Shown here piece after piece: positions 1 through 64,000 of a stretch of DNA of 64,000 nucleotides. Each line of letters starts with the position of its first letter. Positions within the stretch are counted from its first letter, which is position 1. Source of the stretch: a virus. The translations under genes were made by a program, and so were the position numbers. Where the stretch lies: the UHGV virus genome UHGV-0132465. One strand, written 5' to 3'. Under the pieces are notes generated by a model. It did no database searches. It was not told the DNA's origin and saw nothing but the letters and a program-made list of their open reading frames with translations.

Positions 1-192
1 GTATGACCCGTCAAGAGGATTTCCTTCCCCATCGATGCAGCCAGAAGCTCTGGCTGGATAGGTTTCAGACTGGAATGGGCAATGGAAGGCAGGATTATAG
101 GGTTCGGTTCTATAGGTGCTATGCTTCCTGGTGACCAGCAGTATGATCTGGAAGCTTATGCAACCTTTTCTCGTTAATAAAGAGGTAAATAA

Positions 193-222
193 AAAAGGGG
201 GCCGCTTGGCCCCTTTCTTTTT
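193..222. terminator. bidirectional intrinsic terminator (GGGGCC-GCTT-GGCCCC hairpin flanked by A-run and T-run)
   Basis: perfect 6-bp GC stem with T-tract on both strands; lies downstream of minus-strand gene 227-427. Confidence 0.6.
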
Positions 223-226
223 ATAA

Positions 227-427
227 TTAGTAATATTTCCAACACGACCCATCTTCAGACGGCTGGACACGCTTACCTTCATGATCGACATAGGTGTAAC
301 CACAGCCTTCACAGATAACAGGGGCCGCATAACCTTCCTTCCACTGGTCTTCTGTGATCAGTCCTTTCAGATCTCCACAGTCACGACCAAACAACTCTTC
401 AGAACAGTCTTTACAAAAATCAGCCAT
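227..427 (-). CDS. small Cys-rich protein (66 aa), zinc-ribbon-like CxxC pairs
   Basis: ORF-track ORF; CKDC and CEGC motifs. Confidence 0.5.
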   Translation of the reverse strand: MADFCKDCSEELFGRDCGDLKGLITEDQWKEGYAAPVICEGCGYTYVDHEGKRVQPSEDGSCWKYY

Positions 428-430
428 TTC

Positions 431-913
431 TCAGTCCTCGCATTTAACAAATTTTTCTACAGATCCACCAAGCACAGCTTGTTGTTTGATGGCACTTTCT
501 TCATCATAGTGGATAGACTTATGTTCCGTACCTCCAAACTTGCCTGTGTGGAAGGTGTGCACCCAAATCTCTTTAGGAAGGGATTTATTCTCTTCTTCCA
601 CCAACTCCCACATTCCCCATAAGTGATCTGTGATATCTCTGATGAAATATCCCTCGCCGAGGTTTGTATTCACACTGTAGGCCGATTCGTGATCTCCGCA
701 AATATAACGGAAGGCAGTGTACTCTTTCCCTGGCGTGAAGTGGGTATCCATTAGTATGGCTGTTAAAGAATTAGGGTCTCGAAATCCCAAAAACTTTAGT
801 TTAACAATTTCGACGTTCACACTTGCAAGATTATCCATGACAATCTCCTCTGCTTGGTTGATGAGATAATCATATATAAATCTGGTGTTGATGTCAAGCT
901 TAATTTTAAGCAA
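431..913 (-). CDS. hypothetical protein (160 aa)
   Basis: ORF in co-oriented compact block; no recognisable domain. Confidence 0.5.
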   Translation of the reverse strand: MLKIKLDINTRFIYDYLINQAEEIVMDNLASVNVEIVKLKFLGFRDPNSLTAILMDTHFTPGKEYTAFRYICGDHESAYSVNTNLGEGYFIRDITDHLWGMWELVEEENKSLPKEIWVHTFHTGKFGGTEHKSIHYDEESAIKQQAVLGGSVEKFVKCED

Positions 914-1001
914 TTTGAGAGGGTATTTTATTTAGAGAGGTAATCACACAGAGGTAGGTAGTTTATGAAGGCACAGGCCTCGTTTGAGGCCTTAAAACAG
1001 A

Positions 1002-1382
1002 TTATGACGATTTGACGTAGCGCTCTGACAAAGCTGGGAAGCCAAAAGCAGCACCTACACTACCGTACGCTATCCACCATTGAAGTTCATCGTGACACCA
1101 TTTTCCGATCAGAAAGGTGCTGGGGTAGCGAGTTAATATTTTGGCATAAGCTTTAGGGTCTGCATCCTCTGGGATAATGATGCTTGGAACATCTTTGTTA
1201 TGACCACAGCAGCAGTTTAGAGTTTTCAATCCTGCCGCCCATAGGCTCATGATAGGCTTAGCCATGCACTTATCAAGGCACACACGTTTTTTGCCGTCAC
1301 GGAGCTTTTTAGGCACATCAACGATAACATTTTGATGCTTGGCACCTTTCACTTTCCAATTATAGGATTTACACTTGCACAT
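1002..1382 (-). CDS. Cys-rich hypothetical protein (126 aa)
   Basis: ORF in co-oriented block; CxC, CLDKC and CCCGH cysteine clusters. Confidence 0.5.
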   Translation of the reverse strand: MCKCKSYNWKVKGAKHQNVIVDVPKKLRDGKKRVCLDKCMAKPIMSLWAAGLKTLNCCCGHNKDVPSIIIPEDADPKAYAKILTRYPSTFLIGKWCHDELQWWIAYGSVGAAFGFPALSERYVKSS

Positions 1383-1579
1383 TTAATCAGTCTCCATCTA
1401 GAAAGCAATACTTTACTTAAAATCTTTGTCACCTATTACGATTGCACGAATCCACTCATTGTGATGTTCAATGGCGGTAAGGTGTAACATAATGCAGTGA
1501 TTGTCATTACTAAACACGGTACGGTAAGCTTTAGCAGCACCATGATATAACTTCCACATTAAGTAATGATACCTTCGTT

Positions 1580-2059
1580 TCATGGCTCTTTCTCCGGTTC
1601 AGGATCTGGGTAATCTTCAATAATAAAAGGCCATCCATTACGCTTTGCGTCAGACTTATATTTAATCTCCTTCATTGCAAACTCTAACTGATTCTTAGCA
1701 GGAATGCAAGCCGGAGAATCATCCACCCATATGTCAGGGTAGATATCAAACTGTGCTAGGTAGGCTGCCTTCTGCACACCGCCTGTGTAGAACACACCTA
1801 CGTCCAACTCCTTGCGCCAATACTCGATGTCCACGTTGTCTTGAGTGATGAATCGGGAAGTCACAAGGTATACTGTCCACCCTTCCTTTTTCAAGTCCTT
1901 AATCAGGCGGGAGAAGATGAAAGGACTCGCATTAAATGTTCCATCAAAGTCAATGGCAATGATGTGTGTGCCGTGGCGAGTCTCATATGGGTTGCTCGTG
2001 GTGAGATTGCTGTAGTTAAAAGGGACTTCTTCCCCGCAGTAGCTGTAGTCCATATTCAC
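1580..2059 (-). CDS. HAD-superfamily phosphatase-like protein (putative nucleotidase)
   Basis: IAIDFDGTF (DxDGT motif I), LVTSR and WVDD motifs in HAD order. Confidence 0.5.
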   Translation of the reverse strand: MNMDYSYCGEEVPFNYSNLTTSNPYETRHGTHIIAIDFDGTFNASPFIFSRLIKDLKKEGWTVYLVTSRFITQDNVDIEYWRKELDVGVFYTGGVQKAAYLAQFDIYPDIWVDDSPACIPAKNQLEFAMKEIKYKSDAKRNGWPFIIEDYPDPEPEKEP

Positions 2060-2331
2060 ACCTTCTCGTTGATAAATTTACGGGCGGTTTGGTGAGTTGT
2101 TTCTGCTGTCTTCAGAATGATATTAATTTTATCGTCAAGATCATTCATCTCAGCAGTTAATTCAGGGATCTCTCCGGCATGCATGGTGAAATCATACATA
2201 GACATACCCAGGATCTCATTGATTCGGCGGTTGCATTCTGCAGCACGCTGATTCATTTTCCAAGCTAACACCAGAGCCTCTTGCGTAGCCTCCAGCGCAA
2301 AGTCTAATACGTCAGCTTCTTCTTTCGTCAT
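2056..2331 (-). CDS. hypothetical protein (91 aa)
   Basis: ORF in co-oriented block, 4-nt overlap with downstream gene. Confidence 0.45.
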   Translation of the reverse strand: MTKEEADVLDFALEATQEALVLAWKMNQRAAECNRRINEILGMSMYDFTMHAGEIPELTAEMNDLDDKINIILKTAETTHQTARKFINEKV

Positions 2332-2386
2332 CTCAGTCTCTCTTGTTGTATTGTTGGTAGGTGCATGAACACCTTATAGCTCACTT

Positions 2387-2953
2387 TTATTCAAACTGCA
2401 ATAGCAAGTCCACCACCGCACTAGGTCTGTCAACAAATTCCCCAGGCCCACATGCCCATAGAGGATATCCGTCAACATACCGCCATATCCAACCTGCAGT
2501 GTGGAGCTCAAGTAGGGCAGTGCCGTCCTTACTGTCAACCACTCTTTCCCATAGTGTTGGGCAGCGAAGCTTGAGAATCGGGTCCCCACCCTTATACCCG
2601 TCCATGTAGATACTCATTGCAAAGTTAAGCATCATCTTTTTGTGCACCGATCTTTTACTGAGGGTGCTCATCACTTCCTCTTTGTGAATGTTTGTAAGCT
2701 TCTCTTTGGCTATCCGTAGATCGTTGCAACCATTGTTCAGCAGATCTTCCAGGCACTTGATCCGAAGGTCATGAATGTCTTTGTCGTGTACCGTTGGTAC
2801 AGGGTCGTAGCGATAGAGCACCGTTGATACAAGGTTGCTCGGGTGTGGGTCTGACAGCAACCCATAACCCCAATACTCCTCTGTATCTGAAAGGACAAGA
2901 CACCCAATGTCTCTGTCAAGCTTTCCTGTGTTGTAAGCCACATTGACCGCCAT
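2387..2953 (-). CDS. hypothetical protein (188 aa)
   Basis: ORF in co-oriented compact block. Confidence 0.5.
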   Translation of the reverse strand: MAVNVAYNTGKLDRDIGCLVLSDTEEYWGYGLLSDPHPSNLVSTVLYRYDPVPTVHDKDIHDLRIKCLEDLLNNGCNDLRIAKEKLTNIHKEEVMSTLSKRSVHKKMMLNFAMSIYMDGYKGGDPILKLRCPTLWERVVDSKDGTALLELHTAGWIWRYVDGYPLWACGPGEFVDRPSAVVDLLLQFE

Positions 2954-2955
2954 AA

Positions 2956-3201
2956 TTATAGCTCCACTAGCAAAGTGCTCTCAAAATGCCTCTCATGCAG
3001 ACCACTATAAGGAACCACTTCCACAACACCGTCGCGGATGTATGGAGTCATCATGGTGACATAATCACCGAACGGGTTGGCATTATCACTAACCACGACT
3101 ACATGCTGCCCCTCCTTGGCAGAGTGCCAGATAGATCTGCACTTCATCATGTGTTCGAGAGCGCCAGGTAAAATCTTGTTACGTTCTTTACGGGTCTTCA
3201 T
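2956..3201 (-). CDS. hypothetical protein (81 aa)
   Basis: ORF in co-oriented compact block. Confidence 0.45.
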   Translation of the reverse strand: MKTRKERNKILPGALEHMMKCRSIWHSAKEGQHVVVVSDNANPFGDYVTMMTPYIRDGVVEVVPYSGLHERHFESTLLVEL

Positions 3202-3647
3202 AACAGATATAGCTCCTTATGAAAGTGGGCTTTCAATTTCTCACCGAGAAACTTCTTGATACCTTCCTCTAAAGTGTTTTCGATGTAGTCCAGCTTAACT
3301 GCTTCAATAGACATATCATAGATCGCCAGCTCTAAGCTGTCAAGTCCCATCATAGCATGAACCATAAGATTTTCATCTTCAGATACATTCAGGGGACTTC
3401 CTATAACATCGGGAGGTAGAATAGTTTCCCAATTATTCTGGGCGGTAGATCTCCCGCCATCCACCTTACGTCTCAGCTCGAATGTATTCTTAGTGTAGAA
3501 CACTTCATAAGAGACGATACGACTGTCACTTTCATAATAGACGAAGTTCAAGTAGGAGCCTAGCCGCAGTCGGCAAACTTCTACCCCAAACCATTGTTTC
3601 TTATAGGAATTTAGGCTAATGCTGTCGCATTCACGTTTGCTCAACAC
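3198..3647 (-). CDS. hypothetical protein (149 aa)
   Basis: ORF in co-oriented compact block. Confidence 0.5.
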   Translation of the reverse strand: MLSKRECDSISLNSYKKQWFGVEVCRLRLGSYLNFVYYESDSRIVSYEVFYTKNTFELRRKVDGGRSTAQNNWETILPPDVIGSPLNVSEDENLMVHAMMGLDSLELAIYDMSIEAVKLDYIENTLEEGIKKFLGEKLKAHFHKELYLL

Positions 3648-3663
3648 GGCTCTCTCCTTTTTG

Positions 3664-3897
3664 TCAATCTTCGTAAATAATGATTTCTGCTTTAGGTTTT
3701 CGTGCTTTCAGGTCCAGCTCTATCCAGTGTACCATAGCTGTTTCAAGAAAAACAGCCTGGATGCATCCGTCTTCAGCGTGCCCTACCAGCATAACAAGAT
3801 CTTCACCTTCATCATCTGCATCACGAACATACAGAATCTCTCCAGATTCAAAGTCTTTCACAACCTGATTGCTGGATAATTTACGAATTTTTGCCAT
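3664..3897 (-). CDS. hypothetical protein (77 aa)
   Basis: ORF in co-oriented compact block. Confidence 0.45.
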   Translation of the reverse strand: MAKIRKLSSNQVVKDFESGEILYVRDADDEGEDLVMLVGHAEDGCIQAVFLETAMVHWIELDLKARKPKAEIIIYED

Positions 3898-3898
3898 A

Positions 3899-4162
3899 TC
3901 AGAAACCCTCTAAAAAGCTCTTGTAGAAAATAATCTCAGTATCCACACCAGTCACGATCTTGTCGTTCCTGATTTCATCTGTAAGATAGGTGTCAAAACG
4001 CAGCACCTGTGTGGTATTGTCACACATCCACTCGGCTGTTACCATGGCAAAAATCTTAGCATCTTCATTATCTGGTGTAAATGTTACCACCTCACCGCAT
4101 TTAAACTTTTCGATAGGTTGCGTGTTAGCTTTCGGTTCTGCAATAGTGATTTTTGTAGTCAT
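3899..4162 (-). CDS. hypothetical protein (87 aa)
   Basis: ORF in co-oriented compact block. Confidence 0.45.
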   Translation of the reverse strand: MTTKITIAEPKANTQPIEKFKCGEVVTFTPDNEDAKIFAMVTAEWMCDNTTQVLRFDTYLTDEIRNDKIVTGVDTEIIFYKSFLEGF

Positions 4163-4428
4163 TACTCTTCCTTCATAGTTTCACCAAATACTTCGATACG
4201 AGCGTCAAGCTCTGTTGCTTTCAGCTCCCCAACAAAATCTTTCAGTTCTTTCTCGTCAAGATCGTATGCCCACACACAAGATGAGCATGCAGATTTCACG
4301 ATTAGCAGTGTAGATACACGGCCTGACTCTGTAATCATGCTCACAATGGTTCCTACAGGGAACGTGTTGATAGCTTTTTTAACTGGGCGTTCAGCTTTAA
4401 TTACTACCTCTGTTGCCATAAATACCAT
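4162..4428 (-). CDS. hypothetical protein (88 aa)
   Basis: ORF in co-oriented compact block. Confidence 0.45.
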   Translation of the reverse strand: MVFMATEVVIKAERPVKKAINTFPVGTIVSMITESGRVSTLLIVKSACSSCVWAYDLDEKELKDFVGELKATELDARIEVFGETMKEE

Positions 4429-4434
4429 CCTCTC

Positions 4435-5895
4435 TTACTTAGCGTACTCGATTAATTCCACAGTTTTCCCAAAGCTCGGGATATAATTTTTATTATACCC
4501 TTCGGTGAGAACCCATAAAGTATCGTACTTTTTCCACTTGTTGTCAACAGCCTTTTGTTCAAAGTTATGCTCAAAGTATAGGTCGGTCAGGACGATGACA
4601 TCTTTTGCATTCGGTATATTGGCATCCAGATACTTGAACACGCAAGCAGCTGTTGTGCCCCATGTTGAGTGGATCTCATAGTTGATCATCTCATCTATGT
4701 TACCGCGAGTGTATACTTTAACCTCTCCAACCTCAGTTGACCAACAGAACATTGTAACCTTAAACTCTTTATACAGATTGCACAATCCGGTGATTTCATT
4801 GAACATTTTCTTTAAAGTTCTTTGAGAGATCGAGCCAGAAACGTCTAAAGCCACAACAATATCTATAGTGTTTTCCGGATTACGACCAGGAACAATAACG
4901 TGCTGGTTCTTGTTTATGGCCCCAACTTTTCGCATTGTGCTGGTCAAAGACCCAGATCGGCGACCAGGTTTTCTGTAGGTCAGTTCAGCCTTTCGTTTAG
5001 ACAACATGCGTTGCTTAATAATGTCTATATAGTTGATTACAGGCTTACCTCTGTTCTTGACGAACTCACGCACCGCCTCGGGGCAACGACCTCCGGAAGC
5101 TTGCATTGCTGCCTCCAGCATGTCACCAGAGTCCTGCATGGCCTGATCTTTATCAGATTGGCTGATTACAGGTTGTGGCTGATCATACCCCATAGCCTTT
5201 CCAAGATCATCACTGGTGCCACCGTTCCCGCTCATGTGATCATCGGTTTGTCGTTTATCTCCTTGAGAGTTCTCACCTTTACCGTTCTTACTTTTACCGT
5301 TATTCTGATCTCTTTGTTTATCGAGAACTGCATAGACGTTTTCAGCAATCCATCCATGAAACTTCATGTCGCAGTAGCAATTAGCTAAGAAGCCAAAAGG
5401 CTTACCTTTTACGAACGTAGTGCTTTTCCCCTTCGGGAAGAAAACACAAGGAGGCTTGCTAAAGTCAACCACAAGGCCTGTGTTGATAACGTGATCACAG
5501 GCAATATTGAACAGCTCCGGCTCAAAGCTTTTACCACGGACCAAATGATCGCAGATAATATGCCCCACCTCATGTGACAGAAGAAAGGCCACCTCTTTCA
5601 CAGATTTTGGAGAATAGAAAACCTCAGCCATCTCAAACTGCTCGTCAGTTAGAGAGGCTTTAAGAATGGTTTTGCGCTCATCTGCCAACCCCATAATAAA
5701 CTCAGGGCTGTAATAGATGCGTTTATGGTCTGTTGCCATAGTGGAGCACCATGTGTGGTTTTCTACGAACTGCAACCCTGATAACAGTGTGCCATAAAAC
5801 GGCAGCTTTTCAAGGAGATACATACGTGCAGCCTGCAACATTCTCAGGGCATCATCTTTTTGCGAGGCAATGATTTCTGAACTTCTGCTATCCAT
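4435..5895 (-). CDS. predicted metallopeptidase (HExxH) fused to von Willebrand factor A domain (DUF2201/COG3864-like)
   Basis: HEVGHIICDH zinc-peptidase motif followed by VALDVSGSIS MIDAS motif; start moved to second ATG (MDSRSSEI) because the first ATG sits inside a GGGGCC-AAT-GGCCCC hairpin and the second has a GGAG RBS. Confidence 0.7.
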   Translation of the reverse strand: MDSRSSEIIASQKDDALRMLQAARMYLLEKLPFYGTLLSGLQFVENHTWCSTMATDHKRIYYSPEFIMGLADERKTILKASLTDEQFEMAEVFYSPKSVKEVAFLLSHEVGHIICDHLVRGKSFEPELFNIACDHVINTGLVVDFSKPPCVFFPKGKSTTFVKGKPFGFLANCYCDMKFHGWIAENVYAVLDKQRDQNNGKSKNGKGENSQGDKRQTDDHMSGNGGTSDDLGKAMGYDQPQPVISQSDKDQAMQDSGDMLEAAMQASGGRCPEAVREFVKNRGKPVINYIDIIKQRMLSKRKAELTYRKPGRRSGSLTSTMRKVGAINKNQHVIVPGRNPENTIDIVVALDVSGSISQRTLKKMFNEITGLCNLYKEFKVTMFCWSTEVGEVKVYTRGNIDEMINYEIHSTWGTTAACVFKYLDANIPNAKDVIVLTDLYFEHNFEQKAVDNKWKKYDTLWVLTEGYNKNYIPSFGKTVELIEYAK

Positions 5896-5928
5896 TAAAA
5901 CTCCAGAAGGGGCCATTGGCCCCTGTCA

Positions 5929-6915
5929 TTATTTAACGTGTTTGAAAATACTCGCCAACTCGGTCATCGTCATGCGGGTGGTCTTCATAAGGTCTGTCAT
6001 AGCTTTTTCCATAATCGGTGATACTACCATGAAGTTACCTTTAGTGAAACCTTTGTTCCAATCGGTTACCAACAGAGGTTTGATTCCTGCCCCAAGACGC
6101 TCACCAGTTAAAGCACAGCATTTGCGGATGTACGCACTCTTAAATTGGCTGAAGGACAGATCAACTTTCATACCTGCATCGTAGAACGTTTGGCAATAGA
6201 AAGTGTAAGCCTTGGCAATCTCAACATCATCAGGCAGTGCAGGAACCTCTTCTGCAACCTCCTCTTCGACCTCCTGAGGCTCTTTTTCCTCTTCAAAGGG
6301 CTGTTGCACCATTTCTTCAATTTCTTCTGTCACAGGCTCGTTTACGATGTCTGAAATGTGTTTGTTGGCTGCACGCTCTGCCATGAAATTCTTAAAGTCC
6401 TGCATTGGTGACATATCTTCCTCCTCTTCGTCAAATAGTGCTAGTTTATCTTCTTCTGTCCCGTATTGCAAGATGAAATCTTCAAAAGTATATTCATCTT
6501 TTAATTCCTCCATCCTCTCTTCGCTCAGGTGGAGCATCATTTGTTGGACAATTTTTCGATCAGTTTTGTCCTTAATCAAGATTGCGGTCGTTTTATCTAC
6601 CAGACAATCCTTGAGAGAGTTGCACCGAAGTCCCACCACACAACAGTTATCAATTGCGTAAGGACCTTCATCGTTTATCCGCTCCAAAGATGGGTAGAAC
6701 GGATTCCCCAGCCCGTTTTCATCTGTGTGCATGTCAAAAGGAATAAGGGTGTAGTCGCATACCCCCTCTCCTAAAAGTTTTTTACCGAATAGGAGGTATT
6801 CTTCCCACGACAGGTCGAACACTATACCTCGTTTTCGGGCATTATTCTGTTTGCGTCTGTATTTTTTGAGCAGGCGTTCTAGCTCTTCTGGTGTATAATA
6901 TTTTTCAAGATTCAT
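5929..6915 (-). CDS. hypothetical protein with internal duplication and acidic linker
   Basis: two related segments (GIVFDLSWEEY... and KVDLSFSQFKSAY...) separated by a Glu-rich stretch; start chosen at MNLEKYY to avoid overlap with the divergent promoter region. Confidence 0.5.
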   Translation of the reverse strand: MNLEKYYTPEELERLLKKYRRKQNNARKRGIVFDLSWEEYLLFGKKLLGEGVCDYTLIPFDMHTDENGLGNPFYPSLERINDEGPYAIDNCCVVGLRCNSLKDCLVDKTTAILIKDKTDRKIVQQMMLHLSEERMEELKDEYTFEDFILQYGTEEDKLALFDEEEEDMSPMQDFKNFMAERAANKHISDIVNEPVTEEIEEMVQQPFEEEKEPQEVEEEVAEEVPALPDDVEIAKAYTFYCQTFYDAGMKVDLSFSQFKSAYIRKCCALTGERLGAGIKPLLVTDWNKGFTKGNFMVVSPIMEKAMTDLMKTTRMTMTELASIFKHVK

Positions 6916-6946
6916 GAGTTGTCTCTTGTGCTCTGTAGGTGAAGAA

Positions 6947-6975
6947 ATCTTATCAAGTGCCTCGACAGATGTCAA
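6947..6975 (-). promoter_or_regulatory. sigma70-like promoter for the minus-strand block (TTGACA-17-TAAGAT)
   Basis: consensus -35, 17-bp spacer, -10-like hexamer about 25 nt upstream of the 6915 start. Confidence 0.5.
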
Positions 6976-6988
6976 CCTCAAAAACGTA

Positions 6989-7017
6989 TTGACTTTACTA
7001 TAAATCCACGATATAGT
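6989..7017 (+). promoter_or_regulatory. sigma70-like promoter for the plus-strand block (TTGACT-17-TATAGT)
   Basis: divergent from the 6947-6975 promoter; about 40 nt upstream of the 7058 ATG. Confidence 0.55.
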
Positions 7018-7057
7018 GCACCCATTCGAAAGAAAACGAACACAGGAGCACTTAATC

Positions 7058-7957
7058 ATGGCAAATCTTAACAGCTTTAGCACTCGGTGGAAACAAGATA
7101 TCACAACCAATCTCTCAGCAGGTGATATCCTTTCTGCAATTTACGAGGCTTTGGATGATAAAGCTACTTCAAAATCGGTTTGTACCAACCCGCTAATTCC
7201 TATAGTAATGAAGGTTATTGAGCGTAGGCTGGTATCCGGATCTGATAAGTGGACATATCTGGATAATGGAGGCCACACTTACTCCAATGGCTATGTCGAT
7301 ATAAAAGTAGAATATGCGGTATCATATCGCCGGAGCGGCTCTGTAACTTTCAACTTCTCTGGTGGTTTCCGATCTCTGGCAACTTCACCTTTTGTTTCCT
7401 CAGAGGAGAAGTTTGAACTTCCGTTCCTTTGGATGATGGCTAACGCGACAGGCAAAACCCCCGTAAGCATTCGCGTAAAATACAACTACAACGGATCTAG
7501 TAAGATCTATGCCGAGAGTGTCTCAGCAAGTTTTTATTTTGTGATGGGGGATGGAATCCTCAAACATATAAAGATGTGCGATATGCATGATGTTATAAAT
7601 GAAGTGACTGATAAGAATGTTCTGGTGAAGGATCTCAACAATTTTTATACACCTGGAGACTATTACGTCAACCGTCCACTGTGTATCTTTAATGCCGCAC
7701 ACCCTTTAGGTGAGTATCTGATCGCCAATAGCGATATTGCCAATAACCGCTTCGAGGTAGCAAGAGTGCAGAATGAGGTGTTGACATCTTGCAAGAGCGG
7801 TGATAAGTTTACCGAAGAAGAGATGGGTGTTTTAGAAATGATGGGATATAAGTGTAGCCTTTGGGTGGATGAGGTGTTTAATGACGGCATCTACGGACAG
7901 GGTATTTACCCGTTAAAGAAGTATACTGATTCCAGTCTAATTTACGCGGAGATTTGA
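7058..7957 (+). CDS. hypothetical protein (300 aa)
   Basis: ORF with CAGGAG RBS; start moved from 7016 to the RBS-preceded ATG. Confidence 0.55.
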   Translation: MANLNSFSTRWKQDITTNLSAGDILSAIYEALDDKATSKSVCTNPLIPIVMKVIERRLVSGSDKWTYLDNGGHTYSNGYVDIKVEYAVSYRRSGSVTFNFSGGFRSLATSPFVSSEEKFELPFLWMMANATGKTPVSIRVKYNYNGSSKIYAESVSASFYFVMGDGILKHIKMCDMHDVINEVTDKNVLVKDLNNFYTPGDYYVNRPLCIFNAAHPLGEYLIANSDIANNRFEVARVQNEVLTSCKSGDKFTEEEMGVLEMMGYKCSLWVDEVFNDGIYGQGIYPLKKYTDSSLIYAEI

Positions 7958-8232
7958 CTATGATGAAGTCATGTGGTAGTGTATATTATGTTGGTGAGAA
8001 TGTTCAGGCAGACAATGTGTGGAAATCCATTAAGTCCACCACCGACGATGCCTTCTTGAGTGGGTTATGTTTCCCAAATCCAGGAGACATTCTCCCCCAC
8101 TCCGGAGATTTTGTTGTCAACAAGACGGACGGTTATACCGTGTGCCTGATGGTTGAAAAAATCTTTTTAGACACTAGACACAATCACCGCCTTGTGTTAA
8201 AATTTCAAGAATGTAAAATGACAGTTGCCTAA
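7954..8232 (+). CDS. hypothetical protein (92 aa)
   Basis: ORF overlapping upstream stop by 4 nt. Confidence 0.45.
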   Translation: MTMMKSCGSVYYVGENVQADNVWKSIKSTTDDAFLSGLCFPNPGDILPHSGDFVVNKTDGYTVCLMVEKIFLDTRHNHRLVLKFQECKMTVA

Positions 8233-8244
8233 GGAGGCCTACCA

Positions 8245-8601
8245 ATGTCTAAAGTTACTTATCGTGCAGCTATTTACTGCAATGAGCAACCAATCAACAG
8301 TGATGGTCACTGCTTTTTTAAAGAAAATCAGTTGGGCTGTATTGCCCTCCTTGATGAAGGGGAAGGGTATATGATTGCATTGACAGGGTTTGAGCCTGAA
8401 GCCTTGGAAGCCAATCTGGACTACCTGGTAGAGAAGGGTGCTGCAGACTTGGTTGCCAATGGCCTCTCTATAGGCCTTGAAGAAGTGGAGCGCTTCATGG
8501 GCAATTACCGTGTAGTGCGTGAGTTTACTATCGAGGTGGAAACTCCAGAGTGGGGTAGCACTGAAACTAATGCTGAAGAAAAAGAAGAGGGGGTAGAATA
8601 A
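8245..8601 (+). CDS. hypothetical protein (118 aa)
   Basis: ORF with AGGAGG RBS. Confidence 0.5.
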   Translation: MSKVTYRAAIYCNEQPINSDGHCFFKENQLGCIALLDEGEGYMIALTGFEPEALEANLDYLVEKGAADLVANGLSIGLEEVERFMGNYRVVREFTIEVETPEWGSTETNAEEKEEGVE

Positions 8602-8858
8602 TGAAAGTACAGATCTTGACCAATGCCGAGAAGATGTTTATTGAAGATACGCCTTTTGAAACTGGTGAGCTACAGTTTGTATATTTTGTTGACTTAGATA
8701 AGGTTTTTCCTGCGCTGAATTTAGGCTTGGAGAAAGTACCTTATAAAACCCTGTGCCAGGTTGTCCGTGCCTTAGCGGCAGATGGGGAGTTCCACACCCT
8801 TGAAGATATTCAGACCTATGGGTATCTTGAACTGCAACGAGAAGAAGAGGTGGATTGA
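8601..8858 (+). CDS. hypothetical protein (85 aa)
   Basis: ORF in co-oriented compact block. Confidence 0.45.
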   Translation: MKVQILTNAEKMFIEDTPFETGELQFVYFVDLDKVFPALNLGLEKVPYKTLCQVVRALAADGEFHTLEDIQTYGYLELQREEEVD

Positions 8859-9241
8859 TAATGGCCCAGTGGAAGACAACAGTTGACCTTCATGATCAGT
8901 GGTTAGGACGCATAGCTGAAGACGGGAAACTGGTAGAGTGGGACAACAAGCATGTTAGCGAGTTGGCAAGTATTGTGGCTGGCAAGTTACGCTCCAAGTT
9001 CCCTGAACAACTGGATCCTGATAGTTCAAAGTTCGATCCTGAGTTGGAGGATGTTGTATACTACTTCGATACCGTTGATGACTACGACGCGTGGTTTGCA
9101 GCACTGGAGCTTTACCCACAAGGCTCTGCTATGCGCCAGATGGAAGAAGATTATCCTCCGTGTGAGCAATTCAATAGTGCAATGACTTGCCTCTATGATT
9201 GGGCAGATAAGAACCTTGTCTGGATTCGGACTGCATTCTAG
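8855..9241 (+). CDS. hypothetical protein (128 aa)
   Basis: ORF in co-oriented compact block. Confidence 0.5.
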   Translation: MIMAQWKTTVDLHDQWLGRIAEDGKLVEWDNKHVSELASIVAGKLRSKFPEQLDPDSSKFDPELEDVVYYFDTVDDYDAWFAALELYPQGSAMRQMEEDYPPCEQFNSAMTCLYDWADKNLVWIRTAF

Positions 9242-9285
9242 TGGGCAGGAATGGCGGCAAGGATGCTGCTTAAGGAGCAGTAGAT

Positions 9286-9555
9286 ATGTTATACCAGCAG
9301 TACGAACTTCATGCAGAAAAAGAATTAAATTTTGACAGAGATATTCACAGATATTATTATGGGAAAGTTAGAGGTCAAGCAAGAAAGTGTACTCCAACAC
9401 TCTTTTATGCCAGCAGACGACTAGCGCCAGAAGAGGCAACAGCAGAAAGGGTTGCGTACAACTGGAGAGTCACGTATGATATTGACAGATCCGATGTGAT
9501 ATCTGTTTTGGAAAACTTTGAAAACACTTACACACAAGTAGAGGACTTTTACTAA
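9286..9555 (+). CDS. hypothetical protein (89 aa)
   Basis: ORF in co-oriented compact block. Confidence 0.45.
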   Translation: MLYQQYELHAEKELNFDRDIHRYYYGKVRGQARKCTPTLFYASRRLAPEEATAERVAYNWRVTYDIDRSDVISVLENFENTYTQVEDFY

Positions 9556-10739
9556 TGTCAAGAAATGTATTCGAAAGTGGTCAAATCACTGTCCGCGAGT
9601 TGCCAGCTATTATTCAATTTGCCCAGCGTCATAACCGATCTGTCCTGATTTTAGGACCGATGGGTGTGGGAAAGAGCCAGGTGATGAAGCAGATTGCTGA
9701 TAATATGTTCGGTGAGCGAGATGACAACCTGGTTGACGTGCGGCTGTCAGATAAAGATCCTGCTGACTTATCCGGACTGCCTATCCCTGTAGAGTCAGAT
9801 GGAACTACACGTACAGTGTTTGCAATTCCAGAATTTTGGCCTGCAGATCCGAACTGGAGCGGAATTATCTTTCTGGATGAGCTTACTCATGCAGATAACT
9901 ACCTGCAGAAGGTTGCAATGCAAATTATGCTCGACAACAAGTGCGGCACCTATGCATTTCCTAAGGGCTCTGTTTTTGTAGCTGCAGGTAACCGTGCTAC
10001 AGATGGTGCTGTTCTTTCAGCGCTCGAAGCCCCTCTGGCTAACCGCTTTATCATTGTAGAAGTTACAAGCAGTGCAGAGGTATTTATTGAGGACTACGCA
10101 TTCCTTAATGGTGTACACTCCTCTGTAATTGGATATCTGAAAAGAGTTCCATCAGCTATCGATAATTATGAGGCTATGGCTGAGATTAATTGTCCATCTT
10201 TTGCCACACCGCGATCTTGGGTTGCTGCATCTGACATCTTGCACGATTTTGACAGCGGTATTATTTCTGACGCTATGGCTCGTGTTCTTCTGCAAGGTGC
10301 TATTGGTCACACTGCAGCGGTGGAAATCTGGACCTACCACACTAAGAAACGAAACTTGCCAGAAATCGGTCGGATTATGGCAGGGGGTTGCAAAGAATAT
10401 GTAGGTCCTAAGCAGCCAGATATCTTGTGGATTCTTGGGTCTGAAGGTTGTATTGCTATTCGGAATATGATGGAAAATGCAAGTGTCTCGGACGAAGACC
10501 TTGTTAGCTGCGTGGCAAACTTCCTCGATTTCCTTTGGGAAAATTTCAAAGATGAAAACCGAGACTTTGTATTCTCAGTCTTTATGGCGATGATGAAACC
10601 AAACGCTCTAGGAAATGCCTTGCTTATTGGTAAAGGCAGGGACAAGATCGTTGCTCAGCTGATCAAAGCATACCCAAACCTGATGAAGATTGTAAAAGAG
10701 TTTGGTGAAGAGTTTAGCGCCATTTTAGCTAAAGCTTGA
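9555..10739 (+). CDS. MoxR-type AAA+ ATPase (AAA_5-like)
   Basis: Walker A LILGPMGVGKSQ, Walker B IIFLDELTHAD, size and layout typical of MoxR/CoxD ATPases. Confidence 0.65.
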   Translation: MSRNVFESGQITVRELPAIIQFAQRHNRSVLILGPMGVGKSQVMKQIADNMFGERDDNLVDVRLSDKDPADLSGLPIPVESDGTTRTVFAIPEFWPADPNWSGIIFLDELTHADNYLQKVAMQIMLDNKCGTYAFPKGSVFVAAGNRATDGAVLSALEAPLANRFIIVEVTSSAEVFIEDYAFLNGVHSSVIGYLKRVPSAIDNYEAMAEINCPSFATPRSWVAASDILHDFDSGIISDAMARVLLQGAIGHTAAVEIWTYHTKKRNLPEIGRIMAGGCKEYVGPKQPDILWILGSEGCIAIRNMMENASVSDEDLVSCVANFLDFLWENFKDENRDFVFSVFMAMMKPNALGNALLIGKGRDKIVAQLIKAYPNLMKIVKEFGEEFSAILAKA

Positions 10740-10748
10740 GGAGGTTGT

Positions 10749-11129
10749 ATGGCTAAAGCAGGTAAGAGGGGAAACTACCTGGTGATATTGACCGAGGAGC
10801 CGGAGAAGGAGTACGAATGCAGCTCCACTTGCGTGATCGATATCCGAGAAAAAGATGTAGATGAAATCTGGTTTAAAATATTGGACGCTTGCGACAGCAG
10901 TGACTATTTCTTCATCTATGTCAACGATAAAGCGGGGTTCTTCCATGACGATGGTGAGTTACCGTATGAAATCTATGAACTTGTAGAGGCTTGCCATCGT
11001 GGAGATGCGGAGTTGTTTGGTCTACGGCTGAAAAGCGGTAAATTCTTCTATCAAGATGAATGCATGAATCTTCACAACTTCGTAGAGGGGACTTGCAACG
11101 ATGGAGAGATTTTGGCACACTACGATTAA
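10749..11129 (+). CDS. hypothetical protein (126 aa)
   Basis: ORF with GAGGAGG RBS. Confidence 0.5.
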   Translation: MAKAGKRGNYLVILTEEPEKEYECSSTCVIDIREKDVDEIWFKILDACDSSDYFFIYVNDKAGFFHDDGELPYEIYELVEACHRGDAELFGLRLKSGKFFYQDECMNLHNFVEGTCNDGEILAHYD

Positions 11130-11178
11130 TTTCTAAGACACACCCCGCTTCGGCGGGGATTTTCTATTTGGAGTTATT

Positions 11179-11679
11179 GTGAAAATTAAGATCTTTGCTA
11201 TTATTTTGAGCGCATTTTTATCGCTGCCTGTTGTTGCAGCACCAAAACAAAAAGTGTATCACACCTGCAAGCCGTCTGATACTAAGGAAAACATTCTGGC
11301 ATGCAATATCTACAGGGAGGCTAGAGGGGATGGCACGATGGGTATGCTGGCATCTGGGTTTGCCACACTAAACAGGAAATCTCACCCCAAATACCCAGAC
11401 ACTATAAGAAAGATTGTCTACCAACCTAACCAGTTTTCGTGGACAAACCACGGCAAAACTTTTAAGGTGACAGAAAAAGATTCATGGGATCACGCTAAAA
11501 GTCTTGCAAAGATGCTTCTAAAGGTCTATAATAACAACCATGTTGCATACATGGCTATGGATATAACAGGTGGAGCAACACACTACCATACAACAAAAGT
11601 ACGACCGAAATGGGCAAAAAAGATGCAGAGGACAGCTCAATTCGGGAGTCATATCTACTACAAGGAGCGCAATAAATGA
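11179..11679 (+). CDS. secreted SleB/CwlJ-family cell-wall hydrolase-like protein
   Basis: N-terminal signal peptide MKIKIFAIILSAFLSLPVVAA; NIYREARGD ... NR ... QPNQFSW ... HYH pattern characteristic of Hydrolase_2; GTG start with GGAG RBS. Confidence 0.7.
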   Translation: MKIKIFAIILSAFLSLPVVAAPKQKVYHTCKPSDTKENILACNIYREARGDGTMGMLASGFATLNRKSHPKYPDTIRKIVYQPNQFSWTNHGKTFKVTEKDSWDHAKSLAKMLLKVYNNNHVAYMAMDITGGATHYHTTKVRPKWAKKMQRTAQFGSHIYYKERNK

Positions 11680-13658
11680 TTGTAAACAGCAATGAAACTA
11701 AAGCGGTGCTAACTGGGAATATGGAGGTAACCAGGGGATCAATTTCTCTGAACAAAGAGACTTTTGGGCTAATCATCAAAGGGATTTATGAAGATAAGGT
11801 ACTGGCAAGCTGCCGTGAACCGATCTTCAATGCTGTGGACTCCCATGTTGAGTCTGGACGGGGTGATGTTCCGATCATCATTCACTCCCCTACAGACCTT
11901 GAACCATACTTCTTTGTGCAGGACGTTGGATTAGGCATGTCAGAAGAGATGGTCCGCAACACCTTCATGAACCTCGGAGAGTCAACCAAGCGCAACAGCA
12001 ACGCTCTGGTAGGCAATAAAGGTGTTGGTTCAAAGGCCCCGTTCAGTATGGTGGACACTTTCGATGTAATCAGTGTGCACAACGGTGTGGAAAGCACATA
12101 CCTATTGTTCTTGGACCAGGGTATCCCAAATGTCACCAAGATCCGTGAGCGGAAGACTGAAGAGCACAATGGGGTAAAAGTTCAGTTTCATGTTAAGAAA
12201 GAGCATGTTCTGAAATATCGCACCGCTATTGCATCATGCCTGCGCTATGCAAAATTTCCGTTCACTGTCACCGATCCGATGACGAGCAAGATGCTGGAGG
12301 GGGACAAAGTAGAGGCGCAGTATTATTATGAAAAAGATGGTTGGAAGATGACCATCCTGAAGGGCTACACCAGCTCTGACGAGAGTCGTGTGGTAATGGG
12401 TCACCAACCTTATCGTTCTAAGTTCCTGGAGACACTAACAGATTATCCTGCAATTTGTGTAGAGATCCCTATCGGAGATTGCAATATTAACCCAGGGCGT
12501 GAATGGACCATAGAAGGTCACGACGATGGTGGATTCCAAGAGCGTTTGGAAGCTTTTGTCAAAGAAGGCATTCGCCTTCGTGGAGCAGAAGTTGTTGCAG
12601 AATTGGAGACAGCAAAAACATCCTCAGAAGCACGCGAGATGATGAAGAACAGCGGAGTGTTCGGGCACATCTTCGGTAAGAATTTTATGTATGACCGCTG
12701 GGAAGAAACAGGGCTAGGGAATTTGGGAGACTGCGAGATCTTCGCAGGTGGCTTAAACAAAGGCCGCATAGGCTACTCTTGTTACGGAAAGGTAGAATTC
12801 CTACGGGGAATCTATTTAGTATTTAACGACGGAGACGGAAAATACAACCGGAATAAATGTAACTACTTAAGCGAGATTACCGGACGCAACGTTTTCTATT
12901 GCCGTAACACGGATCTGGTGAAAGAGTTTAAAGAGGCGGCACACCATCCGTTTTTTGCAGATACGGTCAAATTGTTATCGGAGCTTCCACGCCGACCTAC
13001 GAAGAAAGGTGAAACCAAAACCCGTTATGAGCCCGGTTATTGGGTTAAAAAACTTGAGAAGGATGGTTACTTCCGCCGTGAGCGTATTACTAAGGCAGAG
13101 TTCAGGAAGATTAAGCACTGCATTCCTTATGAGGGAGATATTCAACGTGGAAGTTGTTGGCTGGGACAAATGAGTAACATCTACCAGCAAGATTATGACC
13201 GTGTTCGTGCGGCACTCCAGATTCCTGAAGGGGAAGACCTATACCTAGTATCGGAATCTCGCCTGCTTTGGACTGATCCTGATTGCCAGTATGTTACAGA
13301 GAAAAATGTGGAACATTTGTTGAAAGAGGATGCTTGGAAATTCTTACTAACTCGCGCAGCAAATGAAACTTCATATGACAGCCTGTACAGACAGTTAGGT
13401 AAAATTATCCCCATGCAGGATTTTGGAAATTATCGGCCACATTTCCACAAGTGGGAAGGTAGCACCACGTGGAAGTACGGTGAGCTAAATCATCGTGCCA
13501 AAATCTTAATCGCCAACCGGGTTAAGTGCGGGAAGGCCTATATTGCAAGATTGGAAAAGAAATATCCACTTTTGAAGCATGTAGGCTTGAAATATTGGGA
13601 CACTCCTGCTATGATTGAATACCGTGAACTGATTGATACAAAGAATAACATCAAATAA
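11676..13658 (+). CDS. rIIA: rIIA-like protein with N-terminal GHKL ATPase domain
   Basis: GHKL boxes NAVDS, DVGLGMS, GNKGVGSKAPF...DTFDVIS resembling T4 rIIA; immediately upstream of an rIIB homologue. Confidence 0.7.
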   Translation: MIVNSNETKAVLTGNMEVTRGSISLNKETFGLIIKGIYEDKVLASCREPIFNAVDSHVESGRGDVPIIIHSPTDLEPYFFVQDVGLGMSEEMVRNTFMNLGESTKRNSNALVGNKGVGSKAPFSMVDTFDVISVHNGVESTYLLFLDQGIPNVTKIRERKTEEHNGVKVQFHVKKEHVLKYRTAIASCLRYAKFPFTVTDPMTSKMLEGDKVEAQYYYEKDGWKMTILKGYTSSDESRVVMGHQPYRSKFLETLTDYPAICVEIPIGDCNINPGREWTIEGHDDGGFQERLEAFVKEGIRLRGAEVVAELETAKTSSEAREMMKNSGVFGHIFGKNFMYDRWEETGLGNLGDCEIFAGGLNKGRIGYSCYGKVEFLRGIYLVFNDGDGKYNRNKCNYLSEITGRNVFYCRNTDLVKEFKEAAHHPFFADTVKLLSELPRRPTKKGETKTRYEPGYWVKKLEKDGYFRRERITKAEFRKIKHCIPYEGDIQRGSCWLGQMSNIYQQDYDRVRAALQIPEGEDLYLVSESRLLWTDPDCQYVTEKNVEHLLKEDAWKFLLTRAANETSYDSLYRQLGKIIPMQDFGNYRPHFHKWEGSTTWKYGELNHRAKILIANRVKCGKAYIARLEKKYPLLKHVGLKYWDTPAMIEYRELIDTKNNIK

Positions 13659-13668
13659 GGAGACCAAG

Positions 13669-14874
13669 ATGATTTTCATCTACGAACATTTCAAAACTCG
13701 TAAAGAAGCACGTGACCGCCGTGCAGAGCTTGAGAAGAAGGGTTTCACATGCGCTATTGAGAAAGGTAACACAACCTGGACACTGGCAGTGGGTGCCCCA
13801 GAGTTGTTCGATCCTGACCGTGACAGCGTCTGCTACACCCGTGAGGATTTTGAAACCCGTGAAGAGGCCCGTTTATTTCGATATGGGCTGGAAGATAACG
13901 GTAAGTACGCCATGATCTTAGACTTAGGAGAAGGTTCCGTTAAACGTTGGAGCGTGGTATATCCACTGTGTGTTGTTCACGGTGTAGGGTTCACCGGGGT
14001 AGCAATCAAATCAGAAGAGCCTTCGGTAGAAGTCAAAGATCCGGTGCTGGAGGTGGTGAGTAGTGTGTCTCAACAACAGACCCGAAGCATCGAGCCTTTG
14101 GTGGTTATTTGCGGGGAACTCCTCCAGATCACCTGCAACGAAGGTATTTTTGAAATTCGCCGCAGTGAAAGTGAGGAAGTTTACCAGAAAGTCTTCGACC
14201 ATATCTCTGTTCAGGAATATGACGAGGCAATTGGTGAAATCCTTGTCTGGTTGGAACGCAAGAATGAGTTCACTACACTTGCAGACAACCTAATCATGAA
14301 AGATGGTAAGCTCTACTACTACGGTGTAGAGATGCGATCCACCATTGCAAAGAAAATTGAGAAAGATTATGCAGACGGAACACTGGATGACCGCTATGTG
14401 AAATTCCTCGTTCGCCTGCTACGCAATCCTTCTGCAAAATCTGTAAACATGCTCTACGATTTTATGCAGGCAAACGACATTCAGATTGCAGAAGATGGTC
14501 GAATCATTTGCTACAAAGGGGTTCAGTTTAACGGCGACAAGTGGGTGGATTGGCACAGTGGTAAAGTCCCACAATACCAGGGAGCTTTTGTATCCATGCC
14601 TCGTAACTTTGTAGAGGATGATCCGGAAGCTGCATGCTCTTATGGTCTGCACTGTGCCAGCAAAGAGTATGCAAAGAGCTACGGCACTGTGATGACGGTT
14701 ATGGTTGACCCTGCCGATGTAGTCAGTGTACCTTACCAACACAACAGCGCTAAGTGCCGTGCATGCCGCTACGAAATCGTAGTAGCTCCAGAATCGCGCA
14801 AAGATGGAGACCCAATCGAGTACGTGGTTGACCGCGACGGTAACACTATCGACATTATCTACGAGGAGGCGTAA
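13669..14874 (+). CDS. rIIB: rIIB-like protein
   Basis: C-terminal half aligns by eye with T4 rIIB (NPSAKSV..LYDF..ANDI.I.EDG, MPR..VEDDPEAACSYGLHCASKEY, VDPADVVSVP...AKCRACRYEIV); start set at RBS-preceded ATG. Confidence 0.8.
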   Translation: MIFIYEHFKTRKEARDRRAELEKKGFTCAIEKGNTTWTLAVGAPELFDPDRDSVCYTREDFETREEARLFRYGLEDNGKYAMILDLGEGSVKRWSVVYPLCVVHGVGFTGVAIKSEEPSVEVKDPVLEVVSSVSQQQTRSIEPLVVICGELLQITCNEGIFEIRRSESEEVYQKVFDHISVQEYDEAIGEILVWLERKNEFTTLADNLIMKDGKLYYYGVEMRSTIAKKIEKDYADGTLDDRYVKFLVRLLRNPSAKSVNMLYDFMQANDIQIAEDGRIICYKGVQFNGDKWVDWHSGKVPQYQGAFVSMPRNFVEDDPEAACSYGLHCASKEYAKSYGTVMTVMVDPADVVSVPYQHNSAKCRACRYEIVVAPESRKDGDPIEYVVDRDGNTIDIIYEEA

Positions 14875-16244
14875 TGGAAAAAGGGCAGTACGATGTAGGC
14901 ACAGATGCTGCCCTTGTTGCAATCATGAGTGGTGAGAATGTCTTCGTAAGCGGACCTGGTGGGACCGGGAAGACATATCTTATCAACATGATCCAGTCCA
15001 TGTATGGAGACTCTTGCATAACGGTTGCCCCGACAGGGGTAGCCGCTTTAAACGTTAATGGAGCAACAGCTCACCGAACTTTCGATCTTGCCGCAGGTGT
15101 GAGCATGGAGTCAGACTGGACAGCGATAAGGGCAAAAACAGCAAAGCCTCTGAAAAGCAAGGCATTTACCATTCTAATTATCGATGAAATCTCTATGATC
15201 CGTGCTGACAAGTTCATAGAGATGGATAGAAAACTCCGCTTTCTTCGGAAAAATGACAAACCTTTCGGAGGCATTCAGGTGCTATTGTTTGGAGATTTCT
15301 ACCAAGCACCTCCAGTTGTCTCTTCCATGGAGAAGGAAGCCTACTTCAACTTCTACCACACAGACCTGTGTTGCTATACAGAATCCTGGGAGGATCTTAA
15401 TCTTCACAACATAGCCTTAGTAGACCAGTTCCGTCAGGAATCTGTTCGCTTCGCCACAATGTTGAACTGTGTTCGTGAAGGCCGTCGCATAAAAGAGGTT
15501 GTGGCAGAGCTTAACACCCGTTGCTATCATGGTGGTGTCCCAACAGATGCCTTGACCATCTGTGCCACCAATAAGCAAGCAGAGGAGGTGAACAGACGTT
15601 TCTATGATGCCATCAAGGCCCCAGAGAGGACCTACATTGGTAAAATGAAAGGTAAGTTCCCTTCCACACTGCCTGTGGAGCAGGAAATGAGGCTGAAGAT
15701 AGGTATGAAGGTTATGATAACCTCAAACGATGTTGACCCTACTCATAAAGTTCCGTATTATGTCAACGGGACACGTGCCACAGTGGTAAAATTCAAGACC
15801 AAATCCGTGGTAGTTGAGCTAGAAGACGGAACACAGGTTGAAATTGAGCCGAGATTGTGGGAGAATAACGAGTACAAACCTTCCCAGAGGTACAATATTG
15901 CCGAAAGGAAGATGGAGAAGTTTATAGAGAGGGTTGTGATCGGATCTTATGAGCAACTTCCTTTGAAATCTGGGTACGCAGTAACATCGCATAAAAGTCA
16001 AGGACTTACGTTAGATTGTTACAACCTAGACCTCGGAAAGAACGGAGCTTTCTCTCCCGGAATGACGTATGTTGCCTTGAGTCGGGTTAAGACGATACAA
16101 GGAATAAACTTGTTGCGTCCATTAAGAGAGGTGGATATTATTGTTGACCCGAGAGTCGTAGAGTTTTATAATACAACTTTCCCTGGCTTAGACGAGAAAG
16201 TCAGGAAAGATTTTGAAACTAGAGCAGAAAAGGGGGACGTATGA
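14874..16244 (+). CDS. dda: Dda/RecD/Pif1-like SF1 DNA helicase
   Basis: Walker A SGPGGTGKTY, APTGVAA, Walker B IIDEISMI, VTSHKSQGLTLD and YVALSRVKT motifs. Confidence 0.85.
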   Translation: MEKGQYDVGTDAALVAIMSGENVFVSGPGGTGKTYLINMIQSMYGDSCITVAPTGVAALNVNGATAHRTFDLAAGVSMESDWTAIRAKTAKPLKSKAFTILIIDEISMIRADKFIEMDRKLRFLRKNDKPFGGIQVLLFGDFYQAPPVVSSMEKEAYFNFYHTDLCCYTESWEDLNLHNIALVDQFRQESVRFATMLNCVREGRRIKEVVAELNTRCYHGGVPTDALTICATNKQAEEVNRRFYDAIKAPERTYIGKMKGKFPSTLPVEQEMRLKIGMKVMITSNDVDPTHKVPYYVNGTRATVVKFKTKSVVVELEDGTQVEIEPRLWENNEYKPSQRYNIAERKMEKFIERVVIGSYEQLPLKSGYAVTSHKSQGLTLDCYNLDLGKNGAFSPGMTYVALSRVKTIQGINLLRPLREVDIIVDPRVVEFYNTTFPGLDEKVRKDFETRAEKGDV

Positions 16245-16579
16245 GTTTGTGGAGAAATATAGTTAACTACGTGTGCGGTAATCCAAATCCTGAAGAGAAG
16301 GATGTTGTGATTCACGATTTTACTAAAAGATCTCGTGAAAAAGACCTCCTGCTAACAAAGGTGATCGATAAAGACCCTATAGGGGACTGGGCAGGGTTTG
16401 CGTTTACATCTGACAAATACACCTTTAACAAAGGTGACTACCTTGTTGTGGATTTTAACGAAGACATCGAGGGTGCTGAACCTTACTATCAGACCCTTAT
16501 CGTTGCAGAGTGTGTTGAGCTCTCTGCAAACATGCATAGTTTGATTCTTTTTGAGCTTGACTCTGAAGACCTTGAGTAG
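16241..16579 (+). CDS. hypothetical protein (112 aa)
   Basis: ORF overlapping upstream stop. Confidence 0.5.
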   Translation: MSLWRNIVNYVCGNPNPEEKDVVIHDFTKRSREKDLLLTKVIDKDPIGDWAGFAFTSDKYTFNKGDYLVVDFNEDIEGAEPYYQTLIVAECVELSANMHSLILFELDSEDLE

Positions 16580-16639
16580 TAAGATGTGAGTCTAAAGGGG
16601 AGGAGTTCCTCCCCACAAAAACTAAGGAAGCACTAAACG

Positions 16640-16942
16640 ATGAAACGTTATAAACCATACACTTTTGAAATCGATTTCGAACTTGACGATATGCTTACTG
16701 TGGAGGCTCAGGCAGTTGTCCAGTTGCCAGACCCGGAGTGCCGTGATTCTGATGTTGATTATTACGGATTTAGACAAATTACCGATGTGCATGTTTACCA
16801 CAACGGTGAAGAGGTGGACTTCCACCAACTGCCAAACGATATGCGCCACTCGATTTACAAACGGGCAGCACGTGAACTAGAGTCCTATCTGGATGCAGCA
16901 ACAACAGCGGCTGCATTTGCTGAAGAGACAGGAGGTTTCTAA
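16640..16942 (+). CDS. hypothetical protein (100 aa)
   Basis: ORF with AAGGAAG RBS. Confidence 0.5.
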   Translation: MKRYKPYTFEIDFELDDMLTVEAQAVVQLPDPECRDSDVDYYGFRQITDVHVYHNGEEVDFHQLPNDMRHSIYKRAARELESYLDAATTAAAFAEETGGF

Positions 16943-17337
16943 TGATTACAGATGTGAAGATTATCCAATACCACCTAACCAAATTAGAAGATGCTGAAAA
17001 AGAGCTTTCAGAAGTTCTGAACAGTGGGTATACTTTACTGACATGCTCCTGTTCAGACACATACATTGTGTGGACACTTGCTAAGAAGGAAGAACCAGCC
17101 GGAATCTTGGTGCCAAACCCTAAGATTATTAGTGAGGTGGACTACTACTCTCAAGATGGCCTGCCAGAAGGCTGGGAAGCATGGGAAGGTGGTGAAAACC
17201 CTGCACCAGGTAAGTGGGTAAAATACAAACTACGTAGCGGTGCACAGTATGCTGACTACTCTGATGACCTAGACTGGAGTCACTCTTCACCAGGATCATC
17301 TGCAAGTGCATATGATATTGTTGCTTTTCAGGAATAA
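16942..17337 (+). CDS. hypothetical protein (131 aa)
   Basis: ORF in co-oriented compact block. Confidence 0.5.
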   Translation: MITDVKIIQYHLTKLEDAEKELSEVLNSGYTLLTCSCSDTYIVWTLAKKEEPAGILVPNPKIISEVDYYSQDGLPEGWEAWEGGENPAPGKWVKYKLRSGAQYADYSDDLDWSHSSPGSSASAYDIVAFQE

Positions 17338-17349
17338 GGAGAGAGTGTT

Positions 17350-17832
17350 ATGTCAGATTTTATGTGGAAGGTAGGTTATGCCTCTCCTGAAATGTGTGAG
17401 GCTTGCTTTGTGAAAATAGGCCGCGAGGATATTGACAAAGTGATCCTTAAGTTTCGTGATGTGTCTGTAATCGGCAACCGAGTTCTTAAGCACTTAAAGA
17501 ATCTGAAGCTCACCAAGAAGAAGTTCTTCGGACTTTTCGAAGAGAAAGTTGATGCTTGGACCCATTGCATTCAGGAAGCTAAATCTCACTACAGTGCTAT
17601 CGTTACTCCGGAACGGGTAGCCAAGATGGAAGGATTCATCAACAGCACGGAGTTTGAGTGCCTAAAGGCTGCCCTTGATAGCTATCCAAAGTGCCTCAAA
17701 CACCTTGACAAGTATGTAGAAAAGGATGGTGAAATGTATCTCACCCTAGACGCATACTATGAGATGCAAGAAATTTTAAATTTAGATTTGACATTGGTAT
17801 CTACCGAGTATACAATAGGTATCCGGGTTTAA
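17350..17832 (+). CDS. hypothetical protein (160 aa)
   Basis: ORF with AGGAGAGAG RBS. Confidence 0.5.
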   Translation: MSDFMWKVGYASPEMCEACFVKIGREDIDKVILKFRDVSVIGNRVLKHLKNLKLTKKKFFGLFEEKVDAWTHCIQEAKSHYSAIVTPERVAKMEGFINSTEFECLKAALDSYPKCLKHLDKYVEKDGEMYLTLDAYYEMQEILNLDLTLVSTEYTIGIRV

Positions 17833-17838
17833 CACTAG

Positions 17839-17865
17839 GCCCTGCCCGAAAGGGTGGGGCTTTTT
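17839..17865 (+). terminator. intrinsic terminator (GCCCTGCCC-GAAA-GGGTGGGGC + T5)
   Basis: GC hairpin with GNRA loop followed by TTTTT; identical copy at 27998. Confidence 0.7.
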
Positions 17866-17883
17866 GCATTAGGAGACAGCAAA

Positions 17884-18648
17884 TTGAAATTTATCTACAA
17901 AGAACACTACCACAAAGGTGTTGTGTGGAGTCTATTTGACGGGTCTGGTGGTGCAGTTATTGACTGGGCAAAAGCTGGGTACCTGTGCCTGTGCTTTAAT
18001 GCAGAAGGTGCTGACCACGGTAGTTATGCAGAGGTGATAACCGATCATCCTAACATTCACTATGTGGATTATTGGATTGATCCATGGTTCCCTCAAGAAA
18101 CTTTTTGCATGTATCCAGCTCCAGACTTTATTCTTGCATTTCCTCCGTGCACGCATTTAGCAGTATCCGGAGCTGCACACTTTAAGAAAAAGCTGGCTAA
18201 GGATCCTCTGATCCAAATTAATGCTGTGAAAGATGCTCGGGTTGCAGAAGAGTTGGGAGAGATTTACGATTGCCCGTGGCATGTAGAGAACCCTGTAGGA
18301 GTTATGTCAACACTGTGGCGAAAACCTGATTACCGTTTTCATCCTTCGGATTATGGCGGGTATTTACCAGAGGATGATGTAAACCCATGGTTTCCTGAAT
18401 TTATAGCTCCACGTGATGCCTACCCAAAAATAACTTGCGGTTGGATAGGTAATGGATTTATAATCCCCGCCACAAAACCTGTCCCGCAAATAGTTGATGC
18501 GGTTAGCGGTTATTCCATGCAACACGCTAAGCTAGGTGGAAAGAGTGCAAGGACGAAGATGATTCGAAGCCTTACACCACGTGGCTGGGCAAGAGCTGTA
18601 TTCTTAGCAAACGAGCCTGCAGTAAGGAGAAGAATTAATGGGCAGTAA
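17884..18648 (+). CDS. C5-cytosine DNA methyltransferase-like protein (compact, no obvious target-recognition domain)
   Basis: LFDGSGG (motif I-like), FPPC (motif IV-like Pro-Cys), HVENPVG (motif VI-like ENV) in canonical order; start proposed at TTG 17884 after AGGAG RBS because the ORF-track GTG lies in the terminator stem. Confidence 0.5.
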   Translation: MKFIYKEHYHKGVVWSLFDGSGGAVIDWAKAGYLCLCFNAEGADHGSYAEVITDHPNIHYVDYWIDPWFPQETFCMYPAPDFILAFPPCTHLAVSGAAHFKKKLAKDPLIQINAVKDARVAEELGEIYDCPWHVENPVGVMSTLWRKPDYRFHPSDYGGYLPEDDVNPWFPEFIAPRDAYPKITCGWIGNGFIIPATKPVPQIVDAVSGYSMQHAKLGGKSARTKMIRSLTPRGWARAVFLANEPAVRRRINGQ

Positions 18649-20716
18649 ATTCATGGCATCTGCATACAACCGTTTCGGTGAGCCAAACCCGAAAGCAACT
18701 AAGTATAAAAGTGGGGGAAGTGTGAAACGAGACTATCGTGATGAAAAAGAAGTTGAAACTGTAGAGACTGTTTTAGAAAATACTAAAATTGTCCCTGTTC
18801 CACAACAAAATATTGGACTGATGGCTGCACAATATTTTGGTGTACGATCATCGCTATCTCAAGAGGATGGTGTAACTGTTACTGCCACCTACTTCCCGTA
18901 TTATGACCGCTACGGTAATCTATCCGGCTTTAAAAAGCGGGACTGGACAATCCCTAAAGAGCAAAGGGGCCATTTCTCGGTTGTTGGCATAGTAAAGGCC
19001 AACTCCCAAATGTTTGGTCAAAAGCTGTGTGCATCCTCCAACAACCGTAAGCAGATTAACGTTTGTGAGGGAGAAGGTGATGTTATTGCAGCATGGCAGG
19101 CTGCATATCAGGTGCAAGTAAAAGGAATTCTCACCAATGCTAAAGCCCCAGCGAAGGTGAAGCAGTGGGCTAAAGAGGTCCAGGATGGGATCGATGCAGT
19201 TATCAACGGCGGCGATCTTGCAGGAAAACCCTGCCTACCTTTTGTTGGAATTAACTGCGGGTGTGCAAACGCAGTAGACACTTTTGCGAACAATGAGAAA
19301 TTTATCCGTAGCTACGGAACAGTGGTCCTTGCAATGGACAACGATGCAGCTAACGAGGTAGAGAAGCAAAAACACGTTATCAAAGGTGTTGAAGCCACAC
19401 ATAATATCGCAGCATTTTTGATGGCTGATAACGTTTACCACGTGGAATACCCAGGTGAGGTAAACGACCCTGATGGTGTAAAAGATATTCGTGACATGCT
19501 GAAGGCTAAAAAGCTGGAAGATATTGTCAACATGTTCCGTCACCCAGTCAAATATGTGCCTGATGCTGTATCTGATTTAGAAGACTTCTCCATTGAATCT
19601 CTTCGTAAGAAGACTTCCAATGGCGTGGATATTAGTGCAGAGTTCCCTAAACTGCAGAAGATGCTGAAAGGACTCCACAAAGGCACCTTGATGATGCTGA
19701 CAGGCCCGTCTGGCGGTGGTAAAACAACTGTAGCCAAGAAGCTGGAACATTGCATTGCAAGATACTTGATGGATCCAACATGCCCTAAAGCTGATGATTA
19801 TGAAGAGGATGATCGCCTGTGCCTGATTCACCTTGAAGAGGATCCTGAGGAAGCAATCAACTCTCTGTACGCTAACCAGCTGGGGTTTGATGTTAAAGAG
19901 TTTGTTGAAGACCCCAGTCAGTTCCTGACCGATCAGGAGCACGCTGAGATTCATCAATCTTGGGCCAAGGCCGGAAAAATCAAAGTGTTCAAGCATTTCG
20001 GCTCCATCCCTGTAGATGAGCTGATCACTAAGCTTAAACAAATGGTGTGCCTGTATCACTGCCGTTACATTGTGCTGGATCACTTGTCTATGGTGATTTC
20101 AGGGCTTAATGTTAAGGATGAGCGTAAAGAGCTTGACATGGCTATGACTCAACTAGCCGCGTTCTGTAAGCAGTTTAATGTGTTTATCTTGGTGATTGCT
20201 CACCTGAAGCGCACAGAGATTGTACCTCCGAAGGATAAGGATGGAAATCCGTTACCTTTCTGGTACCCTGTACGAAAAGAGAACCTTCGTGGTAGTGCCG
20301 GATTGGAGCAACTTAGCTGGGTGGTTGTCGGGGTAGAGGCAGAGGAGATGGTGGATCGTTCCCGTGGACGTGTCCGACTGGTAGGTCTTAAAAACCGCCC
20401 AGCAAAAACCTTAGGTATTGCAGACACTCTAGTTATGGATCCCCACACAGGCAAGTTCCATGATGCCAGCAACTGGTACTGGGACAAAGAAATGCAGATG
20501 TTTACAGACGGGGAAGGTGGGGAGGTTGTTTGGAGACCTCAGGCTATGTTTGAGGATCAGGAGCATGCAGTTGTAGAAACACCTGTAGGCAAGGTTGTGG
20601 CTGATAAGGTTATAACCCCTGCTGTTAACCCTGTTGACACACAGGAAGATCTTCAGTATGATGATCCGTCCTCTAACCACGTTCCTGGTTTTGAAGACGA
20701 CGAAACACCTTTTTAA
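18638..20716 (+). CDS. bifunctional primase-helicase (TOPRIM + DnaB-like helicase)
   Basis: TOPRIM-like CEGEGD and MDNDAANE; Walker A GPSGGGKTT; Walker B-like IVLDHLS. Confidence 0.85.
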   Translation: MGSKFMASAYNRFGEPNPKATKYKSGGSVKRDYRDEKEVETVETVLENTKIVPVPQQNIGLMAAQYFGVRSSLSQEDGVTVTATYFPYYDRYGNLSGFKKRDWTIPKEQRGHFSVVGIVKANSQMFGQKLCASSNNRKQINVCEGEGDVIAAWQAAYQVQVKGILTNAKAPAKVKQWAKEVQDGIDAVINGGDLAGKPCLPFVGINCGCANAVDTFANNEKFIRSYGTVVLAMDNDAANEVEKQKHVIKGVEATHNIAAFLMADNVYHVEYPGEVNDPDGVKDIRDMLKAKKLEDIVNMFRHPVKYVPDAVSDLEDFSIESLRKKTSNGVDISAEFPKLQKMLKGLHKGTLMMLTGPSGGGKTTVAKKLEHCIARYLMDPTCPKADDYEEDDRLCLIHLEEDPEEAINSLYANQLGFDVKEFVEDPSQFLTDQEHAEIHQSWAKAGKIKVFKHFGSIPVDELITKLKQMVCLYHCRYIVLDHLSMVISGLNVKDERKELDMAMTQLAAFCKQFNVFILVIAHLKRTEIVPPKDKDGNPLPFWYPVRKENLRGSAGLEQLSWVVVGVEAEEMVDRSRGRVRLVGLKNRPAKTLGIADTLVMDPHTGKFHDASNWYWDKEMQMFTDGEGGEVVWRPQAMFEDQEHAVVETPVGKVVADKVITPAVNPVDTQEDLQYDDPSSNHVPGFEDDETPF

Positions 20717-20774
20717 TGTTTAACCAAGAGTGGGAGGGGTAGTACAACCGCCTCCCCTTTAAGGAGAACTGTAT

Positions 20775-23552
20775 ATGAGTATGTGGTCTTTCGATTTTGA
20801 GGCCTCTGGCCTGCTGGAAGATCCAGATCTTTATTATCACTGCGGTTTGTTTAAAGAGTTGAATAAGAACCGTTTTATGCTGTTCCTTCCTCTAAATGAC
20901 CGCACACACTACTCTGAAGAGGATGTGGAGAAAGCTAAGAACTTCATTCTGGCAAAGAAGACCCTTTATACAGATTTTGATGTTCGCATAGCAGATTTTT
21001 CAGAGTTGGAGGGTTGGCTTACAGGTAACTCAGACTGGTCACCTACAGCTTTGAACTGTCATAACTGCTACAGCTACGACTTTATGCTGATGGAGAGATT
21101 ATCCGGTATTCATTTTGATATGTTCCGTGATCCTAAATGCATGGGAACTATCAACGACCACCAGGTTAATCTGTTTGATACGTTAGCGATGAGTCGAATC
21201 TTGTGGCCTGACCGCCCTTTGCCAAAAGGTTGTCCGGACGCAGTATTCAATCCAGTTACCAAGAAAATGCAGCCTGTTGGACCTCATGGTCTTATGGCAT
21301 GGGGCTATGCCCTTGGTAACCAGAAAGTTCAAATCGATGACTGGCGTGAGCTTCCGCTGTGGAAGTATGTGGATCGTGTGTTCGAGGACGTTATCATTCA
21401 GGAGTTGCTCTGGAAGGAGTTGGTAGCGGAATCAAAAGGTGTATTCTACGGCAAATCTGACATGCAGAACTTTATGTACGATCCTGCCAAAGAGAAGCCG
21501 AAAGGCTTCAAGAAGATCACCTGGAAGAACGCATTACGCCGAGGCATGTTACAGCACTTCCTGATGGAGCTGCAGGCTCGACAGGGGGTGTATTTCGACA
21601 TAGATGGGGCTATTGCTTTACGTGACCGTTGCGATGCGTGGATGAAAGAGATCGCTGATCGTGTTGAACCACAACTTCCTTTAAAAGAGCTATCAATGTC
21701 TCAGCGGCCTAAGTTTCCTGAAAAGCCGTTTAACCAGGATGGGACAATCTCCAATAATGGTTGGAAATGGTTAAAAGACAAGCTTGGCTACCCTGTAGAC
21801 ATGAGTGCTTTAGAGTTCAAAGCTCCTCCTAAGCGAGCATTTACCTCCACAGGGGATGTAAGTAAGATGGGGATAAAATGGTGTGAAGAGATGGGCTGTA
21901 AAGACCCCGATAAGATGGCTGATTTCTTAAGGGGGTATATCAAAGGAACTTCTACACCACACCCTTTACCTAAAGAGCTGATGGATCAGGCGATAAGTGA
22001 CCTACAGCAGAAGCGAATGCCTGACTGCAAGATACCTATGAAAATCAGCAATCAGGACGACATCAAGCGATACCTGATCAGTGCTGGTTGGCTCCCAACA
22101 ATGTGGAGAACTAAGGATGTAACTAAGGACAGCAAGAAGAAAGCTTTACCTGATGCAGATGTTGATGCACGAGTATATGCATATATGGACGAGCTTTTGG
22201 AGTCAGAGTATTGTGACCTAATTATCAACTTCTGGAACAAAACTGATGCTAAGTTTCAGACAACTGTACATAAGTTCAGAAGCTTCCCTAACTCTGAAAG
22301 AATTAAAAAGGAAGTGTTCGGGAAAATACGTAGAAAAGCCAGAGCGCTTATTACTTCTCCGCAACTGAAAGATACGTTTGGACACCTATGTCCGAATCTT
22401 GAAAAATTGAACGGAGAGATGGCTAAAGATATCGTTTTGTGGTTATCATTGCGAAACCGCAGATCGGTCCTTGATCCAATCAAGGAAGATAAGGTCGATA
22501 CTGGTCTTCTTAATCATCCACGTTTGAAGATTGACCACAAGCTTCCTGCTAAAAGTTCTGGATTAACAAACACTTCCAGACAGAAACATAGTATTTGTGC
22601 AAACATGCCTAAACCATCTCCTAAAGTGGTTATGGGTAAAGAGATGCGTAGTCTGTGGGGTGTTCCTCCGGGATACTTTGAGATCGGTATTGACGGATCC
22701 AACTTAGAGCAACTCATCGGGGCCTGGGGTGCCTTTGAGTTTGACAACGGTCTGTATTATGATGTTGTAAGTAACGGGGACGCGCACCAAAACAATGCTG
22801 AGGCATATACAAAAGTAGCAGGTAGAGAGGTGTCTCGTAACGATGGTAAACCTATCACGTATGGGGTTATGTATGGGGCACAAAAAGATAAAGTTGCAGA
22901 TATGCTGGATATCTCTCCAGAACTGGGGCAGAGAGTAATTGATGCTCTCTGGGATGCCAACCCAGGTCTTAAGGGGCGCAAAGAGGATCTGGAGAAATTC
23001 TGGGAAGCAACAGGTAAGAAATTTATCTACTCTTTTGACGGGCATGCCATTTGGACCCGCTCTAAACACTCTTTGCTTAATGCATATCAGCAAAATGGCG
23101 GTGCATCGTTGTGCGACTTGGTCGGAATCCTCATGCACCACCAAATGGTGAAGCGTGGATGGTATGATGAAGGTGTTCGTCGTATTATTTATTACCATGA
23201 CGAATATCAGCTTCAAGTGCCTGACACCCCTAAGTATAAAACTGTATACACCTTCGACACAATTGAAGAGCTGGAAACATTTAAGGCCAAGCAGGAGGCT
23301 AAACTTCATGTGTTCGACGGTCATAAGTACAAAAAGGCACGCAAGGATGAGGATGGAAACGAAGTGGTTGACAAGGACGGAAATACGGTATATGATCCTA
23401 TCTTGAATGATGACGGAAAGCTTGAACTTATCTGGAGCCCTGTGGGCGAAATGGTGGTGCATTGCTTCTGGCAGGCTTCTAAAATGATGGGCGTTCCGTT
23501 CCAGATCACAGGTGAATACTTGTGCGGTCGTAACTGGGGCGATTGTCACTAA
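20775..23552 (+). CDS. family A DNA polymerase with 3'-5' exonuclease domain
   Basis: FDFEASGL exo motif; motif B R..K....YG (REVSRNDGKPITYGVMYG); motif C YYHDEYQ; AAGGAG RBS. Confidence 0.9.
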   Translation: MSMWSFDFEASGLLEDPDLYYHCGLFKELNKNRFMLFLPLNDRTHYSEEDVEKAKNFILAKKTLYTDFDVRIADFSELEGWLTGNSDWSPTALNCHNCYSYDFMLMERLSGIHFDMFRDPKCMGTINDHQVNLFDTLAMSRILWPDRPLPKGCPDAVFNPVTKKMQPVGPHGLMAWGYALGNQKVQIDDWRELPLWKYVDRVFEDVIIQELLWKELVAESKGVFYGKSDMQNFMYDPAKEKPKGFKKITWKNALRRGMLQHFLMELQARQGVYFDIDGAIALRDRCDAWMKEIADRVEPQLPLKELSMSQRPKFPEKPFNQDGTISNNGWKWLKDKLGYPVDMSALEFKAPPKRAFTSTGDVSKMGIKWCEEMGCKDPDKMADFLRGYIKGTSTPHPLPKELMDQAISDLQQKRMPDCKIPMKISNQDDIKRYLISAGWLPTMWRTKDVTKDSKKKALPDADVDARVYAYMDELLESEYCDLIINFWNKTDAKFQTTVHKFRSFPNSERIKKEVFGKIRRKARALITSPQLKDTFGHLCPNLEKLNGEMAKDIVLWLSLRNRRSVLDPIKEDKVDTGLLNHPRLKIDHKLPAKSSGLTNTSRQKHSICANMPKPSPKVVMGKEMRSLWGVPPGYFEIGIDGSNLEQLIGAWGAFEFDNGLYYDVVSNGDAHQNNAEAYTKVAGREVSRNDGKPITYGVMYGAQKDKVADMLDISPELGQRVIDALWDANPGLKGRKEDLEKFWEATGKKFIYSFDGHAIWTRSKHSLLNAYQQNGGASLCDLVGILMHHQMVKRGWYDEGVRRIIYYHDEYQLQVPDTPKYKTVYTFDTIEELETFKAKQEAKLHVFDGHKYKKARKDEDGNEVVDKDGNTVYDPILNDDGKLELIWSPVGEMVVHCFWQASKMMGVPFQITGEYLCGRNWGDCH

Positions 23553-23603
23553 TGTAAACTATCAACACACGGAAGTGTTGTTAGACAAAGAGAGGAGACT
23601 TTT

Positions 23604-23888
23604 ATGGTAGTAGAACCAACAAAAACATTTACCTCCATGACTATCCCTGTCATTATGCAGGTAGAGTGCGTTCAGGTGTCCCAAGTGTGGCCCGGTACTA
23701 AAATTCCAACAGGGCCTGATTTCTTTCAGGTCGGCAAAGTGTATAATGTCTGGAAGGCACCGGATTGTTACCCTTTCATTAAAGATGACCGTGGAATGTT
23801 ATGGTATCTGGGGAATGATTTGACACTGCATCTTGGAAATGCTATTATTGCAGTGTTCCGGCTCAACAAGAAGGAGACAGATCAATGA
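23604..23888 (+). CDS. hypothetical protein, tandem paralogue 1 of 3
   Basis: shares GKVY...DD.G..WY motif with the next two ORFs. Confidence 0.5.
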   Translation: MVVEPTKTFTSMTIPVIMQVECVQVSQVWPGTKIPTGPDFFQVGKVYNVWKAPDCYPFIKDDRGMLWYLGNDLTLHLGNAIIAVFRLNKKETDQ

Positions 23889-24112
23889 CAACTTTGGTTA
23901 AAGCTACGTTTGTAGAAGAAAAGATGACAGACCTGTCATTCTTTGAAGAAGGTAAGGTCTACAAGGTTTATTACGATAAGGATCGCAGGAACAATATGAT
24001 CGAAGACGAGGACGGTATCTCCTGGTATATCTCCCATCTGGCAAATGGTGAGTATCATATCTATGGGACCACCCTACTTGCCAAGTTTGTAGTTGTTGAA
24101 GAGGATCTATGA
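23885..24112 (+). CDS. hypothetical protein, tandem paralogue 2 of 3
   Basis: overlapping stop/start; shared motif. Confidence 0.5.
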   Translation: MTTLVKATFVEEKMTDLSFFEEGKVYKVYYDKDRRNNMIEDEDGISWYISHLANGEYHIYGTTLLAKFVVVEEDL

Positions 24113-24303
24113 AAGTAAAGTATCTGGCTGAAGGTATGAGTAGGTATTTTACCCTTGGGGAAGAGTATTGGCCCTTCACGGAAAATGGAGATGTATACGT
24201 GAAGGATGACCAAGGTGTGCCGTGGTTTCTGCACCATAATGGGTTGGGATATTCCATCTACTGCGGTGCGGTGAACAACACAACCCTTGCAGAGTTTGTA
24301 TAG
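24109..24303 (+). CDS. hypothetical protein, tandem paralogue 3 of 3
   Basis: overlapping stop/start; shared motif. Confidence 0.5.
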   Translation: MKVKYLAEGMSRYFTLGEEYWPFTENGDVYVKDDQGVPWFLHHNGLGYSIYCGAVNNTTLAEFV

Positions 24304-24313
24304 AGGAGGTAGA

Positions 24314-24685
24314 ATGTTAGTAAAAGGTACCCACACAGTCAAGCAACGTATTGAAGTTGAGATTGATGACTGCGAGCTGAAGCATATTTTACAGTCATGC
24401 TCCAACGTTTTGCTCCTCAGTATTCTCCAGGAGCGAGCGGAGAACGAGTTCTTAAATGCACTGGCAGGCCGCCCCGGTGACTTCTGTGTGCGTAAGCGTG
24501 GTGACAACAAGTCATGGTTGTGGGAAATCGATGCCGACTGGGATTACCACAAAAATGAGGGTATAGATGAGCCTATTCGTGAATTGACAGACAAAGAGAT
24601 TCAGATGTACAATGAAGTTTGTCATTGGGCAAAACGCCAACAAATTTACCTCGACCCTGTGTGGCTGATTGAAAATAGCCATTGA
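24314..24685 (+). CDS. hypothetical protein (123 aa)
   Basis: start set at ATG after GAGGAGG RBS. Confidence 0.5.
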   Translation: MLVKGTHTVKQRIEVEIDDCELKHILQSCSNVLLLSILQERAENEFLNALAGRPGDFCVRKRGDNKSWLWEIDADWDYHKNEGIDEPIRELTDKEIQMYNEVCHWAKRQQIYLDPVWLIENSH

Positions 24686-24760
24686 CAAGAAGTAAGATTA
24701 GATATAAGATGCTTCACACAAACAGAGCGTTGATTTCAAATAATTAAGGAGACCTCCAAG

Positions 24761-25015
24761 ATGAAAATCACTTTGAAGCCAGAATGCGTTGCAAATGACC
24801 GAGCTTTTAAAGATTGCACAGTCGGTGCAATTTATGAAGCAGAGTTTTGTGAGAATCCCCTGGTAAAAGCCCTTCTGGAAGAAGGGGCCCCTTTATCACA
24901 AGAAGAGATTGATGAGCTGGAAAACTCAGCACAGTGCCTTACCTTTAAAGATGATGAAGGAGACTCTGTCTGGTGCACTGTTAATGAAGTAGTTTTTGTA
25001 AAACCTGAACATTAA
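24761..25015 (+). CDS. hypothetical protein, paralogue pair A
   Basis: shares DRAFKDCT...KDDEGD motif with 25079-25351. Confidence 0.5.
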   Translation: MKITLKPECVANDRAFKDCTVGAIYEAEFCENPLVKALLEEGAPLSQEEIDELENSAQCLTFKDDEGDSVWCTVNEVVFVKPEH

Positions 25016-25018
25016 TAC

Positions 25019-25047
25019 TTGACAACAGTGATGGGGCCTAATATAAT
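25019..25047 (+). promoter_or_regulatory. sigma70-like promoter (TTGACA-17-TATAAT)
   Basis: perfect consensus hexamers with 17-bp spacer upstream of 25079. Confidence 0.6.
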
Positions 25048-25078
25048 GGCCCTATCAAAACGAAAGGAGACCACAGCA

Positions 25079-25351
25079 ATGACCAAACAATATCAACGAA
25101 TTAAAGCCAAGGTTAAGCCAGACTATCTGGAGAAGGACTCTGCTTTTCGGGACTGCACAGCAGACAAAATTTACACAGGGGCCGTCCTGCTAAACGATGA
25201 ATTTGAAGTGGATGTGCTAGGTAAGGAGGCTACTATCAAGGATGACCAGGGAGATTATGTTTGCTGCACCACACGTGAGCTAGAAATCTTAGAATACTTC
25301 GGTGAAATCTTCACCTCTCTTGATGATTACTTAGATGACGAGGCAGAGTGA
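25079..25351 (+). CDS. hypothetical protein, paralogue pair B
   Basis: start at ATG after AAGGAG RBS; DSAFRDCT...KDDQGD motif. Confidence 0.5.
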   Translation: MTKQYQRIKAKVKPDYLEKDSAFRDCTADKIYTGAVLLNDEFEVDVLGKEATIKDDQGDYVCCTTRELEILEYFGEIFTSLDDYLDDEAE

Positions 25352-25752
25352 TGAAAAACATTTGGGATATTAATATCTTTGAAGCCTCTGAGCTTGACGG
25401 TGCCGATGGGGTTATTATAGTTTCTGATGGAAAGGCAACACTGACCTCTGGACTGACCTATGAGGACACTACCTACGCACTGGGAGATCTTGCCTTGTTG
25501 AAATCAACAGGTGACTCTCTGGAAGAACGTCTGCAAGGATTTGCCTTTAAAGAAGGCACAAGCACCACACTGATGTGCACTACACGCACTGTTCAGTTGG
25601 GCAACGGGGTCTATATGGTCATTGCAGTGTGCCCCAAATTTAGCAACATCAATAAAGATGATGCTGACGCTGTCAACGACGTGGTTGTCCTCTTCGTTGG
25701 TGACGCTATGGCAGATCTGATGAATGCAGGAGAAGCAGCAAATGAAGACTGA
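25348..25752 (+). CDS. hypothetical protein (134 aa)
   Basis: ORF in co-oriented compact block. Confidence 0.5.
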   Translation: MMKNIWDINIFEASELDGADGVIIVSDGKATLTSGLTYEDTTYALGDLALLKSTGDSLEERLQGFAFKEGTSTTLMCTTRTVQLGNGVYMVIAVCPKFSNINKDDADAVNDVVVLFVGDAMADLMNAGEAANED

Positions 25753-26044
25753 AAACATCAACCCAACAGGATTCTTGAAAGTATACCGTGAACTGCTGTA
25801 TACTACAGAAGATAGTGTTCTAGAGTATCCAGAATATCTTTTGCTGTATAAGTATCTACAGGAAGCTGGTGAAAATCTACCAGTTAGTGCAGAAGGCGGT
25901 CCGAACTGGATATACAGCGCATGGAGAAAGGTTGACATTCTCCCAGATCCAGGAAAAGATATGGTAGTTTGGCAGCTTATCAACAACATCGGGATTCCAA
26001 TCTTTGATGAGGCTGTTAAAATCTATTTTGAACTTGACGATTAA
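25742..26044 (+). CDS. hypothetical protein (100 aa)
   Basis: start at ATG after GGAGAAG RBS, overlapping upstream stop. Confidence 0.5.
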   Translation: MKTENINPTGFLKVYRELLYTTEDSVLEYPEYLLLYKYLQEAGENLPVSAEGGPNWIYSAWRKVDILPDPGKDMVVWQLINNIGIPIFDEAVKIYFELDD

Positions 26045-26061
26045 TATCAGGAGACCTTAAG

Positions 26062-26307
26062 ATGGCTGAAGTAGTTGCTCGCGCAGGACAGAAAGTACGT
26101 TGTGTTGAAGTTGGTTTCGGCGGCAAAGGTTGCCAGAACCTAACACAAGGTAAGGAATACGCTGTTATTTCTGGTGGTGGCGATAAGAGCATTGTGTTCG
26201 ATGACCATATTCTGGATGTTGAAAACTTTGAAATAATTGACGATGATGGTGATCCGATCACCTGCCTGCTGAACGGGAGTTGGGGTACTTTCGAAGTAAT
26301 TGGCTAA
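26062..26307 (+). CDS. hypothetical protein (81 aa)
   Basis: ORF with GGAGAC RBS. Confidence 0.5.
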   Translation: MAEVVARAGQKVRCVEVGFGGKGCQNLTQGKEYAVISGGGDKSIVFDDHILDVENFEIIDDDGDPITCLLNGSWGTFEVIG

Positions 26308-26390
26308 CAAATACCTGTTGTAATTTGCAGAAGGAGATGCTAAAATGGTGTCTCCTTCTATGTTGTTCAAATAAAATCGGAGATTCCATA

Positions 26391-26756
26391 ATGGAACAAA
26401 TGAACGATCAAGCGTCGGTTGCGATGAACGAGCAAGAACAACCTCAAGAATTTTTCTTAGGGTTAAGTAAAGATCAAGTGTCTCTTCTGCTAGTGCTTTC
26501 TTCTTTCATGGGAAGACTTCAGGAGCTTACACAACAGCCAGAGGCTGAACAATTATTCCAGGCTCTGCGTGAAGAAGAAAAATATCGTCGTTTGGACTAT
26601 GCCTTAGGTTGGGTAGCTCAACAACGAGATATGCTGATGGCCCTCTCTGGGACCACAAGTTTTGCAATGGGCCTGTTGGCTCAAGTTCAGGACAAATTAA
26701 TTCAAGCAGGGTTTGCACACACGGCAAACACTAACGAAGAACAAGGAGATAAATAA
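26391..26756 (+). CDS. hypothetical protein (121 aa)
   Basis: start at ATG after GGAGA RBS. Confidence 0.5.
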   Translation: MEQMNDQASVAMNEQEQPQEFFLGLSKDQVSLLLVLSSFMGRLQELTQQPEAEQLFQALREEEKYRRLDYALGWVAQQRDMLMALSGTTSFAMGLLAQVQDKLIQAGFAHTANTNEEQGDK

Positions 26757-27982
26757 TGAGCGTTATTCAACAATTCGCTAACCCGATGAATCCGCGTGAA
26801 ACTGTTTTACTGGCTCACGGCATGATTAAACGTGTCAGCATCAAGCCTATCAAAGGTGCTGATCCTACAACAGGTATTAAAACCACTGTGTGGCAAGGTA
26901 AGAAAATTGAATCCAGCCACACCATCTCTTTACTGATTTCTGAACTGGATTCCTCTGATAACCTGCTTCAAGGTGGTGAAGAAGTTTGGATCAGTATGGG
27001 TGATAAGCTGCTTAAACCGGGTCATCAAGACTCTGTCTCTGTTAAAATTGATGACAAGTGGGAAACTGTAACGCCAGGATGGATCGTAAATATCCCTTTG
27101 AAGGCAAACGAGCATAACGGTAAGACCTATTACAAAGGCTCCCTGGCTAAGATGGTCAAGCTGGGTGCAGGAGAGGCTCCAGCAGCGACTCAGCAGCAAA
27201 AACAGCAACAAGGTGCACAATCACAAGGCCAGAAGCAGAAACCTCAGCAGAATGCCAATCAGGACGTTTTACGCATCTATGGCGATGTGACTCAGATTGT
27301 TGGCAACGTGGTTACTGTCAATGATCACAAGATTGGTGAAGGTGCTATGGTTGTCTCTGATGAGCAGCTTAAAGACCTGGTGGTAGGTGGTCGTGTTGCA
27401 GCTATTGTTGACAAAGACACCGGGAATATTATCAGCGGTTTTAAAGCCTACCCCCCAAAGGCAGAGAACAGCACTCAAGGCTCTGGTGGTAAGCGTAAAT
27501 CTTCTTATGATCCTATCGGTGTAGAAACAGGGCATAGCATCAATGCGTTGCAAATCATCCTGGATCGCGGGTTTAAGGTAGACAATCCTTTAGACGTGGC
27601 TAAAACACTACACGTTGTCACCATTGAGCTTAAGAAAGAGTACGCTCAAGCCACCAACCGAACTGAAGATGAAGTAGGTGCCAGTGTTGGTAATGCGGTA
27701 TTGAACGCTTGTCGCCGTATTGACAAGAAAACGAAAGTTGACGATTTTGCAGTAGCAATTACTGCAGAAGCAAAAGATGTCTTGACTAATCTTGCTGAAC
27801 CGTTGTATGATTGGATCAAGAACGGTGCTGGGGCCACTGACCATCAAGAACCTCAAGCTGCCAAACAGGAGGCCGCTCCACAGCAAAACACTGTAGACGC
27901 TCCTCCTGTAGATGATGGGGAAGACGACCCTATGGATCAGAATCCAGCACAGTACGCCTTTGATGATGACATTCCTTTTTAA
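26756..27982 (+). CDS. ssDNA-binding-protein-like protein with Gln-rich linker and E. coli SSB-type C-terminal tail
   Basis: ends in AFDDDIPF, matching the E. coli SSB C-terminal DDDIPF tip; Gln-rich low-complexity linker; N-terminal fold not recognisable by eye. Confidence 0.55.
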   Translation: MSVIQQFANPMNPRETVLLAHGMIKRVSIKPIKGADPTTGIKTTVWQGKKIESSHTISLLISELDSSDNLLQGGEEVWISMGDKLLKPGHQDSVSVKIDDKWETVTPGWIVNIPLKANEHNGKTYYKGSLAKMVKLGAGEAPAATQQQKQQQGAQSQGQKQKPQQNANQDVLRIYGDVTQIVGNVVTVNDHKIGEGAMVVSDEQLKDLVVGGRVAAIVDKDTGNIISGFKAYPPKAENSTQGSGGKRKSSYDPIGVETGHSINALQIILDRGFKVDNPLDVAKTLHVVTIELKKEYAQATNRTEDEVGASVGNAVLNACRRIDKKTKVDDFAVAITAEAKDVLTNLAEPLYDWIKNGAGATDHQEPQAAKQEAAPQQNTVDAPPVDDGEDDPMDQNPAQYAFDDDIPF

Positions 27983-27997
27983 CATCTAGTTAACATA

Positions 27998-28025
27998 GCC
28001 CTGCCCGAAAGGGTGGGGCATTTTT
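27998..28025 (+). terminator. intrinsic terminator, second copy of the 17839 hairpin
   Basis: identical GCCCTGCCC-GAAA-GGGTGGGGC stem-loop followed by T-run. Confidence 0.7.
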
Positions 28026-28044
28026 GTATAAGGAGGCCTGAAAA

Positions 28045-28461
28045 ATGACATTAGAAGATATCATTGTTAAACCTGAGAACTATGACCAATACAATCTATC
28101 AACTCAATCTGTGGACCTTGGATGCGCCACTGTCAGTGCGTGGCTGGTTAACGGAAAAGAGCTGGATAAATGCTTAGAAGCTCACATAACTGTTAACAAG
28201 TTCCTTGATGAAAATACTCACTGGCTTGAGGGTGCAGGTGTATACGCTTCGTGGCTAGAGAGTATGGGATTTGACTACCAATCTGAAGAGGGGTGGTGGA
28301 GCTATCTGGCTATCTGTCCGGAGACGTTGCAATGCTTCATGAAATATTCTGAGGATTTGGAGTACCGGGCGGTGGTTGACAGTGCTATTGCCCGTTATAG
28401 CCGCAAACCTTTTTCCCACGACATTAAAACTGTGGGAGAATTTGTTGAAGTTTTCTGTTGA
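28045..28461 (+). CDS. hypothetical protein (138 aa)
   Basis: ORF with AGGAGG RBS. Confidence 0.5.
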   Translation: MTLEDIIVKPENYDQYNLSTQSVDLGCATVSAWLVNGKELDKCLEAHITVNKFLDENTHWLEGAGVYASWLESMGFDYQSEEGWWSYLAICPETLQCFMKYSEDLEYRAVVDSAIARYSRKPFSHDIKTVGEFVEVFC

Positions 28462-28557
28462 CACAGGTTGTAAGGTGTGCAATTATAACCTTGTTGAGCT
28501 GGAGGATGTGATGAACGAAGAAAACTGGGATGTGTAACTAACAGGAGGCCACTGCCC

Positions 28558-28755
28558 ATGATTTATCGAATCCGTGTGAGAGAAGATGCACCAGGTTGTT
28601 ACTTTGACTGGCGTGGGTGGTGGTTTCTCCACCCAATGGATGGACTCACAGATAGAATGCTAGATGCTGCCCTTTACACAGATACTGACATAGAGTATAA
28701 TCTTTACTTGAAGGATGGTATCGATAACGGCCTGTTTGAAGCAATTCCTGCGTAA
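28558..28755 (+). CDS. hypothetical protein (65 aa)
   Basis: ORF with AGGAGG RBS. Confidence 0.45.
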   Translation: MIYRIRVREDAPGCYFDWRGWWFLHPMDGLTDRMLDAALYTDTDIEYNLYLKDGIDNGLFEAIPA

Positions 28756-28820
28756 GAGAATGTGATCGCCATGTTTTATGATCTTCCTGTAGCACCACCT
28801 ATTGATCCTGGAGAACTACG

Positions 28821-29246
28821 ATGATTTATGAAATGCCAAAACTGATTCGTGACGATGCACGAAACGCCCACACCTTTATTATGGGCAAGCGCATGGATAT
28901 TATTTGTCACAAAGACTTCTGGGAAGGGAGCTACTTCACAGAATATTTTGGAAAAATGGATGATGGCCTACTGATCCAGTTTTACACCGATGCGGAAAAC
29001 AACATTAGTTGGGAGTTCGAGACCGAAGATATCCATAAACTTTTCACCTTCCTAGACATTAAGGTTAAGGCCAAGTTTGAAGAAGGTGAGTGCGACGATT
29101 GTGGATTTTATGAGGTAACAGATTTCTATCTTCCGAGCGGTAAAAACCTTTACTATGAAAGCCACTTCGGTAACTCCAATATGCCACAGTGCTGGACTGA
29201 GTTTTTTGAAATTGTGGAAGAGGAGCTGGAATATCGTGATTATTGA
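28821..29246 (+). CDS. hypothetical protein (141 aa)
   Basis: ORF in co-oriented compact block. Confidence 0.5.
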   Translation: MIYEMPKLIRDDARNAHTFIMGKRMDIICHKDFWEGSYFTEYFGKMDDGLLIQFYTDAENNISWEFETEDIHKLFTFLDIKVKAKFEEGECDDCGFYEVTDFYLPSGKNLYYESHFGNSNMPQCWTEFFEIVEEELEYRDY

Positions 29247-29694
29247 TACTGTGGAGGGAGATTTAATCTCCCTTTTTAAGAGCGGTGCTGGTCACCTGAT
29301 CCACGGTTGTAACTGCTTCCACACAATGGGTAAGGGTGTAGCGAAACAGATTGCCCGTGAGTTCCCTCAAGCATTGGAAGCTGATAAAATGACTATGCAC
29401 GGTTGCCTAAGTAAACTGGGCGCGTTCTCCCGCTGGGAGCACTTATCTCCGAGAGGTATTGTCTACGGAATAAATCTGTATACTCAGTTCTACCCAGGGC
29501 CTAATGCTGAATATTTCTCAATACTGAAAGGCTTTGAGCGAGTCAATGAAGTATTTGAGGGGTCGATTTTACCATTCTACATCCCTAAGATCGGGTGCGG
29601 CATAGGTGGTTTGAAGTGGGAACATGTAGAGGACATTATTAACCTTGCCACTTTTGATATAGATATTATCGTGGTGGAGTACAAAGAGTGTTGA
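29236..29694 (+). CDS. TARG1/OARD1/DarG-like macrodomain protein (putative ADP-ribose hydrolase)
   Basis: GDLISLF...HGCNCFHTMGKGVAKQIAREFP and IPKIGCGIGGLKWEHVEDII align by eye with human TARG1 (GDLFA...[38 protein letters not shown]); GTG start after GGAG. Confidence 0.7.
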   Translation: MIIDTVEGDLISLFKSGAGHLIHGCNCFHTMGKGVAKQIAREFPQALEADKMTMHGCLSKLGAFSRWEHLSPRGIVYGINLYTQFYPGPNAEYFSILKGFERVNEVFEGSILPFYIPKIGCGIGGLKWEHVEDIINLATFDIDIIVVEYKEC

Positions 29695-29748
29695 CAGCTA
29701 TATTTTAAGGTGGTATAGTCACCACAACGATTAAGACAGAGGAGCACT

Positions 29749-29949
29749 ATGGAGACTAAAATCTTAATTCTAGCTGTGATAGATACAACAGAAGGAGCCA
29801 TGTTTGAATCTGCAGGAGGGTATTTCTACCTGCCCTACGGAAAAAGAACTTCCGAGCCGAGTAAAGATTCAATCCTCAAAGTGTTCCCGTGTGCTTTCTG
29901 GCTGGAGATCCTGGTAGAAGATTGCAGAGGATTGGGGAGAGAATTATGA
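29749..29949 (+). CDS. hypothetical protein (66 aa)
   Basis: ORF with GAGGAG RBS. Confidence 0.45.
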   Translation: METKILILAVIDTTEGAMFESAGGYFYLPYGKRTSEPSKDSILKVFPCAFWLEILVEDCRGLGREL

Positions 29950-30140
29950 GAAACAAGAAAGAGCTTTACTCTGGTGAGTGGATAAACGATCAACAGGTAG
30001 GAGAGGTAACCTGCTTCCGGTGCTTTACTCGGTACAATCTTAAAACTGCACCAAAAAGTGTTCCAAAGACTGATGGTTATTACATAAAAGAACCTCATTG
30101 CCCAAAATGCAAATGCCGAGTATACTGGAGTAACCTGTAA
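29946..30140 (+). CDS. zinc-ribbon protein (64 aa)
   Basis: CFRC ... CPKCKC cysteine pairs; ATGA stop/start overlap. Confidence 0.5.
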   Translation: MRNKKELYSGEWINDQQVGEVTCFRCFTRYNLKTAPKSVPKTDGYYIKEPHCPKCKCRVYWSNL

Positions 30141-30203
30141 AAGGTTGACATCTGAAAACTGCGGTGTATAATATAAACATAAACTAGCAGAGAGGGATAA
30201 ATT

Positions 30204-30395
30204 ATGGTAATTTTTAATCGAGACGGTATCATAGTTAGACAGCACCCATTCCTTGAATACTATCAAGTTGAGCAATGGTGTTACGGGGATTGCAGTCATT
30301 CCTATGGGCAAAGTTGGGGATATCGAACAGTTTTTGAATCAACAAATCTTGATAAAGTAAAACAGAAAGTCTTAGAACTTCTTAACAACAAGTGA
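30204..30395 (+). CDS. hypothetical protein (63 aa)
   Basis: ORF with GAGAGGG RBS. Confidence 0.45.
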   Translation: MVIFNRDGIIVRQHPFLEYYQVEQWCYGDCSHSYGQSWGYRTVFESTNLDKVKQKVLELLNNK

Positions 30396-30405
30396 GTATT
30401 ATACT

Positions 30406-30738
30406 ATGGTAACATTAGAAAGACGTAAAGCTATCGCCGCCACACTGGCAGATATCTTTTGGGATTGCAATTTAAAAGATACTCGAAATTGTGGCGCATC
30501 TGTAGATGTATTATTTCCACGACCTACCATTATTGCGATGGGTAACCTGCTGGATACAGTTACAGGTGCATGGGATAAGGAGGGCGGTTTCTATATCTGG
30601 CAACCTGTCTACGGAGCCTGGAAAGAGGTAAGAGGCGCTGATGACTTTGGGCCTACAGCCGCTAAGATGGATGGTTGGAAAATTTATGTTGGGAACGATA
30701 TGAAGCTGAAAGGTGAGATTGTTTACTGGTTACCTTAA
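30406..30738 (+). CDS. hypothetical protein (110 aa)
   Basis: ORF in co-oriented compact block. Confidence 0.5.
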   Translation: MVTLERRKAIAATLADIFWDCNLKDTRNCGASVDVLFPRPTIIAMGNLLDTVTGAWDKEGGFYIWQPVYGAWKEVRGADDFGPTAAKMDGWKIYVGNDMKLKGEIVYWLP

Positions 30739-30758
30739 TAAAACGCAGGAGATAAAGT

Positions 30759-31004
30759 ATGAACAAAGGGTGGACATTTGTAGACGGCGTTAAAAACATG
30801 CCTCTCGGAAAGTATATCGTAGCCATGGCTGACGAGAATGGTAATGTGGATTTCGGAGTTTGCGAGATTGTTCTTGCAGGATCTGGTGACTATGCCCACA
30901 AAACTGGGATAATTAACGGTCATTTCTACTTTGATTACAACCCTGTTGTGGCGTATATGGCTATGCCAGAGTTAGAGCTCCCAAAGGAGGGTGCAGATGT
31001 TTAA
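30759..31004 (+). CDS. hypothetical protein (81 aa)
   Basis: ORF with AGGAG RBS. Confidence 0.5.
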   Translation: MNKGWTFVDGVKNMPLGKYIVAMADENGNVDFGVCEIVLAGSGDYAHKTGIINGHFYFDYNPVVAYMAMPELELPKEGADV

Positions 31005-31194
31005 GCTTAAATCTGCATGGAACATTGCTGTGGGTGATGAGATCCGCATTCCGGGTGGGAAGACCGTTATGAAGATATCCCGTATTGAATACGAAGGCGA
31101 CCGTGTATTCCACATCTTTGCAGAAGATGGTCGGGAAATTTATGTACAAGCAGGCTCTCACATCTATATCCGTAAGAAAGGGGGTGACAAATGA
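30991..31194 (+). CDS. hypothetical protein (67 aa)
   Basis: ORF with AGGAGGG RBS. Confidence 0.45.
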   Translation: MQMFKLKSAWNIAVGDEIRIPGGKTVMKISRIEYEGDRVFHIFAEDGREIYVQAGSHIYIRKKGGDK

Positions 31195-31520
31195 CAGAGA
31201 TCATTATTTCAACTGCAGGGTATGTATTCCTGACAATCATTGCTCTGACCATTTTGGTGGCGGTATATGGATTTGTTATTCTACCTATTCTTGAGACAAT
31301 TAGTTTGTGTCGGTGTTGGAGAAAGGCTTACGGTCCACAGCCGTGGAGGGACTGGCCCCACCTGGTTCGCATAGCGTTCTCTTATGCTTATGATCACGCC
31401 AGCAGTGCATGCATAACCGGGTATCACGCTCACAATTGGAACTGGGAAGGGTTGGGTAGATGGAATGTTATAAAGACCATACCTCTACGTATGCACAAGC
31501 CTAAAAACAAAGACAGTTGA
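31191..31520 (+). CDS. hypothetical membrane protein (109 aa)
   Basis: hydrophobic N-terminal segment; ATGA overlap with upstream stop. Confidence 0.5.
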   Translation: MTEIIISTAGYVFLTIIALTILVAVYGFVILPILETISLCRCWRKAYGPQPWRDWPHLVRIAFSYAYDHASSACITGYHAHNWNWEGLGRWNVIKTIPLRMHKPKNKDS

Positions 31521-31550
31521 TACTTGAAAATCCCTGGCACATCAAGTATA

Positions 31551-31583
31551 AGGAGGATTTCTAAAATGGATTTCCTCCTTTTG
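31551..31583 (+). terminator. candidate intrinsic terminator (AAGGAGGA ... TCCTCCTT stem + TTTT)
   Basis: 8-bp inverted repeat followed by T-run after last gene of the block; could alternatively be RBS plus start of a 35-aa hydrophobic ORF (31566-31673). Confidence 0.4.
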
Positions 31584-31832
31584 ATATTTTACCTGGCCGG
31601 ATATTTTAAAATCCTTAGAAAATCAGAAAATGGATCGAAAACTAAAATGGATTTTTCAAGACAGGCGCGATAAGATGTGCTGCTCATTCTATCGTTCGCA
31701 CCGTACTTTAAGTCACTATTCCAGATTTTCCGCACATACTCTCACCCTTCTACCAGAACTTTCCCAGCTTACCTCTGACCTTTTATAACAATAAGTCCAT
31801 TATTATCAGAAAGTTTCGGCACATCTCTCTCG

Positions 31833-32010
31833 GTACTCGATCTGTTTTTCATTTCAAAGACCTGATTTTCTGAAAATTTTTCTCGATAAATTTCTTAGTA
31901 CTCGATCTGTTTTTCGTTTTCTGAATCAGATTTTCTGGAAATCGTTCCGGCGCTCGACCTAAAATTTTTGGGGACGAAATCGATTTTTCGTTTTCAGAAA
32001 TGGATTTTTA
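31833..32010. repeat. three spaced direct repeats (GTACTCGATCTGTTTTTC and derivative) with adjacent AT-rich tract
   Basis: exact 18-bp repeat at 31833 and 31898, degenerate third copy near 31980, about 65-bp periodicity, in an ORF-free 600-bp region. Confidence 0.6.
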
Positions 32011-32161
32011 AAATTTATATATGGGAATATTTTATTGGATATTGTTTTATAGGAAATTGTTACGGAGGGTAATTAGCATGCTAATTAAATTTATTAAATG
32101 CGAGGAGTTCTCATTTAGAATTTTGAATGATAATCATTCTCGTTTGCAGAATAACGGGCAC

Positions 32162-32313
32162 CCCCGGTGATTGTCTCCCGGCCCCTGTTGCCCCGGCTTG
32201 TTATTATAGTATCACACAGGACAAAGAAAGCAAGGATTTTTTGCATGAATTTTTAAACGATAATGATAACAGTTCTCATCTCATGCAACGCCCATCCCCG
32301 GTGGTTGTCTCCC
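32162..32313. repeat. GC-rich island with two direct repeats CCCCGGTG(A/G)TTGTCTCCC
   Basis: 18-bp repeats at 32162 and 32296 with one mismatch; all six frames open because of composition, no RBS. Confidence 0.5.
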
Positions 32314-32541
32314 CCGTCACCGGTGCCTGCCGTCCTTCCGATAAGTATATTGTGCCACCTAGCGGGGCCGCTGTCAACACCTTTTCAAAAAATTTTCTAA
32401 CCTGGTTCGTCCACCGCCGCAACCTGGCGGGGCCAACCATGCCGGGGGGCAAAATTATAAAAGTGGTTGCGCCTGGTCCTGAAAGGCAGTATAAAAGAAT
32501 CAGGAAAGAGAGATACCCAACAAGGCGAGGAGGAAAATAAA

Positions 32542-32712
32542 ATGAAAGGTAAAAATAAAAAAGATATCTCAATGAACTGCAAGGATATTAATGCAAAACG
32601 TGAAAAAGCGGCCCGTGATGCCCTGGTCAACTGGTTGGACTATGAAAAAAGGATGGTTGAAGCTGCAGGAGCTGCCGCCGGAGCTTTTTACCCTAAAAAT
32701 AATTTAAGATAG
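32542..32712 (+). CDS. small basic protein (56 aa)
   Basis: ATG after GAGGAGG RBS; first gene of the small-gene array. Confidence 0.45.
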   Translation: MKGKNKKDISMNCKDINAKREKAARDALVNWLDYEKRMVEAAGAAAGAFYPKNNLR

Positions 32713-32801
32713 CTATTGACAACGTGGCGAGTAACCTGGTATTCTTATCCACAAGATGAACAACACCGCTACACCATGCAGCTAACAGAGAGGAAAACAG
32801 C

Positions 32802-32999
32802 ATGAACGCATACGGCATTAAAGTACGTCGCAATATTCGCCAGGTGGTCACCGATCAAATGGTTTGCCGGGTGGATGTAACCATCAACAATGGGCAAGGT
32901 CTTTATAAATTCCGTCGCGGTCAGAGCTATACCCGGCAACAGCTTAATCGTTGCGCCCTGACAAAAGGACAGATCAACCACTGGTTTAATAAAAAATAA
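32802..32999 (+). CDS. hypothetical protein (65 aa)
   Basis: own promoter-like element and RBS. Confidence 0.5.
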   Translation: MNAYGIKVRRNIRQVVTDQMVCRVDVTINNGQGLYKFRRGQSYTRQQLNRCALTKGQINHWFNKK

Positions 33000-33003
33000 G
33001 TAT

Positions 33004-33032
33004 TGACATATAGTCCGACACCAAATACACTA
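33004..33032 (+). promoter_or_regulatory. sigma70-like promoter (TTGACA-17-TACACT)
   Basis: consensus -35 and spacing upstream of 33064. Confidence 0.55.
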
Positions 33033-33063
33033 AAAGCACAAAAGACACTGAGAGGATAAAATC

Positions 33064-33462
33064 ATGAAAACCACTACCTTTAATTTTGATAATGCGGACT
33101 TTTCTTTTTCTGATGTCAAGAACTGCCGTCGTGATCGTGGATTTTACAAGGCTTATAATCTGGTGGGCCTGGACGATGACAATAATTTGCACGAAGTAGC
33201 TGAGATCCGGTATTATGCCGCCGCCAGCGGGAACACTCAATACTGCGTTTTTTGGATTCACGACAACAAGAACAATAAGTACGGTTATACTGGCGGGAAG
33301 GCGAGCGGTCACGGTTACGATAAAGCTAATGCAGCACTTGAGAGCGCATTAAATGCTATGGGGATCACTGCCAACGGCTGGATCTATGAAGAAGAGTTTT
33401 TGTCGGCACTTGCTAACCACCTGGGCTATAAAAAGCACATTGTAACATGCGCCCACGAATAA
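33064..33462 (+). CDS. hypothetical protein (132 aa)
   Basis: ORF with GAGAGG RBS. Confidence 0.5.
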   Translation: MKTTTFNFDNADFSFSDVKNCRRDRGFYKAYNLVGLDDDNNLHEVAEIRYYAAASGNTQYCVFWIHDNKNNKYGYTGGKASGHGYDKANAALESALNAMGITANGWIYEEEFLSALANHLGYKKHIVTCAHE

Positions 33463-33468
33463 AAATTG

Positions 33469-33497
33469 TTGACACGCTGCAAAATTCAAGTAAACTA
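33469..33497 (+). promoter_or_regulatory. sigma70-like promoter (TTGACA, -10 TAAACT)
   Basis: consensus -35; -10 resembles the one inside the 45-bp repeated element. Confidence 0.5.
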
Positions 33498-33506
33498 ATC
33501 ACAAAA

Positions 33507-33525
33507 GGCGGGAAACATTCCCGCC
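33507..33525 (+). promoter_or_regulatory. 5'-UTR stem-loop GGCGGGAAACATTCCCGCC
   Basis: perfect 7-bp GC stem between promoter and RBS; near-identical copy at 36060. Confidence 0.6.
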
Positions 33526-33544
33526 AACACAAAGGAAAAAGATC

Positions 33545-33949
33545 ATGAATAAGAACGTACGCCGCATCATGAACGAGCTGGCAAACGATGAAAAAATTAT
33601 TGACATGCATTTGATCAACATTTGCCGCCGTTGTGTAACATATAACAACCGCGCCGCAAAAGCGCGTGAGATGAACGCAAAAGGCACCTTAAAGCCCTTC
33701 CAGGTGGTGGTAAAGGCCATTAAAGATGTAACTAATACGGCAAACCAGGTACAGGGGAACACCAACGAGAGTACCAGTATTGATCCGGCTTACATCATGA
33801 AACGGATCCGGACCTGCAAGAACAAAGAGCAAGTGTATAACGTCATAGACTGGTTGGATTCCATGGGCGACGTGGTGTACAATAGGTTTTCTGCAGCTAT
33901 CGAGATCCAGCTTGACAGGTTGGACGGGAAAGTACTGAAAACTTACTAA
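33545..33949 (+). CDS. hypothetical protein (134 aa)
   Basis: ORF with AAAGGAAAAAG RBS. Confidence 0.5.
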   Translation: MNKNVRRIMNELANDEKIIDMHLINICRRCVTYNNRAAKAREMNAKGTLKPFQVVVKAIKDVTNTANQVQGNTNESTSIDPAYIMKRIRTCKNKEQVYNVIDWLDSMGDVVYNRFSAAIEIQLDRLDGKVLKTY

Positions 33950-33951
33950 GT

Positions 33952-33996
33952 TTATTTTTAGATGGCCTTGACTCCAGGGCCATCAATAAAGTAAAC
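33952..33996 (+). repeat. 45-bp conserved intergenic element, copy 1 (TTATTTTTAGATGGCCTTGAYTCCAGGGCCATCAATAAAGTAAA)
   Basis: contains inverted repeat GATGGCC/GGCCATC and promoter-like TTGAYT ... TAAACT; copies at 34582 and 38318. Confidence 0.7.
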
Positions 33997-34029
33997 TAAT
34001 CTCAGTTAAGCGAAAAAGGGGGCTTTAAG

Positions 34030-34149
34030 ATGAGCACTACACGCCAATACACAAAGGTAACTATTATCGTTTGCGTTGTCGGTTACATCCTGGCGCAAAT
34101 GTTAATGAGTAGCGCTAACAGTTTTGCAAAATTTTTCTTAAATTTTTAA
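34030..34149 (+). CDS. small hydrophobic peptide (39 aa)
   Basis: RBS-preceded ATG; predicted single transmembrane segment; below ORF-track cutoff. Confidence 0.35.
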   Translation: MSTTRQYTKVTIIVCVVGYILAQMLMSSANSFAKFFLNF

Positions 34150-34176
34150 TTGACAAGCTAACTTAGATTGATATAC
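34149..34176 (+). promoter_or_regulatory. sigma70-like promoter (TTGACA-16-TATACT)
   Basis: consensus hexamers upstream of 34229. Confidence 0.55.
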
Positions 34177-34228
34177 TTAAACACGTAAACGGGAAAACTT
34201 CCCAGAACACACAAAAGGAGAAAACATT

Positions 34229-34579
34229 ATGAATACTTCCATCACTATGACCGCCGAAGAAAAAGCCCTGCAGATCGCCGCTCTGAAAAAACAGATTGCA
34301 GAACTTGAAGACAAGATCGACAATTTTGAAATCGACGAAGACAAATACGACGATAAATATGATGAATGGCTAGACGAAATCTATGGCGAAATTATGATCG
34401 GTTGTATCTCTTTTCTTCCGTCGCATATCCTCAAAGAGCTAGATCCTATCGCTTACCGCTGTGGCTTTAGTGATTATATTGATAGCCTAGATATTGAAGA
34501 TGACGAAGACTATCAGGAATTGCAAGCGGAGCTTGAAGAAGTGAAAGAAGAGCTTGCAGAACTGGAAGAAAACGAGTAA
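34229..34579 (+). CDS. acidic hypothetical protein (116 aa)
   Basis: ORF with AAGGAGAAAA RBS; Asp/Glu-rich. Confidence 0.5.
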   Translation: MNTSITMTAEEKALQIAALKKQIAELEDKIDNFEIDEDKYDDKYDEWLDEIYGEIMIGCISFLPSHILKELDPIAYRCGFSDYIDSLDIEDDEDYQELQAELEEVKEELAELEENE

Positions 34580-34581
34580 GC

Positions 34582-34626
34582 TTATTTTTAGATGGCCTTG
34601 ATTCCAGGGCCATCAATAAAGTAAAC
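34582..34626 (+). repeat. 45-bp conserved intergenic element, copy 2
   Basis: near-identical to 33952-33996. Confidence 0.7.
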
Positions 34627-34668
34627 TTTACACTGTTAACACTGAACTAATACAGAGGAGTTAAAACC

Positions 34669-34914
34669 ATGGCCGCACTAATTACCAAATATTATGCCCC
34701 TACCAACACCAAAAGCGCCCGTATCATGGTAAAAGGCTTCGGACGTAAAAAGGTTTACACCTGGGATTATTCCCTAGACATGGAAGACAACTACACCAAC
34801 GCAATGACCGATTTTATTAATGATCTGAATAAACAGATCTTGACCGACTACAAAGTGACCGATATTGCCTACGTCGGGGAAGGCGGGATCTGTTTTGTAG
34901 GCATTGTGAAATAG
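34669..34914 (+). CDS. hypothetical protein (81 aa)
   Basis: ORF with GAGGAG RBS. Confidence 0.5.
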   Translation: MAALITKYYAPTNTKSARIMVKGFGRKKVYTWDYSLDMEDNYTNAMTDFINDLNKQILTDYKVTDIAYVGEGGICFVGIVK

Positions 34915-34989
34915 TTATTTTTTCGGTGGTCCTGGCTGCAGGGCCATCTATAAAGATAATTTATTAACACCATGAAAGGAGAAAGTAAC

Positions 34990-35343
34990 ATGATCAGCGG
35001 TGCAAGTTTTATCATTGGCGCTATTGCTACGGCTTTAATTGTAAACAAGATCCAATCCAAAAACGAAAAAGAGAGCAACGCCTTTACAGAATACCCATTT
35101 TGGGTATTCAACGACAACGAAGACTATATAATCAAGTACAAGGATGAGAAGGGCGACCAGGTAACACCACGACCGATCCCGGCTTACAAGATGCAAGAAA
35201 CACTATACCGCCTAAAGGCTGGAGGCGCAAAAATCGTAGACTTTTGGGGATATGATTGCAAGGATCAGGAGGTTATAAAACGGCGTATCCGTGCGATTCA
35301 GGCAAATATTGAAATCAGTAAAGGGGGAAGTTATGAAAATTAA
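34990..35343 (+). CDS. hypothetical membrane protein (about 117 aa)
   Basis: start at ATG after AAAGGAG; N-terminal hydrophobic segment. Confidence 0.5.
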   Translation: MISGASFIIGAIATALIVNKIQSKNEKESNAFTEYPFWVFNDNEDYIIKYKDEKGDQVTPRPIPAYKMQETLYRLKAGGAKIVDFWGYDCKDQEVIKRRIRAIQANIEISKGGSYEN

Positions 35344-35530
35344 TTTCGAAAAAATTGTAAAGCGCCCTCATGATTCCGAAGAGTTGCCGAAACGCCGCCA
35401 GCGTAACAATAAACTGAATAAGCCAAAAAGGTTTGGGAAGATCTGGCGGAATCACTATGATCGCAAATTACCGGGCCTGCTTTTGGAACGTGAACGACAG
35501 GCAGAACGATACCGCCATAAAGACAAATAA
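35333..35530 (+). CDS. small basic protein (65 aa)
   Basis: ATG after AAGGGGGAAG RBS; Arg/Lys-rich. Confidence 0.45.
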   Translation: MKINFEKIVKRPHDSEELPKRRQRNNKLNKPKRFGKIWRNHYDRKLPGLLLERERQAERYRHKDK

Positions 35531-35538
35531 CAACCAAC

Positions 35539-35566
35539 GCCCCGCCATTGTGCGGGGCTTTTTATT
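35539..35566 (+). terminator. intrinsic terminator (GCCCCGC-CATTGT-GCGGGGC + T-run)
   Basis: 7-bp GC stem followed by TTTTTA. Confidence 0.65.
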
Positions 35567-35711
35567 TCTATCCCGCCGATAGCGCCCCTGGTTGGCCCCA
35601 CAAGCCCCCTAAAAGCCCCTACCTATGCAATCCCCTTTCTTAACCTGAAAACAGCGCCCAGGGCCGTTTTATGGCGTTAAAAATATTATTGACAGTGATT
35701 TTATTTAAAGC

Positions 35712-35739
35712 TTGACATCTTAAACAGGTTAGATATACT
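35712..35739 (+). promoter_or_regulatory. sigma70-like promoter (TTGACA-16-TATACT)
   Basis: consensus hexamers upstream of 35772. Confidence 0.55.
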
Positions 35740-35771
35740 AACCACATCAAAGAGAGAAAGGAGTAAACGCC

Positions 35772-36032
35772 ATGCGTAAATTAAAAAATTTTGATAAGGT
35801 TGATGTTGTCCTGAATAATTTTTACTACTGCAACAACAAGGCCATTTGGTGGCGTGATAGTTCCACCGATAAAGTCAAGGCGCGCTTTCTCCAGGGGCAC
35901 TGGCAAGGCCGCCCAGTGATTAAAATCATGGGGCAATTGGCAGCGTTTAAAAATTGCCGCCGTGTTGATGACGTTGAAGAGATTTTAAACATTTTGCGCC
36001 ACAATAATTTAAAAAATAGCGTTGACAAGTAA
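35772..36032 (+). CDS. hypothetical protein (86 aa)
   Basis: ORF with AAAGGAG RBS. Confidence 0.5.
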   Translation: MRKLKNFDKVDVVLNNFYYCNNKAIWWRDSSTDKVKARFLQGHWQGRPVIKIMGQLAAFKNCRRVDDVEEILNILRHNNLKNSVDK

Positions 36033-36049
36033 ATCTAGATAAGTATACT
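36022..36049 (+). promoter_or_regulatory. sigma70-like promoter (TTGACA-16-TATACT)
   Basis: consensus hexamers upstream of 36107. Confidence 0.55.
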
Positions 36050-36059
36050 TAAACACACA

Positions 36060-36078
36060 GGCGGGAAAACTTCCCGCC
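36060..36078 (+). promoter_or_regulatory. 5'-UTR stem-loop GGCGGGAAAACTTCCCGCC
   Basis: perfect 7-bp GC stem about 10 nt after the -10 element; paralogous to 33507. Confidence 0.6.
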
Positions 36079-36106
36079 ACTAACAAAGAAAATAGGAGAA
36101 AATATC

Positions 36107-36730
36107 ATGACCACCGTTAACATTACCACAGGTTACAATTTATCTTTCGACGTGCTGACCGATGAACAAAAAGAAAAAGCTATTGAAATGGTCCGCGAAA
36201 GAGAAGAACACAGCGGGGATAACTTTTTTGCAGAAAGTGTAATTGAAGACTATAAAGAATATATCTTTCCAGAGTATGGCCTTGAAGATACCAAGGTACA
36301 TTGGTCCGGCTTTTGGTGCCAGGGTGACGGCGCGTCAATCAGTGCGGAAAACGTGGATTTAGAAAAATTCTTGCGTAAAGTCAAGTCTCTGACTAAATTC
36401 CGCTCAATTCGTCACTTGTTCGGCACAATGCACGATGGCGAGCTATCCGCAAGTGTTGAGCGTGATCCATATAGCCGCTATAGTCACGAAAACACTGTAA
36501 GCGGGTACATCGATACTACATGGCTAGACCTGACAGCCAAGCAAGAAAGTAAGGTTGAAGAGCTGGAAGAGTTGATCACCGAGACGGTGCGGGAGCTATC
36601 CCGCAAGGTTTACGTAGACCTGGAGCAAGCTTATCTTGAACAATTTACTACCGAAAACCTGATCGGCCTTATCGAGGCCAATGATTGGCGGTTTGATGTG
36701 GATGAATATGGCGAGATGACTTTTTCATAA
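36107..36730 (+). CDS. hypothetical protein (207 aa)
   Basis: ORF with AGGAGAAAA RBS. Confidence 0.55.
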   Translation: MTTVNITTGYNLSFDVLTDEQKEKAIEMVREREEHSGDNFFAESVIEDYKEYIFPEYGLEDTKVHWSGFWCQGDGASISAENVDLEKFLRKVKSLTKFRSIRHLFGTMHDGELSASVERDPYSRYSHENTVSGYIDTTWLDLTAKQESKVEELEELITETVRELSRKVYVDLEQAYLEQFTTENLIGLIEANDWRFDVDEYGEMTFS

Positions 36731-36818
36731 ATAAAGTGTTGCAATAACCTAAAAACCTGCTATATTAAAACTCAAGGGGCAAGACGTTTGCCCCACACAA
36801 AACAAAGAGGAAAACATT

Positions 36819-37199
36819 ATGAAAAGCACCACTAAAGCCATTGACACCGTTATGTTTAACCTGGTTACCTTTCGTGAGGATATGAAAGATCTTCCACGTG
36901 AAACAGTGTGCGATCACATCGAAAACTATCGCAAACTGATCAAACAACTGCCTTTAAAACGTGACCAATATGCGGCTAACGCTATGCTTAACGCCATGAT
37001 CAAAAAGATGATCCAGTGTGATTTAACTCTGGCCTATGATTATGCAGGCGGTCGTTTTGCAGTATACAATCAGCCCGTGCCCGGTATGAGCACCACTGAA
37101 GAATTGCACGCGTTAAATCTAAAACAAGATGTATGGGATAGCATGCCCCGCGTGGTGGTGTGGGCAGAAAGCGGAAAGATTTACGGCGATAATTTTTAA
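36819..37199 (+). CDS. hypothetical protein (126 aa)
   Basis: ORF with AAGAGGAAAA RBS; upstream UTR hairpin GGGGCAAGACGTTTGCCCC. Confidence 0.5.
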   Translation: MKSTTKAIDTVMFNLVTFREDMKDLPRETVCDHIENYRKLIKQLPLKRDQYAANAMLNAMIKKMIQCDLTLAYDYAGGRFAVYNQPVPGMSTTEELHALNLKQDVWDSMPRVVVWAESGKIYGDNF

Positions 37200-37266
37200 T
37201 CAGGTAACAGGCGGCGGCATATTTGCCGCCTTATTGTTAAGCAGAATTGTAAGAGAGGTACACAGA

Positions 37267-37638
37267 ATGGAATTTATTATTTTGGCTGTATTAGTTGCCT
37301 TGTTCAACGCCTGGATAGCTGGCAAAACAGGTAGATCCGCTTTTCTATGGTTTGTTATATCTATTTTCCTGGGAGTGGTTGCAACCATTGTATTAGTTAT
37401 CCTTGCAATTGTTGACAAGGATAATAATAAGAAAGGTAAAGTATTTTCCGACCTGTATGACGCTCAAACTTTTGTTAACGCCTATTATAGTGATCTTCCG
37501 GTCTCCTTGCGCTGCAGCCTAGCGCAACAAGTTTTCGATGAAGCTAAAACCAGAGAACAGGCCCATGAAATATGTCTAACCGAGGCAGATCGCCTATTCG
37601 AGAGGAATAGAAAATATGTGGACCAGCCGTTTAAATAA
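37267..37638 (+). CDS. hypothetical membrane protein (123 aa)
   Basis: start at ATG after GAGAGG; two predicted transmembrane segments. Confidence 0.5.
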   Translation: MEFIILAVLVALFNAWIAGKTGRSAFLWFVISIFLGVVATIVLVILAIVDKDNNKKGKVFSDLYDAQTFVNAYYSDLPVSLRCSLAQQVFDEAKTREQAHEICLTEADRLFERNRKYVDQPFK

Positions 37639-38113
37639 TGCCACGTTAATTAATCCCTTTAGTGAAGATTTGAAGCCAGCGGCCTGGCGTGAGGGATTCA
37701 ACACAGAAAGATTTATTTTCAGGCCTGACCTTGAGGAATTTTATAACAATGGATCGAACAACGACAGAGATAATTTTTCTTGTAATGTGCGTGGTGATAA
37801 TACTCCTGGGGGCCATTACAAACCACGTCACTGCTAACAGGAGGAAAGGGGGAGACGATGACAACCAAGGATAAGCCCCGCACCGATAAGGTGCGCCGTG
37901 TTATGGTATGGCTTGAGATCATCGCCCTTGAAATATTGTTAGGCGTAGGGATGTACTTTATCGCTGTAAGTAACTGATAACGGCCCCCAATCCCTGGGGG
38001 CTTAACTTTTTCAAAAATTTTTCTTCTAGGGTGTTGCAATCCGGTCCGGAATATGGATAATAACAATCAACGGGGAGCAATCCCCACCACAAAGACTAGA
38101 AAGGAGAAACAAA

Positions 38114-38314
38114 ATGAGTAACAATATCCGCGTTATTAACTTCAAAAAAGAAGAAAAAATTGCCGTGCTGATTGACGGTCAAGAAATCTTTAAAGGTGAT
38201 TATGAAGATCATCAAACGGCGATTAGTATCACTCGCGTGATTGGTTACCATAATTTTTACCCTCAAGGCGCTGAGGCAGCAGTAAAACGAATTAAAGAGA
38301 TTGTAGGCCTGTAA
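38114..38314 (+). CDS. hypothetical protein (66 aa)
   Basis: ORF with AAAGGAGAAA RBS; upstream UTR hairpin GGGGAGCAATCCCC. Confidence 0.5.
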   Translation: MSNNIRVINFKKEEKIAVLIDGQEIFKGDYEDHQTAISITRVIGYHNFYPQGAEAAVKRIKEIVGL

Positions 38315-38317
38315 AAT

Positions 38318-38361
38318 TTATTTTTAGATGGCCTTGATTCCAGGGCCATCAATAAAGTAAA
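38318..38361 (+). repeat. 45-bp conserved intergenic element, copy 3
   Basis: near-identical to 33952-33996. Confidence 0.7.
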
Positions 38362-38399
38362 TTTAAACCCTGTTAAAATAATCAGTGCAAAAAGGAGTA

Positions 38400-38717
38400 A
38401 TGATCATGTTTATCCAGGCTAATAATCTTTATTTCTTTGATGGTCAGATCGTAGACGGCGTGGAGGTGGAAATCACTGGGTGCCCTGGCGGTCAGGTTAT
38501 GACTTTTCGGAATAATGCCTTTGATGATTCTCATATCGTTATGAGAATGGAAGTTAGTAAGCTGGATGATAAGAAAACATTGATTGACTATTCCGTCAAA
38601 GATCATCCAGACTACCACATGATCTATGGTGATTTGTGCATTGTTGACCGTGACAAGGTGAACGGCATTGTTATAGCCATTGTGAACGATGTTTTCTCTG
38701 AGTATTCCGGCAAATGA
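38400..38717 (+). CDS. hypothetical protein (about 105 aa)
   Basis: ATG after AAAGGAG; exact start (38400 or 38406) uncertain. Confidence 0.5.
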   Translation: MIMFIQANNLYFFDGQIVDGVEVEITGCPGGQVMTFRNNAFDDSHIVMRMEVSKLDDKKTLIDYSVKDHPDYHMIYGDLCIVDRDKVNGIVIAIVNDVFSEYSGK

Positions 38718-38928
38718 TGCAAAATAAGGCCCCTGGCAGGGCCTGCAGCGATATAATCACATAAAGGCTATGCGGTTGCATGGCCTTTATTATTTTAGCG
38801 TTACAGCTGCCCCCAAGGCGCTTAAAAAATTTTTAAAGAAGTACTTGCATCAAGCCCCACAATATGGATAATAAGAGTTGTCGAGGGGGCTATGCCTCCA
38901 ATCATTAACAGAAACAGGAGTTAAAACT

Positions 38929-39213
38929 ATGGCTATTGTTACCGCTGGCGATGTAGTAGAAATGGAAGCAAAATACTTAAAAGCGGGTATGCATATCCTA
39001 CGGAATGATCAAGAGTTATTATTAACGATGGTCGACTATAATCCCGGCCAGGATTATCCAAGCATCGACTACTTTTTTGAGTATGTTGATGAAGAGTTGA
39101 AAGAGGATGAGGCCTATTGCGGTGAGTTCTGCAACTTCTTTTGTCCTGATGAGGTTGTAAAGGTTATTTATCAACCTGGCGTAGCTTTCCCGCTGCACGC
39201 TATCAATAAATAA
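38929..39213 (+). CDS. hypothetical protein (94 aa)
   Basis: start at ATG after ACAGGAG RBS. Confidence 0.5.
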   Translation: MAIVTAGDVVEMEAKYLKAGMHILRNDQELLLTMVDYNPGQDYPSIDYFFEYVDEELKEDEAYCGEFCNFFCPDEVVKVIYQPGVAFPLHAINK

Positions 39214-39268
39214 ACCTGGCGGGGCCGAAAAGGCCCCCAATTATGAAAATAAAGATAGGTTAATCATC

Positions 39269-39502
39269 ATGATGGAACAAATTAAACGCGCCGAGGCTAT
39301 TAATGGCAATGTGATCTATTCTGTCAGCAAAAACGAAAAAGGCGTACCATATGCGGCGGTAATAGTACAGCCTGACGGCGATTATTGGCTTACTGTGTAC
39401 GGCGCGTATTCTTTCGGTCGTCCAGTGCATGATAAAATTTTGAAAGTAGCTAACCCTACGGGGAAGAATATCACGGCAGAAAAATTTTTTGAAAATAATT
39501 GA
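39269..39502 (+). CDS. hypothetical protein (77 aa)
   Basis: ORF in co-oriented block. Confidence 0.45.
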   Translation: MMEQIKRAEAINGNVIYSVSKNEKGVPYAAVIVQPDGDYWLTVYGAYSFGRPVHDKILKVANPTGKNITAEKFFENN

Positions 39503-39574
39503 CATGACCGCCTGAAAGTGTAGTATATAAATCAAAGGGCAAGCCCCGCCAACCACAAAGAGGATAAAAAAATC

Positions 39575-39754
39575 ATGGCTATTATTGCAAAGACCGAGAT
39601 TGCAGGTTTAGATTCTATTCTCCTGGCATATGAGGAAGCTATAGAAATGTATGTGGTTTCCTATGGTGAGTATATCCGTGAATATACATCTATTGATCTG
39701 GCTTTTGAATGTTATATCCGCCAGGTAAATAAAGCATATGATGATTATCGTTAA
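39575..39754 (+). CDS. small protein (59 aa)
   Basis: own TTGACA promoter, UTR hairpin and AGAGGA RBS; below ORF-track cutoff. Confidence 0.4.
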   Translation: MAIIAKTEIAGLDSILLAYEEAIEMYVVSYGEYIREYTSIDLAFECYIRQVNKAYDDYR

Positions 39755-39845
39755 AATAGTTTGACAACAAACAACTATCTAACAAAGCATAATACATAAG
39801 GTGGTAGAATGATCCGCCACCTGGAACAAAGAAGAGGTAAACACC

Positions 39846-40091
39846 ATGAAAAGCAATAAAGGTTATAACGGTCACAAAAACAAAACTCATTGGAATGTAA
39901 GCCTTTGGATTAATAACGATGAATCATTATACTTATACGCTGTAGGCTTAATAAATGAGTGCGGCAATAAAGATAAAGCGGCGGATCTAATGTGCTACAG
40001 ATTAAAACAGGACGGAATCACTCATACACCTGATGGTTTCAAGTATAGTAAAACTGCAATCCGTGCCGCTATGGTAGGAATGAAACACTAA
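39846..40091 (+). CDS. hypothetical protein (81 aa)
   Basis: ORF with AGAGG RBS; upstream UTR hairpin. Confidence 0.5.
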   Translation: MKSNKGYNGHKNKTHWNVSLWINNDESLYLYAVGLINECGNKDKAADLMCYRLKQDGITHTPDGFKYSKTAIRAAMVGMKH

Positions 40092-40165
40092 AAGCACATA
40101 GCCGCCTTACCCTGGGGCTGTGGTAGCGGCCCCATGAATAAGGTTACTAACAAAGAATAGAAAAC

Positions 40166-40270
40166 ATGAAACAGAAATTAATTGATGCGGTAATCCTGGT
40201 TATTGCCCTGGGTATTGGCCTGATTGCAACCATGGCTAATATGATCTTGTCTTCCAACGGTATCGGATAA
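40166..40270 (+). CDS. small hydrophobic peptide (34 aa)
   Basis: RBS-like purine tract; predicted single transmembrane helix. Confidence 0.3.
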   Translation: MKQKLIDAVILVIALGIGLIATMANMILSSNGIG

Positions 40271-40279
40271 GGTGGGCAA

Positions 40280-40495
40280 ATGATCACCAACAAAACAGGC
40301 AAAACAGAATTTTTACGCAACTTGCAGATCGGCAAGCCCGAGATCTGGTATTGCACTAAAACACCACGTGACGAAATGAAAGACTTCACCGCCACGCTGC
40401 AACGGGTAAAGATATCTATCACGCAGAAAAAAGCCTTGATAGTGGTTGAAGGTGAGATCCCTCAAGCCGTTGTTATAATTGAGCGTACAGCATAG
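40280..40495 (+). CDS. hypothetical protein (71 aa)
   Basis: ATG after AAGGTGGG RBS. Confidence 0.45.
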   Translation: MITNKTGKTEFLRNLQIGKPEIWYCTKTPRDEMKDFTATLQRVKISITQKKALIVVEGEIPQAVVIIERTA

Positions 40496-40586
40496 TTTAA
40501 TTTATACAGATACCCGAAAATTAACCAACAAAGCATAAACAGGCGGTTACCGCCGCCTTAAACGTAGCAGAAAGAGGATAGACAAC

Positions 40587-40871
40587 ATGAAAAAGATGAT
40601 CGCAGTGGTTGCCCTGGTTGTTGGACTTAATGCGCCTGTAATGGCTAAAGAGCTGGCAAAAGAGGTTGATCTAACGGATATCCATGCCGTCAATCAAATC
40701 GGGGTTACTTATCGCTTATGCCTTGCCGCTAAAACTTTTAATGACGGTACAACAGAGTACTACGGATTCGAGGGTATCCGGTGCGGTGAGCTTGCTCGCG
40801 ACCTTAAGGAAGATCCAGACCTGGAGGATCTGCCCATCACCGTAAACGGTAAAGCTTACGTAAACCGTTAA
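40587..40871 (+). CDS. secreted hypothetical protein (94 aa)
   Basis: signal-peptide-like N terminus MKKMIAVVALVVGLNAPVMA; AGAGGA RBS. Confidence 0.5.
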   Translation: MKKMIAVVALVVGLNAPVMAKELAKEVDLTDIHAVNQIGVTYRLCLAAKTFNDGTTEYYGFEGIRCGELARDLKEDPDLEDLPITVNGKAYVNR

Positions 40872-40873
40872 CC

Positions 40874-41008
40874 ATGAGAAAGATGATCATCACCTTGGGG
40901 ATTGTGGCGGGATTGCTGGCGCTCTTTCCCCTTATGGTTAGGTATGTGCTGATCAGTGTTGTCCTGGTAGTCAGCGATCTAATGTTATATATTAACTCAT
41001 TGTTTTAG
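40874..41008 (+). CDS. small hydrophobic peptide (44 aa)
   Basis: immediately follows upstream stop; two hydrophobic stretches. Confidence 0.3.
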   Translation: MRKMIITLGIVAGLLALFPLMVRYVLISVVLVVSDLMLYINSLF

Positions 41009-41016
41009 GTGGAATA

Positions 41017-41208
41017 ATGACAGCAGAAGAAGTTAAAAAAGTACTGGCAGTACTACGTTACCATAATCATTGTAAGGTGAAGAATGATCCTGATTATCTC
41101 GATTCATCCCTTGAAGAGGATACACTACAAGCCATAAGTAACATGCAAGAATTGCTAAAGCGCATGACAGAGAAAAACCGACCGGACTACATAGGCGAAA
41201 AAATATAA
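41017..41208 (+). CDS. hypothetical protein (63 aa)
   Basis: ATG after AGGTGGAA RBS. Confidence 0.45.
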   Translation: MTAEEVKKVLAVLRYHNHCKVKNDPDYLDSSLEEDTLQAISNMQELLKRMTEKNRPDYIGEKI

Positions 41209-41419
41209 TCCTTATTGACTAGAAAACAGGGCTTGCAATGGTCCTGTTTTTTGTTATACTTATTCCACGGCAGGCACCTGGCGACGGGGGGAGACAATCA
41301 CCGGGCCTGCCTGTCATATAAGAACTATAAAAACCGTTGACATCTGCCAGGGGGTGGGGTAACATTTATCTTGAAGGGGCAAAAGTGCCCACACAACAAC
41401 CAGAAGAGAGGAAAACATT

Positions 41420-41692
41420 ATGTCAAGCTGGATTAATCAAGAAGTCGAATCACGTTTTAATGCTATCTGGGATCTCGTAGAAAAAGAGGACGGAACATCA
41501 AGCCCCTACCTCAACAATTTGGAATTCCATTTTGTGGAAGCGATGAACGCAGAACATGATCACGAAGGTGGCGCGGATGAGTTCGCTAAAGGTTATGGCT
41601 TTAACAATGCCAACGAAATGATCGAGTCGGTTGTACTCCAAGCCGAGGAAGATTATCAATTAAAAACGCTTGAATTCTGCCGCCGCAAGTAA
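41420..41692 (+). CDS. hypothetical protein (90 aa)
   Basis: own TTGACA promoter, UTR hairpin GGGGCAAAAGTGCCC, AGAGAGG RBS. Confidence 0.5.
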   Translation: MSSWINQEVESRFNAIWDLVEKEDGTSSPYLNNLEFHFVEAMNAEHDHEGGADEFAKGYGFNNANEMIESVVLQAEEDYQLKTLEFCRRK

Positions 41693-41752
41693 TAAGATAA
41701 TGACAAGGGCCGAAAGGCCCACTAATCAGAACCGCACAAAGAGGAAAACATC

Positions 41753-42016
41753 ATGAAACGTCTTGATCAGCTCAAATTAGTTCAATATATGGCTTATCGT
41801 GTTCTTGAAGTACAGAAAGGCAGCAAAAAAGAAGTTTGCGAGAAAGCGTACAAGATCTTTACTCGCAAAAAAGACGATTGGATGTTACGCCAGACTAAAA
41901 AGGCTGACATCTTGGGGTACCTGGAAGAAGAGATCCGGCTTGAAGAACAAGAAGAGATCCGCCGTAGTGAGGCAGATTATCAGGCAGCTTGGGAAAACTG
42001 GATGAGCAACAAATAA
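41753..42016 (+). CDS. hypothetical protein (87 aa)
   Basis: UTR hairpin GGGCCGAAAGGCCC then AGAGGAAAA RBS. Confidence 0.5.
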   Translation: MKRLDQLKLVQYMAYRVLEVQKGSKKEVCEKAYKIFTRKKDDWMLRQTKKADILGYLEEEIRLEEQEEIRRSEADYQAAWENWMSNK

Positions 42017-42158
42017 TACAACAAGTTACATGGTCAGGGGCAATAAAGCCCCTTGATCACACAAAAATTATGCTATCCTTGTTGACAGAGATCGGCAGTT
42101 TTGCTATATTCTTTTTGAAGGGCAGTTGTAAGAAAATTAACTAAGAGGTAAAAACACC

Positions 42159-42578
42159 ATGAACATTAAATCTGATAATCCGGCATATAGCTTTGATAAC
42201 GCTTTTTGTCACGGTCCGGCGGCGAAAGGATTCGAAATCGATGGTAAACTAATTATTGTCAATGTTGACGGGGAAGAGGTTGCAGTATATCCGGTGGCAG
42301 ACGTTAAAAGCCGTCTACAATGCCGCATCGATGTTACCGCCTACCAGCTTGATCCGGTCCGGGTAGTTGCCCTGGTCCTGGAAGAAGAAATTAAAGCAAT
42401 GCACCACAGCAACAAGTTTATTGGTGACGCTCAAGATAATATGCAGGTATGCCGCTATAAAGTTAATGAAGTGCTTAAAGAGTACGGCTATAAGGATTTA
42501 ATGATCAAGCGTGATGAAAAATTCCGCTACCGTAACGACCTGGCAAATCGGATTTTTGAAATATACGAATCATTATAA
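42159..42578 (+). CDS. hypothetical protein (139 aa)
   Basis: ORF with AGAGG RBS; last gene of plus-strand array. Confidence 0.5.
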   Translation: MNIKSDNPAYSFDNAFCHGPAAKGFEIDGKLIIVNVDGEEVAVYPVADVKSRLQCRIDVTAYQLDPVRVVALVLEEEIKAMHHSNKFIGDAQDNMQVCRYKVNEVLKEYGYKDLMIKRDEKFRYRNDLANRIFEIYESL

Positions 42579-42596
42579 TTTCTTAACTGAATTATC

Positions 42597-42623
42597 AAGG
42601 GGCTTAAAGGCCCCTTTCTTTTT
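42597..42623 (+). terminator. intrinsic terminator (AAGGGGC-TTAAA-GGCCCCTT + TCTTTTT)
   Basis: GC hairpin and T-run after last plus-strand gene. Confidence 0.7.
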
Positions 42624-43208
42624 GTCTGCTCTTCTCCTACCATAAACGGCCCTACCTGGCAAGTGGAATAATTGACTAGCCATCAATCCCACACACTGTA
42701 TAAATATACATGGAAAATAACTATTGCATAATTTTTCATTGTGTGGTAGCAAGGCCATTTTTACCCGTTTTCTCTCCCAAAATTGCACGTAATGCCGCTA
42801 TTGCACAAAATTTAACCTGATGCACATCTTCAACATCTTGTCAATAACTAAAAATCTTTATAAGTCATACACTTACACAACCATAAAGCCGTGTTCTACG
42901 TGAAAAATCGAGTATAACTATAGCCGCCAGATCTCAGAATTTACGTACGTTCACCATTCTATAGCCTGCAAAGTATTTATTCCAACCACAGAATAACGGA
43001 ATAGTCAATACCTGCATAAAATAATTATTCGTGTAAACTGCATAACATAAATCAGCTCAGGTGTCAACATTTTTCGTAAGCAGTTCGAAATTGTCACGAT
43101 AAGTTATTATACACAAAGAAATCTTTAGTCGTCTAATGGTTACTATACATTACTAATCTGACTGGAATCATTAGATGACTAAGAGAAAGATAAGAAATAA
43201 TTAATAAT

Positions 43209-43518
43209 GTAATTGTTTTACCTGTAACAATAAGGCAACTATGCAAACGAATGGCATGGCGCGACGGAGTCGCGACATAATATAAAAGCAGTAACCATCA
43301 CCCCCGTGATAGTTTTTCTGCAATCTATTACTCAGATCATAGTTGCCTTGTATTTAGTTAATCATGACATAACAAGCAAGGCAACTATAGATCTTCTAAT
43401 AGTTGCCCTGCTTTTATATTATGTCATAGAAACGCCCGAAGGGGTGACCTAGTCACCTGGCATAGCCAGCGAAAGATTATTATCTTGTTAATTGTTTTCA
43501 TGCAAACGAATGTCATGG
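43209..43518. repeat. cluster of palindromes and iteron-like repeats (AAGGCAACTAT / ATAGTTGCC x4; GCAAACGAATGNCATGGC x2; GGTGAC-cta-GTCACC)
   Basis: multiple direct and inverted copies within 300 bp of an ORF-poor region between convergent gene blocks. Confidence 0.6.
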
Positions 43519-44268
43519 CTTATCATCTATGCGTGAACTATCCAGGCGTAAACAGTCTATGCGGGAACAATCTATACGGGAACAGTGAGGCATGCAATAG
43601 TAACAACTGTTATTGTATCCGGTGTGTTGAGTATGCCCGGTGTGTCACTATTATGTCACATTATGTCAGACAAGTTTTTCTCCTCTTTGTCAAGTGCTGC
43701 ATGAAAAATTTACAAACTGGTATGGTAGCATTTTTGCGGCCCTGTTTACATTCAGAAATGTATGTATAATCCTTGGTGTGTGGGCGTTTAGACGTCTGGA
43801 CGGTCAGAAGTCCGCAGGTCAATATCTAATCTATTGGTTGCTAACTATATCCCACACAAATAGTAAGAAATATAATTGTTATGTGCGTAAACAGTAACCC
43901 ATGTTATCAATCCCTGTATGTATCGCCAGTGGTGCGCATAATGGGTATTATGTTAAATTGCCCGTAATGATAACTATTCTCACAATGATAGGTATTCTCA
44001 TTCATCCCCACAAGATAGATTGCAAATGTTGTGCCACTGTGTGAACGGCCTGGTCTATTAATTTGCCTCACTGCCTCGATATTTGAGAATTATTATAAAA
44101 ATGAGAAGTATTCCCATTCCGTCCGCCTGGCAGCACTCCTGTAGGACAAGCACAAAATCGGGGCATAACTGACCTGTTCAGATATTTCTGGCTGACTCTT
44201 CAGGTCTGTGTGGGAAAAGCCAACCTCTCCGGCGGCGGGGTAGGGGTCAATTAAAAAATTTATGCGGT

Positions 44269-44325
44269 GTATGAAACCCTCTTCAGGCAAGGTGTGTATT
44301 ATGGTATGAAACCCTCTTCAGGCAA
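44269..44325. repeat. exact 22-bp direct repeat GTATGAAACCCTCTTCAGGCAA x2, 35 bp apart
   Basis: perfect duplication; flanked by related G-rich motifs at 44226-44250 and 44371-44396. Confidence 0.7.
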
Positions 44326-45084
44326 TGATATTTGTGGGTGTGATATTTGCTGGAAAGCCAGATATGACGGGACTCCCGGCGGGGCAGGGGTAGTACAGAC
44401 AGGGAAAATGTGGGGATGTAGTTGGGGAAATTGATCAGACAGGTAGAGTATGGAATATGTTATGAATATGTTAAATATGGAGGGTGAATATCTGTAGGAT
44501 TTGTGTGTAAAATCAAAGACTTAAGTGGTGTTGTGGTATTTTCTATAAATAATTCAAGTTTAATAGGTAATATTTGTCTCTATCCACTTTGTGTGGTAAA
44601 CAGATTTAGATGAAATTGGTTTACAAGTGTATACATAATATACAAATTAAAGATACAAGAAACCCCCCTCCCCCTTCGGCTACCATTCACCTTTTCCTCT
44701 GACTGGTACTTAAACACTTATTCAGACTCTTCAGGTTATCACCCATATACTATATGGCAGTGACTGGTGTCCTCCGGCCCCTCTTTCGTCACCCGTCCGC
44801 TTCGCCAAGCTAATGCCATAGCCAAATGTTCGGTTGTTCACCCTGTTCACTCAGGTGTATCTCCATACCCCTTCAAACCGAAGAGAACAGAAAACCCGAA
44901 TTACTCGGTAAAAGAAAAGAGAAGAACTTAATTTTATCAAGATAGGCAAGAATGTCAAGGGATGACTGCTCACTAAACAAGCAAACAGTCATGTGTGGTA
45001 GGTAAGTGATTGTAGTGGTGGAAAATTTAGTTGAAAGATGTGTTATAGTGCTCCCAGCACTTTAGCCGGGCAGCTAATTGTGTG

Positions 45085-45300
45085 TCAGTCCAGAGGTTCA
45101 TCCTCCACTTCACTGAAATCAATGTTCATGGTCTCTTCCCAACCATCGATCTCAGCACAAGAGTGAAGTTCTTTAGGGTTTACTCCCAAAGCCTCAGCAA
45201 CAGAGTCTATATTTAACACCTCTGGCAGGTATGATTCATCAAATTCAAGGTAAATCAGGCCACGAGTGTTGTCAGCCCCACCAAATATTTCTATTTTCAT
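45085..45300 (-). CDS. small acidic protein (71 aa), MK(I/V)-family member
   Basis: ORF with GGAG RBS; starts MKIEIF like several downstream paralogues. Confidence 0.5.
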   Translation of the reverse strand: MKIEIFGGADNTRGLIYLEFDESYLPEVLNIDSVAEALGVNPKELHSCAEIDGWEETMNIDFSEVEDEPLD

Positions 45301-45419
45301 GAAATCTCCTCTGGAAATGAGAGTGTGAACAGGGTTATACGTTCCAATATGATGGAATTATGCACGTTTGCCTCTTCAGGCCATGCTTTAGCATGATAAA
45401 CTTATGTGGGCTCGGTGCT

Positions 45420-45632
45420 TCATAGTCTCCCACCTCTGAACTCTTCGTGCTCAGGCATAATAGAGAACCAGATATCTACGATGTCTTCCCACGTTAGGTC
45501 ATCAGCCTCAGGATCTACCTGGAGCGAAGATGGAGAATCTTCAGAATCGAAGTTTTCCTCTTTCACTGGCTCAGCCAAGGGACATATGGTCACTCCTTTG
45601 GATGTCTCTTCAGATGCATGTGTGTTGATCAT
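45420..45632 (-). CDS. acidic hypothetical protein (70 aa)
   Basis: ORF in co-oriented block. Confidence 0.4.
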   Translation of the reverse strand: MINTHASEETSKGVTICPLAEPVKEENFDSEDSPSSLQVDPEADDLTWEDIVDIWFSIMPEHEEFRGGRL

Positions 45633-45939
45633 GTTCCACCCGTGAGTATTCCGGCAACAGCTGCTATGGACGTGATGATCATCAGGATCACCACTAAAAC
45701 CTCTGACAATGTTTTCATTGTGTATTCCATATTATCCAAACAATGTGTGGATATTATCACAGGAGCGGTAATGTGTCAACAGAAGCGCCGCGAGGGTTTG
45801 GTTAAAATCCGAGCGTATGGTGATTTGGGTCAAAACGGACGTGCGTTCTCGCTACGCTCGAAATAGAGAGTTGTTTACAGGCCGTCCTTAAACGCTCTGT
45901 AATAAGATTATCCATCTAAGGTATGCAATCGTGCACCAG

Positions 45940-45968
45940 ATAAAGAAAAGGACGCCACAGAGCGTCCT
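45940..45968 (-). terminator. intrinsic terminator on minus strand (AGGACGC stem + U-run)
   Basis: 7-bp inverted repeat followed on the minus strand by TTTTCTTTAT, just downstream of gene 45993-46304. Confidence 0.55.
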
Positions 45969-45992
45969 AGGTGCCTTAAATTTGATATTTTG

Positions 45993-46304
45993 CTATACCC
46001 ATGAGGGCTTGTCCAGGTTGGAGTAACTGAAAGGGGTCAAAAGGTGACTGTCAAAATCTTTCAAACTGTCCAGATCTTTTTCCTCGTCCTGACACCATCT
46101 GTGTCTACATTTATTGTTGTAGTGCATGGAATGCATAGCGTTCTGCAACTTAATAGGCACAAGTGATTCAGGAGTAGATAGAATTGTTGGGTATGCCAGG
46201 ACTATCTCAAACAATGGAAACACATCGAAACTGAAGTCTATTTCTGCTGAGGTTGCTGGCATATAGGAGTATTTAGCTGTCGTTGTAGACATAATCCACC
46301 TCAC
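45993..46304 (-). CDS. hypothetical protein (103 aa)
   Basis: ORF in co-oriented compact block. Confidence 0.5.
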   Translation of the reverse strand: MRWIMSTTTAKYSYMPATSAEIDFSFDVFPLFEIVLAYPTILSTPESLVPIKLQNAMHSMHYNNKCRHRWCQDEEKDLDSLKDFDSHLLTPFSYSNLDKPSWV

Positions 46305-46633
46305 ACAGGCTTGATAATACCTTCACCGAATAACTCTTTATATTTAATCTTATCAGGATCCCACTCCTGGATAATTTCGAAGACAATATCCAGCCCGGGG
46401 ATAATCACTTCTCCAGTATCAAGTCTGGCAAGAACAAAACCGGAAGGTTGAATGGTTTCCCAGTTACGGCGATCAGAATAGAATACTTCGAAAATATCAC
46501 CAACCTCAATCCGTTTCTGTTGCTCAAGATGATCCAGGTTCTCTTTCATGCGGATGCAGCGTATTTTACGTGCAGGCCACAGGCCACCTGCATCACGTTC
46601 ATTTAGCTCTTTTACAGTAATCGGCATTAACAT
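46301..46633 (-). CDS. hypothetical protein (110 aa)
   Basis: ORF, 4-nt overlap with downstream gene. Confidence 0.5.
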   Translation of the reverse strand: MLMPITVKELNERDAGGLWPARKIRCIRMKENLDHLEQQKRIEVGDIFEVFYSDRRNWETIQPSGFVLARLDTGEVIIPGLDIVFEIIQEWDPDKIKYKELFGEGIIKPV

Positions 46634-46652
46634 CTCTGATCTCCTTCATAGG

Positions 46653-46682
46653 TAGTAAAAAGAGGGGCTTTGAGCCCCTCTT
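46653..46682 (-). terminator. intrinsic terminator on minus strand (AGAGGGGC-TTTGA-GCCCCTCT)
   Basis: 8-bp GC stem followed on the minus strand by T-run. Confidence 0.65.
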
Positions 46683-46687
46683 TGTCA

Positions 46688-46993
46688 TTATTCTACAGAG
46701 CGTTTGAACAGAATGTCTGCTTCAGACATGTGCTCAACCTCCTCTTCGATTTTAGCTCGACGTTTTTCAGCTTCGTAGCGGATATCGAACTCGGTAGCCA
46801 CCAATGACTTGATAAACTTAGGAGAATACAAGTGATCCTGTTTCTCGACAAGAATAATATCCTTGATAGCGTCTTTCAGATCTTTAATCTGAAGCTGAAG
46901 TTCCACCAGCTCTTCAATTGTTTTACGGAGGCGATCACGCTCTGCAATGTCAGAAGGAAGAGAGGTGAACAGTTCAACTTTAGATTTAGCCAT
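46688..46993 (-). CDS. hypothetical coiled-coil-like protein (101 aa)
   Basis: ORF; heptad-like charged sequence. Confidence 0.5.
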   Translation of the reverse strand: MAKSKVELFTSLPSDIAERDRLRKTIEELVELQLQIKDLKDAIKDIILVEKQDHLYSPKFIKSLVATEFDIRYEAEKRRAKIEEEVEHMSEADILFKRSVE

Positions 46994-47021
46994 AGTAAGA
47001 GTCTCCTTATATTGTTTTAAA

Positions 47022-47273
47022 TTAGCGTTCTACAAAAATACCGTTCAGTTCGATAACCAGGAATTTCTGGTCTTCACTATCGTCACGTGCCAGCACCTCA
47101 CAGACGTAACGGTCATCTCCGTCATCATCGCAGTCAAATACAAGGCTGAGGACTTTATCATGATAAACCTTCGCCACTACCGCCTCGTAAGTGTTGCCGA
47201 TTGTGAATCCAAGATAGTCCCCGATGCATTTGACAACAACATGGTCGCCAGCATTTAAGTCAATCTTCGCCAT
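47022..47273 (-). CDS. hypothetical protein (83 aa)
   Basis: start moved to ATG after AAGGAG RBS. Confidence 0.5.
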   Translation of the reverse strand: MAKIDLNAGDHVVVKCIGDYLGFTIGNTYEAVVAKVYHDKVLSLVFDCDDDGDDRYVCEVLARDDSEDQKFLVIELNGIFVER

Positions 47274-47400
47274 TACTGTGCTCCTTGGGTGATAATATGG
47301 TATGTAAAACTTTAACCAGAGATGTGAATAACGCCCCAAAACACACAGATAGCGCTAAAACGGATAAGGCCATCATTAAAGCTTCAGTAAAATCAGTCAT
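47260..47400 (-). CDS. small hydrophobic protein (46 aa)
   Basis: ATG after AAGAGGTGAGGA RBS; hydrophobic core; below ORF-track cutoff. Confidence 0.35.
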   Translation of the reverse strand: MTDFTEALMMALSVLALSVCFGALFTSLVKVLHTILSPKEHSNGED

Positions 47401-47428
47401 TCCTCACCTCTTGTTAGTAACTATACTA

Positions 47429-47692
47429 TCATTTATCTTTGCCGTCAAGAACTTTTTTAAATCTCTCAGGAATATCTCCTGTTCTTAGATAGTTCATGAC
47501 CTCACAAGGTTCCCACTTAAACTTCTTACACAGCAGGGCGGCTGAGATTGTCTCATTGCGAAAAGAAAGGATATCAATATCCCACTCTGAGAACCCTAAT
47601 TTCCGAAGAGTGGCTATAGAAATCCTCACAGCAACCCAACAAGAGAGGCACGCAACAAACGCTACTGCTACAACCCACACCAAGATGTTCAT
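47429..47692 (-). CDS. hypothetical membrane protein (87 aa)
   Basis: N-terminal hydrophobic segment. Confidence 0.5.
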   Translation of the reverse strand: MNILVWVVAVAFVACLSCWVAVRISIATLRKLGFSEWDIDILSFRNETISAALLCKKFKWEPCEVMNYLRTGDIPERFKKVLDGKDK

Positions 47693-47781
47693 ACAGCCCC
47701 CTTAATGAAATACAAGACATAGTGCCAAGGTCACTATCCCGCAAATAATTAACAGTGTCGTTGCAACCTTGGCAAGATTTA

Positions 47782-48069
47782 TCATAGCGTCTCTAAAATT
47801 TCATACCCTTCGGGTCGGAAAACAAGCCACTCAGGTGCTCCATTTGGTCGATACGCTTTATACAGAACAACCTGATCTCGGCACATACACATTGCTACAT
47901 AGTTTTCATCCACACCTGCAGCCTGCATTGCATCTTCTTCTCCGGCAACCGCTTTGCTTACAACTTCCTTGGTAGGCAGGTGGGCGATCAGCTCGTCACC
48001 ATCGTTAATTCCAAAATGGCTGAGTTCTCCATTGGTGTCTTTAATCTTGATCTTAACCAAATCTTTCAT
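47782..48069 (-). CDS. small acidic protein (95 aa), MK-family-like
   Basis: ORF in compact block; ends YEILETL. Confidence 0.5.
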   Translation of the reverse strand: MKDLVKIKIKDTNGELSHFGINDGDELIAHLPTKEVVSKAVAGEEDAMQAAGVDENYVAMCMCRDQVVLYKAYRPNGAPEWLVFRPEGYEILETL

Positions 48070-48398
48070 TAGTCTTCCCCCAAGTTCAAAGGTCCTAAGA
48101 TCTCATATGCCAGATTAGAAGTTACCAGAGGATCTTCTGCATCTTTAGTATTATACCACCCGTGAATAACCAGAGTCCCACTTTGCTTCATGTCTAACTG
48201 GAACTGTTCTGCCGTTTCCTCATCCATCTCCAAGATCTCCATGAGGTATTTGATGTTAGGAAGGTATGCAGCTGTTACAGTCCCCTCTACTAGGCCTTCA
48301 GGCCAACCTACATCCGGATGACAAGTAGGGACCAGAGAGGTCAGCTTGATAGTGTATGCTTTTTCTGCACGAGCCTTCAGTAACGGATCAATTTTCAT
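48069..48398 (-). CDS. small acidic protein (109 aa)
   Basis: ORF abutting neighbours. Confidence 0.5.
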   Translation of the reverse strand: MKIDPLLKARAEKAYTIKLTSLVPTCHPDVGWPEGLVEGTVTAAYLPNIKYLMEILEMDEETAEQFQLDMKQSGTLVIHGWYNTKDAEDPLVTSNLAYEILGPLNLGED

Positions 48399-48748
48399 TA
48401 TTCTTCCTCCTCTTCGGTGCCTGCTTCCAGTAGTAAGTTAAGAACATCTTCAGCAGAAGGTTCGTAGAACTCTTGGCCTTCGTTGTCGATGATACGATAG
48501 TCATCACCACGAATAATCAGAGGATCGTTATCAAAACCTTCAAGACCTTTAACAACGACAACACGGTCGATTGCCATCATTGTAAGAACTTTATCAACAT
48601 CTTCCTCTGCCACACCATACTGCAGCAGGATGTCTTTGGTAGGAGGAACAGCATCAACCACAACACCGTTACCAAAACCTTCCGGAAGTTTAGCTAAAAT
48701 ATCTTCCGGAACCGCATTCATATCAAAACCTGTGATCTCTACTTTCAT
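48398..48748 (-). CDS. small acidic protein (116 aa)
   Basis: ORF abutting neighbours; poly-Glu C terminus. Confidence 0.5.
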   Translation of the reverse strand: MKVEITGFDMNAVPEDILAKLPEGFGNGVVVDAVPPTKDILLQYGVAEEDVDKVLTMMAIDRVVVVKGLEGFDNDPLIIRGDDYRIIDNEGQEFYEPSAEDVLNLLLEAGTEEEEE

Positions 48749-49009
48749 TTACAGCACCTCTTCGTCAACTACTTCATAAAAATGGCTTGGGATTGCAATG
48801 GCGTTCTCGCCTTCACCTAAGAACACTGTCCCACTAACGATTAACATTAGAAGAACGTCTGCGATACCTTCCTCGGGTACGTTGCCAAAACCTTTAATCA
48901 GCTCGTAGGTTGGAAGATTTACCTCTAAGATGTCACCATCCTTAGAACGGAAATCAACACCGTCCTGAATCTCTGCCGTTTCAAGGTTTTTCAATTTAAT
49001 CTTCATCAA
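48749..49009 (-). CDS. small acidic protein (86 aa), MKIK family
   Basis: MMKIKLKNLE start, EVVDEEVL end as in paralogues. Confidence 0.5.
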   Translation of the reverse strand: MMKIKLKNLETAEIQDGVDFRSKDGDILEVNLPTYELIKGFGNVPEEGIADVLLMLIVSGTVFLGEGENAIAIPSHFYEVVDEEVL

Positions 49010-49085
49010 TCAGTCTCCTGTCTTGTTAAGATGGAGGTATTATTGCACACAGGGTTGGTGTTGTCAACACCTGTGTGGCATAAAA

Positions 49086-49481
49086 TTACTGAAATAGTGC
49101 AGATAAATTACCTTCTGGTGGGAACTTATCTGCCAGGAATGGGGTTAGAACAGTGGCCTTCTGAATATCAGGGGTCCACTCATTGTTCAGAACATCCCAG
49201 TAGTACGCAATGTTACTGTGTGGGTGCCGCATTACGAACTTTTTCCCTTCGTAGTCAGTTGAAACCTCTACAGAAGAAATAACAACAGAGTCTTCAAGGG
49301 TTTCTTCATAGAAAGATCCACCCTCAAATTTCCAACGAGATGCAAGAGCTCCTGCCTTGAACGCTGCAGATAACGGACTGTCTGCAAGAACATACATTTC
49401 TTGCACTCTGTCACTGCGATCTTTGCTTCTTACATTGTATACAGTATCCGAGCTATACTCAACACGGTATAGACTTACCAT
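49086..49481 (-). CDS. hypothetical protein (131 aa), paralogue of 51288-51686
   Basis: shared FV(M/I)(R/V)HP.S...(Y/H)YW(D/N)....(E/K)WTP motif. Confidence 0.55.
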   Translation of the reverse strand: MVSLYRVEYSSDTVYNVRSKDRSDRVQEMYVLADSPLSAAFKAGALASRWKFEGGSFYEETLEDSVVISSVEVSTDYEGKKFVMRHPHSNIAYYWDVLNNEWTPDIQKATVLTPFLADKFPPEGNLSALFQ

Positions 49482-49813
49482 TACCTAACCTCCTCAATAA
49501 CTTCCACATCTGAACCCACCACAAATGCAAAAGGGCAGGTTTCATGAAAGATATCCGGATCTCCACCAAGCTTGCTAACTATCTCTCCACCACTAATAAA
49601 CACAAGCTCACCAATATTCATCAGATTGCTAAAATAGTAGCCATAATGATTGAAGAATGCAGCTGGGTCAGGTAGACTGGTGGCCTCAAGCTCTACATTG
49701 CTTGAGATCACTTTCTTATCATACCCTCTCGCCTTTTGAGATGCAAGATCTGCAGAGTCTTCAGGAGACCGGAGATGCACAGGAATTGTTTCACCAATAA
49801 AGCGTACTTTCAT
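49481..49813 (-). CDS. small acidic protein (about 110 aa), MKV family
   Basis: start moved to MKVRFIGE after GGGGTGAG RBS; ends EVIEEVR. Confidence 0.5.
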   Translation of the reverse strand: MKVRFIGETIPVHLRSPEDSADLASQKARGYDKKVISSNVELEATSLPDPAAFFNHYGYYFSNLMNIGELVFISGGEIVSKLGGDPDIFHETCPFAFVVGSDVEVIEEVR

Positions 49814-49817
49814 ATTC

Positions 49818-50081
49818 TCACCCCACAATCATAGCTTCAAAAGGTGTCATAAACGAATAAACAGCATCATCATCTGCTTCAGGGAATGCCCCCAAAGACT
49901 TTATGTCTGATCCCTTGACAAATACAAGGTTTTGATCAAAAGCTTCTTGGGGATCAATCCGATACATATCTCGTAGGATATTGCTTACCTCCTCATCAAG
50001 AGGTGAGTATGCTGTGCACGTTTTTCCAATCAAGCTTTGAGAATCAGGGTATCCACCTGAAGTTTTAAAATAAACAATCAT
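49818..50081 (-). CDS. hypothetical protein (87 aa)
   Basis: ORF in compact block. Confidence 0.45.
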   Translation of the reverse strand: MIVYFKTSGGYPDSQSLIGKTCTAYSPLDEEVSNILRDMYRIDPQEAFDQNLVFVKGSDIKSLGAFPEADDDAVYSFMTPFEAMIVG

Positions 50082-50172
50082 ATAGTATCACCTCTGGCAA
50101 GAGATGGGGATTCCTTTCCCACAAATAATTACAAACCTTCCTTATCGAGGAAGCATGCTAATCCAAGCAGGA

Positions 50173-50442
50173 TTATTCCTCTACAATCTCATACACATCA
50201 GGAGTTACAATCAACTCTTCTCCGTTACCCGGTGCAACAAACACCACCAAGCCTTCAGGTGTGTGCTTTTTAGCCATCTCGATAACATCTTCTCGCAGAG
50301 CTGGCTCCATCAGATCAAAGCCTTCACCCAGGGCATCACGAACCACCTTCATATAGTCCACTGGTTGTGCTTCAACAATCATGCCTTCAACCAGTCCACA
50401 GTTTTTGTCTGCCAGCTCAGTTTTGAATAATTTAATTTTCAT
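50173..50442 (-). CDS. small acidic protein (89 aa), MKIK family
   Basis: MKIKLFKTEL start, YEIVEE end. Confidence 0.5.
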   Translation of the reverse strand: MKIKLFKTELADKNCGLVEGMIVEAQPVDYMKVVRDALGEGFDLMEPALREDVIEMAKKHTPEGLVVFVAPGNGEELIVTPDVYEIVEE

Positions 50443-50468
50443 TTAGAGGTCTCCTCAATTATTTGATA

Positions 50469-50570
50469 TTAATAGCCGTAACCTAACACATTAACTACAA
50501 CTACGATTGCAAACATAATTTCAAAGCATGCAATCTCTACATTTGGGACTAATTTCTTAATCATACCCAT
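50469..50570 (-). CDS. small hydrophobic peptide (33 aa)
   Basis: ATG after GGAGAATGAGGTG RBS; single hydrophobic helix. Confidence 0.3.
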   Translation of the reverse strand: MGMIKKLVPNVEIACFEIMFAIVVVVNVLGYGY

Positions 50571-50579
50571 TGTAGCACC

Positions 50580-50897
50580 TCATTCTCCAAAGTCAATCTT
50601 TACTTTGCCTTTCCCCTTACCTTTCTTTCCACCACATTTAGCCAACTGACGTGCTGCAACATCTACCATACGGTCAGTTGCCTCGTAAGCATCACTGCCT
50701 TTAGCTTTGGCAATAACTTCTTTTCCGGAAGTGTCAAAAATGAACGCCATAACTTCCTGGTGATCATTTTCAACTTTTACACTCACACGTGCATAGTTGG
50801 CAGAGGGGTGCAAACGCTCCAGCTTAGACATTTTGTGGGAAATGAAAGACACCATACCTTCAGTGATTTCTACGTTGCCAGTGATTTCAATTTGCAT
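50580..50897 (-). CDS. hpf: ribosome hibernation promoting factor / RaiA (YfiA)-family protein with Lys/Gly-rich tail
   Basis: MQIEITGNVEIT...KLERL...A.VSVKVE N terminus and ...ATD...DVAARQL.K matching E. coli HPF by eye; extra C-terminal GGKKGKGKGKVK tail. Confidence 0.8.
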   Translation of the reverse strand: MQIEITGNVEITEGMVSFISHKMSKLERLHPSANYARVSVKVENDHQEVMAFIFDTSGKEVIAKAKGSDAYEATDRMVDVAARQLAKCGGKKGKGKGKVKIDFGE

Positions 50898-50979
50898 AAC
50901 GTGTTCCTTTTAAAGAAGAGGGAACCAAACCCTCTTTGAAAACAATGATACTAAATCTGAAGCGTTGTGTCAACAGTTT

Positions 50980-51270
50980 TTACAGCTTGTCGTCGATAGT
51001 TTTTAAAATATCCACAGCAAGATCTGCCATTTTTCGAACATACTCTGCAAACTCAACAGGATCCTTGATCAAAGAATTCACAGGGTCGTACCCTAGAGCG
51101 TTCAAAATGGCTGCAGCATCTACAACCTTCTCATCATTTGCGAAGATCTCTCCATCAAACTTGTAGGTCCATTTTGAGTCAATCTTGGCAGAGAAGGATT
51201 GGTCAACGCTTGTTACACCATCCTTTTTAAACTCTCCAGTGTTATCAGTGTCCAGAACTAAATCCATCAT
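50980..51270 (-). CDS. hypothetical protein (96 aa)
   Basis: ORF in co-oriented compact block. Confidence 0.5.
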   Translation of the reverse strand: MMDLVLDTDNTGEFKKDGVTSVDQSFSAKIDSKWTYKFDGEIFANDEKVVDAAAILNALGYDPVNSLIKDPVEFAEYVRKMADLAVDILKTIDDKL

Positions 51271-51287
51271 GTTAGTACCTCACTGTT

Positions 51288-51686
51288 TCAGTCTAGCTTT
51301 TCTTCAACAACCCCATAACTTGGGGCAGAGTCAAGAGCTTTCTGGTTTAAAAGTGGCGTAGCAGAATCTGCAAACGGTGTCCAAGTTTTTGTTCTGGCAT
51401 TCCAGTAATGCTTCACTCTGGAATCTGGATGCACTATAACAAAAACTTTTTCACTTGTCAACACATTAATTTCTTCTACACCCTTGCTGATAATTTCTCC
51501 GTCATAGCCACCAGTCTGGTATCCTTCGTACCAGGTTCTTGCATATGCATAGCCAGCCTGCCAGCATGCAGCCTCCTCCGAGGTGGAGACTACGTAGAAG
51601 TCTTTCTCAAATTCTGGGATACGCCCTTGCTTTACGCTCCAAGACCCGCGAATTTTCATTGTAACTTTGAACAGTTTATTTTTCAC
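51288..51686 (-). CDS. hypothetical protein (132 aa), paralogue of 49086-49481
   Basis: shared motif with 49086-49481. Confidence 0.55.
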   Translation of the reverse strand: MKNKLFKVTMKIRGSWSVKQGRIPEFEKDFYVVSTSEEAACWQAGYAYARTWYEGYQTGGYDGEIISKGVEEINVLTSEKVFVIVHPDSRVKHYWNARTKTWTPFADSATPLLNQKALDSAPSYGVVEEKLD

Positions 51687-51698
51687 AACGGTTACCCC

Positions 51699-51953
51699 TC
51701 ACAGCTCTACAATCTCTGCATCTGACCCTGCCCCAAAGGCATAATAGGATTCTTCCCCGAAATAATATTCCGGTGCACCAGCAGCGATCAGGTCTGATCC
51801 CAAGATAAACACCACGTTGTGGCCTACATAACTGTGATGTTGCCGCACAGGATCATCCCACGGCAACCCTTCAAAGTATACCGCAGGAACGACCTTTCCA
51901 TTCAGGAAGGATTGTCCCAAGTAGACGTTAGAATCAAGAATTTTAACCTTCAT
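51699..51953 (-). CDS. small protein (84 aa), MKVK family
   Basis: MKVKILDSNVYLGQ ... SDLIAAGA ... EIVEL. Confidence 0.55.
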   Translation of the reverse strand: MKVKILDSNVYLGQSFLNGKVVPAVYFEGLPWDDPVRQHHSYVGHNVVFILGSDLIAAGAPEYYFGEESYYAFGAGSDAEIVEL

Positions 51954-52170
51954 TCTCGTCCTCCACTATCTCTACATCCTCACCAAGGGCAAAGTTGTAG
52001 GTCCACTGACTGTCAAAGCAGTCCTGAGATGCACCAGCGGCAATAAGATCTGCACCTTTTATTTTTAAAAGGTCAGGATAATCTTCGTTAGGGATAGCGG
52101 TAAACACTTTCCCCACTAAGGGCTCCTGACCAATATAGAAGCTTGAATCTAAAACTTTAACTTTCATCAA
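51943..52170 (-). CDS. small protein (75 aa), MKVK family
   Basis: MMKVKVLDSSFYIGQ ... ADLIAAGA ... EIVED; tandem to 51699-51953. Confidence 0.55.
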   Translation of the reverse strand: MMKVKVLDSSFYIGQEPLVGKVFTAIPNEDYPDLLKIKGADLIAAGASQDCFDSQWTYNFALGEDVEIVEDENEG

Positions 52171-52451
52171 CGGTCTCCCTCAGGCGGTTGTGGAACGTAA
52201 ACACTGTTACGAATCTCGTCAGCAGTGTAGTAACAAGTTTTCCCCTCTCTGCCCCTGGCAGCAATGTATTCAGCTATACCAATAAGTGCCATAGCCTTGG
52301 TGGCGTATCTCTTAAGCTCGTTAGCTCCCCAGCAAAATCTCTGCCAAAACGGTATGAAACCGAATAGGTACACCTTCTGTTTCACTATCCAATAAGTTCC
52401 TTTACAGATCACTTTAAACTCTGCAGCACTATTGCTAACACCATTGCTCAT
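52167..52451 (-). CDS. hypothetical protein (94 aa)
   Basis: ORF, 4-nt overlap. Confidence 0.5.
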   Translation of the reverse strand: MSNGVSNSAAEFKVICKGTYWIVKQKVYLFGFIPFWQRFCWGANELKRYATKAMALIGIAEYIAARGREGKTCYYTADEIRNSVYVPQPPEGDR

Positions 52452-52463
52452 TATCTTCTCCTT

Positions 52464-52748
52464 TTATTTTTCTGGGTTTGGCAGATATTGCACATTGGCA
52501 GGAGGAACACCGGATAGCTCCCAAACAACCATAGTGCTGTACCCTGGCACACTTCTAACATTTAAAAGAGTAGGAGCACCAACACATTTAAACTTCCTTT
52601 TCCCAAATCCGTTCTCCATCATAACCCAGTATCCGGTATCCTGATCACCGGGAATTTGTGTTCCATCATCGTCCACCCAGCGGACGGTCCATTTCGATAC
52701 AGCAACGGCTCGGTATTTAAACTTTTTAAACCACTCAAACAGTTTCAT
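52464..52748 (-). CDS. hypothetical protein (about 94 aa)
   Basis: start moved to MKLFEWF after GAGG RBS. Confidence 0.45.
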   Translation of the reverse strand: MKLFEWFKKFKYRAVAVSKWTVRWVDDDGTQIPGDQDTGYWVMMENGFGKRKFKCVGAPTLLNVRSVPGYSTMVVWELSGVPPANVQYLPNPEK

Positions 52749-52932
52749 CTTCAGCCTCGCTTGGCAGCCCTTCCATTTTGACATACCGGAAAGTGTTGCC
52801 GTAATAGTTGATCCATGACATCAGCTCACTTTCTTGCTCTTCCTCTGGGATGGACTCTCTAACGCTGACAAGTTTTAAGAAAACCCAATCACAATCCACC
52901 CCCATCCTACCAGACAGACAATAGTGCTTCAT
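52735..52932 (-). CDS. hypothetical protein (65 aa)
   Basis: ATG after GGGAGGG RBS; 14-nt overlap with downstream gene. Confidence 0.4.
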   Translation of the reverse strand: MKHYCLSGRMGVDCDWVFLKLVSVRESIPEEEQESELMSWINYYGNTFRYVKMEGLPSEAEDETV

Positions 52933-52950
52933 AAAACCCTCCCGCCTGGT

Positions 52951-53145
52951 TTAGAATATTGCTTCTTCCATTGCACCTGAGAGCAACAAAGAGGTAATCT
53001 GGCTAACATTCATCTCAGACTCCACTTCCTCTCCTTTGAAAGGTTCGCGGCAGAATAGGACTGTTTCAGGATTTTTACTTCGAACAATATAATACAAATC
53101 ATTCAAAGTGTTGTAGTAATAAGTGTTAAAATGTAAGTTTTTCAT
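52951..53145 (-). CDS. hypothetical protein (64 aa)
   Basis: ORF in compact block. Confidence 0.4.
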   Translation of the reverse strand: MKNLHFNTYYYNTLNDLYYIVRSKNPETVLFCREPFKGEEVESEMNVSQITSLLLSGAMEEAIF

Positions 53146-53429
53146 TTTCTAGTCCCCTTTTTAGATTTTTGTGCAGAAACGCTTTCTGCAATACGAGACA
53201 GGCGTTCTTCTGAAGCTTTACCTACCCCAGGTTTCTTGAGCGGGTTATCTTTATGACCGCAATCCAATTGGATGCTAGATACATCCCCAACCTTGTAAGT
53301 CAATTCTAGCAAAAGGTTGTCGTCCTTGTCAAATGTTTTTACGATAAATTTTTTATCGTCCTCCTTAACTTCATATCTAGTACCTGCAGTATACAGCATG
53401 GTGCCATCAGCGTAGGATATCCAGATCAT
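53142..53429 (-). CDS. hypothetical protein (95 aa)
   Basis: ORF, ATGA overlap. Confidence 0.5.
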   Translation of the reverse strand: MIWISYADGTMLYTAGTRYEVKEDDKKFIVKTFDKDDNLLLELTYKVGDVSSIQLDCGHKDNPLKKPGVGKASEERLSRIAESVSAQKSKKGTRK

Positions 53430-53773
53430 TGCACCTCCTTCTGCTGCAACAGCATCAACTCTTTGTTGGAAATCTTTACTGCTGTCTTTATTGTCCCATC
53501 TTCACGGAACCACGACCAGAATTCTACAGTATCACCACTATCAAGCAAGGCATGACCATGGTAAAAATCTTTGTCCTTAGACAGTTTCTCATCTATATCT
53601 GCATCGACACATTCGTGATCCATAGCATTCTGCCTGAATGCATCGGTTATGCCAATGCACGCCTTACTCTCAAGGCTGGTATACCCAATATCTTTTAATT
53701 CAGTTTCCCAAGTCCAGTATCCTACAAAAGCTACAACAGCCACCCACATTAATATAGATTTAATCTTTGACAT
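53426..53773 (-). CDS. membrane-anchored hypothetical protein (115 aa)
   Basis: N-terminal hydrophobic helix ILMWVAVVAFVGYW. Confidence 0.5.
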   Translation of the reverse strand: MSKIKSILMWVAVVAFVGYWTWETELKDIGYTSLESKACIGITDAFRQNAMDHECVDADIDEKLSKDKDFYHGHALLDSGDTVEFWSWFREDGTIKTAVKISNKELMLLQQKEVQ

Positions 53774-53833
53774 TCTCTCTACCTCTTTCTTAGTTTATTT
53801 AGTTATGGCACATCCTTTGTGCCATAATGCACA

Positions 53834-54295
53834 TTACTTAAACAACAGTTCAAAATAGTGCAAAATTAACAGAAGTTGAATTACGCCTAGCACAACTGCA
53901 AGTATGTTGATCTTAGAATCAAAAAACTTCTTAACTTTTACCCTAAAAGGCTCCTTAATGTCCTTTACGATCCTATTTATAGATGATTTCATATCCCTGA
54001 TTACCATCCTAAACATTAGAGACGGATCTTCCTTCTCTGTAACGGAATCGAAAACATACTCTCTTCGGTCATAAGGACCTCCAGATCTGCGTATTAACCT
54101 CTCCACAGATACCTCGTACGACACACCTGTAACGTAATCATCTATGACAAGTAGTGACGGGTCTTTATCGTCCAAAGGTATCAAAGTTATCTTTCCAGAT
54201 TTTGTTAAAATTTCTCCTTTTTCAAGCAGTGTGTACCAATGCTCTCTACCAAGGTTGTTGAGGCACGTTTTTACATATTTAACAAACATCGTCAC
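53834..54295 (-). CDS. hypothetical protein with C-terminal transmembrane segment (153 aa)
   Basis: ORF; hydrophobic C terminus. Confidence 0.5.
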   Translation of the reverse strand: MTMFVKYVKTCLNNLGREHWYTLLEKGEILTKSGKITLIPLDDKDPSLLVIDDYVTGVSYEVSVERLIRRSGGPYDRREYVFDSVTEKEDPSLMFRMVIRDMKSSINRIVKDIKEPFRVKVKKFFDSKINILAVVLGVIQLLLILHYFELLFK

Positions 54296-54477
54296 CCCTC
54301 ATCGCACGTCTGATATAGCCATTCTATGAAATCTTGATACCACTCTCCCTCTGAGCGCTCCGTAGGCCAATAATCTTCCCCCTCTCTTGCATTAAAATCT
54401 GAGTATTCAACTTTCCACTCCTTTACCAGCTCGTGGAGAAGGTTTTCAGCCTGTTCTAAGGATTTATTTTTTGTCAT
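54292..54477 (-). CDS. hypothetical protein (about 61 aa)
   Basis: start moved to ATG after AGGGGA RBS. Confidence 0.4.
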   Translation of the reverse strand: MTKNKSLEQAENLLHELVKEWKVEYSDFNAREGEDYWPTERSEGEWYQDFIEWLYQTCDEG

Positions 54478-54712
54478 TACTGTCCCCTTTTTCAAGATAA
54501 TTATACATCAGCGCCGCGCCACCTAAAATGGCTACCAGCAGTAATACCCCAGAGAGCATTTCAATAAACATGGCTTGAAACATTAGAAGGCCCCCTAATT
54601 TCACGCACCATTTTAAATACATATTCTTTTCCCATAAAGGTGCCCGGCTAAGATCTGCGTAGAATGCAATCTCTTTAAGAACAGTATAAACAGTTTTAGG
54701 TGCGGTATCCAT
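54464..54712 (-). CDS. hypothetical membrane protein (about 82 aa)
   Basis: start moved to MDTAPK after AAAAGGAGAG RBS; two hydrophobic segments. Confidence 0.45.
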   Translation of the reverse strand: MDTAPKTVYTVLKEIAFYADLSRAPLWEKNMYLKWCVKLGGLLMFQAMFIEMLSGVLLLVAILGGAALMYNYLEKGDSNDKK

Positions 54713-54932
54713 CCCTACTCTCCTTTTTCCCCTTACGGATATTCTTGTGGTAATCAACTAGGCACATTATTACGATGAAGATAACAACAGGCCAAAAGGG
54801 CGCAGCAGTGATGATGGTGATAAAATCATCAAACTTCACCCTTCGTGTAGACACGATGCATATACCTGCCAAGATTACTGCTGTTAGAACAGCTACTACC
54901 AGGTAACCTATCAGCACAGCATCTATACTCAT
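54696..54932 (-). CDS. hypothetical membrane protein (78 aa)
   Basis: two hydrophobic segments. Confidence 0.45.
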   Translation of the reverse strand: MSIDAVLIGYLVVAVLTAVILAGICIVSTRRVKFDDFITIITAAPFWPVVIFIVIMCLVDYHKNIRKGKKESRDGYRT

Positions 54933-54950
54933 TGGCTCCTCCTTTGTAGG

Positions 54951-55496
54951 TTAAATTGTACACTGCAGGTGGTTGCCGAGGGTGTCAAGAAAATTATCCC
55001 GTTCTTTCTCAGAGTTTTCATGGGTGTAGCTGAAAAACATATCTAGAATAACCTTATTGATATATTCCAGCTCCTCTGTGTTCAGGTACTTAGCAGGATC
55101 TACAATGACATCCCAAATATCATACAAACCGCACTCATGATACCCCCAACGCCGCTCAATTGTCAAACTGAGCGGCAAATCTTTACCATCACAAACAACC
55201 TTCCATCTGCAGATGTTGGTATCTGGACGTACCTGTGTACGGTATACCTGTACAAAATCCAATTTGAATTGGAGGTACTCGTCATACAATTTAAGTACAA
55301 AACTCTCGATTTGTGGAGATACTTTTGCAGCAAACTGTGCGTATTTGTACTTGCACTGGATGATCTTTCTGCGTTTTGCAGTTAAATTTTTTGCAGCCAG
55401 TTGTTCTTCAGTGTACCTCCACCTACGATCAACAAACGCAACAGGGTCTTTGTCCCCATAGAGGTCTTCCCAGTTAATCAGAAGCATACCTGCCAC
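54951..55496 (-). CDS. hypothetical protein (181 aa)
   Basis: ORF in co-oriented compact block. Confidence 0.5.
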   Translation of the reverse strand: MAGMLLINWEDLYGDKDPVAFVDRRWRYTEEQLAAKNLTAKRRKIIQCKYKYAQFAAKVSPQIESFVLKLYDEYLQFKLDFVQVYRTQVRPDTNICRWKVVCDGKDLPLSLTIERRWGYHECGLYDIWDVIVDPAKYLNTEELEYINKVILDMFFSYTHENSEKERDNFLDTLGNHLQCTI

Positions 55497-55726
55497 TCCT
55501 CCACAACTTCAAGGCCTTTGCCGCCTCGTTCTGGTAGATTACTTAAAGACAGGTAATACGTATAGTCAGGAGAGATCCTGCCAGACTCTGCACCTGCAGC
55601 TAGTAAATCTTTTCCCTTAACCATGACAACATTATCGTTTGCAGATAGCCGTTTTGCTTCCACAATTTTACCAACGCAGTCAACCAAGGAAGGGTACCCT
55701 AAATCTGTAAGAAATTTAACTTTCAT
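55478..55726 (-). CDS. small protein (82 aa), MKVK family
   Basis: MKVKFLTDLGYP ... KDLLAAGA motif. Confidence 0.55.
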   Translation of the reverse strand: MKVKFLTDLGYPSLVDCVGKIVEAKRLSANDNVVMVKGKDLLAAGAESGRISPDYTYYLSLSNLPERGGKGLEVVEEWQVCF

Positions 55727-55765
55727 GCTACCTCCTGCTTTTACCGTCCCTGGTAAGATAAATTA

Positions 55766-56164
55766 TTACTGAACAGATCGCGGAGCTGGGAAGGATAACT
55801 CTTCTAAAGAGAAGATTTCATTTCCCACAATCCATGTTGCCGGATCATCCGGGTTGACTGGATAGATAATCATCACCTCGTCCGTGTTACATACTCGCTT
55901 TTTACCTGTGGAGTTATCAGCAACTAGCATGCGAGGCTCTTCAGAGATACACAAGTATCCACCACGTCCAACTGTCCCTTCTACAGGATCCTGGCCTTTT
56001 ATCACGATGAATATCTTCTCTCCTGAGGTGATATTACCTTGCACACTCACCGTTTGACCAACCTTGGATGTGCCAATCTTAGTGACTTCGAACATTACAT
56101 CACGGATAACTGTTGCATAGTTACCAGAGACTTTCTTACCTTCTTCAGTAATCTCAATCTTCAT
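55766..56164 (-). CDS. hypothetical protein (132 aa)
   Basis: ORF in co-oriented compact block. Confidence 0.5.
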   Translation of the reverse strand: MKIEITEEGKKVSGNYATVIRDVMFEVTKIGTSKVGQTVSVQGNITSGEKIFIVIKGQDPVEGTVGRGGYLCISEEPRMLVADNSTGKKRVCNTDEVMIIYPVNPDDPATWIVGNEIFSLEELSFPAPRSVQ

Positions 56165-56433
56165 AATCTAGGCTCCTTAAATGAATCTATATAGTCAATT
56201 AAATCCCAAGCATCCCTATGACCTGTCAGAGGGTATACTTCTCCAAGAGGGATCATAGCAATAAGCCTATCAAAAACCCAGTCTGGACGCAACATTTTAT
56301 GATGATATTCCCACTCACCTTCCACAGATTTTTTCTGAGTGATCAGAATCTCTGTGTAGTGTTTTGCCTGTCTTGAGTAAATTGAAAATGACTTATACAT
56401 AGATGACCCCCTCTTGTTGAAAACAAAATACAC
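56161..56433 (-). CDS. hypothetical protein (90 aa)
   Basis: ORF, 4-nt overlap. Confidence 0.5.
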   Translation of the reverse strand: MYFVFNKRGSSMYKSFSIYSRQAKHYTEILITQKKSVEGEWEYHHKMLRPDWVFDRLIAMIPLGEVYPLTGHRDAWDLIDYIDSFKEPRL

Positions 56434-56435
56434 TA

Positions 56436-56720
56436 CTACCAGGTCACTGTCAAGTAGGCAACTGTGTTATTTTTCTCCGGGGAGATGCCAACAACATCCA
56501 CCTGCAGACCTCCTGCCCTCAAATCCCCAACGATGTGTGGGAAGTAGTCTGAGAGGTGTGATGGAAGATTTATCGAAAATCCGCATCCCAGAAAGCCTGC
56601 TAACGCCTTATTTTGTATCTCCCCTACAATCGCATCATAAATGGAGTTAAGCTCGTCAGGGAGAGTTACAGGACGTTTTAGCGCTAACTGGTGCAACTTG
56701 TCCTTAGCACTCATTTTCAT
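56436..56720 (-). CDS. hypothetical protein (about 94 aa)
   Basis: start moved to MKMSAKD after GGAGG RBS to abut the upstream gene. Confidence 0.5.
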   Translation of the reverse strand: MKMSAKDKLHQLALKRPVTLPDELNSIYDAIVGEIQNKALAGFLGCGFSINLPSHLSDYFPHIVGDLRAGGLQVDVVGISPEKNNTVAYLTVTW

Positions 56721-57250
56721 TTCAAGTCTGCCTCCGGAGGTGCCAACCACATAAATGGTGGTAGGTCTAAACGGTTCTTCTTGTCCCACACAAAATATGC
56801 ATATGCTTGCCCGTCAGTTCTGCCATTCGATTGGAATGATGGACGCTTAGATATTGTGATCACAGTGGTAGGGGCATTATCAAGCCACCATTCAAATCTG
56901 GCCTTGCTTTCCAGAAAATTAAGACGCAAAAGCATAATAACTACGTCGGCATCTTTCAACGCCTTGTCCACAAACTCACGAGCCAGGCTGTACGGCGGGT
57001 TGGTGATAATACAGTCAACATGGTTGTATTCTGTATTCAGATAGTCAACACCTTCTTGGATTTCTCCCCATGCAGATCCTAACGGCATACGGGAGTAGAA
57101 CACACCTGAGGCGCTATTCCTGCAAGGCTCCAAATAGGTCCAATCTTCTGGGAACGGAATGAGGTCATACAACCCTTCTGCACACCACTCTGGTGTCACA
57201 TATTCATCATAGGCGTTACGTTGTTCGTCAGGTTTTCTAGCACAAGTCAT
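56717..57250 (-). CDS. phage Dam-family DNA N6-adenine methyltransferase
   Basis: YVTPEW...LEPC... then CIITNPPYS (NPPY catalytic motif), size about 177 aa as in small phage Dam proteins. Confidence 0.65.
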   Translation of the reverse strand: MTCARKPDEQRNAYDEYVTPEWCAEGLYDLIPFPEDWTYLEPCRNSASGVFYSRMPLGSAWGEIQEGVDYLNTEYNHVDCIITNPPYSLAREFVDKALKDADVVIMLLRLNFLESKARFEWWLDNAPTTVITISKRPSFQSNGRTDGQAYAYFVWDKKNRLDLPPFMWLAPPEADLK

Positions 57251-57261
57251 GCAAATCTCCA

Positions 57262-57290
57262 GATCATAAAAGCCCTCCGAAGAGGGCTTT
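57262..57290 (-). terminator. candidate intrinsic terminator on minus strand (AAAGCCCTC-UUCG-GAGGGCTTT)
   Basis: 9-bp stem with UUCG loop downstream of the ClpP-like gene. Confidence 0.5.
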
Positions 57291-57301
57291 AAGATTAATG
57301 T

Positions 57302-58351
57302 TTAAGCTTCTTCGATAATTCCTGCGCCCAGGATTTTTTCATTGAGCTCTTTTGCTGTTTTAATAATATTGTCCACCAGACGCTTGCGGGTCTTATCTTT
57401 AACCTGAACTTCTTCACCTCCGTTCAGGGTGGTTTTCAATTGGGACAAAATGTCCTGAAGCTCTACCACAGAGAATCGCTGCAGATCTTCCGAGGTAATC
57501 TCACTCAGTGCAATCTTAACGGTCTCACCACTCTCCATCTGCAGATTCAGGAACACAGTGTGAACATCACCTTTCATACCATTTGCTTTTGCAGACTCAA
57601 CAGCGTGAACCAGCTCGTCCAGAGATGTGCATTGGTGAATCTCTGGCAGGCCTGCTTCGCCTAGCACACCTTCTTCATCACTTTTTGCCAAAAGCTTTTT
57701 CGGTTTCTGCCCATTCTGAATGCGCTGAATGTTTTCATCGTCCAGAATGATAGCACCAGTTCGAGCTGCCAGCTCTTCTCCATCCAACCACACTTCTCCA
57801 CCAGCCGTGATGGATGCGATCTCATCTTCTGTCAGAACCCCACCGTAGTATTTTTCGATCAGGCGTTCAAAACGTTTCTTCCAGTAGTTGACCTGAGTAT
57901 TCATGTTCACACCGTTGCCATAGGTGCCACCTTGATAGTAGTGGAACATAAACTCTGTGTCCGGAGCCACAGTTCGTTCTTTGCAACCCAGCCATAAGAT
58001 TGTTCCTGCTGAGCAGCACATCCCTTCAGCGTGTACAACAACGCTTGCCTGAGACTCGCGGAATGCCTGCAAATACGCCATGGCAATGTGGACGCAACCA
58101 CCAGGGCTGTTAACAATTACACGGATACTTTCTTCCGGCTGTGCCATACGAATTGTTTGCAAACGGGACATATGATCCTGCAAATCATCAAGATCGTCAA
58201 TATAAAGCACGTGGTCAACAACTGGCGTTGGGTAGCTGTATGTTTCCATAATACCACCAGGCATACCAAACATTTTATTACTCATCGGTTCGAAGCCGTT
58301 CTGTTTTTCTTTCATGCCGTGTACCATGGTGCTGCGAGGTGTTAAATTCAT
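57302..58351 (-). CDS. ClpP-family serine peptidase with C-terminal extension
   Basis: VNSPGGCVHIAMAYL and GMCCSAGTIL matching ClpP nucleophile region; 349 aa. Confidence 0.8.
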   Translation of the reverse strand: MNLTPRSTMVHGMKEKQNGFEPMSNKMFGMPGGIMETYSYPTPVVDHVLYIDDLDDLQDHMSRLQTIRMAQPEESIRVIVNSPGGCVHIAMAYLQAFRESQASVVVHAEGMCCSAGTILWLGCKERTVAPDTEFMFHYYQGGTYGNGVNMNTQVNYWKKRFERLIEKYYGGVLTEDEIASITAGGEVWLDGEELAARTGAIILDDENIQRIQNGQKPKKLLAKSDEEGVLGEAGLPEIHQCTSLDELVHAVESAKANGMKGDVHTVFLNLQMESGETVKIALSEITSEDLQRFSVVELQDILSQLKTTLNGGEEVQVKDKTRKRLVDNIIKTAKELNEKILGAGIIEEA

Positions 58352-58411
58352 GTGAGGTCCTTAATGTTGGAAAGTTAAAAGCGATCTATTTAAACCTGAT
58401 TCTCATTTACT

Positions 58412-58723
58412 TTATTTAGCAATTACCATGGAATACTTACAATTGTCAGAAGCATCACAGGTCAACGATTGCCAGTCTACCACATACCACGTGTCATTGT
58501 CAACAATTACTTTATCCCCTGTTCTGTAAAATGTGTTGCTTTCAATAACACGGGACTCAGTGAAGAATCGGTGTCTTCGCTCACGTAGTAGCGCCAAGTT
58601 GATTATGTTACCACCGCTGTCCTTAATCCACACATTCTTGTATCCTTTGTTTGCCAAAATTGTCTCACCGTTATAGACAAATAGGCAGTATATCTTATTC
58701 AGTCTCTCTTGTATTGTAGCCAT
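58412..58723 (-). CDS. hypothetical protein (103 aa)
   Basis: ORF with AAGGAG RBS and own promoter. Confidence 0.5.
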   Translation of the reverse strand: MATIQERLNKIYCLFVYNGETILANKGYKNVWIKDSGGNIINLALLRERRHRFFTESRVIESNTFYRTGDKVIVDNDTWYVVDWQSLTCDASDNCKYSMVIAK

Positions 58724-58748
58724 ACTGTCATTCTCCTTGTTTTGTTCG

Positions 58749-58777
58749 ATAATACCTAAAACTTATCTGTTTGTCAA
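58749..58777 (-). promoter_or_regulatory. sigma70-like promoter on minus strand (TTGACA-17-TATTAT)
   Basis: consensus hexamers about 25 nt upstream of the 58723 start. Confidence 0.55.
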
Positions 58778-58822
58778 TAATTGTTTTAGATATTTAAGGG
58801 TGGAATAACCACCCTTTTTGTA

Positions 58823-59611
58823 TTACTCGGAAACAGGCGTCCAAATATGATTTGCACGATCCTTAATAAGATTGAGTGCAATCTGACGACCCAACCCGGA
58901 ACGAACGACATCATCTGGGCTATCAAAGCTAATCATCCCAACCTCAGGATCTGGATGACGAGTAAAGAAATCCGTTACCCATGCAAGCCCAGACTTACCA
59001 GGGATGTCACGTTGGCTATTATCACCCATGATTACAAGTGTGGCCTGATCAGAGATCCTTGTGATAATTGACAACATCTCTTCAGGGTTAGTTTGCTGTG
59101 CCTCGTCAATTAGGACAAAGCATCGCTCATCGAAACTACGACCACGAATGCTTTCAACTTCACAGATCTCGATACGACTGTTCTGACCATCTCCCAGCAT
59201 TGCGGCAAAAGCACCTTTGCCAACACGACGACAAATCGTGTCCATCATGCTTCGGAGATAGGGCCACAGTTTCTGCATTGCGTTTCCAGGTTTAAACCCT
59301 GAAGTCTTTCCTGTCTGAACGTAAGGGCGTGCAACAATGATCTTATCAATCTCGTTCTTACGCAAAAGATCACCTGCATATGCGGATGCCATGAATGTCT
59401 TACCGGATCCAAACACACCGTTTACAATAATAATCTTACGCGATCCTAGATAATCAAGATACTTTTGCTGCTTTTTGTTCATTGGTCTGAGAGCTGGAGC
59501 TGTGTGCTCTCGTTCGTCAGCAAATTTCTCAGCAGCCTTACGCAGACGATCAGATTTGCGAGCCTCTTTGGCTTCATCACGCATGCGTTTTGTTTCTTTA
59601 GCTCGACCCAT
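58823..59611 (-). CDS. phoH: PhoH-like ATPase
   Basis: Walker A GVFGSGKTF, Walker B CFVLIDEAQ, LVIMGDNSQ; 262 aa. Confidence 0.9.
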   Translation of the reverse strand: MGRAKETKRMRDEAKEARKSDRLRKAAEKFADEREHTAPALRPMNKKQQKYLDYLGSRKIIIVNGVFGSGKTFMASAYAGDLLRKNEIDKIIVARPYVQTGKTSGFKPGNAMQKLWPYLRSMMDTICRRVGKGAFAAMLGDGQNSRIEICEVESIRGRSFDERCFVLIDEAQQTNPEEMLSIITRISDQATLVIMGDNSQRDIPGKSGLAWVTDFFTRHPDPEVGMISFDSPDDVVRSGLGRQIALNLIKDRANHIWTPVSE

Positions 59612-59649
59612 GTTGGGACTCCTTTCAGATTGAGATGTGTCAAGAACTT

Positions 59650-60000
59650 CTACTGCAACAGTTTTTCAATAGCCGCTTCCATGCTGCTTGCAACAGCCTG
59701 AACTCGGATATTCATCTCTTCTTGGCGGATCAGCTCCTTAAGCTCTTTAACGGTGAATTCTTTGGAGAAACCTTCCACCATAATCTTGTGCAAGGCTTCT
59801 TGCGTGTCTACTTGCAAGAACTTTTCCAGTTTGTTGGCAGAGGCCTCTAAATCGGCCCGAATACGTGGGTCATCTGTTCGGTTCAGCATTAGGCGTAAGC
59901 CATCAAGATTGGTAGAAATAGCGTCTGCATGTTGAGTAACCAACCGTGGCAAAATGAGATCTACAAACTTACTGGCTAAATCAATACGCTCTTGTGTCAC
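59650..60000 (-). CDS. hypothetical protein (116 aa)
   Basis: ORF (GTG start) in co-oriented block. Confidence 0.45.
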   Translation of the reverse strand: MTQERIDLASKFVDLILPRLVTQHADAISTNLDGLRLMLNRTDDPRIRADLEASANKLEKFLQVDTQEALHKIMVEGFSKEFTVKELKELIRQEEMNIRVQAVASSMEAAIEKLLQ

Positions 60001-60172
60001 TGTTGCACCCCCTCTTCATCTCCATGATATTTCTTTTCACGCTTGTGTTTTTTCTTAAGCTCAAGCGCAATCTCTTTCTTGTACGCCTTCTTCAAGGCTT
60101 TTTTAGCCATTTGGCACCTCCTCTGCTTTCATTACGATAATTATAACCAACTTACCAAAGCTTTGTCAACGA

Positions 60173-60646
60173 TTAGTCAACCTGAACCCAACCGCCTGCT
60201 ACCTTTTTAAACATTCTTTGGTTATCGCTGCCTCGGAATGGTTTCTTTGTTGGTAAATCTTTTACATACTTGCCATCAATGATGATATCAGCCAGCTCAA
60301 GAACATCACTAGAGATATGCTCAAATGTGAACCCAGTATACACAAGAATAGTTTTCTTGTCACCAAACTTTTCCTTAATTCTCCTCATAAGTTTAATAAT
60401 ACCGGGCTCATTATACGTAGCCAAAGGCTCTCCACCAAGCAAAGAAATACCGCATATAGATTCATTGTCTAAATCTGACAAAATTCTCTGCAAATCTTCT
60501 TCGGTGAATTCTCTTCCCTTATCTTTTGACCAAAATGCTTGATTAAAGCAACCAGGACAAGCGTGTGGGCACCCAGATACCCACAAGGCCGTCCTGAGAC
60601 CTGGCCCTTCGGTGTAGGATATTTCTGTGTATCCGACAATATTCAT
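60173..60646 (-). CDS. nrdG: anaerobic ribonucleotide reductase activating protein (radical SAM)
   Basis: GPGLRTALWVSGCPHACPGCFN cluster, GGEPL, YTG, RGS.NQ matching E. coli NrdG. Confidence 0.9.
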   Translation of the reverse strand: MNIVGYTEISYTEGPGLRTALWVSGCPHACPGCFNQAFWSKDKGREFTEEDLQRILSDLDNESICGISLLGGEPLATYNEPGIIKLMRRIKEKFGDKKTILVYTGFTFEHISSDVLELADIIIDGKYVKDLPTKKPFRGSDNQRMFKKVAGGWVQVD

Positions 60647-60759
60647 AAGTACTCCGCATCACATTTAGGACAATGCCAAATAAAATCGTCCAGTGCCTTG
60701 CACCAACGAAGATTGCAATGACAACCACACTTGCAAATTTTATAAATACCTGACGACAT
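60643..60759 (-). CDS. small zinc-ribbon protein (38 aa) between nrdD and nrdG
   Basis: ATG after AGGAGGTG RBS; CKCGCHC ... CPKC cysteines; stop overlaps nrdG start (ATGA); below ORF-track cutoff. Confidence 0.45.
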   Translation of the reverse strand: MSSGIYKICKCGCHCNLRWCKALDDFIWHCPKCDAEYL

Positions 60760-60822
60760 ACTGCACCTCCTAGTTTACTGTGTAACAACAATATGCCACA
60801 TCCTTGTGGCTTTTGTCAAGTA

Positions 60823-62946
60823 TCAGCAACCACAGCTTCCGTAGTGCTTAACCCGTTCTATAACTTCCGCTTGCTTACCTTTGTTGTAAGGTCGGGAGTT
60901 TGGACTGGACAGATACCCAGATACACGTCTAATCACACTGATCGTTCCATCTTCATGGTTTCCGCACTCTGGGCATACAAAGCCTTTAGCTGTTGCACTG
61001 AACTCACCAGAGAATCCACACTTAAGACATTTATCCACAGGTTGGTTAATACCAAAATACATAATGTGTTTATACCCGAAATCGACAAGGGATTCCAAAG
61101 CATCCAGGTTGTTTTTCAGGTTAGGTGTTTCTATGTATCCAATGTTGCCGCCAGAAGAGATCATAGCAAAACCTTCCTCATACTTCCACTTGTCAAAAGG
61201 TGAGCTATTGATCCACACGGGTTGGTGGAAACTGTTGGTAAGGTATTCGTGCTCGTGCTTCAACACTTCAGGATATTCACGATCTAGACATGTTGCAGCC
61301 TTATAGCACAAGCTCTCTGAAGGAGTGCCGTACAAGCTGAATGCCAGACCACTTTCTTTTTTGTACCGATCACAAGCGTCTTTCATGTGTTGAAGGATCC
61401 CAAGAGCTAAGGACTTGTCTCCCTCTCTGCCTAAAATCTGGCAGGTTTCATACACACCAATATACCCAATACTTATGGAAGCATACCCGTCATAGAAGAG
61501 TTTATCAATACTCTCTTCAGGATCCAGGCGAGCAAGGGCCCCTTCACACCACATGATGGGGTTCTGCCCTGCCTTTGTTCCTTTTAGACGGTTAACCCTT
61601 ACAAGGTGAGCCTCGTATGCCAGATCCAAGTACTCGTCAAGAACTGCAAAGAAATCAACACCTTCCGTTTTAGCTTTTGCCGCAATCATTGGTAGGTTAA
61701 GGCTAACAACACCTAAGTTGAATCTGCCAAGGTATTTCTCCTCTCCTGTTTCCAAGTCATTGTATTTGCTAAGAAAACTCCGGCAACCCATGCTTGTGAC
61801 ATTACCTTCTGTTGAACCTGTCACTTTTCTATTTAGTGGTACAGATACGAAGTCAGGATAAATCCGCTCTGCAGAGCATTCCAGAGCTAATCGTTTCAAA
61901 TCATAGTTAGGATCCCCGGGGTTCATGTTGATACCCTCCTCCAGGAAGAACAGCACCTTAGGGAACACAGGTGTGATACGTTCTTCACCAAGACCCATTT
62001 TGTGGACTTTCAGGTAGTTTTTGGTAATCATTCTACCAAAGATTGAGGTATCCAGTCCTAAACTTAATGTGATGAATGGGGTTTGCCCGTTGACAGAAGT
62101 TAACGTATTGATTTGGTATAGCAAAGTTTGCATACTATCAAACACGTCTTTATCCGTCATTTGCATTGCAACAGTCTCAGCATCAGGCAACCATTGTTCC
62201 TGACAAAATTTAAGATTCTTCTCATAGGTTGCTTCAGCATACTGCGCCAGATAATGATCAATATGGCTCATGGTCTGACCACCATATTGAGCACTAGCTA
62301 CTGCACTAGAGATTTGGCTGAGGATTGTTGTTGCAACCCCTATTGACTTCGGCTTACTGACATGGGCGTTGCCAATGTTGAATCCGTTTTCCAGCATATC
62401 CGGATAATTCACCAAACAACAGTTTGTTAACGGACTGATCAGATAGTCAAGATCATGCACATGGATGAATCCCTTGTTGTGCTCTTCGGAGACACGATCT
62501 GGCAGTATCTGTGTTGATGCAAGGTGTTTGCTAAGGATACCTGCAAGCAGGTCACGATGAGTATGTACATGATTAGTGGGCTTATTTGCGTTTTCTTTTG
62601 TAAATTCATCACAAGTTCGATCCAAGAAGCCACTAATATCTGCAAGCAGTTTTCCACCTGCCTCTCTGTTATTATCTCTTGTCTGTCTATACTGGATATA
62701 TTCTCTGGCTGCACATTTTAAACCCATATCCATAAGAGCATCTTCAACAAGGATATGGATATTTTTTACAGAGATCGTGCACTGGTCGGTTGGTAGATTG
62801 TTGGCAACAACTTCATTAACCGCACAAGCGATCCGGTAAGCTTCTTCTTCAGTATGCCCAGATTCAAGTAAGGCGGACTCTGCCGCCTTGATTACCTTAA
62901 CTCCGTTATAGACCTCTTCTCTACCGTCCCGTTTTACAACTTTCAC
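60823..62946 (-). CDS. nrdD: anaerobic ribonucleoside-triphosphate reductase (class III)
   Basis: N-terminal ATP-cone MKVVKRDGREE; C-terminal CxxC zinc site and glycyl-radical motif RRVSGYL. Confidence 0.9.
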   Translation of the reverse strand: MKVVKRDGREEVYNGVKVIKAAESALLESGHTEEEAYRIACAVNEVVANNLPTDQCTISVKNIHILVEDALMDMGLKCAAREYIQYRQTRDNNREAGGKLLADISGFLDRTCDEFTKENANKPTNHVHTHRDLLAGILSKHLASTQILPDRVSEEHNKGFIHVHDLDYLISPLTNCCLVNYPDMLENGFNIGNAHVSKPKSIGVATTILSQISSAVASAQYGGQTMSHIDHYLAQYAEATYEKNLKFCQEQWLPDAETVAMQMTDKDVFDSMQTLLYQINTLTSVNGQTPFITLSLGLDTSIFGRMITKNYLKVHKMGLGEERITPVFPKVLFFLEEGINMNPGDPNYDLKRLALECSAERIYPDFVSVPLNRKVTGSTEGNVTSMGCRSFLSKYNDLETGEEKYLGRFNLGVVSLNLPMIAAKAKTEGVDFFAVLDEYLDLAYEAHLVRVNRLKGTKAGQNPIMWCEGALARLDPEESIDKLFYDGYASISIGYIGVYETCQILGREGDKSLALGILQHMKDACDRYKKESGLAFSLYGTPSESLCYKAATCLDREYPEVLKHEHEYLTNSFHQPVWINSSPFDKWKYEEGFAMISSGGNIGYIETPNLKNNLDALESLVDFGYKHIMYFGINQPVDKCLKCGFSGEFSATAKGFVCPECGNHEDGTISVIRRVSGYLSSPNSRPYNKGKQAEVIERVKHYGSCGC

Positions 62947-63221
62947 TTTTTCTCTCCAAAACCATTCTTAACAAAAGAGATGAAATCGTCAGCACCACCT
63001 ATGTGGACACTATCAAGGTTGCTTTCCAAGAAGATCTGAGGCAACGTTCTGGGAACAAATGGACTACACTTCTCAATAAGCTCTTCTTTTGTGTATCCTT
63101 CACCGAGCGTCTTGTATACGAAAGGTATACCTTTGCTTGCTGCAAATTCTTTTGCTCTTACACAATGTGGGCAGTTATCCTTACCGTAGATGATAATGAA
63201 AAAAGATTTTTCACAGCTCAT
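62943..63221 (-). CDS. glutaredoxin / NrdH-like redoxin
   Basis: CPHC active site in IYGKDNCPHCVRAKE; 92 aa; adjacent to RNR genes. Confidence 0.75.
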   Translation of the reverse strand: MSCEKSFFIIIYGKDNCPHCVRAKEFAASKGIPFVYKTLGEGYTKEELIEKCSPFVPRTLPQIFLESNLDSVHIGGADDFISFVKNGFGEKK

Positions 63222-63224
63222 GTA

Positions 63225-64000
63225 TTAAAACTCCCAAATTTCTTCTTCAGCGTCATTAACAGTTGTGTTGACGCGATAGTCGGTGTTAGACATTTCCTGG
63301 TTAGCCGTCTGTTGCAGTGAAGGTTTCATCCACACCTGCATAAACGGTAACGGGTCTTTTGTTGGCGGCACAAAGTCTTTGTCGATGTTATAGTAATCAT
63401 AAATCGGTGAACAGTTATAGTCAACCCATTCTTTAAGTAATGGTGAGTTAAGCCCTATAATCGCCCTTCCTTCGCTGAAAATATAGTCACTCCAACCGTA
63501 CTCCTTGATCCGTACTTCGTCAAGAATCTCTTTTAACTCTCCCTTAATCTCAAGAAAGCTTTGCTCCCATGTAGGATCATCAAGCAGGATATCGATGATA
63601 GCAAAATCACCTTTCGAATGCAGCATCTCATCAAGCATAATTTTTTGAACGAGTTGTGCAACTTGAACAAAAATACCTTGCTCAGCTACTGCGAACGTAC
63701 ATGCAAAACTTGCAATAAACTCAATACTCTCTAGAGCTAAAAGTGCAAAAAGTGCTCTAAGGATACATTTCCGTACAACATCTTCTTCAACACTGGAAGG
63801 ATCCAGTCGGTATTTTGCACCAATAACCTCAAGCTCTTGCATATATTTGACAATAACTCCAGACCTGCTTAGCACGTTCTGGTTTTCCTGAATCTCTTCT
63901 ATAATCTCACGAGCATTAGGAAGGCATTGTCTAACAATCTCTGAGTAAGTTAGTGCATGAAGAACCTCGATCTCAGACTGCTTCATCAACAAGGTGAAAA
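63225..64000 (-). CDS. nrdB: class I ribonucleotide reductase small subunit, C-terminal part (gene continues beyond window end)
   Basis: LESIEFIASFA...DE..H di-iron/ferritin-like pattern; ORF open to window edge, so the ORF-track M at 63992 is probably internal. Confidence 0.7.
   Translation of the reverse strand, partial: FTLLMKQSEIEVLHALTYSEIVRQCLPNAREIIEEIQENQNVLSRSGVIVKYMQELEVIGAKYRLDPSSVEEDVVRKCILRALFALLALESIEFIASFACTFAVAEQGIFVQVAQLVQKIMLDEMLHSKGDFAIIDILLDDPTWEQSFLEIKGELKEILDEVRIKEYGWSDYIFSEGRAIIGLNSPLLKEWVDYNCSPIYDYYNIDKDFVPPTKDPLPFMQVWMKPSLQQTANQEMSNTDYRVNTTVNDAEEEIWEF

Follow-up and report, generated by a model that had tools for sequence, protein, structure and literature searches.

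Micro-genes for predicted single-helix membrane peptides in the small-gene blocks of an rV5-like coliphage

Do the short hydrophobic open reading frames (ORFs) that lie between the longer genes of a phage encode membrane peptides, and what would such peptides do to the host? The window, a stretch of 64,000 nucleotides of the virus genome UHGV-0132465, raises this question. By nucleotide comparison it is an rV5-like coliphage of the genus Vequintavirus, with 92-94% nucleotide identity over 18 kb to rV5 (about 92%) and to 54 further near-full matches. A preliminary description had listed five short ORFs with good ribosome-binding sites as unannotated single-helix membrane peptides, and had added two more as possible. 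Here, we report that two small-gene blocks hold at least seven micro-genes, each 29-46 codons long (A, H, B, C, G, D and E), and that sequence comparison supports their reading as genuine translated micro-ORFs encoding predicted single-helix membrane peptides.

Table 1 Micro-ORFs of the window, with predicted products. SD, Shine-Dalgarno sequence with its duplex energy; sites, variable sites by codon position.
ORF	Coordinates	Strand	Product	rV5 ortholog	PHROG (E)	SD (kcal/mol)	Relatives with same length	Sites	pN/pS
A	34030-34149	+	39-aa predicted single-TM peptide	gp193	phrog_16391 (4e-31)	AAAGGGGG (-10.7)	14/14	9, 1, 15	0.20
H	37858-37977	+	39-aa predicted TM peptide	gp181	phrog_13629 (4e-32)	AGGAGGAAAGGGGGAG (-10.7)	15/15	6, 3, 10	0.22
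B	40166-40270	+	34-aa predicted single-TM peptide	gp173	phrog_14631 (5e-23)	none (-0.9)	11/11		0.27
C	40874-41008	+	44-aa hydrophobic peptide	gp170	phrog_16005	none (+0.5)	16/16		0.50
G	45629-45718	-	29-aa predicted single-TM peptide		phrog_34195 (5e-21)			0, 3, 12	0.09
D	47260-47400	-	46-aa predicted TM peptide	gp156	phrog_16755	AAGAGGTGAGGA (-10.1)	15/15		0.28
E	50469-50570	-	33-aa predicted TM peptide; probable gene	gp145	phrog_15151 (2e-24)	TGAGGTG (-9.2)		5, 3, 2	0.46 (little weight)
I	47702-47785	-	27-aa candidate TM peptide; possible gene		none	none (-2.9)			0.51
F	31566-31673	+	35-aa ORF; doubtful as a stable gene		none	TAAGGAGG (-11.9)	1/11
J41	37749-37874		alternative-frame ORF

The five ORFs first listed (A, B, C, D and E) exist, complete with start and stop codons, exactly where they had been placed. 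As had also been claimed, they fill gaps, each of 137-279 nt between longer ORFs of the coding strand, and they are hydrophobic: each has a 19-residue window with a mean Kyte-Doolittle hydropathy of 2.0-2.6 (2.0-2.95 for such windows across the PHROG-matched peptides). The good ribosome-binding sites attributed to all five were found at A, D and E; B and C lack them. The count of ORFs that are both hydrophobic and preceded by an SD is far above chance. With SD strength scored as duplex energy and a cut-off of -7 kcal/mol or stronger, five ORFs of 27-59 aa with a KD17 of at least 2.3 occur in a 20.7-kb region, against 0.03 on average, and never more than 1, in 60 dinucleotide shuffles. The two ORFs named as possible fared less well. 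There is no ORF on either strand at 45639-45740; these positions are shifted by 10 from those of the actual ORF, which is 45629-45730(-) or, more probably, begins at its second Met as G. The other, F, has only about 13 hydrophobic residues and its length is not conserved. ORFs H and I had been overlooked. Strong sigma-70-type promoters are spread across both small-gene blocks (70 sites vs 46 expected, 7 of them matching 11/12 positions), and an Rfam search of the whole window gave no match.

The peptides comprise little beyond one transmembrane (TM) helix and a short charged flank. The positive-inside rule predicts an N-in orientation for A, B, C, E and H; the N-flank of A carries a charge of +2, and H has a basic N-tail (+4). 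Peptide D runs from an acidic N-terminus through a TM segment to a charged C-tail and is thus predicted to be N-out/C-in. A comes after the D1 repeat and is directly followed by a promoter, TTGACA-16-TATACT. H, which has two invariant Glu residues inside its TM segment, is the last gene ahead of a terminator-like hairpin (37982-38002). Peptide B has a conserved C-terminal motif, ATM(A/S)NMILSS(N/H)GIG, and the SD that it lacks in the window is present in relatives as GAGGA/AATGAGG. C begins 2 nt past the stop codon of a 94-aa signal-peptide protein (40587-40871; signal peptide MKKMIAVVALVVGLNAPVMA) and, since it has no SD, is probably translated by coupling. Its AF2 model is a single helix spanning residues 2-43, with a pLDDT of 94. 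An in-frame ATG upstream of G, at 45730, would yield 33 aa; this codon reads ATA in one relative (L008), which points to the second Met as the likely start. The stop codon of G shares an ATGA with the start of the gene that follows it, D overlaps the start of its next gene by 14 nt, and E is placed between the phage homolog of a ribosome-hibernation factor and the next gene.

Conservation in related phages had been proposed as a check, and in this check the reading frames stay open across 11-16 relatives. Length is identical in all copies of A, B, C, D, H and G, apart from one frameshifted copy of G. Variable sites pooled over the micro-ORFs are skewed towards the third codon position ([56,33,86], p=5.5e-6), compared with an even distribution in 32 control ORFs from 2.5 kb of adjacent non-coding DNA ([233,232,225], p=0.92). 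The median pN/pS of the micro-ORFs is 0.27, vs 0.76 for the non-coding control ORFs (Mann-Whitney p=2e-4). In a set of 45 longer genes it is lower, at 0.11 (p=0.002), so that the constraint on the micro-ORFs is modest. These comparisons of aligned sequences show that the micro-ORFs are kept open under in-frame purifying selection.

Constraint differs among the peptides, and it is strongest in G. In D, which uses ATG or GTG starts among the relatives, residues 2-34 are invariant and variation is confined to the tail; its database homologs all have 46 aa and are 78-96% identical. Variable positions in H number 1/19 in the TM core and 7/19 in the flanks. Over the whole set, TM cores are less variable (28/152 positions) than flanks (41/135; p=0.019), and the helix is the better conserved part in D, H, G, E, B and A. 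C has kept its length at only 83% nucleotide identity, with 84 substitutions and zero stops or frameshifts, and its amino-acid changes are mainly swaps among I, V, L, M and A. Its variable helix (13/19 positions) is more in keeping with a generic membrane anchor than with a specific binder.

The weaker ORFs could be explained differently: E, I and F may not be genes. They would instead be conserved regulatory RNA or DNA (a promoter, a 5' leader or the spacing between coupled genes) in which a frame stands open and looks hydrophobic through T-richness. About 6 of the 32 ORFs in non-coding DNA likewise remain open in all relatives. The region of E is 97% nucleotide-identical, so its substitutions are few and its pN/pS carries little weight; a promoter-like TTGACT-16-TACAAT lies over its start codon, which is ATA in 2/14 relatives (L013, with no alternative start, and L014). 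I has no SD, no PHROG match and a pN/pS no better than that of another frame (0.34), its TM core varies at 6/19 positions, and it is not annotated in the eight annotated relatives examined. F is not a membrane helix; it ranges from 31 to 58 aa among relatives, where its hydrophobic stretch changes from YL to HR and from A to P or T. Against this explanation, the SD of E is strong and correctly spaced, its changes are V/A/I/T/M swaps only, and both E and I align over their full length, free of stops, in 118/118 Vequintavirus records. The start of I overlaps the upstream stop (ATGA), and its frame is open in 15/15 relatives at 88% nucleotide identity. E is probably a gene, less certainly than the others. 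Codon-position and pN/pS data exclude a non-gene reading of A, B, C, D, G and H; for E, I and F together we consider it very improbable.

The peptides had been called unannotated, which is untrue for relatives of the window. In rV5 (DQ832317), gp193, gp181, gp173, gp170, gp156 and gp145 have the same neighbours, strand and length as A, H, B, C, D and E, with 84-97% amino-acid identity, and all six were published as 'membrane protein, 1 TMD' from TMHMM and Phobius (Kropinski et al. 2013, PMC3606486 Table S3). In rV5, gp173 is annotated with a 12-codon N-terminal extension, which is closed by stop codons in the window. G and I differ in having no annotation in rV5, where a longer ORF, 162, is called over the site of G; Murica, MaxTheCat and PMBT16 do annotate G. 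Annotation tables and alignments show position, strand and length to be shared with rV5, I29, MaxTheCat, JLBYU08, navn, Murica, PMBT16 and S127. The PHROG matches of A, H, B, C, D, E and G cover the whole profile (29 aa for G) and the whole peptide, with E values from 5e-21 to 2e-34. Frame conservation, third-position bias, low pN/pS, the PHROG families and the published TMHMM and Phobius calls together uphold the proposal of single-helix micro-genes.

The micro-genes are nearly universal in the approximately 118 sequenced Vequintavirus genomes. Among phage records, A is full-length in 113 (tblastn), H is present in 119, E in 118 (88-97% amino-acid identity) and I is full-length in 118 (tblastn). 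A tblastn search detected B and E in no other genus, and none is seen in the counts for A, C and H either; for C, HMMER against 1.84 billion representatives returned only 3 clusters. B and C, alone of the set, are seen in Phapecoctavirus too, with length and hydrophobicity retained. A second allele of B, about 50% identical in the N-terminal half but unchanged in length and hydrophobicity, occurs in the Phapecoctavirus contigs L004/L005 and also in L003/L011, and the N-terminal half of B has diverged beyond alignment in Phapecoctavirus alleles. The micro-genes are thus lineage-restricted accessory genes. At genus level the peptides are already known, conserved and listed in relatives, and in this respect the finding is an ordinary one.

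No record of the rV5-type orthologs or PHROGs assigns a function. A, B, D, E, G, H and I have no Pfam or NCBIfam match at E<=1, toxin families included, and none of the peptides matches a Pfam or NCBIfam holin, a small regulator of the AcrZ, MgrB or KdpF type, or a T4 Imm/Ac-type protein. For C, Pfam DUF7396 (PF24129) was considered and rejected: residues 3-43 align to positions 4-44 of the 46-position profile with 16.6 bits (E=0.009), below the gathering threshold of 27 bits. Its phrog_3595 match is similarly weak (E=0.06), and its LPAM_1 match is also below the cut-off. One UniRef homolog record bears the name DUF3096, but C has no DUF3096 match at E<=1.

Our preferred explanation, which we hold to be fairly probable, is that these genuine Vequintavirus micro-genes encode early accessory inner-membrane peptides that act by helix-helix contacts. 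The peptides would be synthesised early from promoters of the host RNA polymerase, insert into the E. coli inner membrane and pack in a sequence-specific manner against a membrane protein of the host or the phage. This packing would modulate a transporter, a cell-envelope or division protein, a superinfection-exclusion step or a defence sensor, and would not act by non-specific membrane damage. Because the peptides match no characterised family, this mechanism is drawn from analogy. E. coli has small membrane regulators of its own, AcrZ and MgrB. Together with T4 Ac, as far as the latter is described by way of citation, these proteins are of about 30-50 aa and are essentially one TM helix that packs against a larger membrane protein; the likeness to our peptides is architectural only, and D would have the N-out/C-in layout and the charged cytoplasmic tail in common with this group. 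Ac, going by its mention in PMC13250531, is small, sits in the membrane and has the AcrAB-TolC efflux pump as its presumed target. Gp11 of Staphylococcus phage PhiNM1 is an early, small, membrane-embedded protein that acts on host membrane machinery by binding membrane-associated proteins, which is the mode proposed here (PMC11237401). It blocks cell division via peptidoglycan synthesis, in another phage and host, and is unrelated in sequence to the rV5-like peptides. The role of membrane-targeting toxin or regulator suggested in the preliminary description is plausible.

The type I toxin peptides TisB, Hok, Ibs and Ldr are likewise small, with a single hydrophobic helix. The micro-genes could accordingly encode membrane-damaging peptides, type I toxin-like or viroporin-like, that would oligomerise in the inner membrane and dissipate the proton-motive force for host shutdown or lysis timing. 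The Glu residues inside the helices (two invariant in H, one in E) could line a pore, and J41 has a faint match to TimP (E=0.028, 14.7 bits vs a cut-off of 45). The wider group (Hok/Gef, TisB, Ibs, Ldr, ShoB, TimP) shares size, helix and inner-membrane target with the rV5-like peptides, and no sequence match. Type I toxins are stand-alone loci with an antisense RNA, whereas the phage peptides lie in polycistronic blocks and have ordinary SDs or translational coupling. Moreover, because the blocks carry sigma-70-type promoters, early depolarisation would be expected to be detrimental to a 137-kb phage dependent on the energy of its host, and the helices of D, H and G are near-invariant, beyond the needs of a generic pore-former. 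We regard membrane damage as quite unlikely.

Of similarly low probability, in our view, are lysis-timing or superinfection-exclusion factors acting at the envelope, of the holin, antiholin, spanin or Imm/Sp type. Small membrane proteins in a lytic myovirus suggest such a role, as do the coupling of C to a secreted protein, the succession of I, a TM-bearing 87-aa protein (47429-47692) and D as three membrane proteins in a row, and the position of H after a 123-aa membrane protein that one record names 'putative holin'. Pfam gave no holin or Imm match, however, and there is no lipobox for an o-spanin. In rV5 the lysin, gp89, is at 71.6 kb and the proposed holin, gp129, at 94.1 kb (PMC3606486). 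By rV5 synteny both fall outside the two A-E blocks, the lysin at least 26 kb from gp145. Superinfection exclusion is compatible with helix-helix contacts as the main explanation, and the two are not really separable by sequence.

A stronger form of the helix-helix explanation, which we judge to be unlikely, is that the 7-9 peptides form an early, near-genus-specific 'membrane takeover kit', each near-invariant helix being tuned to a target of its own in the E. coli inner membrane, for instance a transporter, a component of the divisome or elongasome, or a defence sensor bound to the membrane. In H and E, the helices with Glu would then pair with buried basic residues of their targets. If this were true, I and J41 would be genes overlooked by every current annotation, and the Vequintaviruses would constitute a compact natural library of transmembrane-helix inhibitors.

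An 18-kb query over the micro-ORF region matched 299 phage records, 54 of which cover at least 80% of it at 92-94% identity. All 54 are rV5-like coliphages of the genus Vequintavirus, among them 'UNVERIFIED Campylobacter phage' records with Vequintavirus taxonomy. About 20 GenBank records (MG0656xx, loci L014-L018), named 'Campylobacter phage', marked UNVERIFIED and with Campylobacter jejuni as the stated host, share 92-93% identity with this E. coli Vequintavirus and are probably mislabelled or contaminant assemblies. The region has two small-gene blocks, a plus-strand block that ends at 42578 and a minus-strand block that begins at about 45085; they run towards each other and are separated by 2.5 kb that lack conserved ORFs. 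Phage rV5 has an equivalent layout, with '88 mainly small ORFs' and an ORF-free segment at 104013-106618 (Kropinski et al. 2013, PMC3606486). No tRNA genes were found in the window, and an Rfam scan of the whole window gave zero matches.

The preliminary description had listed five ORFs for small membrane peptides, A to E. All are present at exactly the coordinates claimed, each with a 19-residue hydropathy window of 2.0-2.6. The good ribosome-binding sites attributed to them are found for A, D and E, and are missing in the window for B and C; the benchmark of 44 longer genes has a median SD energy of -8.05 kcal/mol, and a value of -9 is reached at only 1.7% of random positions. The start of C lies 2 nt past the stop codon of the upstream gene, and B is preceded by the SD GAGGA or AATGAGG in relatives. 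Two ORFs, H and the hydrophobic ORF I, whose ATG overlaps the upstream stop codon, had been overlooked. Two others had been proposed as possible. The first, 45639-45740, was rejected as it is closed on both strands; the true ORF, G, occupies 45629-45730 on the minus strand, ten bases off. The second, F, has the best SD of all and was rejected as a membrane peptide because its hydrophobic run is only about 13 residues long and is substituted by His-Arg or Pro in relatives, and because the ORF ranges in length from 31 to 58 aa. Five ORFs of 27-59 aa in the 20.7-kb region combine an SD of -7 kcal/mol or lower with a KD17 of at least 2.3, while under the same criteria 60 dinucleotide-preserving shuffles averaged 0.03 such ORFs and never yielded more than 1.

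Coordinates and properties of the small ORFs and other features of the region. Sizes of rV5 orthologs are from Table S3 of Kropinski et al. 2013 (PMC3606486).
Feature	Coordinates	Strand	Length (aa)	SD (kcal/mol)	pN/pS	PHROG family	rV5 ORF	rV5 size (aa)
A	34030-34149	+		-10.7	0.20	phrog_16391	193	39
H	37858-37977	+	39	-10.7	0.22	phrog_13629	181	39
B	40166-40270	+	34	-0.9	0.27	phrog_14631	173	46
C	40874-41008	+		+0.5	0.50	phrog_16005	170	44
G (upstream ATG 45730)	45629-45718	-	29		0.09	phrog_34195		
D	47260-47400	-	46	-10.1	0.28	phrog_16755	156	46
I	47702-47785	-	27					
E	50469-50570	-		-9.2	0.46	phrog_15151	145	33
F	31566-31673	+	35	-11.9				
Single-TM micro-gene	54464-54583	-	39	-9.3		phrog_15251		
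Non-hydrophobic ORF	32542-32712	+	56	-11.8		phrog_21957		
ORF with strong SD	32078-32170		30		1.2			
J41	37749-37874	+	41		0.64			
Annotated ORF overlapping J41	37616-37837		73		0.41 (5' part), 1.4 (overlap)	phrog_12060	182	
63-nt element, four copies	33947-34009; 34577-34639; 34911-34973; 38313-38375							
47-nt direct repeats	31823-32008							
ORF-poor stretch	31521-32260							
Gene-free stretch	42579-45084							
Its right edge	44730-44990							
Promoter in right edge	44958-44931	-						
E with the promoter-like site at its start	50469-50596	-						
Module common with Phapecoctavirus	39865-42554	

For each candidate, an alignment was made with the homologous region of 14 additional Vequintavirus genomes and of four pieces of Phapecoctavirus, with INPHARED records as the source of relatives; an IMG/VR scan anchored on a 94-aa neighbour protein gave only 4 loci. 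The reading frame is conserved in related phages: A, B, C, D and H have identical length in all 11-16 relatives, and G keeps its length in 13 of 14. When A, B, C, D, E, G and H are pooled, the variable sites fall on the three codon positions as [56,33,86] (chi-square p=5.5e-6), against [233,232,225] (p=0.92) in the non-coding controls (32 ORFs, each 25 aa or longer, of the adjacent 2.5 kb) and [591,366,1985] in 45 longer genes. The median pN/pS of the micro-ORFs, 0.27 (range 0.09-0.50), lies between those of the controls (0.76; Mann-Whitney p=2e-4) and of the longer genes (0.11; p=0.002). C is the most diverged, with 83% nucleotide identity and 84 substitutions, yet with zero stops or frameshifts; its amino-acid replacements are for the most part I/V/L/M/A exchanges. 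B has two alleles between which the DNA of the N-terminal half is unalignable; both, including those of Phapecoctavirus, are 34 codons long and retain a hydrophobic core and, at the C-terminus, the motif ATM(A/S)NMILSS(N/H)GIG. The preliminary description was largely right, and the micro-ORFs are real genes, conserved and coding for hydrophobic single-helix peptides.

Could E, I and F be non-coding? Phages S127 BCL3 and 'Campylobacter phage D#' (loci L013 and L014) have ATA in place of the start codon of E, which in S127 BCL3 is lost without a replacement start; I has a pN/pS of 0.51, not better than another frame's; and the length of F is unstable. On the other side, the frame of E is kept in all relatives, and I is open in 15/15 relatives and full-length in 118/118 tblastn matches. 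We regard this reading as improbable. The substitution test has no power for E, which sits within a stretch of 97% identity that offers only 10 substitutions. The -10 hexamer of a promoter-like TTGACT-16-TACAAT overlaps the E start codon; E may be dispensable, or the downstream gene may use this sequence as its promoter or leader as well.

The description of the ORFs as unannotated does not apply to rV5, whose GenBank record contains A to E, as well as H; ORF 173, the ortholog of B, carries a 12-codon extension. The rV5 orthologs of A, H, B, C, D and E are listed as 'membrane protein, 1 TMD' in Table S3 of Kropinski et al. 2013 (PMC3606486). That the five listed ORFs exist and have membrane character has been in print since 2013, and our analysis is a confirmation, not a discovery. 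Elsewhere annotation is uneven. A is missing from navn and Murica, A, C and E from S127, and C and D from I29, and further records have no annotation beneath the tblastn match. G is annotated in Murica, MaxTheCat and PMBT16 and absent from the rV5 annotation, and I is annotated in 0 of the 8 annotated records examined. Seven peptides have a full-length match to their own PHROG family, every one labelled 'unknown function'. Mass spectrometry of rV5 covered virions only and flagged none of these peptides (PMC3606486); nothing usable was found in the literature on Vequintavirus transcriptomics or ribosome profiling.

The families are narrow and lineage-specific. Among 50,697 phage records, tblastn matched A in 113, E in 118, H in 119, I in 118, C in 95 and the window's B allele in 72; the matches listed for B and E are Vequintavirus-type records only, and no other genus shows up when the matches of A, C, H and I are counted by organism. 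B and C are also found in Phapecoctavirus, by way of the common module. A word-indexed protein search gave 5 matches for C and 11 for D, from close relatives only, and in a collection of 5.8 billion proteins every homolog of D has 46 aa and an identity of 78-96%. An exhaustive HMMER search of 1.84 billion representatives with the C-family profile returned 3 clusters, which rules out a broad family for C.

Each peptide is essentially one helix. AF2, aimed at distinguishing a hairpin from a single helix, modelled C as a single 42-residue helix (residues 2-43, pLDDT 94; a monomer modelled without a membrane). Positive-inside counts (A, B, C and E +2; H +4, with six K/R) predict an N-in orientation, while D, whose N-flank is acidic and whose helix is followed by Lys residues, is predicted N-out/C-in. 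Variable positions are fewer in the hydrophobic cores (28/152) than in the flanks (41/135; Fisher p=0.019), least in D (0/19), H and G (1/19 each); C (13/19) and I (6/19) depart from this trend. Inside the helix, two Glu residues of H are invariant, and E has one such Glu.

Near-consensus sigma-70 promoters occur throughout both small-gene blocks, which suggests that the micro-genes would be transcribed early in infection by the host polymerase. A is flanked by the repeated 63-nt hairpin element and a near-consensus promoter. H is the last gene of its operon, which includes a gene for a 123-aa membrane protein; a terminator-like hairpin comes after H. C is preceded by a signal-peptide protein; the genes of I, of an 87-aa protein with a TM segment at its N-terminus, and of D follow one another; E is placed between the phage's ribosome-hibernation-factor homolog and the next gene. 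Outside the range first described, the 54464-54583 micro-gene, probably the ortholog of rV5 gp131 ('membrane protein, 1 TMD'), extends the single-TM class into the next gene block. The 32542-32712 ORF matches its family weakly (E=1e-6) and is probably a real small soluble protein; the homologous stretch was not recovered from the fetched relatives.

Other observations concern the intervening DNA. The gene-free stretch has no conserved ORF, tRNA or Rfam match, a pN/pS of about 0.8 and a flat codon-position pattern. Its right edge is 96-99% identical among relatives, above most genes, and a near-consensus promoter (TTGACA-16-TAAAAT with extended TG) is directed into the stretch, which may be a source of non-coding RNA or an origin region. 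Each 63-nt element directly follows a stop codon and contains the hairpin GATGGCC-N10-GGCCATC and the motif TTGAYT-N18-TAAACT; for three of the four, the next gene begins 20-30 nt further downstream, and the next start after the copy at 38313 is less certain. Two copies are called terminators in the Murica record, yet no T-run follows the hairpin. The 740-nt ORF-poor stretch downstream of F contains three direct repeats (core GTACTCGATCTGTTTTTCGTTTTC), and the 30-aa ORF there has no coding signature. J41 (MDRTTTEIIFLVMCVVIILLGAITNHVTANRRKGGDDDNQG), an alternative-frame ORF with the most hydrophobic core of the region (KD17 3.2), is read in frame +1 over the 3' half of the 73-aa ORF that is annotated in relatives. 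J41 might replace that ORF; both frames are open in 15/16 relatives, and the pN/pS values clearly favour neither.

We propose that the peptides would be made early in infection, insert in the inner membrane and act by specific helix-helix contacts with a membrane protein. This is suggested by the helix being the most conserved part, by the conserved polar residues within it and by precedents, namely PhiNM1 Gp11 (PMC11237401) and T4 Ac, cited in PMC13250531 as acting on AcrAB-TolC. Single-helix peptides might instead be pore-forming toxins, which we consider unlikely, or lysis or exclusion factors, for which we see a similarly small chance. None of the peptides has a significant match in Pfam or NCBIfam, whether to toxin, holin, Imm or small-regulator families. 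Helix-helix contact remains our preferred reading. Gene callers and length cut-offs often drop small phage membrane peptides, and A, C, D, E or H goes uncalled in several of the deposited Vequintavirus records; the selection on these micro-ORFs justifies consistent annotation. Vequintavirus phages are used for O157:H7 biocontrol and are represented in the BASEL collection, which makes testing easy, and their micro-peptides are candidates for host-takeover, exclusion or anti-defence factors.

Follow-up and report, generated by a model that had tools for sequence, protein, structure and literature searches.

Terminal repeats and Xer sites in described systems

Phages of the T7/SP6 type carry at both genome ends a unique repeat of a few hundred base pairs with fixed boundaries, and in their concatemers a single copy stands between successive genomes. 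Short-repeat arrays and promoters directed inwards lie beside the junction, and T7 has, apart from similar arrays, a promoter near the end. Repeats of this kind are also on record for Erwinia phage Hena1, a member of a different genus from the phage studied here, which is annotated with identical terminal repeats of 519 bp, and for the Vequintaviruses EdH4 and HdK5, where Korf et al. 2019 (PMC6563267) reported terminal redundancies that are short, at 458 bp.

A second group of described systems depends on Xer sites. The chromosomal dif site and the plasmid sites cer and psi have two 11-bp arms, one for XerC and one for XerD, on either side of a 6-bp centre; a spacing of 6-8 bp is accepted for sites of this kind. 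For XerCD to complete recombination at the chromosomal dif, FtsK at the septum is normally required. The centres of the plasmid sites are unlike that of the chromosome. IMEX, a set of filamentous phages and islands integrating at dif (CTXphi, VGJphi, TLC), also carry a dif-like site and rely on host XerCD; these elements are small, they integrate, and on the XerC side their centres match the host. In the temperate phage P1, which has its own recombinase, Cre/loxP closes terminally redundant linear DNA without homologous recombination, and the site lies in the redundancy of only some headfuls.

The locus described here shares with the T7/SP6 type, EdH4/HdK5 and Hena1 the repeat of a few hundred base pairs with fixed boundaries, the adjoining short-repeat arrays and the inward promoters. 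Unlike in T7, the replication and packaging proteins are different, the cleavage and duplication mechanism is putative, and a host recombination site is located within the repeat, whereas T7-type repeats are without one. This site has the architecture of dif, cer and psi and, like the plasmid sites, a centre that differs from the chromosomal one. Unlike those sites, it lies within a phage terminal repeat, that of a virulent myovirus of 137 kb, and no accessory-sequence system of the PepA/ArgR/ArcA type was recognized near it. By analogy with P1, a site in the terminal redundancy would allow linear DNA to be closed without homologous recombination, but recombination would fall to the host's XerCD, and every genome carries the site in its fixed repeat. 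As for IMEX, reliance on host XerCD is proposed here; in contrast to IMEX, both arms of the phage site are perfect. The presence of a dif-type site inside a phage terminal repeat is a new observation.

The gene-free junction, its terminal repeat and the dif-type site

The DNA analyzed, a stretch of 64,000 nt referred to as the window, is derived from a Vequintavirus, i.e., an rV5-like coliphage. The initial annotation had described a non-coding gap between two convergent gene blocks, and both parts of this description hold. The left block ends at 42578, and the last gene of the right block is located at 45085-45300 on the minus strand. In rV5, the matching gap (104014-106617) is labelled 'non-coding'; the box left unexplained in the rV5 paper since 2013 is the region studied here. 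Three features frame the analysis:

42597..42616, plus strand: intrinsic terminator closing the left (plus-strand) gene block, with a G+C stem of 8 bp and a T run behind it
43669..44127, no strand assigned: direct terminal repeat of 459 bp, single copy in this assembly, placed by the ends of EdH4 and HdK5
43931..43958, plus strand: dif-type Xer site GGTGCGCATAA-TGGGTA-TTATGTTAAAT (XerC arm, 6-bp centre, XerD arm)

The terminator is annotated at the corresponding spot in Murica and Alma. Open reading frames of at least 40 aa in the gap were intact in just zero to four of 12 relatives. A 47-aa frame (43901-44044) is the exception: 10 of the 12 have it intact, and only L004 and L011 show a frameshift. 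Where frames stayed open, variable columns were spread evenly across codon positions (e.g., 12/13/12 or 4/4/4). Small proteins were rejected on the basis of all frames of at least 25 aa in 13 genomes, none of which showed a coding substitution pattern, and an apparent peptide MIFV...TGL (44325-44390) is accounted for by repeated DNA motifs. A tRNA scan returned nothing. Pairwise identity was 0.83 in the non-coding region, compared with 0.77 at third codon positions of the flanking genes, and parts of the region, including long invariant stretches, were nearly invariant across 13 close genomes. Comparison of these genomes thus shows strong constraint at the nucleotide level.

The position of the terminal repeat was derived from relatives. 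In the GenBank records of both EdH4 and HdK5, the first 459 nt are identical to the last 459 nt, and these ends map without gaps to window positions 43669/70-44127. Further records open exactly at one of the two boundaries: Pr121LW, ECP2303 and YN3 at 43669, and, together with EdH4 and HdK5, the bovine phages bov10K2 and bov11CS3 at 44127. These records come from several independent laboratories, and the notion that their starts were the annotators' choice was dropped since two exact positions recurred. The record of Pr121LW starts with GACAAGTTTTT (43669) and ends with ...TATGTCA (43668). The repeat of Hena1 is located at the homologous place; its start, AACACTTTTCTATCTTCCTGTCAAGT, resembles GACAAGTTTTTCTCCTCTTTGTCAAGT at window position 43669, and the end sequences are similar as well. 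Conservation among the close genomes returns sharply at 43665. Since the relatives' ends are identical and record starts are shared, a terminal repeat lies within the region, and the suggestion of the initial annotation that a genome terminus or terminal-repeat boundary is located here is supported. Both 43669 and 44127 can be taken as virion DNA ends, as judged from relatives that are 92-96% identical to this phage. The repeats that had drawn attention to the region lie just outside the terminal repeat, at 43209-43585 on the left and 44269-44325 on the right.

The dif-type site, which had gone unnoticed when the terminus was first suggested, lies inside the 459-bp repeat. Both 11-bp arms are identical to those of E. 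coli dif, and the difference is confined to the centre. The canonical sequence was taken from E. coli UTI89, where we take it to be dif; among 5426 E. coli genomes, 4852 have exactly one copy of it. The window contained one match, and 100 shuffles contained none even at up to three mismatches. The site was found in all 13 close genomes and in Hena1, PVP-SE1, EC152, CR3, CB7, KpS8 and A5-4, in these seven always in a convergent gene-poor gap and in Hena1 again within the annotated terminal repeat. Across eight phages from at least six genera of the Vequintavirinae, pairwise identity was 0.956 for the arms, 0.76 for the centre and about 0.40 for the flanks. The centre was never the host's TGTATA in these eight phages, matching it at four of six positions. 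In the metagenome-only sister clade L003/L019, the site is degenerate (8/11 and 7/11 in the arms). By sequence comparison, a dif-type site is conserved at the convergent junction across Vequintavirinae.

The site also served as the marker by which the homologous junction was recognized in other genera. Synteny via a conserved 101-aa protein failed, as gene order differs there. An 87-aa neighbour annotated in some records as 'DNA translocase FtsK' is without an FtsK domain. A reading of GGGNAGGG as KOPS was rejected as well: it occurs 10 times where 5.2 would be expected, but its copies lack a clear polarity and do not converge on the site.

Flanking repeat arrays, promoters and a candidate RNA

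On the left, the following elements precede the terminal repeat:

43216..43430, no strand assigned: near-invariant block of about 210 bp, candidate binding array for terminase or another protein, from repeats and conservation
43293-43314: hairpin with a C5 loop, within this block
43241..43260 and 43500-43519, plus strand: 20-nt direct repeat ATGCAAACGAATGNCATGGC, bracketing the palindromic block
43433..43476, plus strand: triple-hairpin mini-element of 44 nt, apparently mobile from its presence or absence among genomes
43525..43584, plus strand: tandem array of four 15-nt units (ATCTATGCGGGAACA), located in the only poorly conserved, indel-rich segment of the region
43649..43668, plus strand: tandem TATTATGTCA / CATTATGTCA, whose end coincides with the terminal-repeat boundary TGTCA^GACA

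The stretch 43209-43518 had been described as containing AAGGCAACTAT four times in both orientations. Three of these copies are exact (43232 plus, 43339 minus, 43378 plus), while that at 43399 on the minus strand has a mismatch. The inverted pair at 43377-43409 given as perfect has one mismatch and reaches 93%. Perfect inverted pairs are formed instead by 43339-50/43377-88 and by the 18-nt arms 43274-91/43408-25. In the window, AAGGCAACTAT has six matches compared with 1.4 expected. The distant clade keeps the layout of the block with different arm and iteron sequences, and it keeps both copies of the 20-nt repeat (in L003 at about 8097 and 8340). Triple CTATGCGGGAAC-like repeats had also been noted; the repetition is real, and it takes the form of the array of four 15-nt units, with 75% matches. 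The TATTATGTCA family has five copies within 43273-43668 and shares TTATGT with the XerD arm. Its 12 matches in 64 kb compare with 5.8 expected; six of them fall within 43273-43955, one being the XerD arm of the dif-type site itself.

The mini-element is missing from four of 13 close genomes, is present in three copies in L014, and occurs in L004 at a different place and in the opposite orientation. Its stems show compensatory changes, and similar copies are found in small E. coli replicons.

On the right lie two interleaved motif families, a direct repeat and G-runs:

44196..44322, plus strand: CTCTTCAGG motifs at 44196, 44279 and 44314 (also 44727 and 45372), interleaved with GATATTTG at 44078, 44327 and 44342
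44269..44325, plus strand: 22-bp exact direct repeat GTATGAAACCCTCTTCAGGCAA, two copies 35 bp apart
44237..44390, plus strand: G4-N-G4 runs GGGGTAGGGG at 44237 and GGGGCAGGGG at 44381
44663-44674, minus strand: third G4-N-G4 run, GGGGGAGGGGGG

A search for the CTCTTCAGG/GATATTTG motifs gave eight matches compared with 0.54 expected, and both families are repeated in the distant clade too, where a 0.8-kb HNH gene lies between the right-hand modules. The exact 22-bp repeat at 44269/44304 and the paired G-rich motifs reported earlier were both found again. The latter are significant: the window has four G4-N-G4 runs where 0.9 would be expected, and all relatives keep the three that fall in this region. 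GGA motifs at 44395-44500 prompted the idea of a CsrA sponge. The pseudo-ToxI of phiTE, a mimic of a type III antitoxin, was considered and rejected as a counterpart. It consists of tandem antitoxin-like repeats of about 36 nt, whereas the 22-bp repeat here is not tandem and is associated with unrelated 13-nt spacers. Nor are the loci syntenic, that of phiTE being located beside tRNAs and upstream of the terminase gene.

Two promoters are directed inwards, and a predicted transcript follows the right-hand one:

42838..42864, plus strand: promoter-like TTGTCA-15-TATAAG, directed rightwards to the terminal repeat, read from the sequence
44931..44958, minus strand: strong sigma-70 promoter TTGACA-16-TGnTAAAAT, directed leftwards to the terminal repeat (11 of 12 matches, with TG)
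44652..44928, minus strand: structured non-coding RNA (candidate, about 275 nt), from conservation and a consensus fold

The left-hand promoter was missed by the promoter scan because its spacer is 15 nt; it is one of only three islands that can be aligned with the distant uncultured clade L003/L019. The right-hand promoter is kept in that clade as TTGCAA-17-TATAAT. In the candidate RNA, a leader rich in C and U forms the 5' part and a G-rich tail the 3' part, and there is also a hairpin with a U run; the underlying DNA is nearly invariant in 13 genomes. In the consensus fold, the leader pairs with the tail. Between the clades, 19 of 57 pairs are changed on both sides, compared with 0-6 in slid controls; this covariation covers two lineages, and the structure tested came from the same alignment. 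Minimum-energy folds are alike in both clades, with folding z-scores of just -1.1 and -1.8. It is likely that a conserved RNA of about 275 nt is transcribed from the right-hand promoter.

Proposed packaging and circularization compared with other readings

The region is probably the place where the ends of the linear virion genome meet in the circular map, and we favour an explanation that combines terminal repeat, dif-type site and host Xer enzymes. In concatemers, a single copy of the repeat would lie between successive genomes. The terminase would recognize the flanking arrays, i.e., the TATTATGTCA family and the block of AAGGCAACTAT and 18-nt palindromes on the left, and CTCTTCAGG, GATATTTG and the G-run modules on the right; the arrays are candidate packaging signals in this respect. 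Cleavage would occur at TGTCA^GACAAG (43668/43669) and CCGCC^TGGCAG (44127/44128), and packaging would duplicate the repeat in the T7 fashion. The two conserved sigma-70 promoters would fire inwards, the right one yielding the structured RNA of about 275 nt.

Injected DNA would then contain two directly oriented dif sites, one at each end. Recombination between them by host XerC/XerD would give a circle with one repeat and a discarded linear piece of 459 bp, a logic that would parallel Cre/lox on terminally redundant P1 DNA with enzymes supplied by the host. The non-host centre may steer recombination towards other phage sites and make fusion with the chromosome less likely. That the Vequintavirinae site lets XerCD cyclize incoming genomes or process replicating multimers, with a centre that blocks chromosome fusion, is proposed tentatively, its chances falling somewhat short of even. 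Points that weigh against it are the FtsK requirement at chromosomal dif, the failure to recognize an accessory-sequence system, the KOPS-like motifs that do not converge on the site, and the degenerate site of the L003/L019 clade. If the site is used, a lytic phage would have a new dependence on a host housekeeping enzyme, xerC, xerD and ftsK would be testable host factors, and a natural site-specific handle for engineering would be available. If true, this would be the first case of a large lytic phage exploiting Xer, and a recombinase-free counterpart to P1 Cre/lox.

The locus might instead chiefly produce RNAs that act on host or phage targets, above all the transcript of about 275 nt from the minus strand, with the DNA repeats being secondary. 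The promoter present in both clades, the invariant transcribed DNA, the shared fold and the compensatory changes speak for this, but the z-scores are low, the covariation comes from two lineages, and the terminal repeat and dif site are left unexplained. Rfam gave zero matches in the whole window at gathering scores and only chance-level matches in the region at E-values up to 5. A search of the literature on transcriptome, origin or Xer in these phages found nothing relevant and no transcript data. We regard RNA as the main output as unlikely, if still a serious candidate.

Replication may also start here, possibly besides the terminus, with iterons binding an initiator and promoters or G-runs priming via R-loops beside an A+T-rich stretch. 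The authors of the rV5 genome could not locate an origin, and an origin would fit iteron-like families that change sequence between clades while their layout is constant, the conserved convergent promoters and the G4-N-G4 runs. At the aligned place, moreover, the distant clade has two to three perfect DnaA boxes (TGTGGATAA). Such a cluster is absent from the clade studied here, though, where a single TTATACACA is not conserved, and the neighbouring proteins are without Pfam domains, an initiator-like one included. The genes converge, so outgoing forks would meet transcription head-on; GC skew merely tracks the direction of transcription, and the distant clade tolerates the HNH gene amid the right-hand modules. 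An origin here is unlikely, though its chance is far from negligible.

Reports on packaging in this group bear on the terminal repeat itself. PhageTerm calls in the literature describe four bovine Vequintaviruses as 'circularly permuted' and one Indian isolate as 'headful', BAL-31 digestion indicated permutation in the Certreviruses CB7 and phiTE, and PVP-SE1 is stated to be permuted. Accordingly, the genome could be permuted, with pac-site repeats starting processive headful packaging and the 459-bp repeat being an artefact of assembly or processing. This is difficult to reconcile with identical ends at the same coordinates in EdH4 and HdK5, with records from unrelated laboratories opening at the same two nucleotides, and with the annotated repeat of Hena1 at the homologous place with a similar boundary sequence. 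The bovine libraries were transposase-based, and such libraries lose DNA ends; the revised bovine phage records nevertheless open at 44127. Headful packaging is therefore judged very unlikely. These phages are widely used in therapy and biocontrol, yet most of their GenBank records open at arbitrary points, and the terminal repeat at 43669-44127 would provide a rational genome start and correct annotations as 'circularly permuted'. Its placement also bears on transduction risk, because packaging with exact ends transduces less than headful packaging.

Integration of the phage into the host chromosome at the dif site, in the manner of IMEX and with a hidden lysogenic or carrier state, was weighed because the arms are identical to host dif. 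CTX-type phages turn up in the same similarity search, and one complete Vequintavirus genome is on record as a 137.6-kb 'plasmid' of an E. coli isolate. However, the region occurs in none of 5426 complete E. coli genomes (best coverage 2%), none of the phages has the host's centre, and the phages are described as strictly lytic, which makes integration extremely improbable.

Finally, a reading of the region as decayed genes or spacer, i.e., leftover promoters, untranslated leaders and terminators now without function, is scarcely credible: although neighbouring early genes have a promoter, a 5' hairpin and a CCACAA cassette to which fragments of the region are similar, and the region hosts insertions of the mini-element and the HNH gene, blocks of 200-300 nt are nearly invariant against a 23% difference at synonymous sites of the flanking genes, and islands and motif families are kept in an otherwise unalignable clade.

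Coding status and conservation of the region

The 2.46-kb region between the convergent 3' ends of two gene blocks (42624-45084) matched 122 phage records at 88-95% identity, nearly all of which carry the classification or name of rV5-like coliphages (genus Vequintavirus). Its rV5 counterpart (104014-106617, ORF163 to ORF164) was shown in the rV5 genome paper (2013) as a grey box marked 'non-coding' and left unexplained, and the GC-skew search for an origin in that paper yielded merely changes in transcription direction. As in rV5, cumulative GC skew in the window reached its maximum at 44-45 kb, i.e., at the switch of gene strands. Nineteen Campylobacter-named records (MG0656xx, host given as C. 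jejuni) were about 92% identical to coliphage rV5 over the region, and their host label looks doubtful. The PLSDB entry CP057073.1 (137,565 bp) matched the whole region at 4496-6938 with 88.7% identity; this entry, listed as a non-mobilizable E. coli 'plasmid' with pooled cattle faeces as its source, is as long as a Vequintavirus genome. Possibly a bacterial isolate carried the phage genome, or was contaminated with it, and the genome was then assembled as a circle.

Since ORFs of at least 40 aa were broken in most of 12 relatives, except for one 47-aa ORF (intact in 10), and substitutions in those staying open were spread evenly over codon positions, the region was judged non-coding, as the initial annotation had claimed. 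Mean pairwise identity was 0.83, compared with 0.77 at third codon positions of the flanking genes; thus, the region is constrained. Three segments were near-invariant among 13 close genomes (43216-43430, 43665-43960 and 44480-44960), with conservation restarting abruptly at 43665. The repeats initially listed were all present, with minor corrections. The inverted pair 43378/43399, described as perfect, exists with one mismatch, and perfect pairs were found at 43339-43350/43377-43388 and, 18 nt long, at 43274-43291/43408-43425. The array described as triple comprises four 15-nt copies within the sole variable segment.

The terminal repeat and its flanking motifs

Several GenBank records open inside the region, and two start positions recur: 43669 (Pr121LW, ECP2303 and YN3) and, on the other strand, 44127 (EdH4 and bovine phages). 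That the genus has a short terminal repeat was already published, in one sentence: the passage of Korf et al. (PMC6563267) on the Vequintaviruses EdH4 and HdK5 gives short terminal redundancies of 458 bp. In each of these two records, read at both ends, the last 459 nt equalled the first 459 nt. The repeat maps to 43669/43670-44127, the EdH4 copy being 95.6% identical and gap-free. The Pr121LW record starts with GACAAGTTTTT (43669) and ends with ...TATGTCA (43668), and thus is a unit genome opened precisely there. In Hena1, an Erwinia phage of another genus of the subfamily, the annotated 519-bp terminal repeats are identical, and the bases at which they start and end are similar to those of the repeat in the window. 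Thus, the 459-nt ends, the recurring record starts and the Hena1 repeats place a terminal repeat inside the region, and the suggestion of a terminus or terminal-repeat boundary gained support from published and sequence evidence in close relatives. The convergent junction would then be the meeting place of two genome ends. Headful packaging of a circularly permuted genome appears, although some papers describe relatives as circularly permuted or headful, rather improbable as an alternative to fixed ends: the bovine phages came from transposase libraries, but their revised records still begin at 44127.

The terminal repeat is flanked by motif arrays. To its left, five TATTATGTCA-like motifs were found, of which a tandem pair stops right at the predicted cut (TGTCA^GACA) and another two belong to the 18-nt palindrome, together with four copies of AAGGCAACTAT and a 20-nt direct repeat bracketing the block. 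The right flank carries CTCTTCAGG (eight copies in the window versus 0.54 expected, five within 44196-45380), three of the four window copies of GATATTTG, and convergent G4-N-G4 runs. Binding of terminase or other proteins to these arrays is plausible.

Upstream of small plus-strand genes at 38000-42160, several of the regions listed had one cassette in common (sigma-70-like promoter, short G+C hairpin at the transcript start, CCACAA-like stretch, RBS AGAGGAAAACAT, ATG), which partly accounts for the counts of TGTGTGG and CCCACACA.

A dif-type site and its possible use

When E. coli genomes were searched at high sensitivity, UTI89 gave a 40-nt match adjoining an integrated filamentous prophage. 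The matched sequence, GGTGCGCATAATGTATATTATGTTAAAT, which we take to be the chromosomal dif site, was found once on the chromosome in 4852 of the 5426 complete E. coli genomes. At 43931-43958 the window reads GGTGCGCATAA-TGGGTA-TTATGTTAAAT; both 11-bp arms equal those of dif, and the only mismatches are the two middle bases of the centre. A search that allowed any centre gave one match in the window and none in 100 shuffles, even when up to three mismatches were permitted. TTATGT is common to the Xer arms and the TATTATGTCA-like motifs. The site was present in all 13 close genomes and, with a 50-nt query, throughout the Vequintavirinae.

Setting of the dif-type site in further phages
PVP-SE1, EC152, CR3, CB7, KpS8, A5-4: gene-poor gap between convergent blocks
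Hena1: within the terminal repeat

Among the Vequintavirinae compared, the XerD arm was invariant and the XerC arm read (G/A)GTGCG(C/T)ATAA. The phage centres were TGGGTA, GGTGTA, CGTGTA, CGTGTT and GTTGTA, and none had the host TGTATA. An eight-phage alignment gave identities of 95.6% for the arms, 76% for the centre and about 40% for the flanks; judged by this alignment, the site is an island of selection amid otherwise unalignable DNA. Most IMG/VR carriers of the pattern were small contigs, the large ones being mostly of Vequintavirinae size. No link between Xer and Vequintavirinae phages was found in the literature searched, and an embedded, subfamily-wide dif site appears to be undescribed before. 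If the site is used, these phages would belong to the mobile elements exploiting Xer.

With the repeat, its boundaries in relatives and the conserved dif-type site established at the sequence level, a pathway can be proposed. Terminase would cut concatemers at both boundaries of the single repeat, which would be duplicated as in T7-type phages. After injection, host XerCD would recombine the two directly repeated dif sites, producing a circle with one repeat. Cre/lox can likewise circularise terminally redundant P1 DNA, whereas a Vequintavirus would use host XerCD. The non-host centre would suit recombination between phage sites, not with the chromosome, and integration into the latter is unlikely because no chromosome among the 5426 complete E. 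coli genomes carries the region. Circularisation by XerCD has weak points: recombination at chromosomal dif ordinarily requires FtsK, no Xer accessory system was evident here, and the dif-like site is degenerate in a metagenomic sister clade. FtsK is guided by the consensus GGGNAGGG. This motif occurred 10 times in the window versus 5.2 expected, and only one of the three copies right of dif points towards it.

GGGNAGGG motifs right of the dif-type site
44238 (+)
44382 (+)
44666 (-), pointing towards dif

Possible origin function, sister clade and candidate RNA

An origin function for the region is possible. The sister clade (L003, L019 and others), represented by metagenomes only and by no cultured phage, has kept three alignable islands and the overall layout, with many repeated motifs altered in sequence. 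Perfect DnaA boxes lie in its equivalent of the repeat, where the dif-like site is degenerate, and it may have exchanged one host-factor site for another. However, the Vequintavirus clade of the window is without those boxes, and a search for an initiator-like neighbour found none.

Features of the sister-clade genomes L003 and L019
L003 8841-8885, L019 about 6440-6475: two to three perfect tandem DnaA boxes, TGTGGATAA
L003 9716-10486, L019 about 7215-7990: HNH endonuclease gene inserted between right-hand motif modules (equivalent to window about 44553-44690)

The HNH gene promoter is TTGACTCTTCAGG...TGTGTGGTATATT; thus, the CTCTTCAGG motif was reused.

A strong sigma-70 promoter conserved in both clades would drive transcription of an RNA of about 275 nt from the minus strand.

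Inward promoters
44958-44931 (-): strong sigma-70 promoter
42838-42864: second inward promoter-like site

The G-rich tail of the candidate RNA is predicted to pair with its CU-rich leader in both clades. Both sides had changed in 19 of 57 predicted pairs (0-6 in slid controls), with the structure derived from the same two-lineage alignment and modest folding z-scores. The tail G5AG6TTT (44661-44681 (+), i.e., minus-strand GAAGGGGGAGGGGGGTTT) bears an apparent close resemblance to conserved sequence block II of human mitochondrial DNA, at which transcription is stalled by a G-rich RNA that forms an R-loop priming replication. The antitoxin-mimic RNA pseudo-ToxI of the related phage phiTE (L038, 106714-106772) was rejected as a counterpart; it is flanked by tRNA genes, upstream of the gene for terminase and away from the convergent junction, and the two non-coding loci are unrelated.

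Among the Vequintavirus records listed, a 101-aa protein (46691-46993 (-)) showed 97-100% identity; for the subfamily's other genera the range was 42-58%. It is named 'transcriptional regulator' in some records, and its sole Pfam hint was a sub-threshold GapR-like DNA-binding match. A 44-nt element composed of three small hairpins (43433-43476) was also seen in L004 (10319-10362), in L014 (three copies) and at three places in plasmid NZ_CP043822.1; small E. coli replicons encoding phage tail proteins have it too. Close relatives may have the element, lack it or carry it elsewhere. Compensatory changes occur in its stems, and its appearance is that of a miniature mobile element.

Follow-up and report, generated by a model that had tools for sequence, protein, structure and literature searches.

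Three paralogous families of small proteins in a minus-strand gene block of a Vequintavirus, two of them predicted to adopt SH3-like barrels

The window examined here, a sequenced stretch of 64,000 nucleotides, belongs to a Vequintavirus (an rV5-like coliphage), and between positions 45085 and 56433 it is 92–97% identical to 116 Vequintavirus genomes. The ORF list displays ~38 back-to-back minus-strand ORFs across this segment, which bears out the dense block of more than 35 small genes described in an earlier note on this DNA; a gene caller returns 35 genes of at least 40 aa, with a coding density of 0.89 and a median length of 94 aa, and relatives have 37–40 annotated CDS over the matching stretch. 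The block corresponds to rV5 ORFs 125–163 and lies at the promoter-distal end of a long transcription unit comprising rV5 genes 82–163, nucleotide-metabolism and replication genes included (PMC3606486). In published Vequintavirus genomes that are 96–97% identical over this segment, nearly all of its genes are labelled "hypothetical". The block and those of its elements that lie outside the paralogous families are:

45085..56433, minus strand: small-gene block of ~38 genes (ORF list and comparison with rV5)
50580..50897, minus strand: homologue of the ribosome hibernation factor HPF/RaiA (PF02482)
50945..50973, minus strand: predicted σ70-like promoter, 11/12 consensus positions, in the intergenic space preceding the HPF gene; equivalent to rV5 P144
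49039..49067, minus strand: predicted σ70-like promoter, 11/12 consensus positions with an extended -10, preceding the FamE run; equivalent to rV5 P150
46659..46683, no strand assigned: GC-rich terminator-like hairpin in an intergenic gap
45085..45300, minus strand: 71-aa protein of net charge -16, starting MKIEIF (sequence comparison)
55766..56164, minus strand: 132-aa protein starting MKIEIT (sequence comparison)

The HPF homologue is the sole block protein with a Pfam match, scoring 48.2 bits against PF02482 (gathering cut-off 23.7) over profile positions 1–83 of 88. Both predicted promoters coincide with rV5 annotations, and the hairpin matches a rho-independent terminator that the rV5 record places after ORF158; across the intergenic gaps σ70-consensus promoters number 40, against 27.7 ± 4.7 expected. 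Promoter consensus and gene order together suggest that the block may be expressed early. The orthologue of gene 53834-54295 (rV5 ORF133) carries the label "possible structural protein".

Twelve of the ~38 block genes fall into three families, FamA (n=5), FamE (n=5) and FamB (n=2), whose reality we regard as practically certain. The genes, named below by their first coordinate, are:

55478..55726, minus strand: FamA, singleton copy, phrog_5009; 82 aa against 77 aa in relatives, hence 5 extra C-terminal residues (BLASTP, HMM and PHROG)
51943..52167, minus strand: FamA, 74 aa, phrog_5009, first of an adjacent pair; the modelled protein (BLASTP and PHROG)
51699..51953, minus strand: FamA, 84 aa, phrog_5009, second of the adjacent pair, short insert after β2
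49818..50081, minus strand: divergent FamA, 87 aa, phrog_13920, ~24-aa insert between β2 and β3
49481..49813, minus strand: divergent FamA, 110 aa, phrog_13661, ~50-aa insert between β2 and β3
51288..51686, minus strand: FamB, 132 aa, GTG start, phrog_7379, directly after the 51943/51699 FamA pair
49086..49481, minus strand: FamB, 131 aa, phrog_7379, directly after the 49818/49481 FamA pair
50173..50442, minus strand: FamE, 89 aa, phrog_11868, three-helix insert; the modelled protein
48749..49006, minus strand: FamE, 85 aa, phrog_12359, the weakest family link
48398..48748, minus strand: FamE, 116 aa, phrog_12155, net charge -21, poly-Glu tail
48069..48398, minus strand: FamE, 109 aa, phrog_12457
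47782..48069, minus strand: FamE, 95 aa, phrog_12794

Within FamA, BLASTP links 51699 to 51943 (E = 3e-14) and 51943 to 55478 (E = 2e-6), and an HMM adds 49818 (E = 8e-6) and 49481 (E = 4e-5). A profile built from 65 distant homologues outside the window recovers all five genes with E-values from 4e-25 to 3e-6, the two divergent members included (49818, E = 3e-6; 49481, E = 5e-7), the next window ORF scoring 0.095. In leave-one-out HMM searches four of the five FamE genes top the list of ~450 ORFs (E = 8e-5 to 1e-3), with the next-best ORF at 0.06 or worse; the fifth, 48749, ranks third (E = 0.78) and has pairwise z-scores of 4.0–4.5. Weak Smith-Waterman scores are also enriched for pairs internal to FamE (p = 5e-9). 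Of the six genes named in the earlier note for their termini, 48749 and 50173 show no detectable homology to the other four, all of them FamA: the FamA HMM gives E > 3 and the outside-homologue profile E = 7.8–16. The two FamB proteins match each other over 119 aa (27% identity, BLASTP E = 1.5e-6) and both match phrog_7379 with E below 1e-65, confirming them as paralogues as previously noted; FamB is a family of ~130 aa confined to Vequintavirus. The suggestion of several tandem paralogue families was right as to the families, but not as to the layout of FamB, the copies of which, lying 1.8 kb apart (~2.2 kb start to start), are dispersed rather than tandem.

Part of this grouping is already available in PHROGs, where each family gene matches one profile over its whole length (E = 1e-32 to 1e-74) and where 51699/51943/55478 (phrog_5009) and 49086/51288 (phrog_7379) are grouped, all the matched families being listed as of "unknown function". 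That resource leaves 49818 and 49481 outside phrog_5009 and splits FamE into five families; what is new here is the extension of FamA to five members, the joining of the FamE genes and the predicted common fold. The sequences themselves are already public, and large lytic phages are well known to carry small accessory paralogues. About a third of a "hypothetical" block is reduced to three families, with ten of the genes in one predicted fold class, leaving fewer independent unknowns in a phage group often isolated for therapy and biocontrol.

The FamA domain, of ~70 aa, extends well beyond this genus, with 92 clusters among 1.8 billion proteins, in many phages of Proteobacteria and in lambdoid prophages. 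It is often tandemly arrayed or internally repeated, some polypeptides containing 2–3 copies of the domain, and in unrelated viral contigs arrays of 2–3 genes adjoin replication or terminase genes. In lambdoid prophages of E. coli a FamA gene lies between the Q antiterminator and the holin: this 75-aa protein, P0031 (a cluster of 309 sequences), sits in the Q-to-lysis gap beside other unannotated small genes. The prophages have a single copy in the late operon of a temperate phage, whereas the window has five in the replication-gene unit of a lytic myovirus. Since so small a domain, without a Pfam entry, is met again and again in unrelated phages and prophages, a function established for one member would carry over to many others.

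The earlier note had gathered many of these products into one set by their MK(V/I)K starts and acidic E(I/V)VE tails. The enrichment of these motifs is far beyond chance: the start MK[VI][KERD][VIFL] occurs in 9/35 block genes against 0/101 other window genes (Fisher p = 2e-6), and the tail [ED][IV][IVL][EDG] in 8/35 against 3/101 (p = 9e-4). The set, however, comprises two families and not one. When the FamA and FamE profiles are compared with hhalign, only the N-terminal 28 residues align, with a probability of 4–9%.

Structure prediction brings the two families closer. The AlphaFold model of the FamA protein 51943 (pLDDT 90.4) is a five-stranded SH3-like barrel with strands at residues 2-5, 21-23, 33-37, 56-61 and 65-69; that of the FamE protein 50173, made from a joint alignment (pLDDT 92.6), is an SH3-like barrel with the FamA strand order, having helices at residues 30–60 in addition to the five strands. 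The models show five β-strands in SH3 order and match solved SH3/KOW structures, and on this basis it is very likely that FamA and FamE belong to a common fold class. The MK(V/I)K(V/I/L/F) start would then be strand β1, the E(I/V)VE end would be strand β5, closing the barrel, and the inserts of FamE, 49818 and 49481 would all sit between β2 and β3. The most conserved FamA motif, G-x-[DE]-L-I-x-x-G-A, lies on a short helix after β3. Because both families are predicted to have one fold class, the likeness among the genes originally named goes beyond their Lys-rich starts; at the sequence level an N-terminal-only likeness does hold for 45085 and 55766. The resemblance of 45085 to FamA and FamE is restricted to the first 5–7 residues, and 55766 has the same short segment alone in common with them, any further relation being undetectable by sequence.

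A common fold need not mean common descent. FamA and FamE have no sequence link, fall in separate PHROGs and share a fold that is very common, so that their MK...EIVE resemblance could have arisen by convergence, with a Lys codon at position 2 helping translation initiation and the termini of β-strands alternating hydrophobic and charged residues. This explanation, which we consider credible though not the favoured one, draws on the brevity and low probability of the profile alignment, on the rank of SH3-like barrels among the commonest small folds, on the MK start of 15/35 block genes, and on 45085 and 55766, with their shared start alone; the HPF homologue's beginning, MQIEITG, demonstrates that such starts arise in unrelated folds too. 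Against it, none of the 101 other genes has the complete N-terminal motif, despite equal translational constraints, and the N- and C-terminal motifs occur together in FamA and FamE only. Moreover, the two families have one strand order, the insert site of FamE (β2–β3) is that of the FamA proteins 49818 and 49481, and their genes are interleaved within one 8-kb stretch. Common ancestry of FamA and FamE is accordingly the account that we slightly favour.

The 12 family genes would stem from old tandem or segmental duplications. Paralogues are 22–50% identical, while orthologues across the genus are 81–100% identical with dN/dS of 0.00–0.22. Copies of FamA/FamB/FamE number 5/2/5 in the window, VB-EcoM-WM, EmilHeitz, EcoIv14a_Aya and rV5, the rV5 count treating as one the FamE gene (the 47782 orthologue) that its record splits into ORF153 and ORF154; by tblastn, ~116–117 of 118–119 GenBank records show two places each. 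Copies that have diverged so far, each under purifying selection, would constitute a stable, sub-functionalised set and not an actively expanding one, and the description of these families as "rapidly duplicating" finds no support in these figures. Unequal recombination and deletions would occasionally alter copy number, and rare examples of both kinds exist: 1) A hybrid FamA gene, on contigs of 133 kb and 79 kb, joins the 5' 141 nt of the 51943 type to the 3' 72 nt of the 51699 type, with the crossover within the conserved DLIAAGA codons. 2) Phage EduardKellenberger is missing 3.7 kb (window 51374-55090), and with it 51699, 51943, the greater part of 51288 and ~10 other genes, and yet is viable, having been isolated on E. 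coli K-12. Absence from a viable close relative was found for these three of the 12 family genes only, and it is quite likely that they are accessory and dispensable. The natural deletion phage (Bas59) and the natural hybrid gene are ready genetic material for the study of function.

The alternative is an arms race, in which the families are rapidly duplicating anti-defence or host-range factors with fast turnover of copy number and sequence. Their accessory-type position, their small size and acidity, the proof from the hybrid and the deletion that copy number is changeable, and the recurrence of FamA, both in unrelated phages, where it is arrayed in tandem or repeated internally, and in the accessory region between Q and holin of prophages, are all in keeping with it. 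We nevertheless judge it unlikely, given the deep divergence of the paralogues, the low dN/dS of the orthologues, a copy number constant in nearly all of ~118 genomes, and the observation of losses alone and no gains. Vequintavirinae are moreover described in the BASEL study as "exceptionally susceptible" to restriction-modification systems, against which they apparently have no effective protection (PMC8594841).

We incline instead to a stable, old paralogue array of acidic accessory barrel proteins that are putative protein binders. The pI is 4.1–5.3 for 11/12 family genes; FamA and FamE would be small acidic cytoplasmic proteins, acting as stoichiometric protein-binding modules, each directed at its own partner, of host or phage origin, as the cell is taken over, and the family genes would be conditionally dispensable. 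Binding of host proteins by the barrels is a tentative proposal, and a specifically anti-defence role is doubtful. SH3-like barrels can bind nucleic acids, but the strong negative charge here argues against this. Searches of Pfam with FamA and FamE returned nothing at E up to 0.1 (8/10 proteins) or 0.01 (47782 and 48069), searches of the PDB by sequence returned no relative of the family proteins, and no annotated homologue supplies a function for them; characterised anti-defence proteins (Ocr, ArdA, Tad1/2, Acb1/2, Gad1 and similar) match them neither in sequence nor in fold. Matches in BFVD are at the level of the fold only, and are without exception to uncharacterised proteins, those of T4-like phages such as Merlin and RB49.

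A role in the virion, as internal or ejected proteins or as assembly chaperones rather than intracellular takeover factors, appears very improbable. Small size and acidity are common among the internal proteins that other phages eject, and the neighbouring gene 53834-54295 has the structural label mentioned above; however, FamA, FamE and FamB orthologues have no structural annotation in any record inspected, their genes are remote from the morphogenesis module and belong to the unit with replication genes, a phage without three of them is viable, and FamA homologues of other phages adjoin replication genes.

The gene array has parallels in the T4-type phages, the host-takeover module of SPO1 and the pre-early region of T5, where dense genes for proteins of <150 aa, mostly ORFans, individually dispensable and in some cases duplicated, lie behind host-type promoters. 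None of the characterised takeover proteins of these phages was recovered, and no sequence relation to them was seen. The barrels themselves differ in several ways from known SH3-like barrels (eukaryotic SH3, NusG/Spt5 KOW, PsaE, the retroviral integrase C-terminal domain and OapB), to which their identity is only 4–25%; canonical Pfam SH3/KOW models give no FamA or FamE match above the gathering score. FamA and FamE are stand-alone proteins rather than parts of larger ones, and strongly acidic, as the RNA- and DNA-binding SH3-like barrels are not; in FamA the short helix after β3 bears the most conserved motif, and FamE has a 30-residue three-helix insert. More speculatively, FamA and FamE might form a single, hitherto undescribed superfamily of acidic SH3-like proteins ("MKVK...EIVEE") that stand alone, repeatedly amplified by phages of Proteobacteria as tandem genes and internal repeats, and a putative versatile scaffold for binding and neutralising varied host proteins, defence sensors included. 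This we hold to be improbable; if true, Vequintaviruses would possess an invariable set of ten such putative binders.

Two further groups of small paralogues lie on the plus strand of the window:

23604-23888, 23885-24112 and 24109-24303, plus strand: divergent gene triplet (BLASTP/HMM)
24761-25015 and 25019/25046-25351, plus strand: adjacent paralogue pair (E = 9e-8)

The proposed tandem triplication at 23604-24303 is upheld, with E = 9e-5 between 23604 and 23885; the third gene, 24109, is weakly linked (E = 0.004), yet it is top-ranked and has the F..G..Y...D..G..W..H columns. Paralogy of the pair likewise stands, but 25019 or 25046, not the 25079 first given, is the start of its second gene.

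Megablast searches with the minus-strand block of small genes at 45085-56433 matched 123 phage records, 116 of them with at least 80% coverage at 90-97% identity, and the closest were the Escherichia phages vB_EcoM-ECP26, NHEP1 and B9-1. By sequence similarity, the window can be assigned to a Vequintavirus (rV5-like) myovirus, a group with genomes of ~136 kb. Eighteen GenBank records (MG0656xx) entered as "Campylobacter phage" with Campylobacter jejuni as host show 92-93% identity to the E. coli Vequintavirus block, and their host labels look doubtful. The counterpart of the block in rV5 comprises ORFs 125-163, the distal end of a transcription unit described as "genes 82-163", which also includes nucleotide-metabolism and replication genes (PMC3606486). 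The larger genes transcriptionally upstream of the block encode PhoH, a methyltransferase and a ClpP-like protease. Nearly all genes of the block itself are labeled "hypothetical protein" in published annotations.

The dense run of more than 35 small minus-strand genes described in the earlier note is indeed present: the ORF list contains ~38 contiguous minus-strand ORFs, and a gene caller with a minimum of 40 aa recovers 35 genes at a coding density of 0.89 and a median length of 94 aa. Small size is not peculiar to the block, as the median for the window's 101 other called genes is 99 aa. σ70-like promoters occur in excess (40 observed versus 27.7 ± 4.7 in shuffled sequences), the strong ones lying within intergenic gaps, and two of the σ70-like promoters coincide with P144 and P150 as annotated in rV5. 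Likewise, a hairpin at 46659-46683 occupies the position of the rV5 terminator after ORF158. No tRNA genes or Rfam matches were found within the window. In a Pfam scan of 34 block proteins and 16 others (relatives of family A, defined below, neighboring proteins and plus-strand gene products), the sole match within the block was:

50580-50897, minus strand, HPF/RaiA ribosome hibernation factor (PF02482, Pfam), in the middle of the block with its own σ70-like promoter upstream.

Conservation of this gene extends through the genus, at dN/dS values of 0.04-0.06.

Clustering of all 455 window ORFs by all-against-all BLASTP and iterated HMMs yielded two groups of paralogs in a first pass (genes are cited by their lowest coordinate): 1) family A, comprising 51699, 51943 and 55478, subsequently joined by 49818 and 49481; 2) family B, comprising 49086 and 51288, the pair already proposed as paralogs in the earlier note. 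PHROGs concurs in placing both family B genes in phrog_7379, and it unites 51699, 51943 and 55478 in phrog_5009. The family A profile, run exhaustively with HMMER against 1.84 billion representatives, recovered 92 clusters. Conversely, a profile built solely from 65 outside family A sequences retrieved the five genes of the window and no others (E = 4e-25 to 3e-6), the next ORF scoring 0.095; HMM searches gave no family A membership for 48749 and 50173, which the earlier note had also listed. At 82 aa, the copy at 55478-55726 (minus strand) is longer than its counterparts in most relatives, which have 77 aa and end in GLEVVEE; its additional residues, WQVCF, run into the beginning of the following gene, and the usual stop codon appears to have been lost in the window genome.

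A third group, family E, emerged from weaker signals. Low Smith-Waterman scores are concentrated among 47782, 48069, 48398, 48749 and 50173, which account for 6 of the 12 top weak pairs (hypergeometric p = 5e-9), and in leave-one-out HMM searches the omitted gene came out on top for every member (E = 8e-5 to 1e-3) except the weak one, 48749. Four of them (47782-49006) lie side by side. The grouping is new, since PHROGs holds all five genes apart. In a homologous 98-aa protein from a 657-nt ENA contig, an N-terminus of DUF7399 (PF24132) is followed by the C-terminal half of 48069; the protein is a possible recombinant or an assembly chimera. The paralogy reported earlier is upheld, and the observation of paralogous small-gene families is real and statistically solid.

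The earlier suggestion that many block products share an MK(V/I)-type start and an acidic EIVE-like tail stands as regards enrichment: the N-terminal motif MK[VI][KERD][VIFL] is present in 9/35 block genes versus 0/101 other window genes (p = 2e-6), and the tail [ED][IV][IVL][EDG] in 8/35 versus 3/101. The two co-occur in one gene only in families A and E. The wider family A consensus, MKVKLLNDGGYxGM..V.GKVV.A....V.G.ELI.AGA...F....Y.F....E.EVIEE, indicates that the signature corresponds to the first and last strands of family A itself. A single family embracing all such genes was rejected, as neither HMM searches nor hhalign linked A with E; their profile-profile comparison aligned only the first 28 columns, with a probability of 4-9%. 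For eight further MK-start genes (45085, 55766, 47022, 46301, 50980, 52951, 53142 and 45420), comparison with the A and E profiles gave no more than 8% probability over at most 17 columns, the likeness of 45085 and 55766 being confined to the first residues. Such a start alone is not diagnostic, because the unrelated HPF begins with MQIEITG. The signature genes fall into two families rather than one.

The AlphaFold2 model of 51943 from family A (22-row alignment, pLDDT 90.4) has five strands with a short helix after β3, and that of 50173 from family E (20 rows, pLDDT 92.6) repeats this strand order and has three helices inserted between β2 and β3, the very site at which the family A members 51699, 49818 and 49481 carry inserts. 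On these predicted models the two families share a fold class; their common ancestry is plausible but unproven. Sequence searches of the PDB with the A, B and E profiles returned only chance matches, and those in BFVD were limited to uncharacterized phage proteins.

Families B and E are restricted to Vequintavirus-like sequences, whereas family A is more widely distributed. It is found in 18 GenBank phages of Proteus, Vibrio, Pantoea, Morganella, Citrobacter, Aeromonas and Iodobacter, all annotated as hypothetical; in lambdoid prophages of E. coli, between the Q antiterminator and holin genes; and in IMG/VR contigs, as single genes or arrays of 2-3 adjacent genes adjoining replication or terminase genes. 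The domain occurs two or three times within some proteins, and one protein has a fusion to DUF3310.

The characterization of these families as rapidly duplicating proved wrong for the genus. Paralogs are only 25-50% (A), 22-32% (E) and 27% (B) identical, and comparisons of the family genes with phage EcoIv14a_Aya, the most divergent Vequintavirus, and with EmilHeitz gave dN/dS values of 0.00-0.22. Copy number is constant at 5 A, 2 B and 5 E genes in the window, VB-EcoM-WM, EmilHeitz, Aya and rV5, and tblastn located two places, as expected, in almost every one of 118-119 records. In the rV5 record (DQ832317, 9526-9796), two overlapping ORFs, 153 and 154, stand in place of an intact ortholog of family E gene 47782-48069; the split is due either to a frameshift, which would make it a pseudogene, or to an error in the sequencing of 2006. 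The gene order A-A-B occurs twice (51943-51699-51288 and 49818-49481-49086), which hints that three genes were duplicated long ago as a unit; position-wise similarity between the units is inconsistent, 51699/49481 being the best cross-unit pair and 51943/49818 a weak one.

The copy-number changes observed were losses only. On metagenomic contigs of 133 kb and 79 kb (7001-7213 in each), one 70-aa hybrid replaces 51943 and 51699; it arose by recombination between these tandem genes, with the crossover within the conserved DLIAAGA codons. A second chimera, the homologous protein P0027, combines a prophage-type family A N-terminus with a 51943-type C-terminus. Phage EduardKellenberger (Bas59) carries a natural 3.7-kb deletion corresponding to window 51374-55090, which removes ~13 small genes, including two of family A and most of 51288; at 4707-5183 of its genome (MZ501061), the N-terminal part of the 54951 ortholog ("putative glycosidase") is fused in frame to the C-terminal end of 51288. 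Since E. coli K-12 was the isolation host of this phage, the deleted genes are dispensable there.

The family proteins are small, conserved, devoid of Pfam matches and for the most part strongly acidic, the majority having a net charge of -7 to -21, and those of families A and E are barrel-shaped in the models. Nucleic-acid binding is common among KOW-type barrels; here it seems unlikely because the proteins are so acidic. We propose that they may be cytoplasmic protein-binding modules expressed from host-type promoters, each paralog perhaps with a separate partner and a role in host takeover. Anti-defense activity is a possible role without direct support; the Vequintavirinae have been reported to be exceptionally sensitive to restriction-modification systems (PMC8594841). 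The rV5 genome paper (PMC3606486) nowhere mentions paralogs or duplications, a phage accessory-gene screen preprint nowhere mentions rV5 or Vequintavirus, and a literature search for a Vequintavirus infection transcriptome found none. Overall, the block is an uncharacterized yet ordinary kind of phage accessory-gene array, within which a domain family merits a database entry.

The plus-strand families of the earlier note were likewise recovered, as a small tandem triplet at 23604-24303 with the common pattern F..G..Y...D..G..W..H and a small tandem pair beginning at 24761; a possible third member of the latter (25348-25752) has weak support (HMM E = 0.08). A gap of ~650 nt (44440-45084) separates the plus- and minus-strand units where they converge; it has no ORF of at least 60 aa, tRNA or Rfam match, and its predicted RNA folding energy is no improvement on shuffled sequence (z = -0.15). 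Just upstream of this non-coding gap, at 44269-44325 (plus strand), are two copies of an exact 22-nt direct repeat, GTATGAAACCCTCTTCAGGCAA, whose starts are 35 nt apart.
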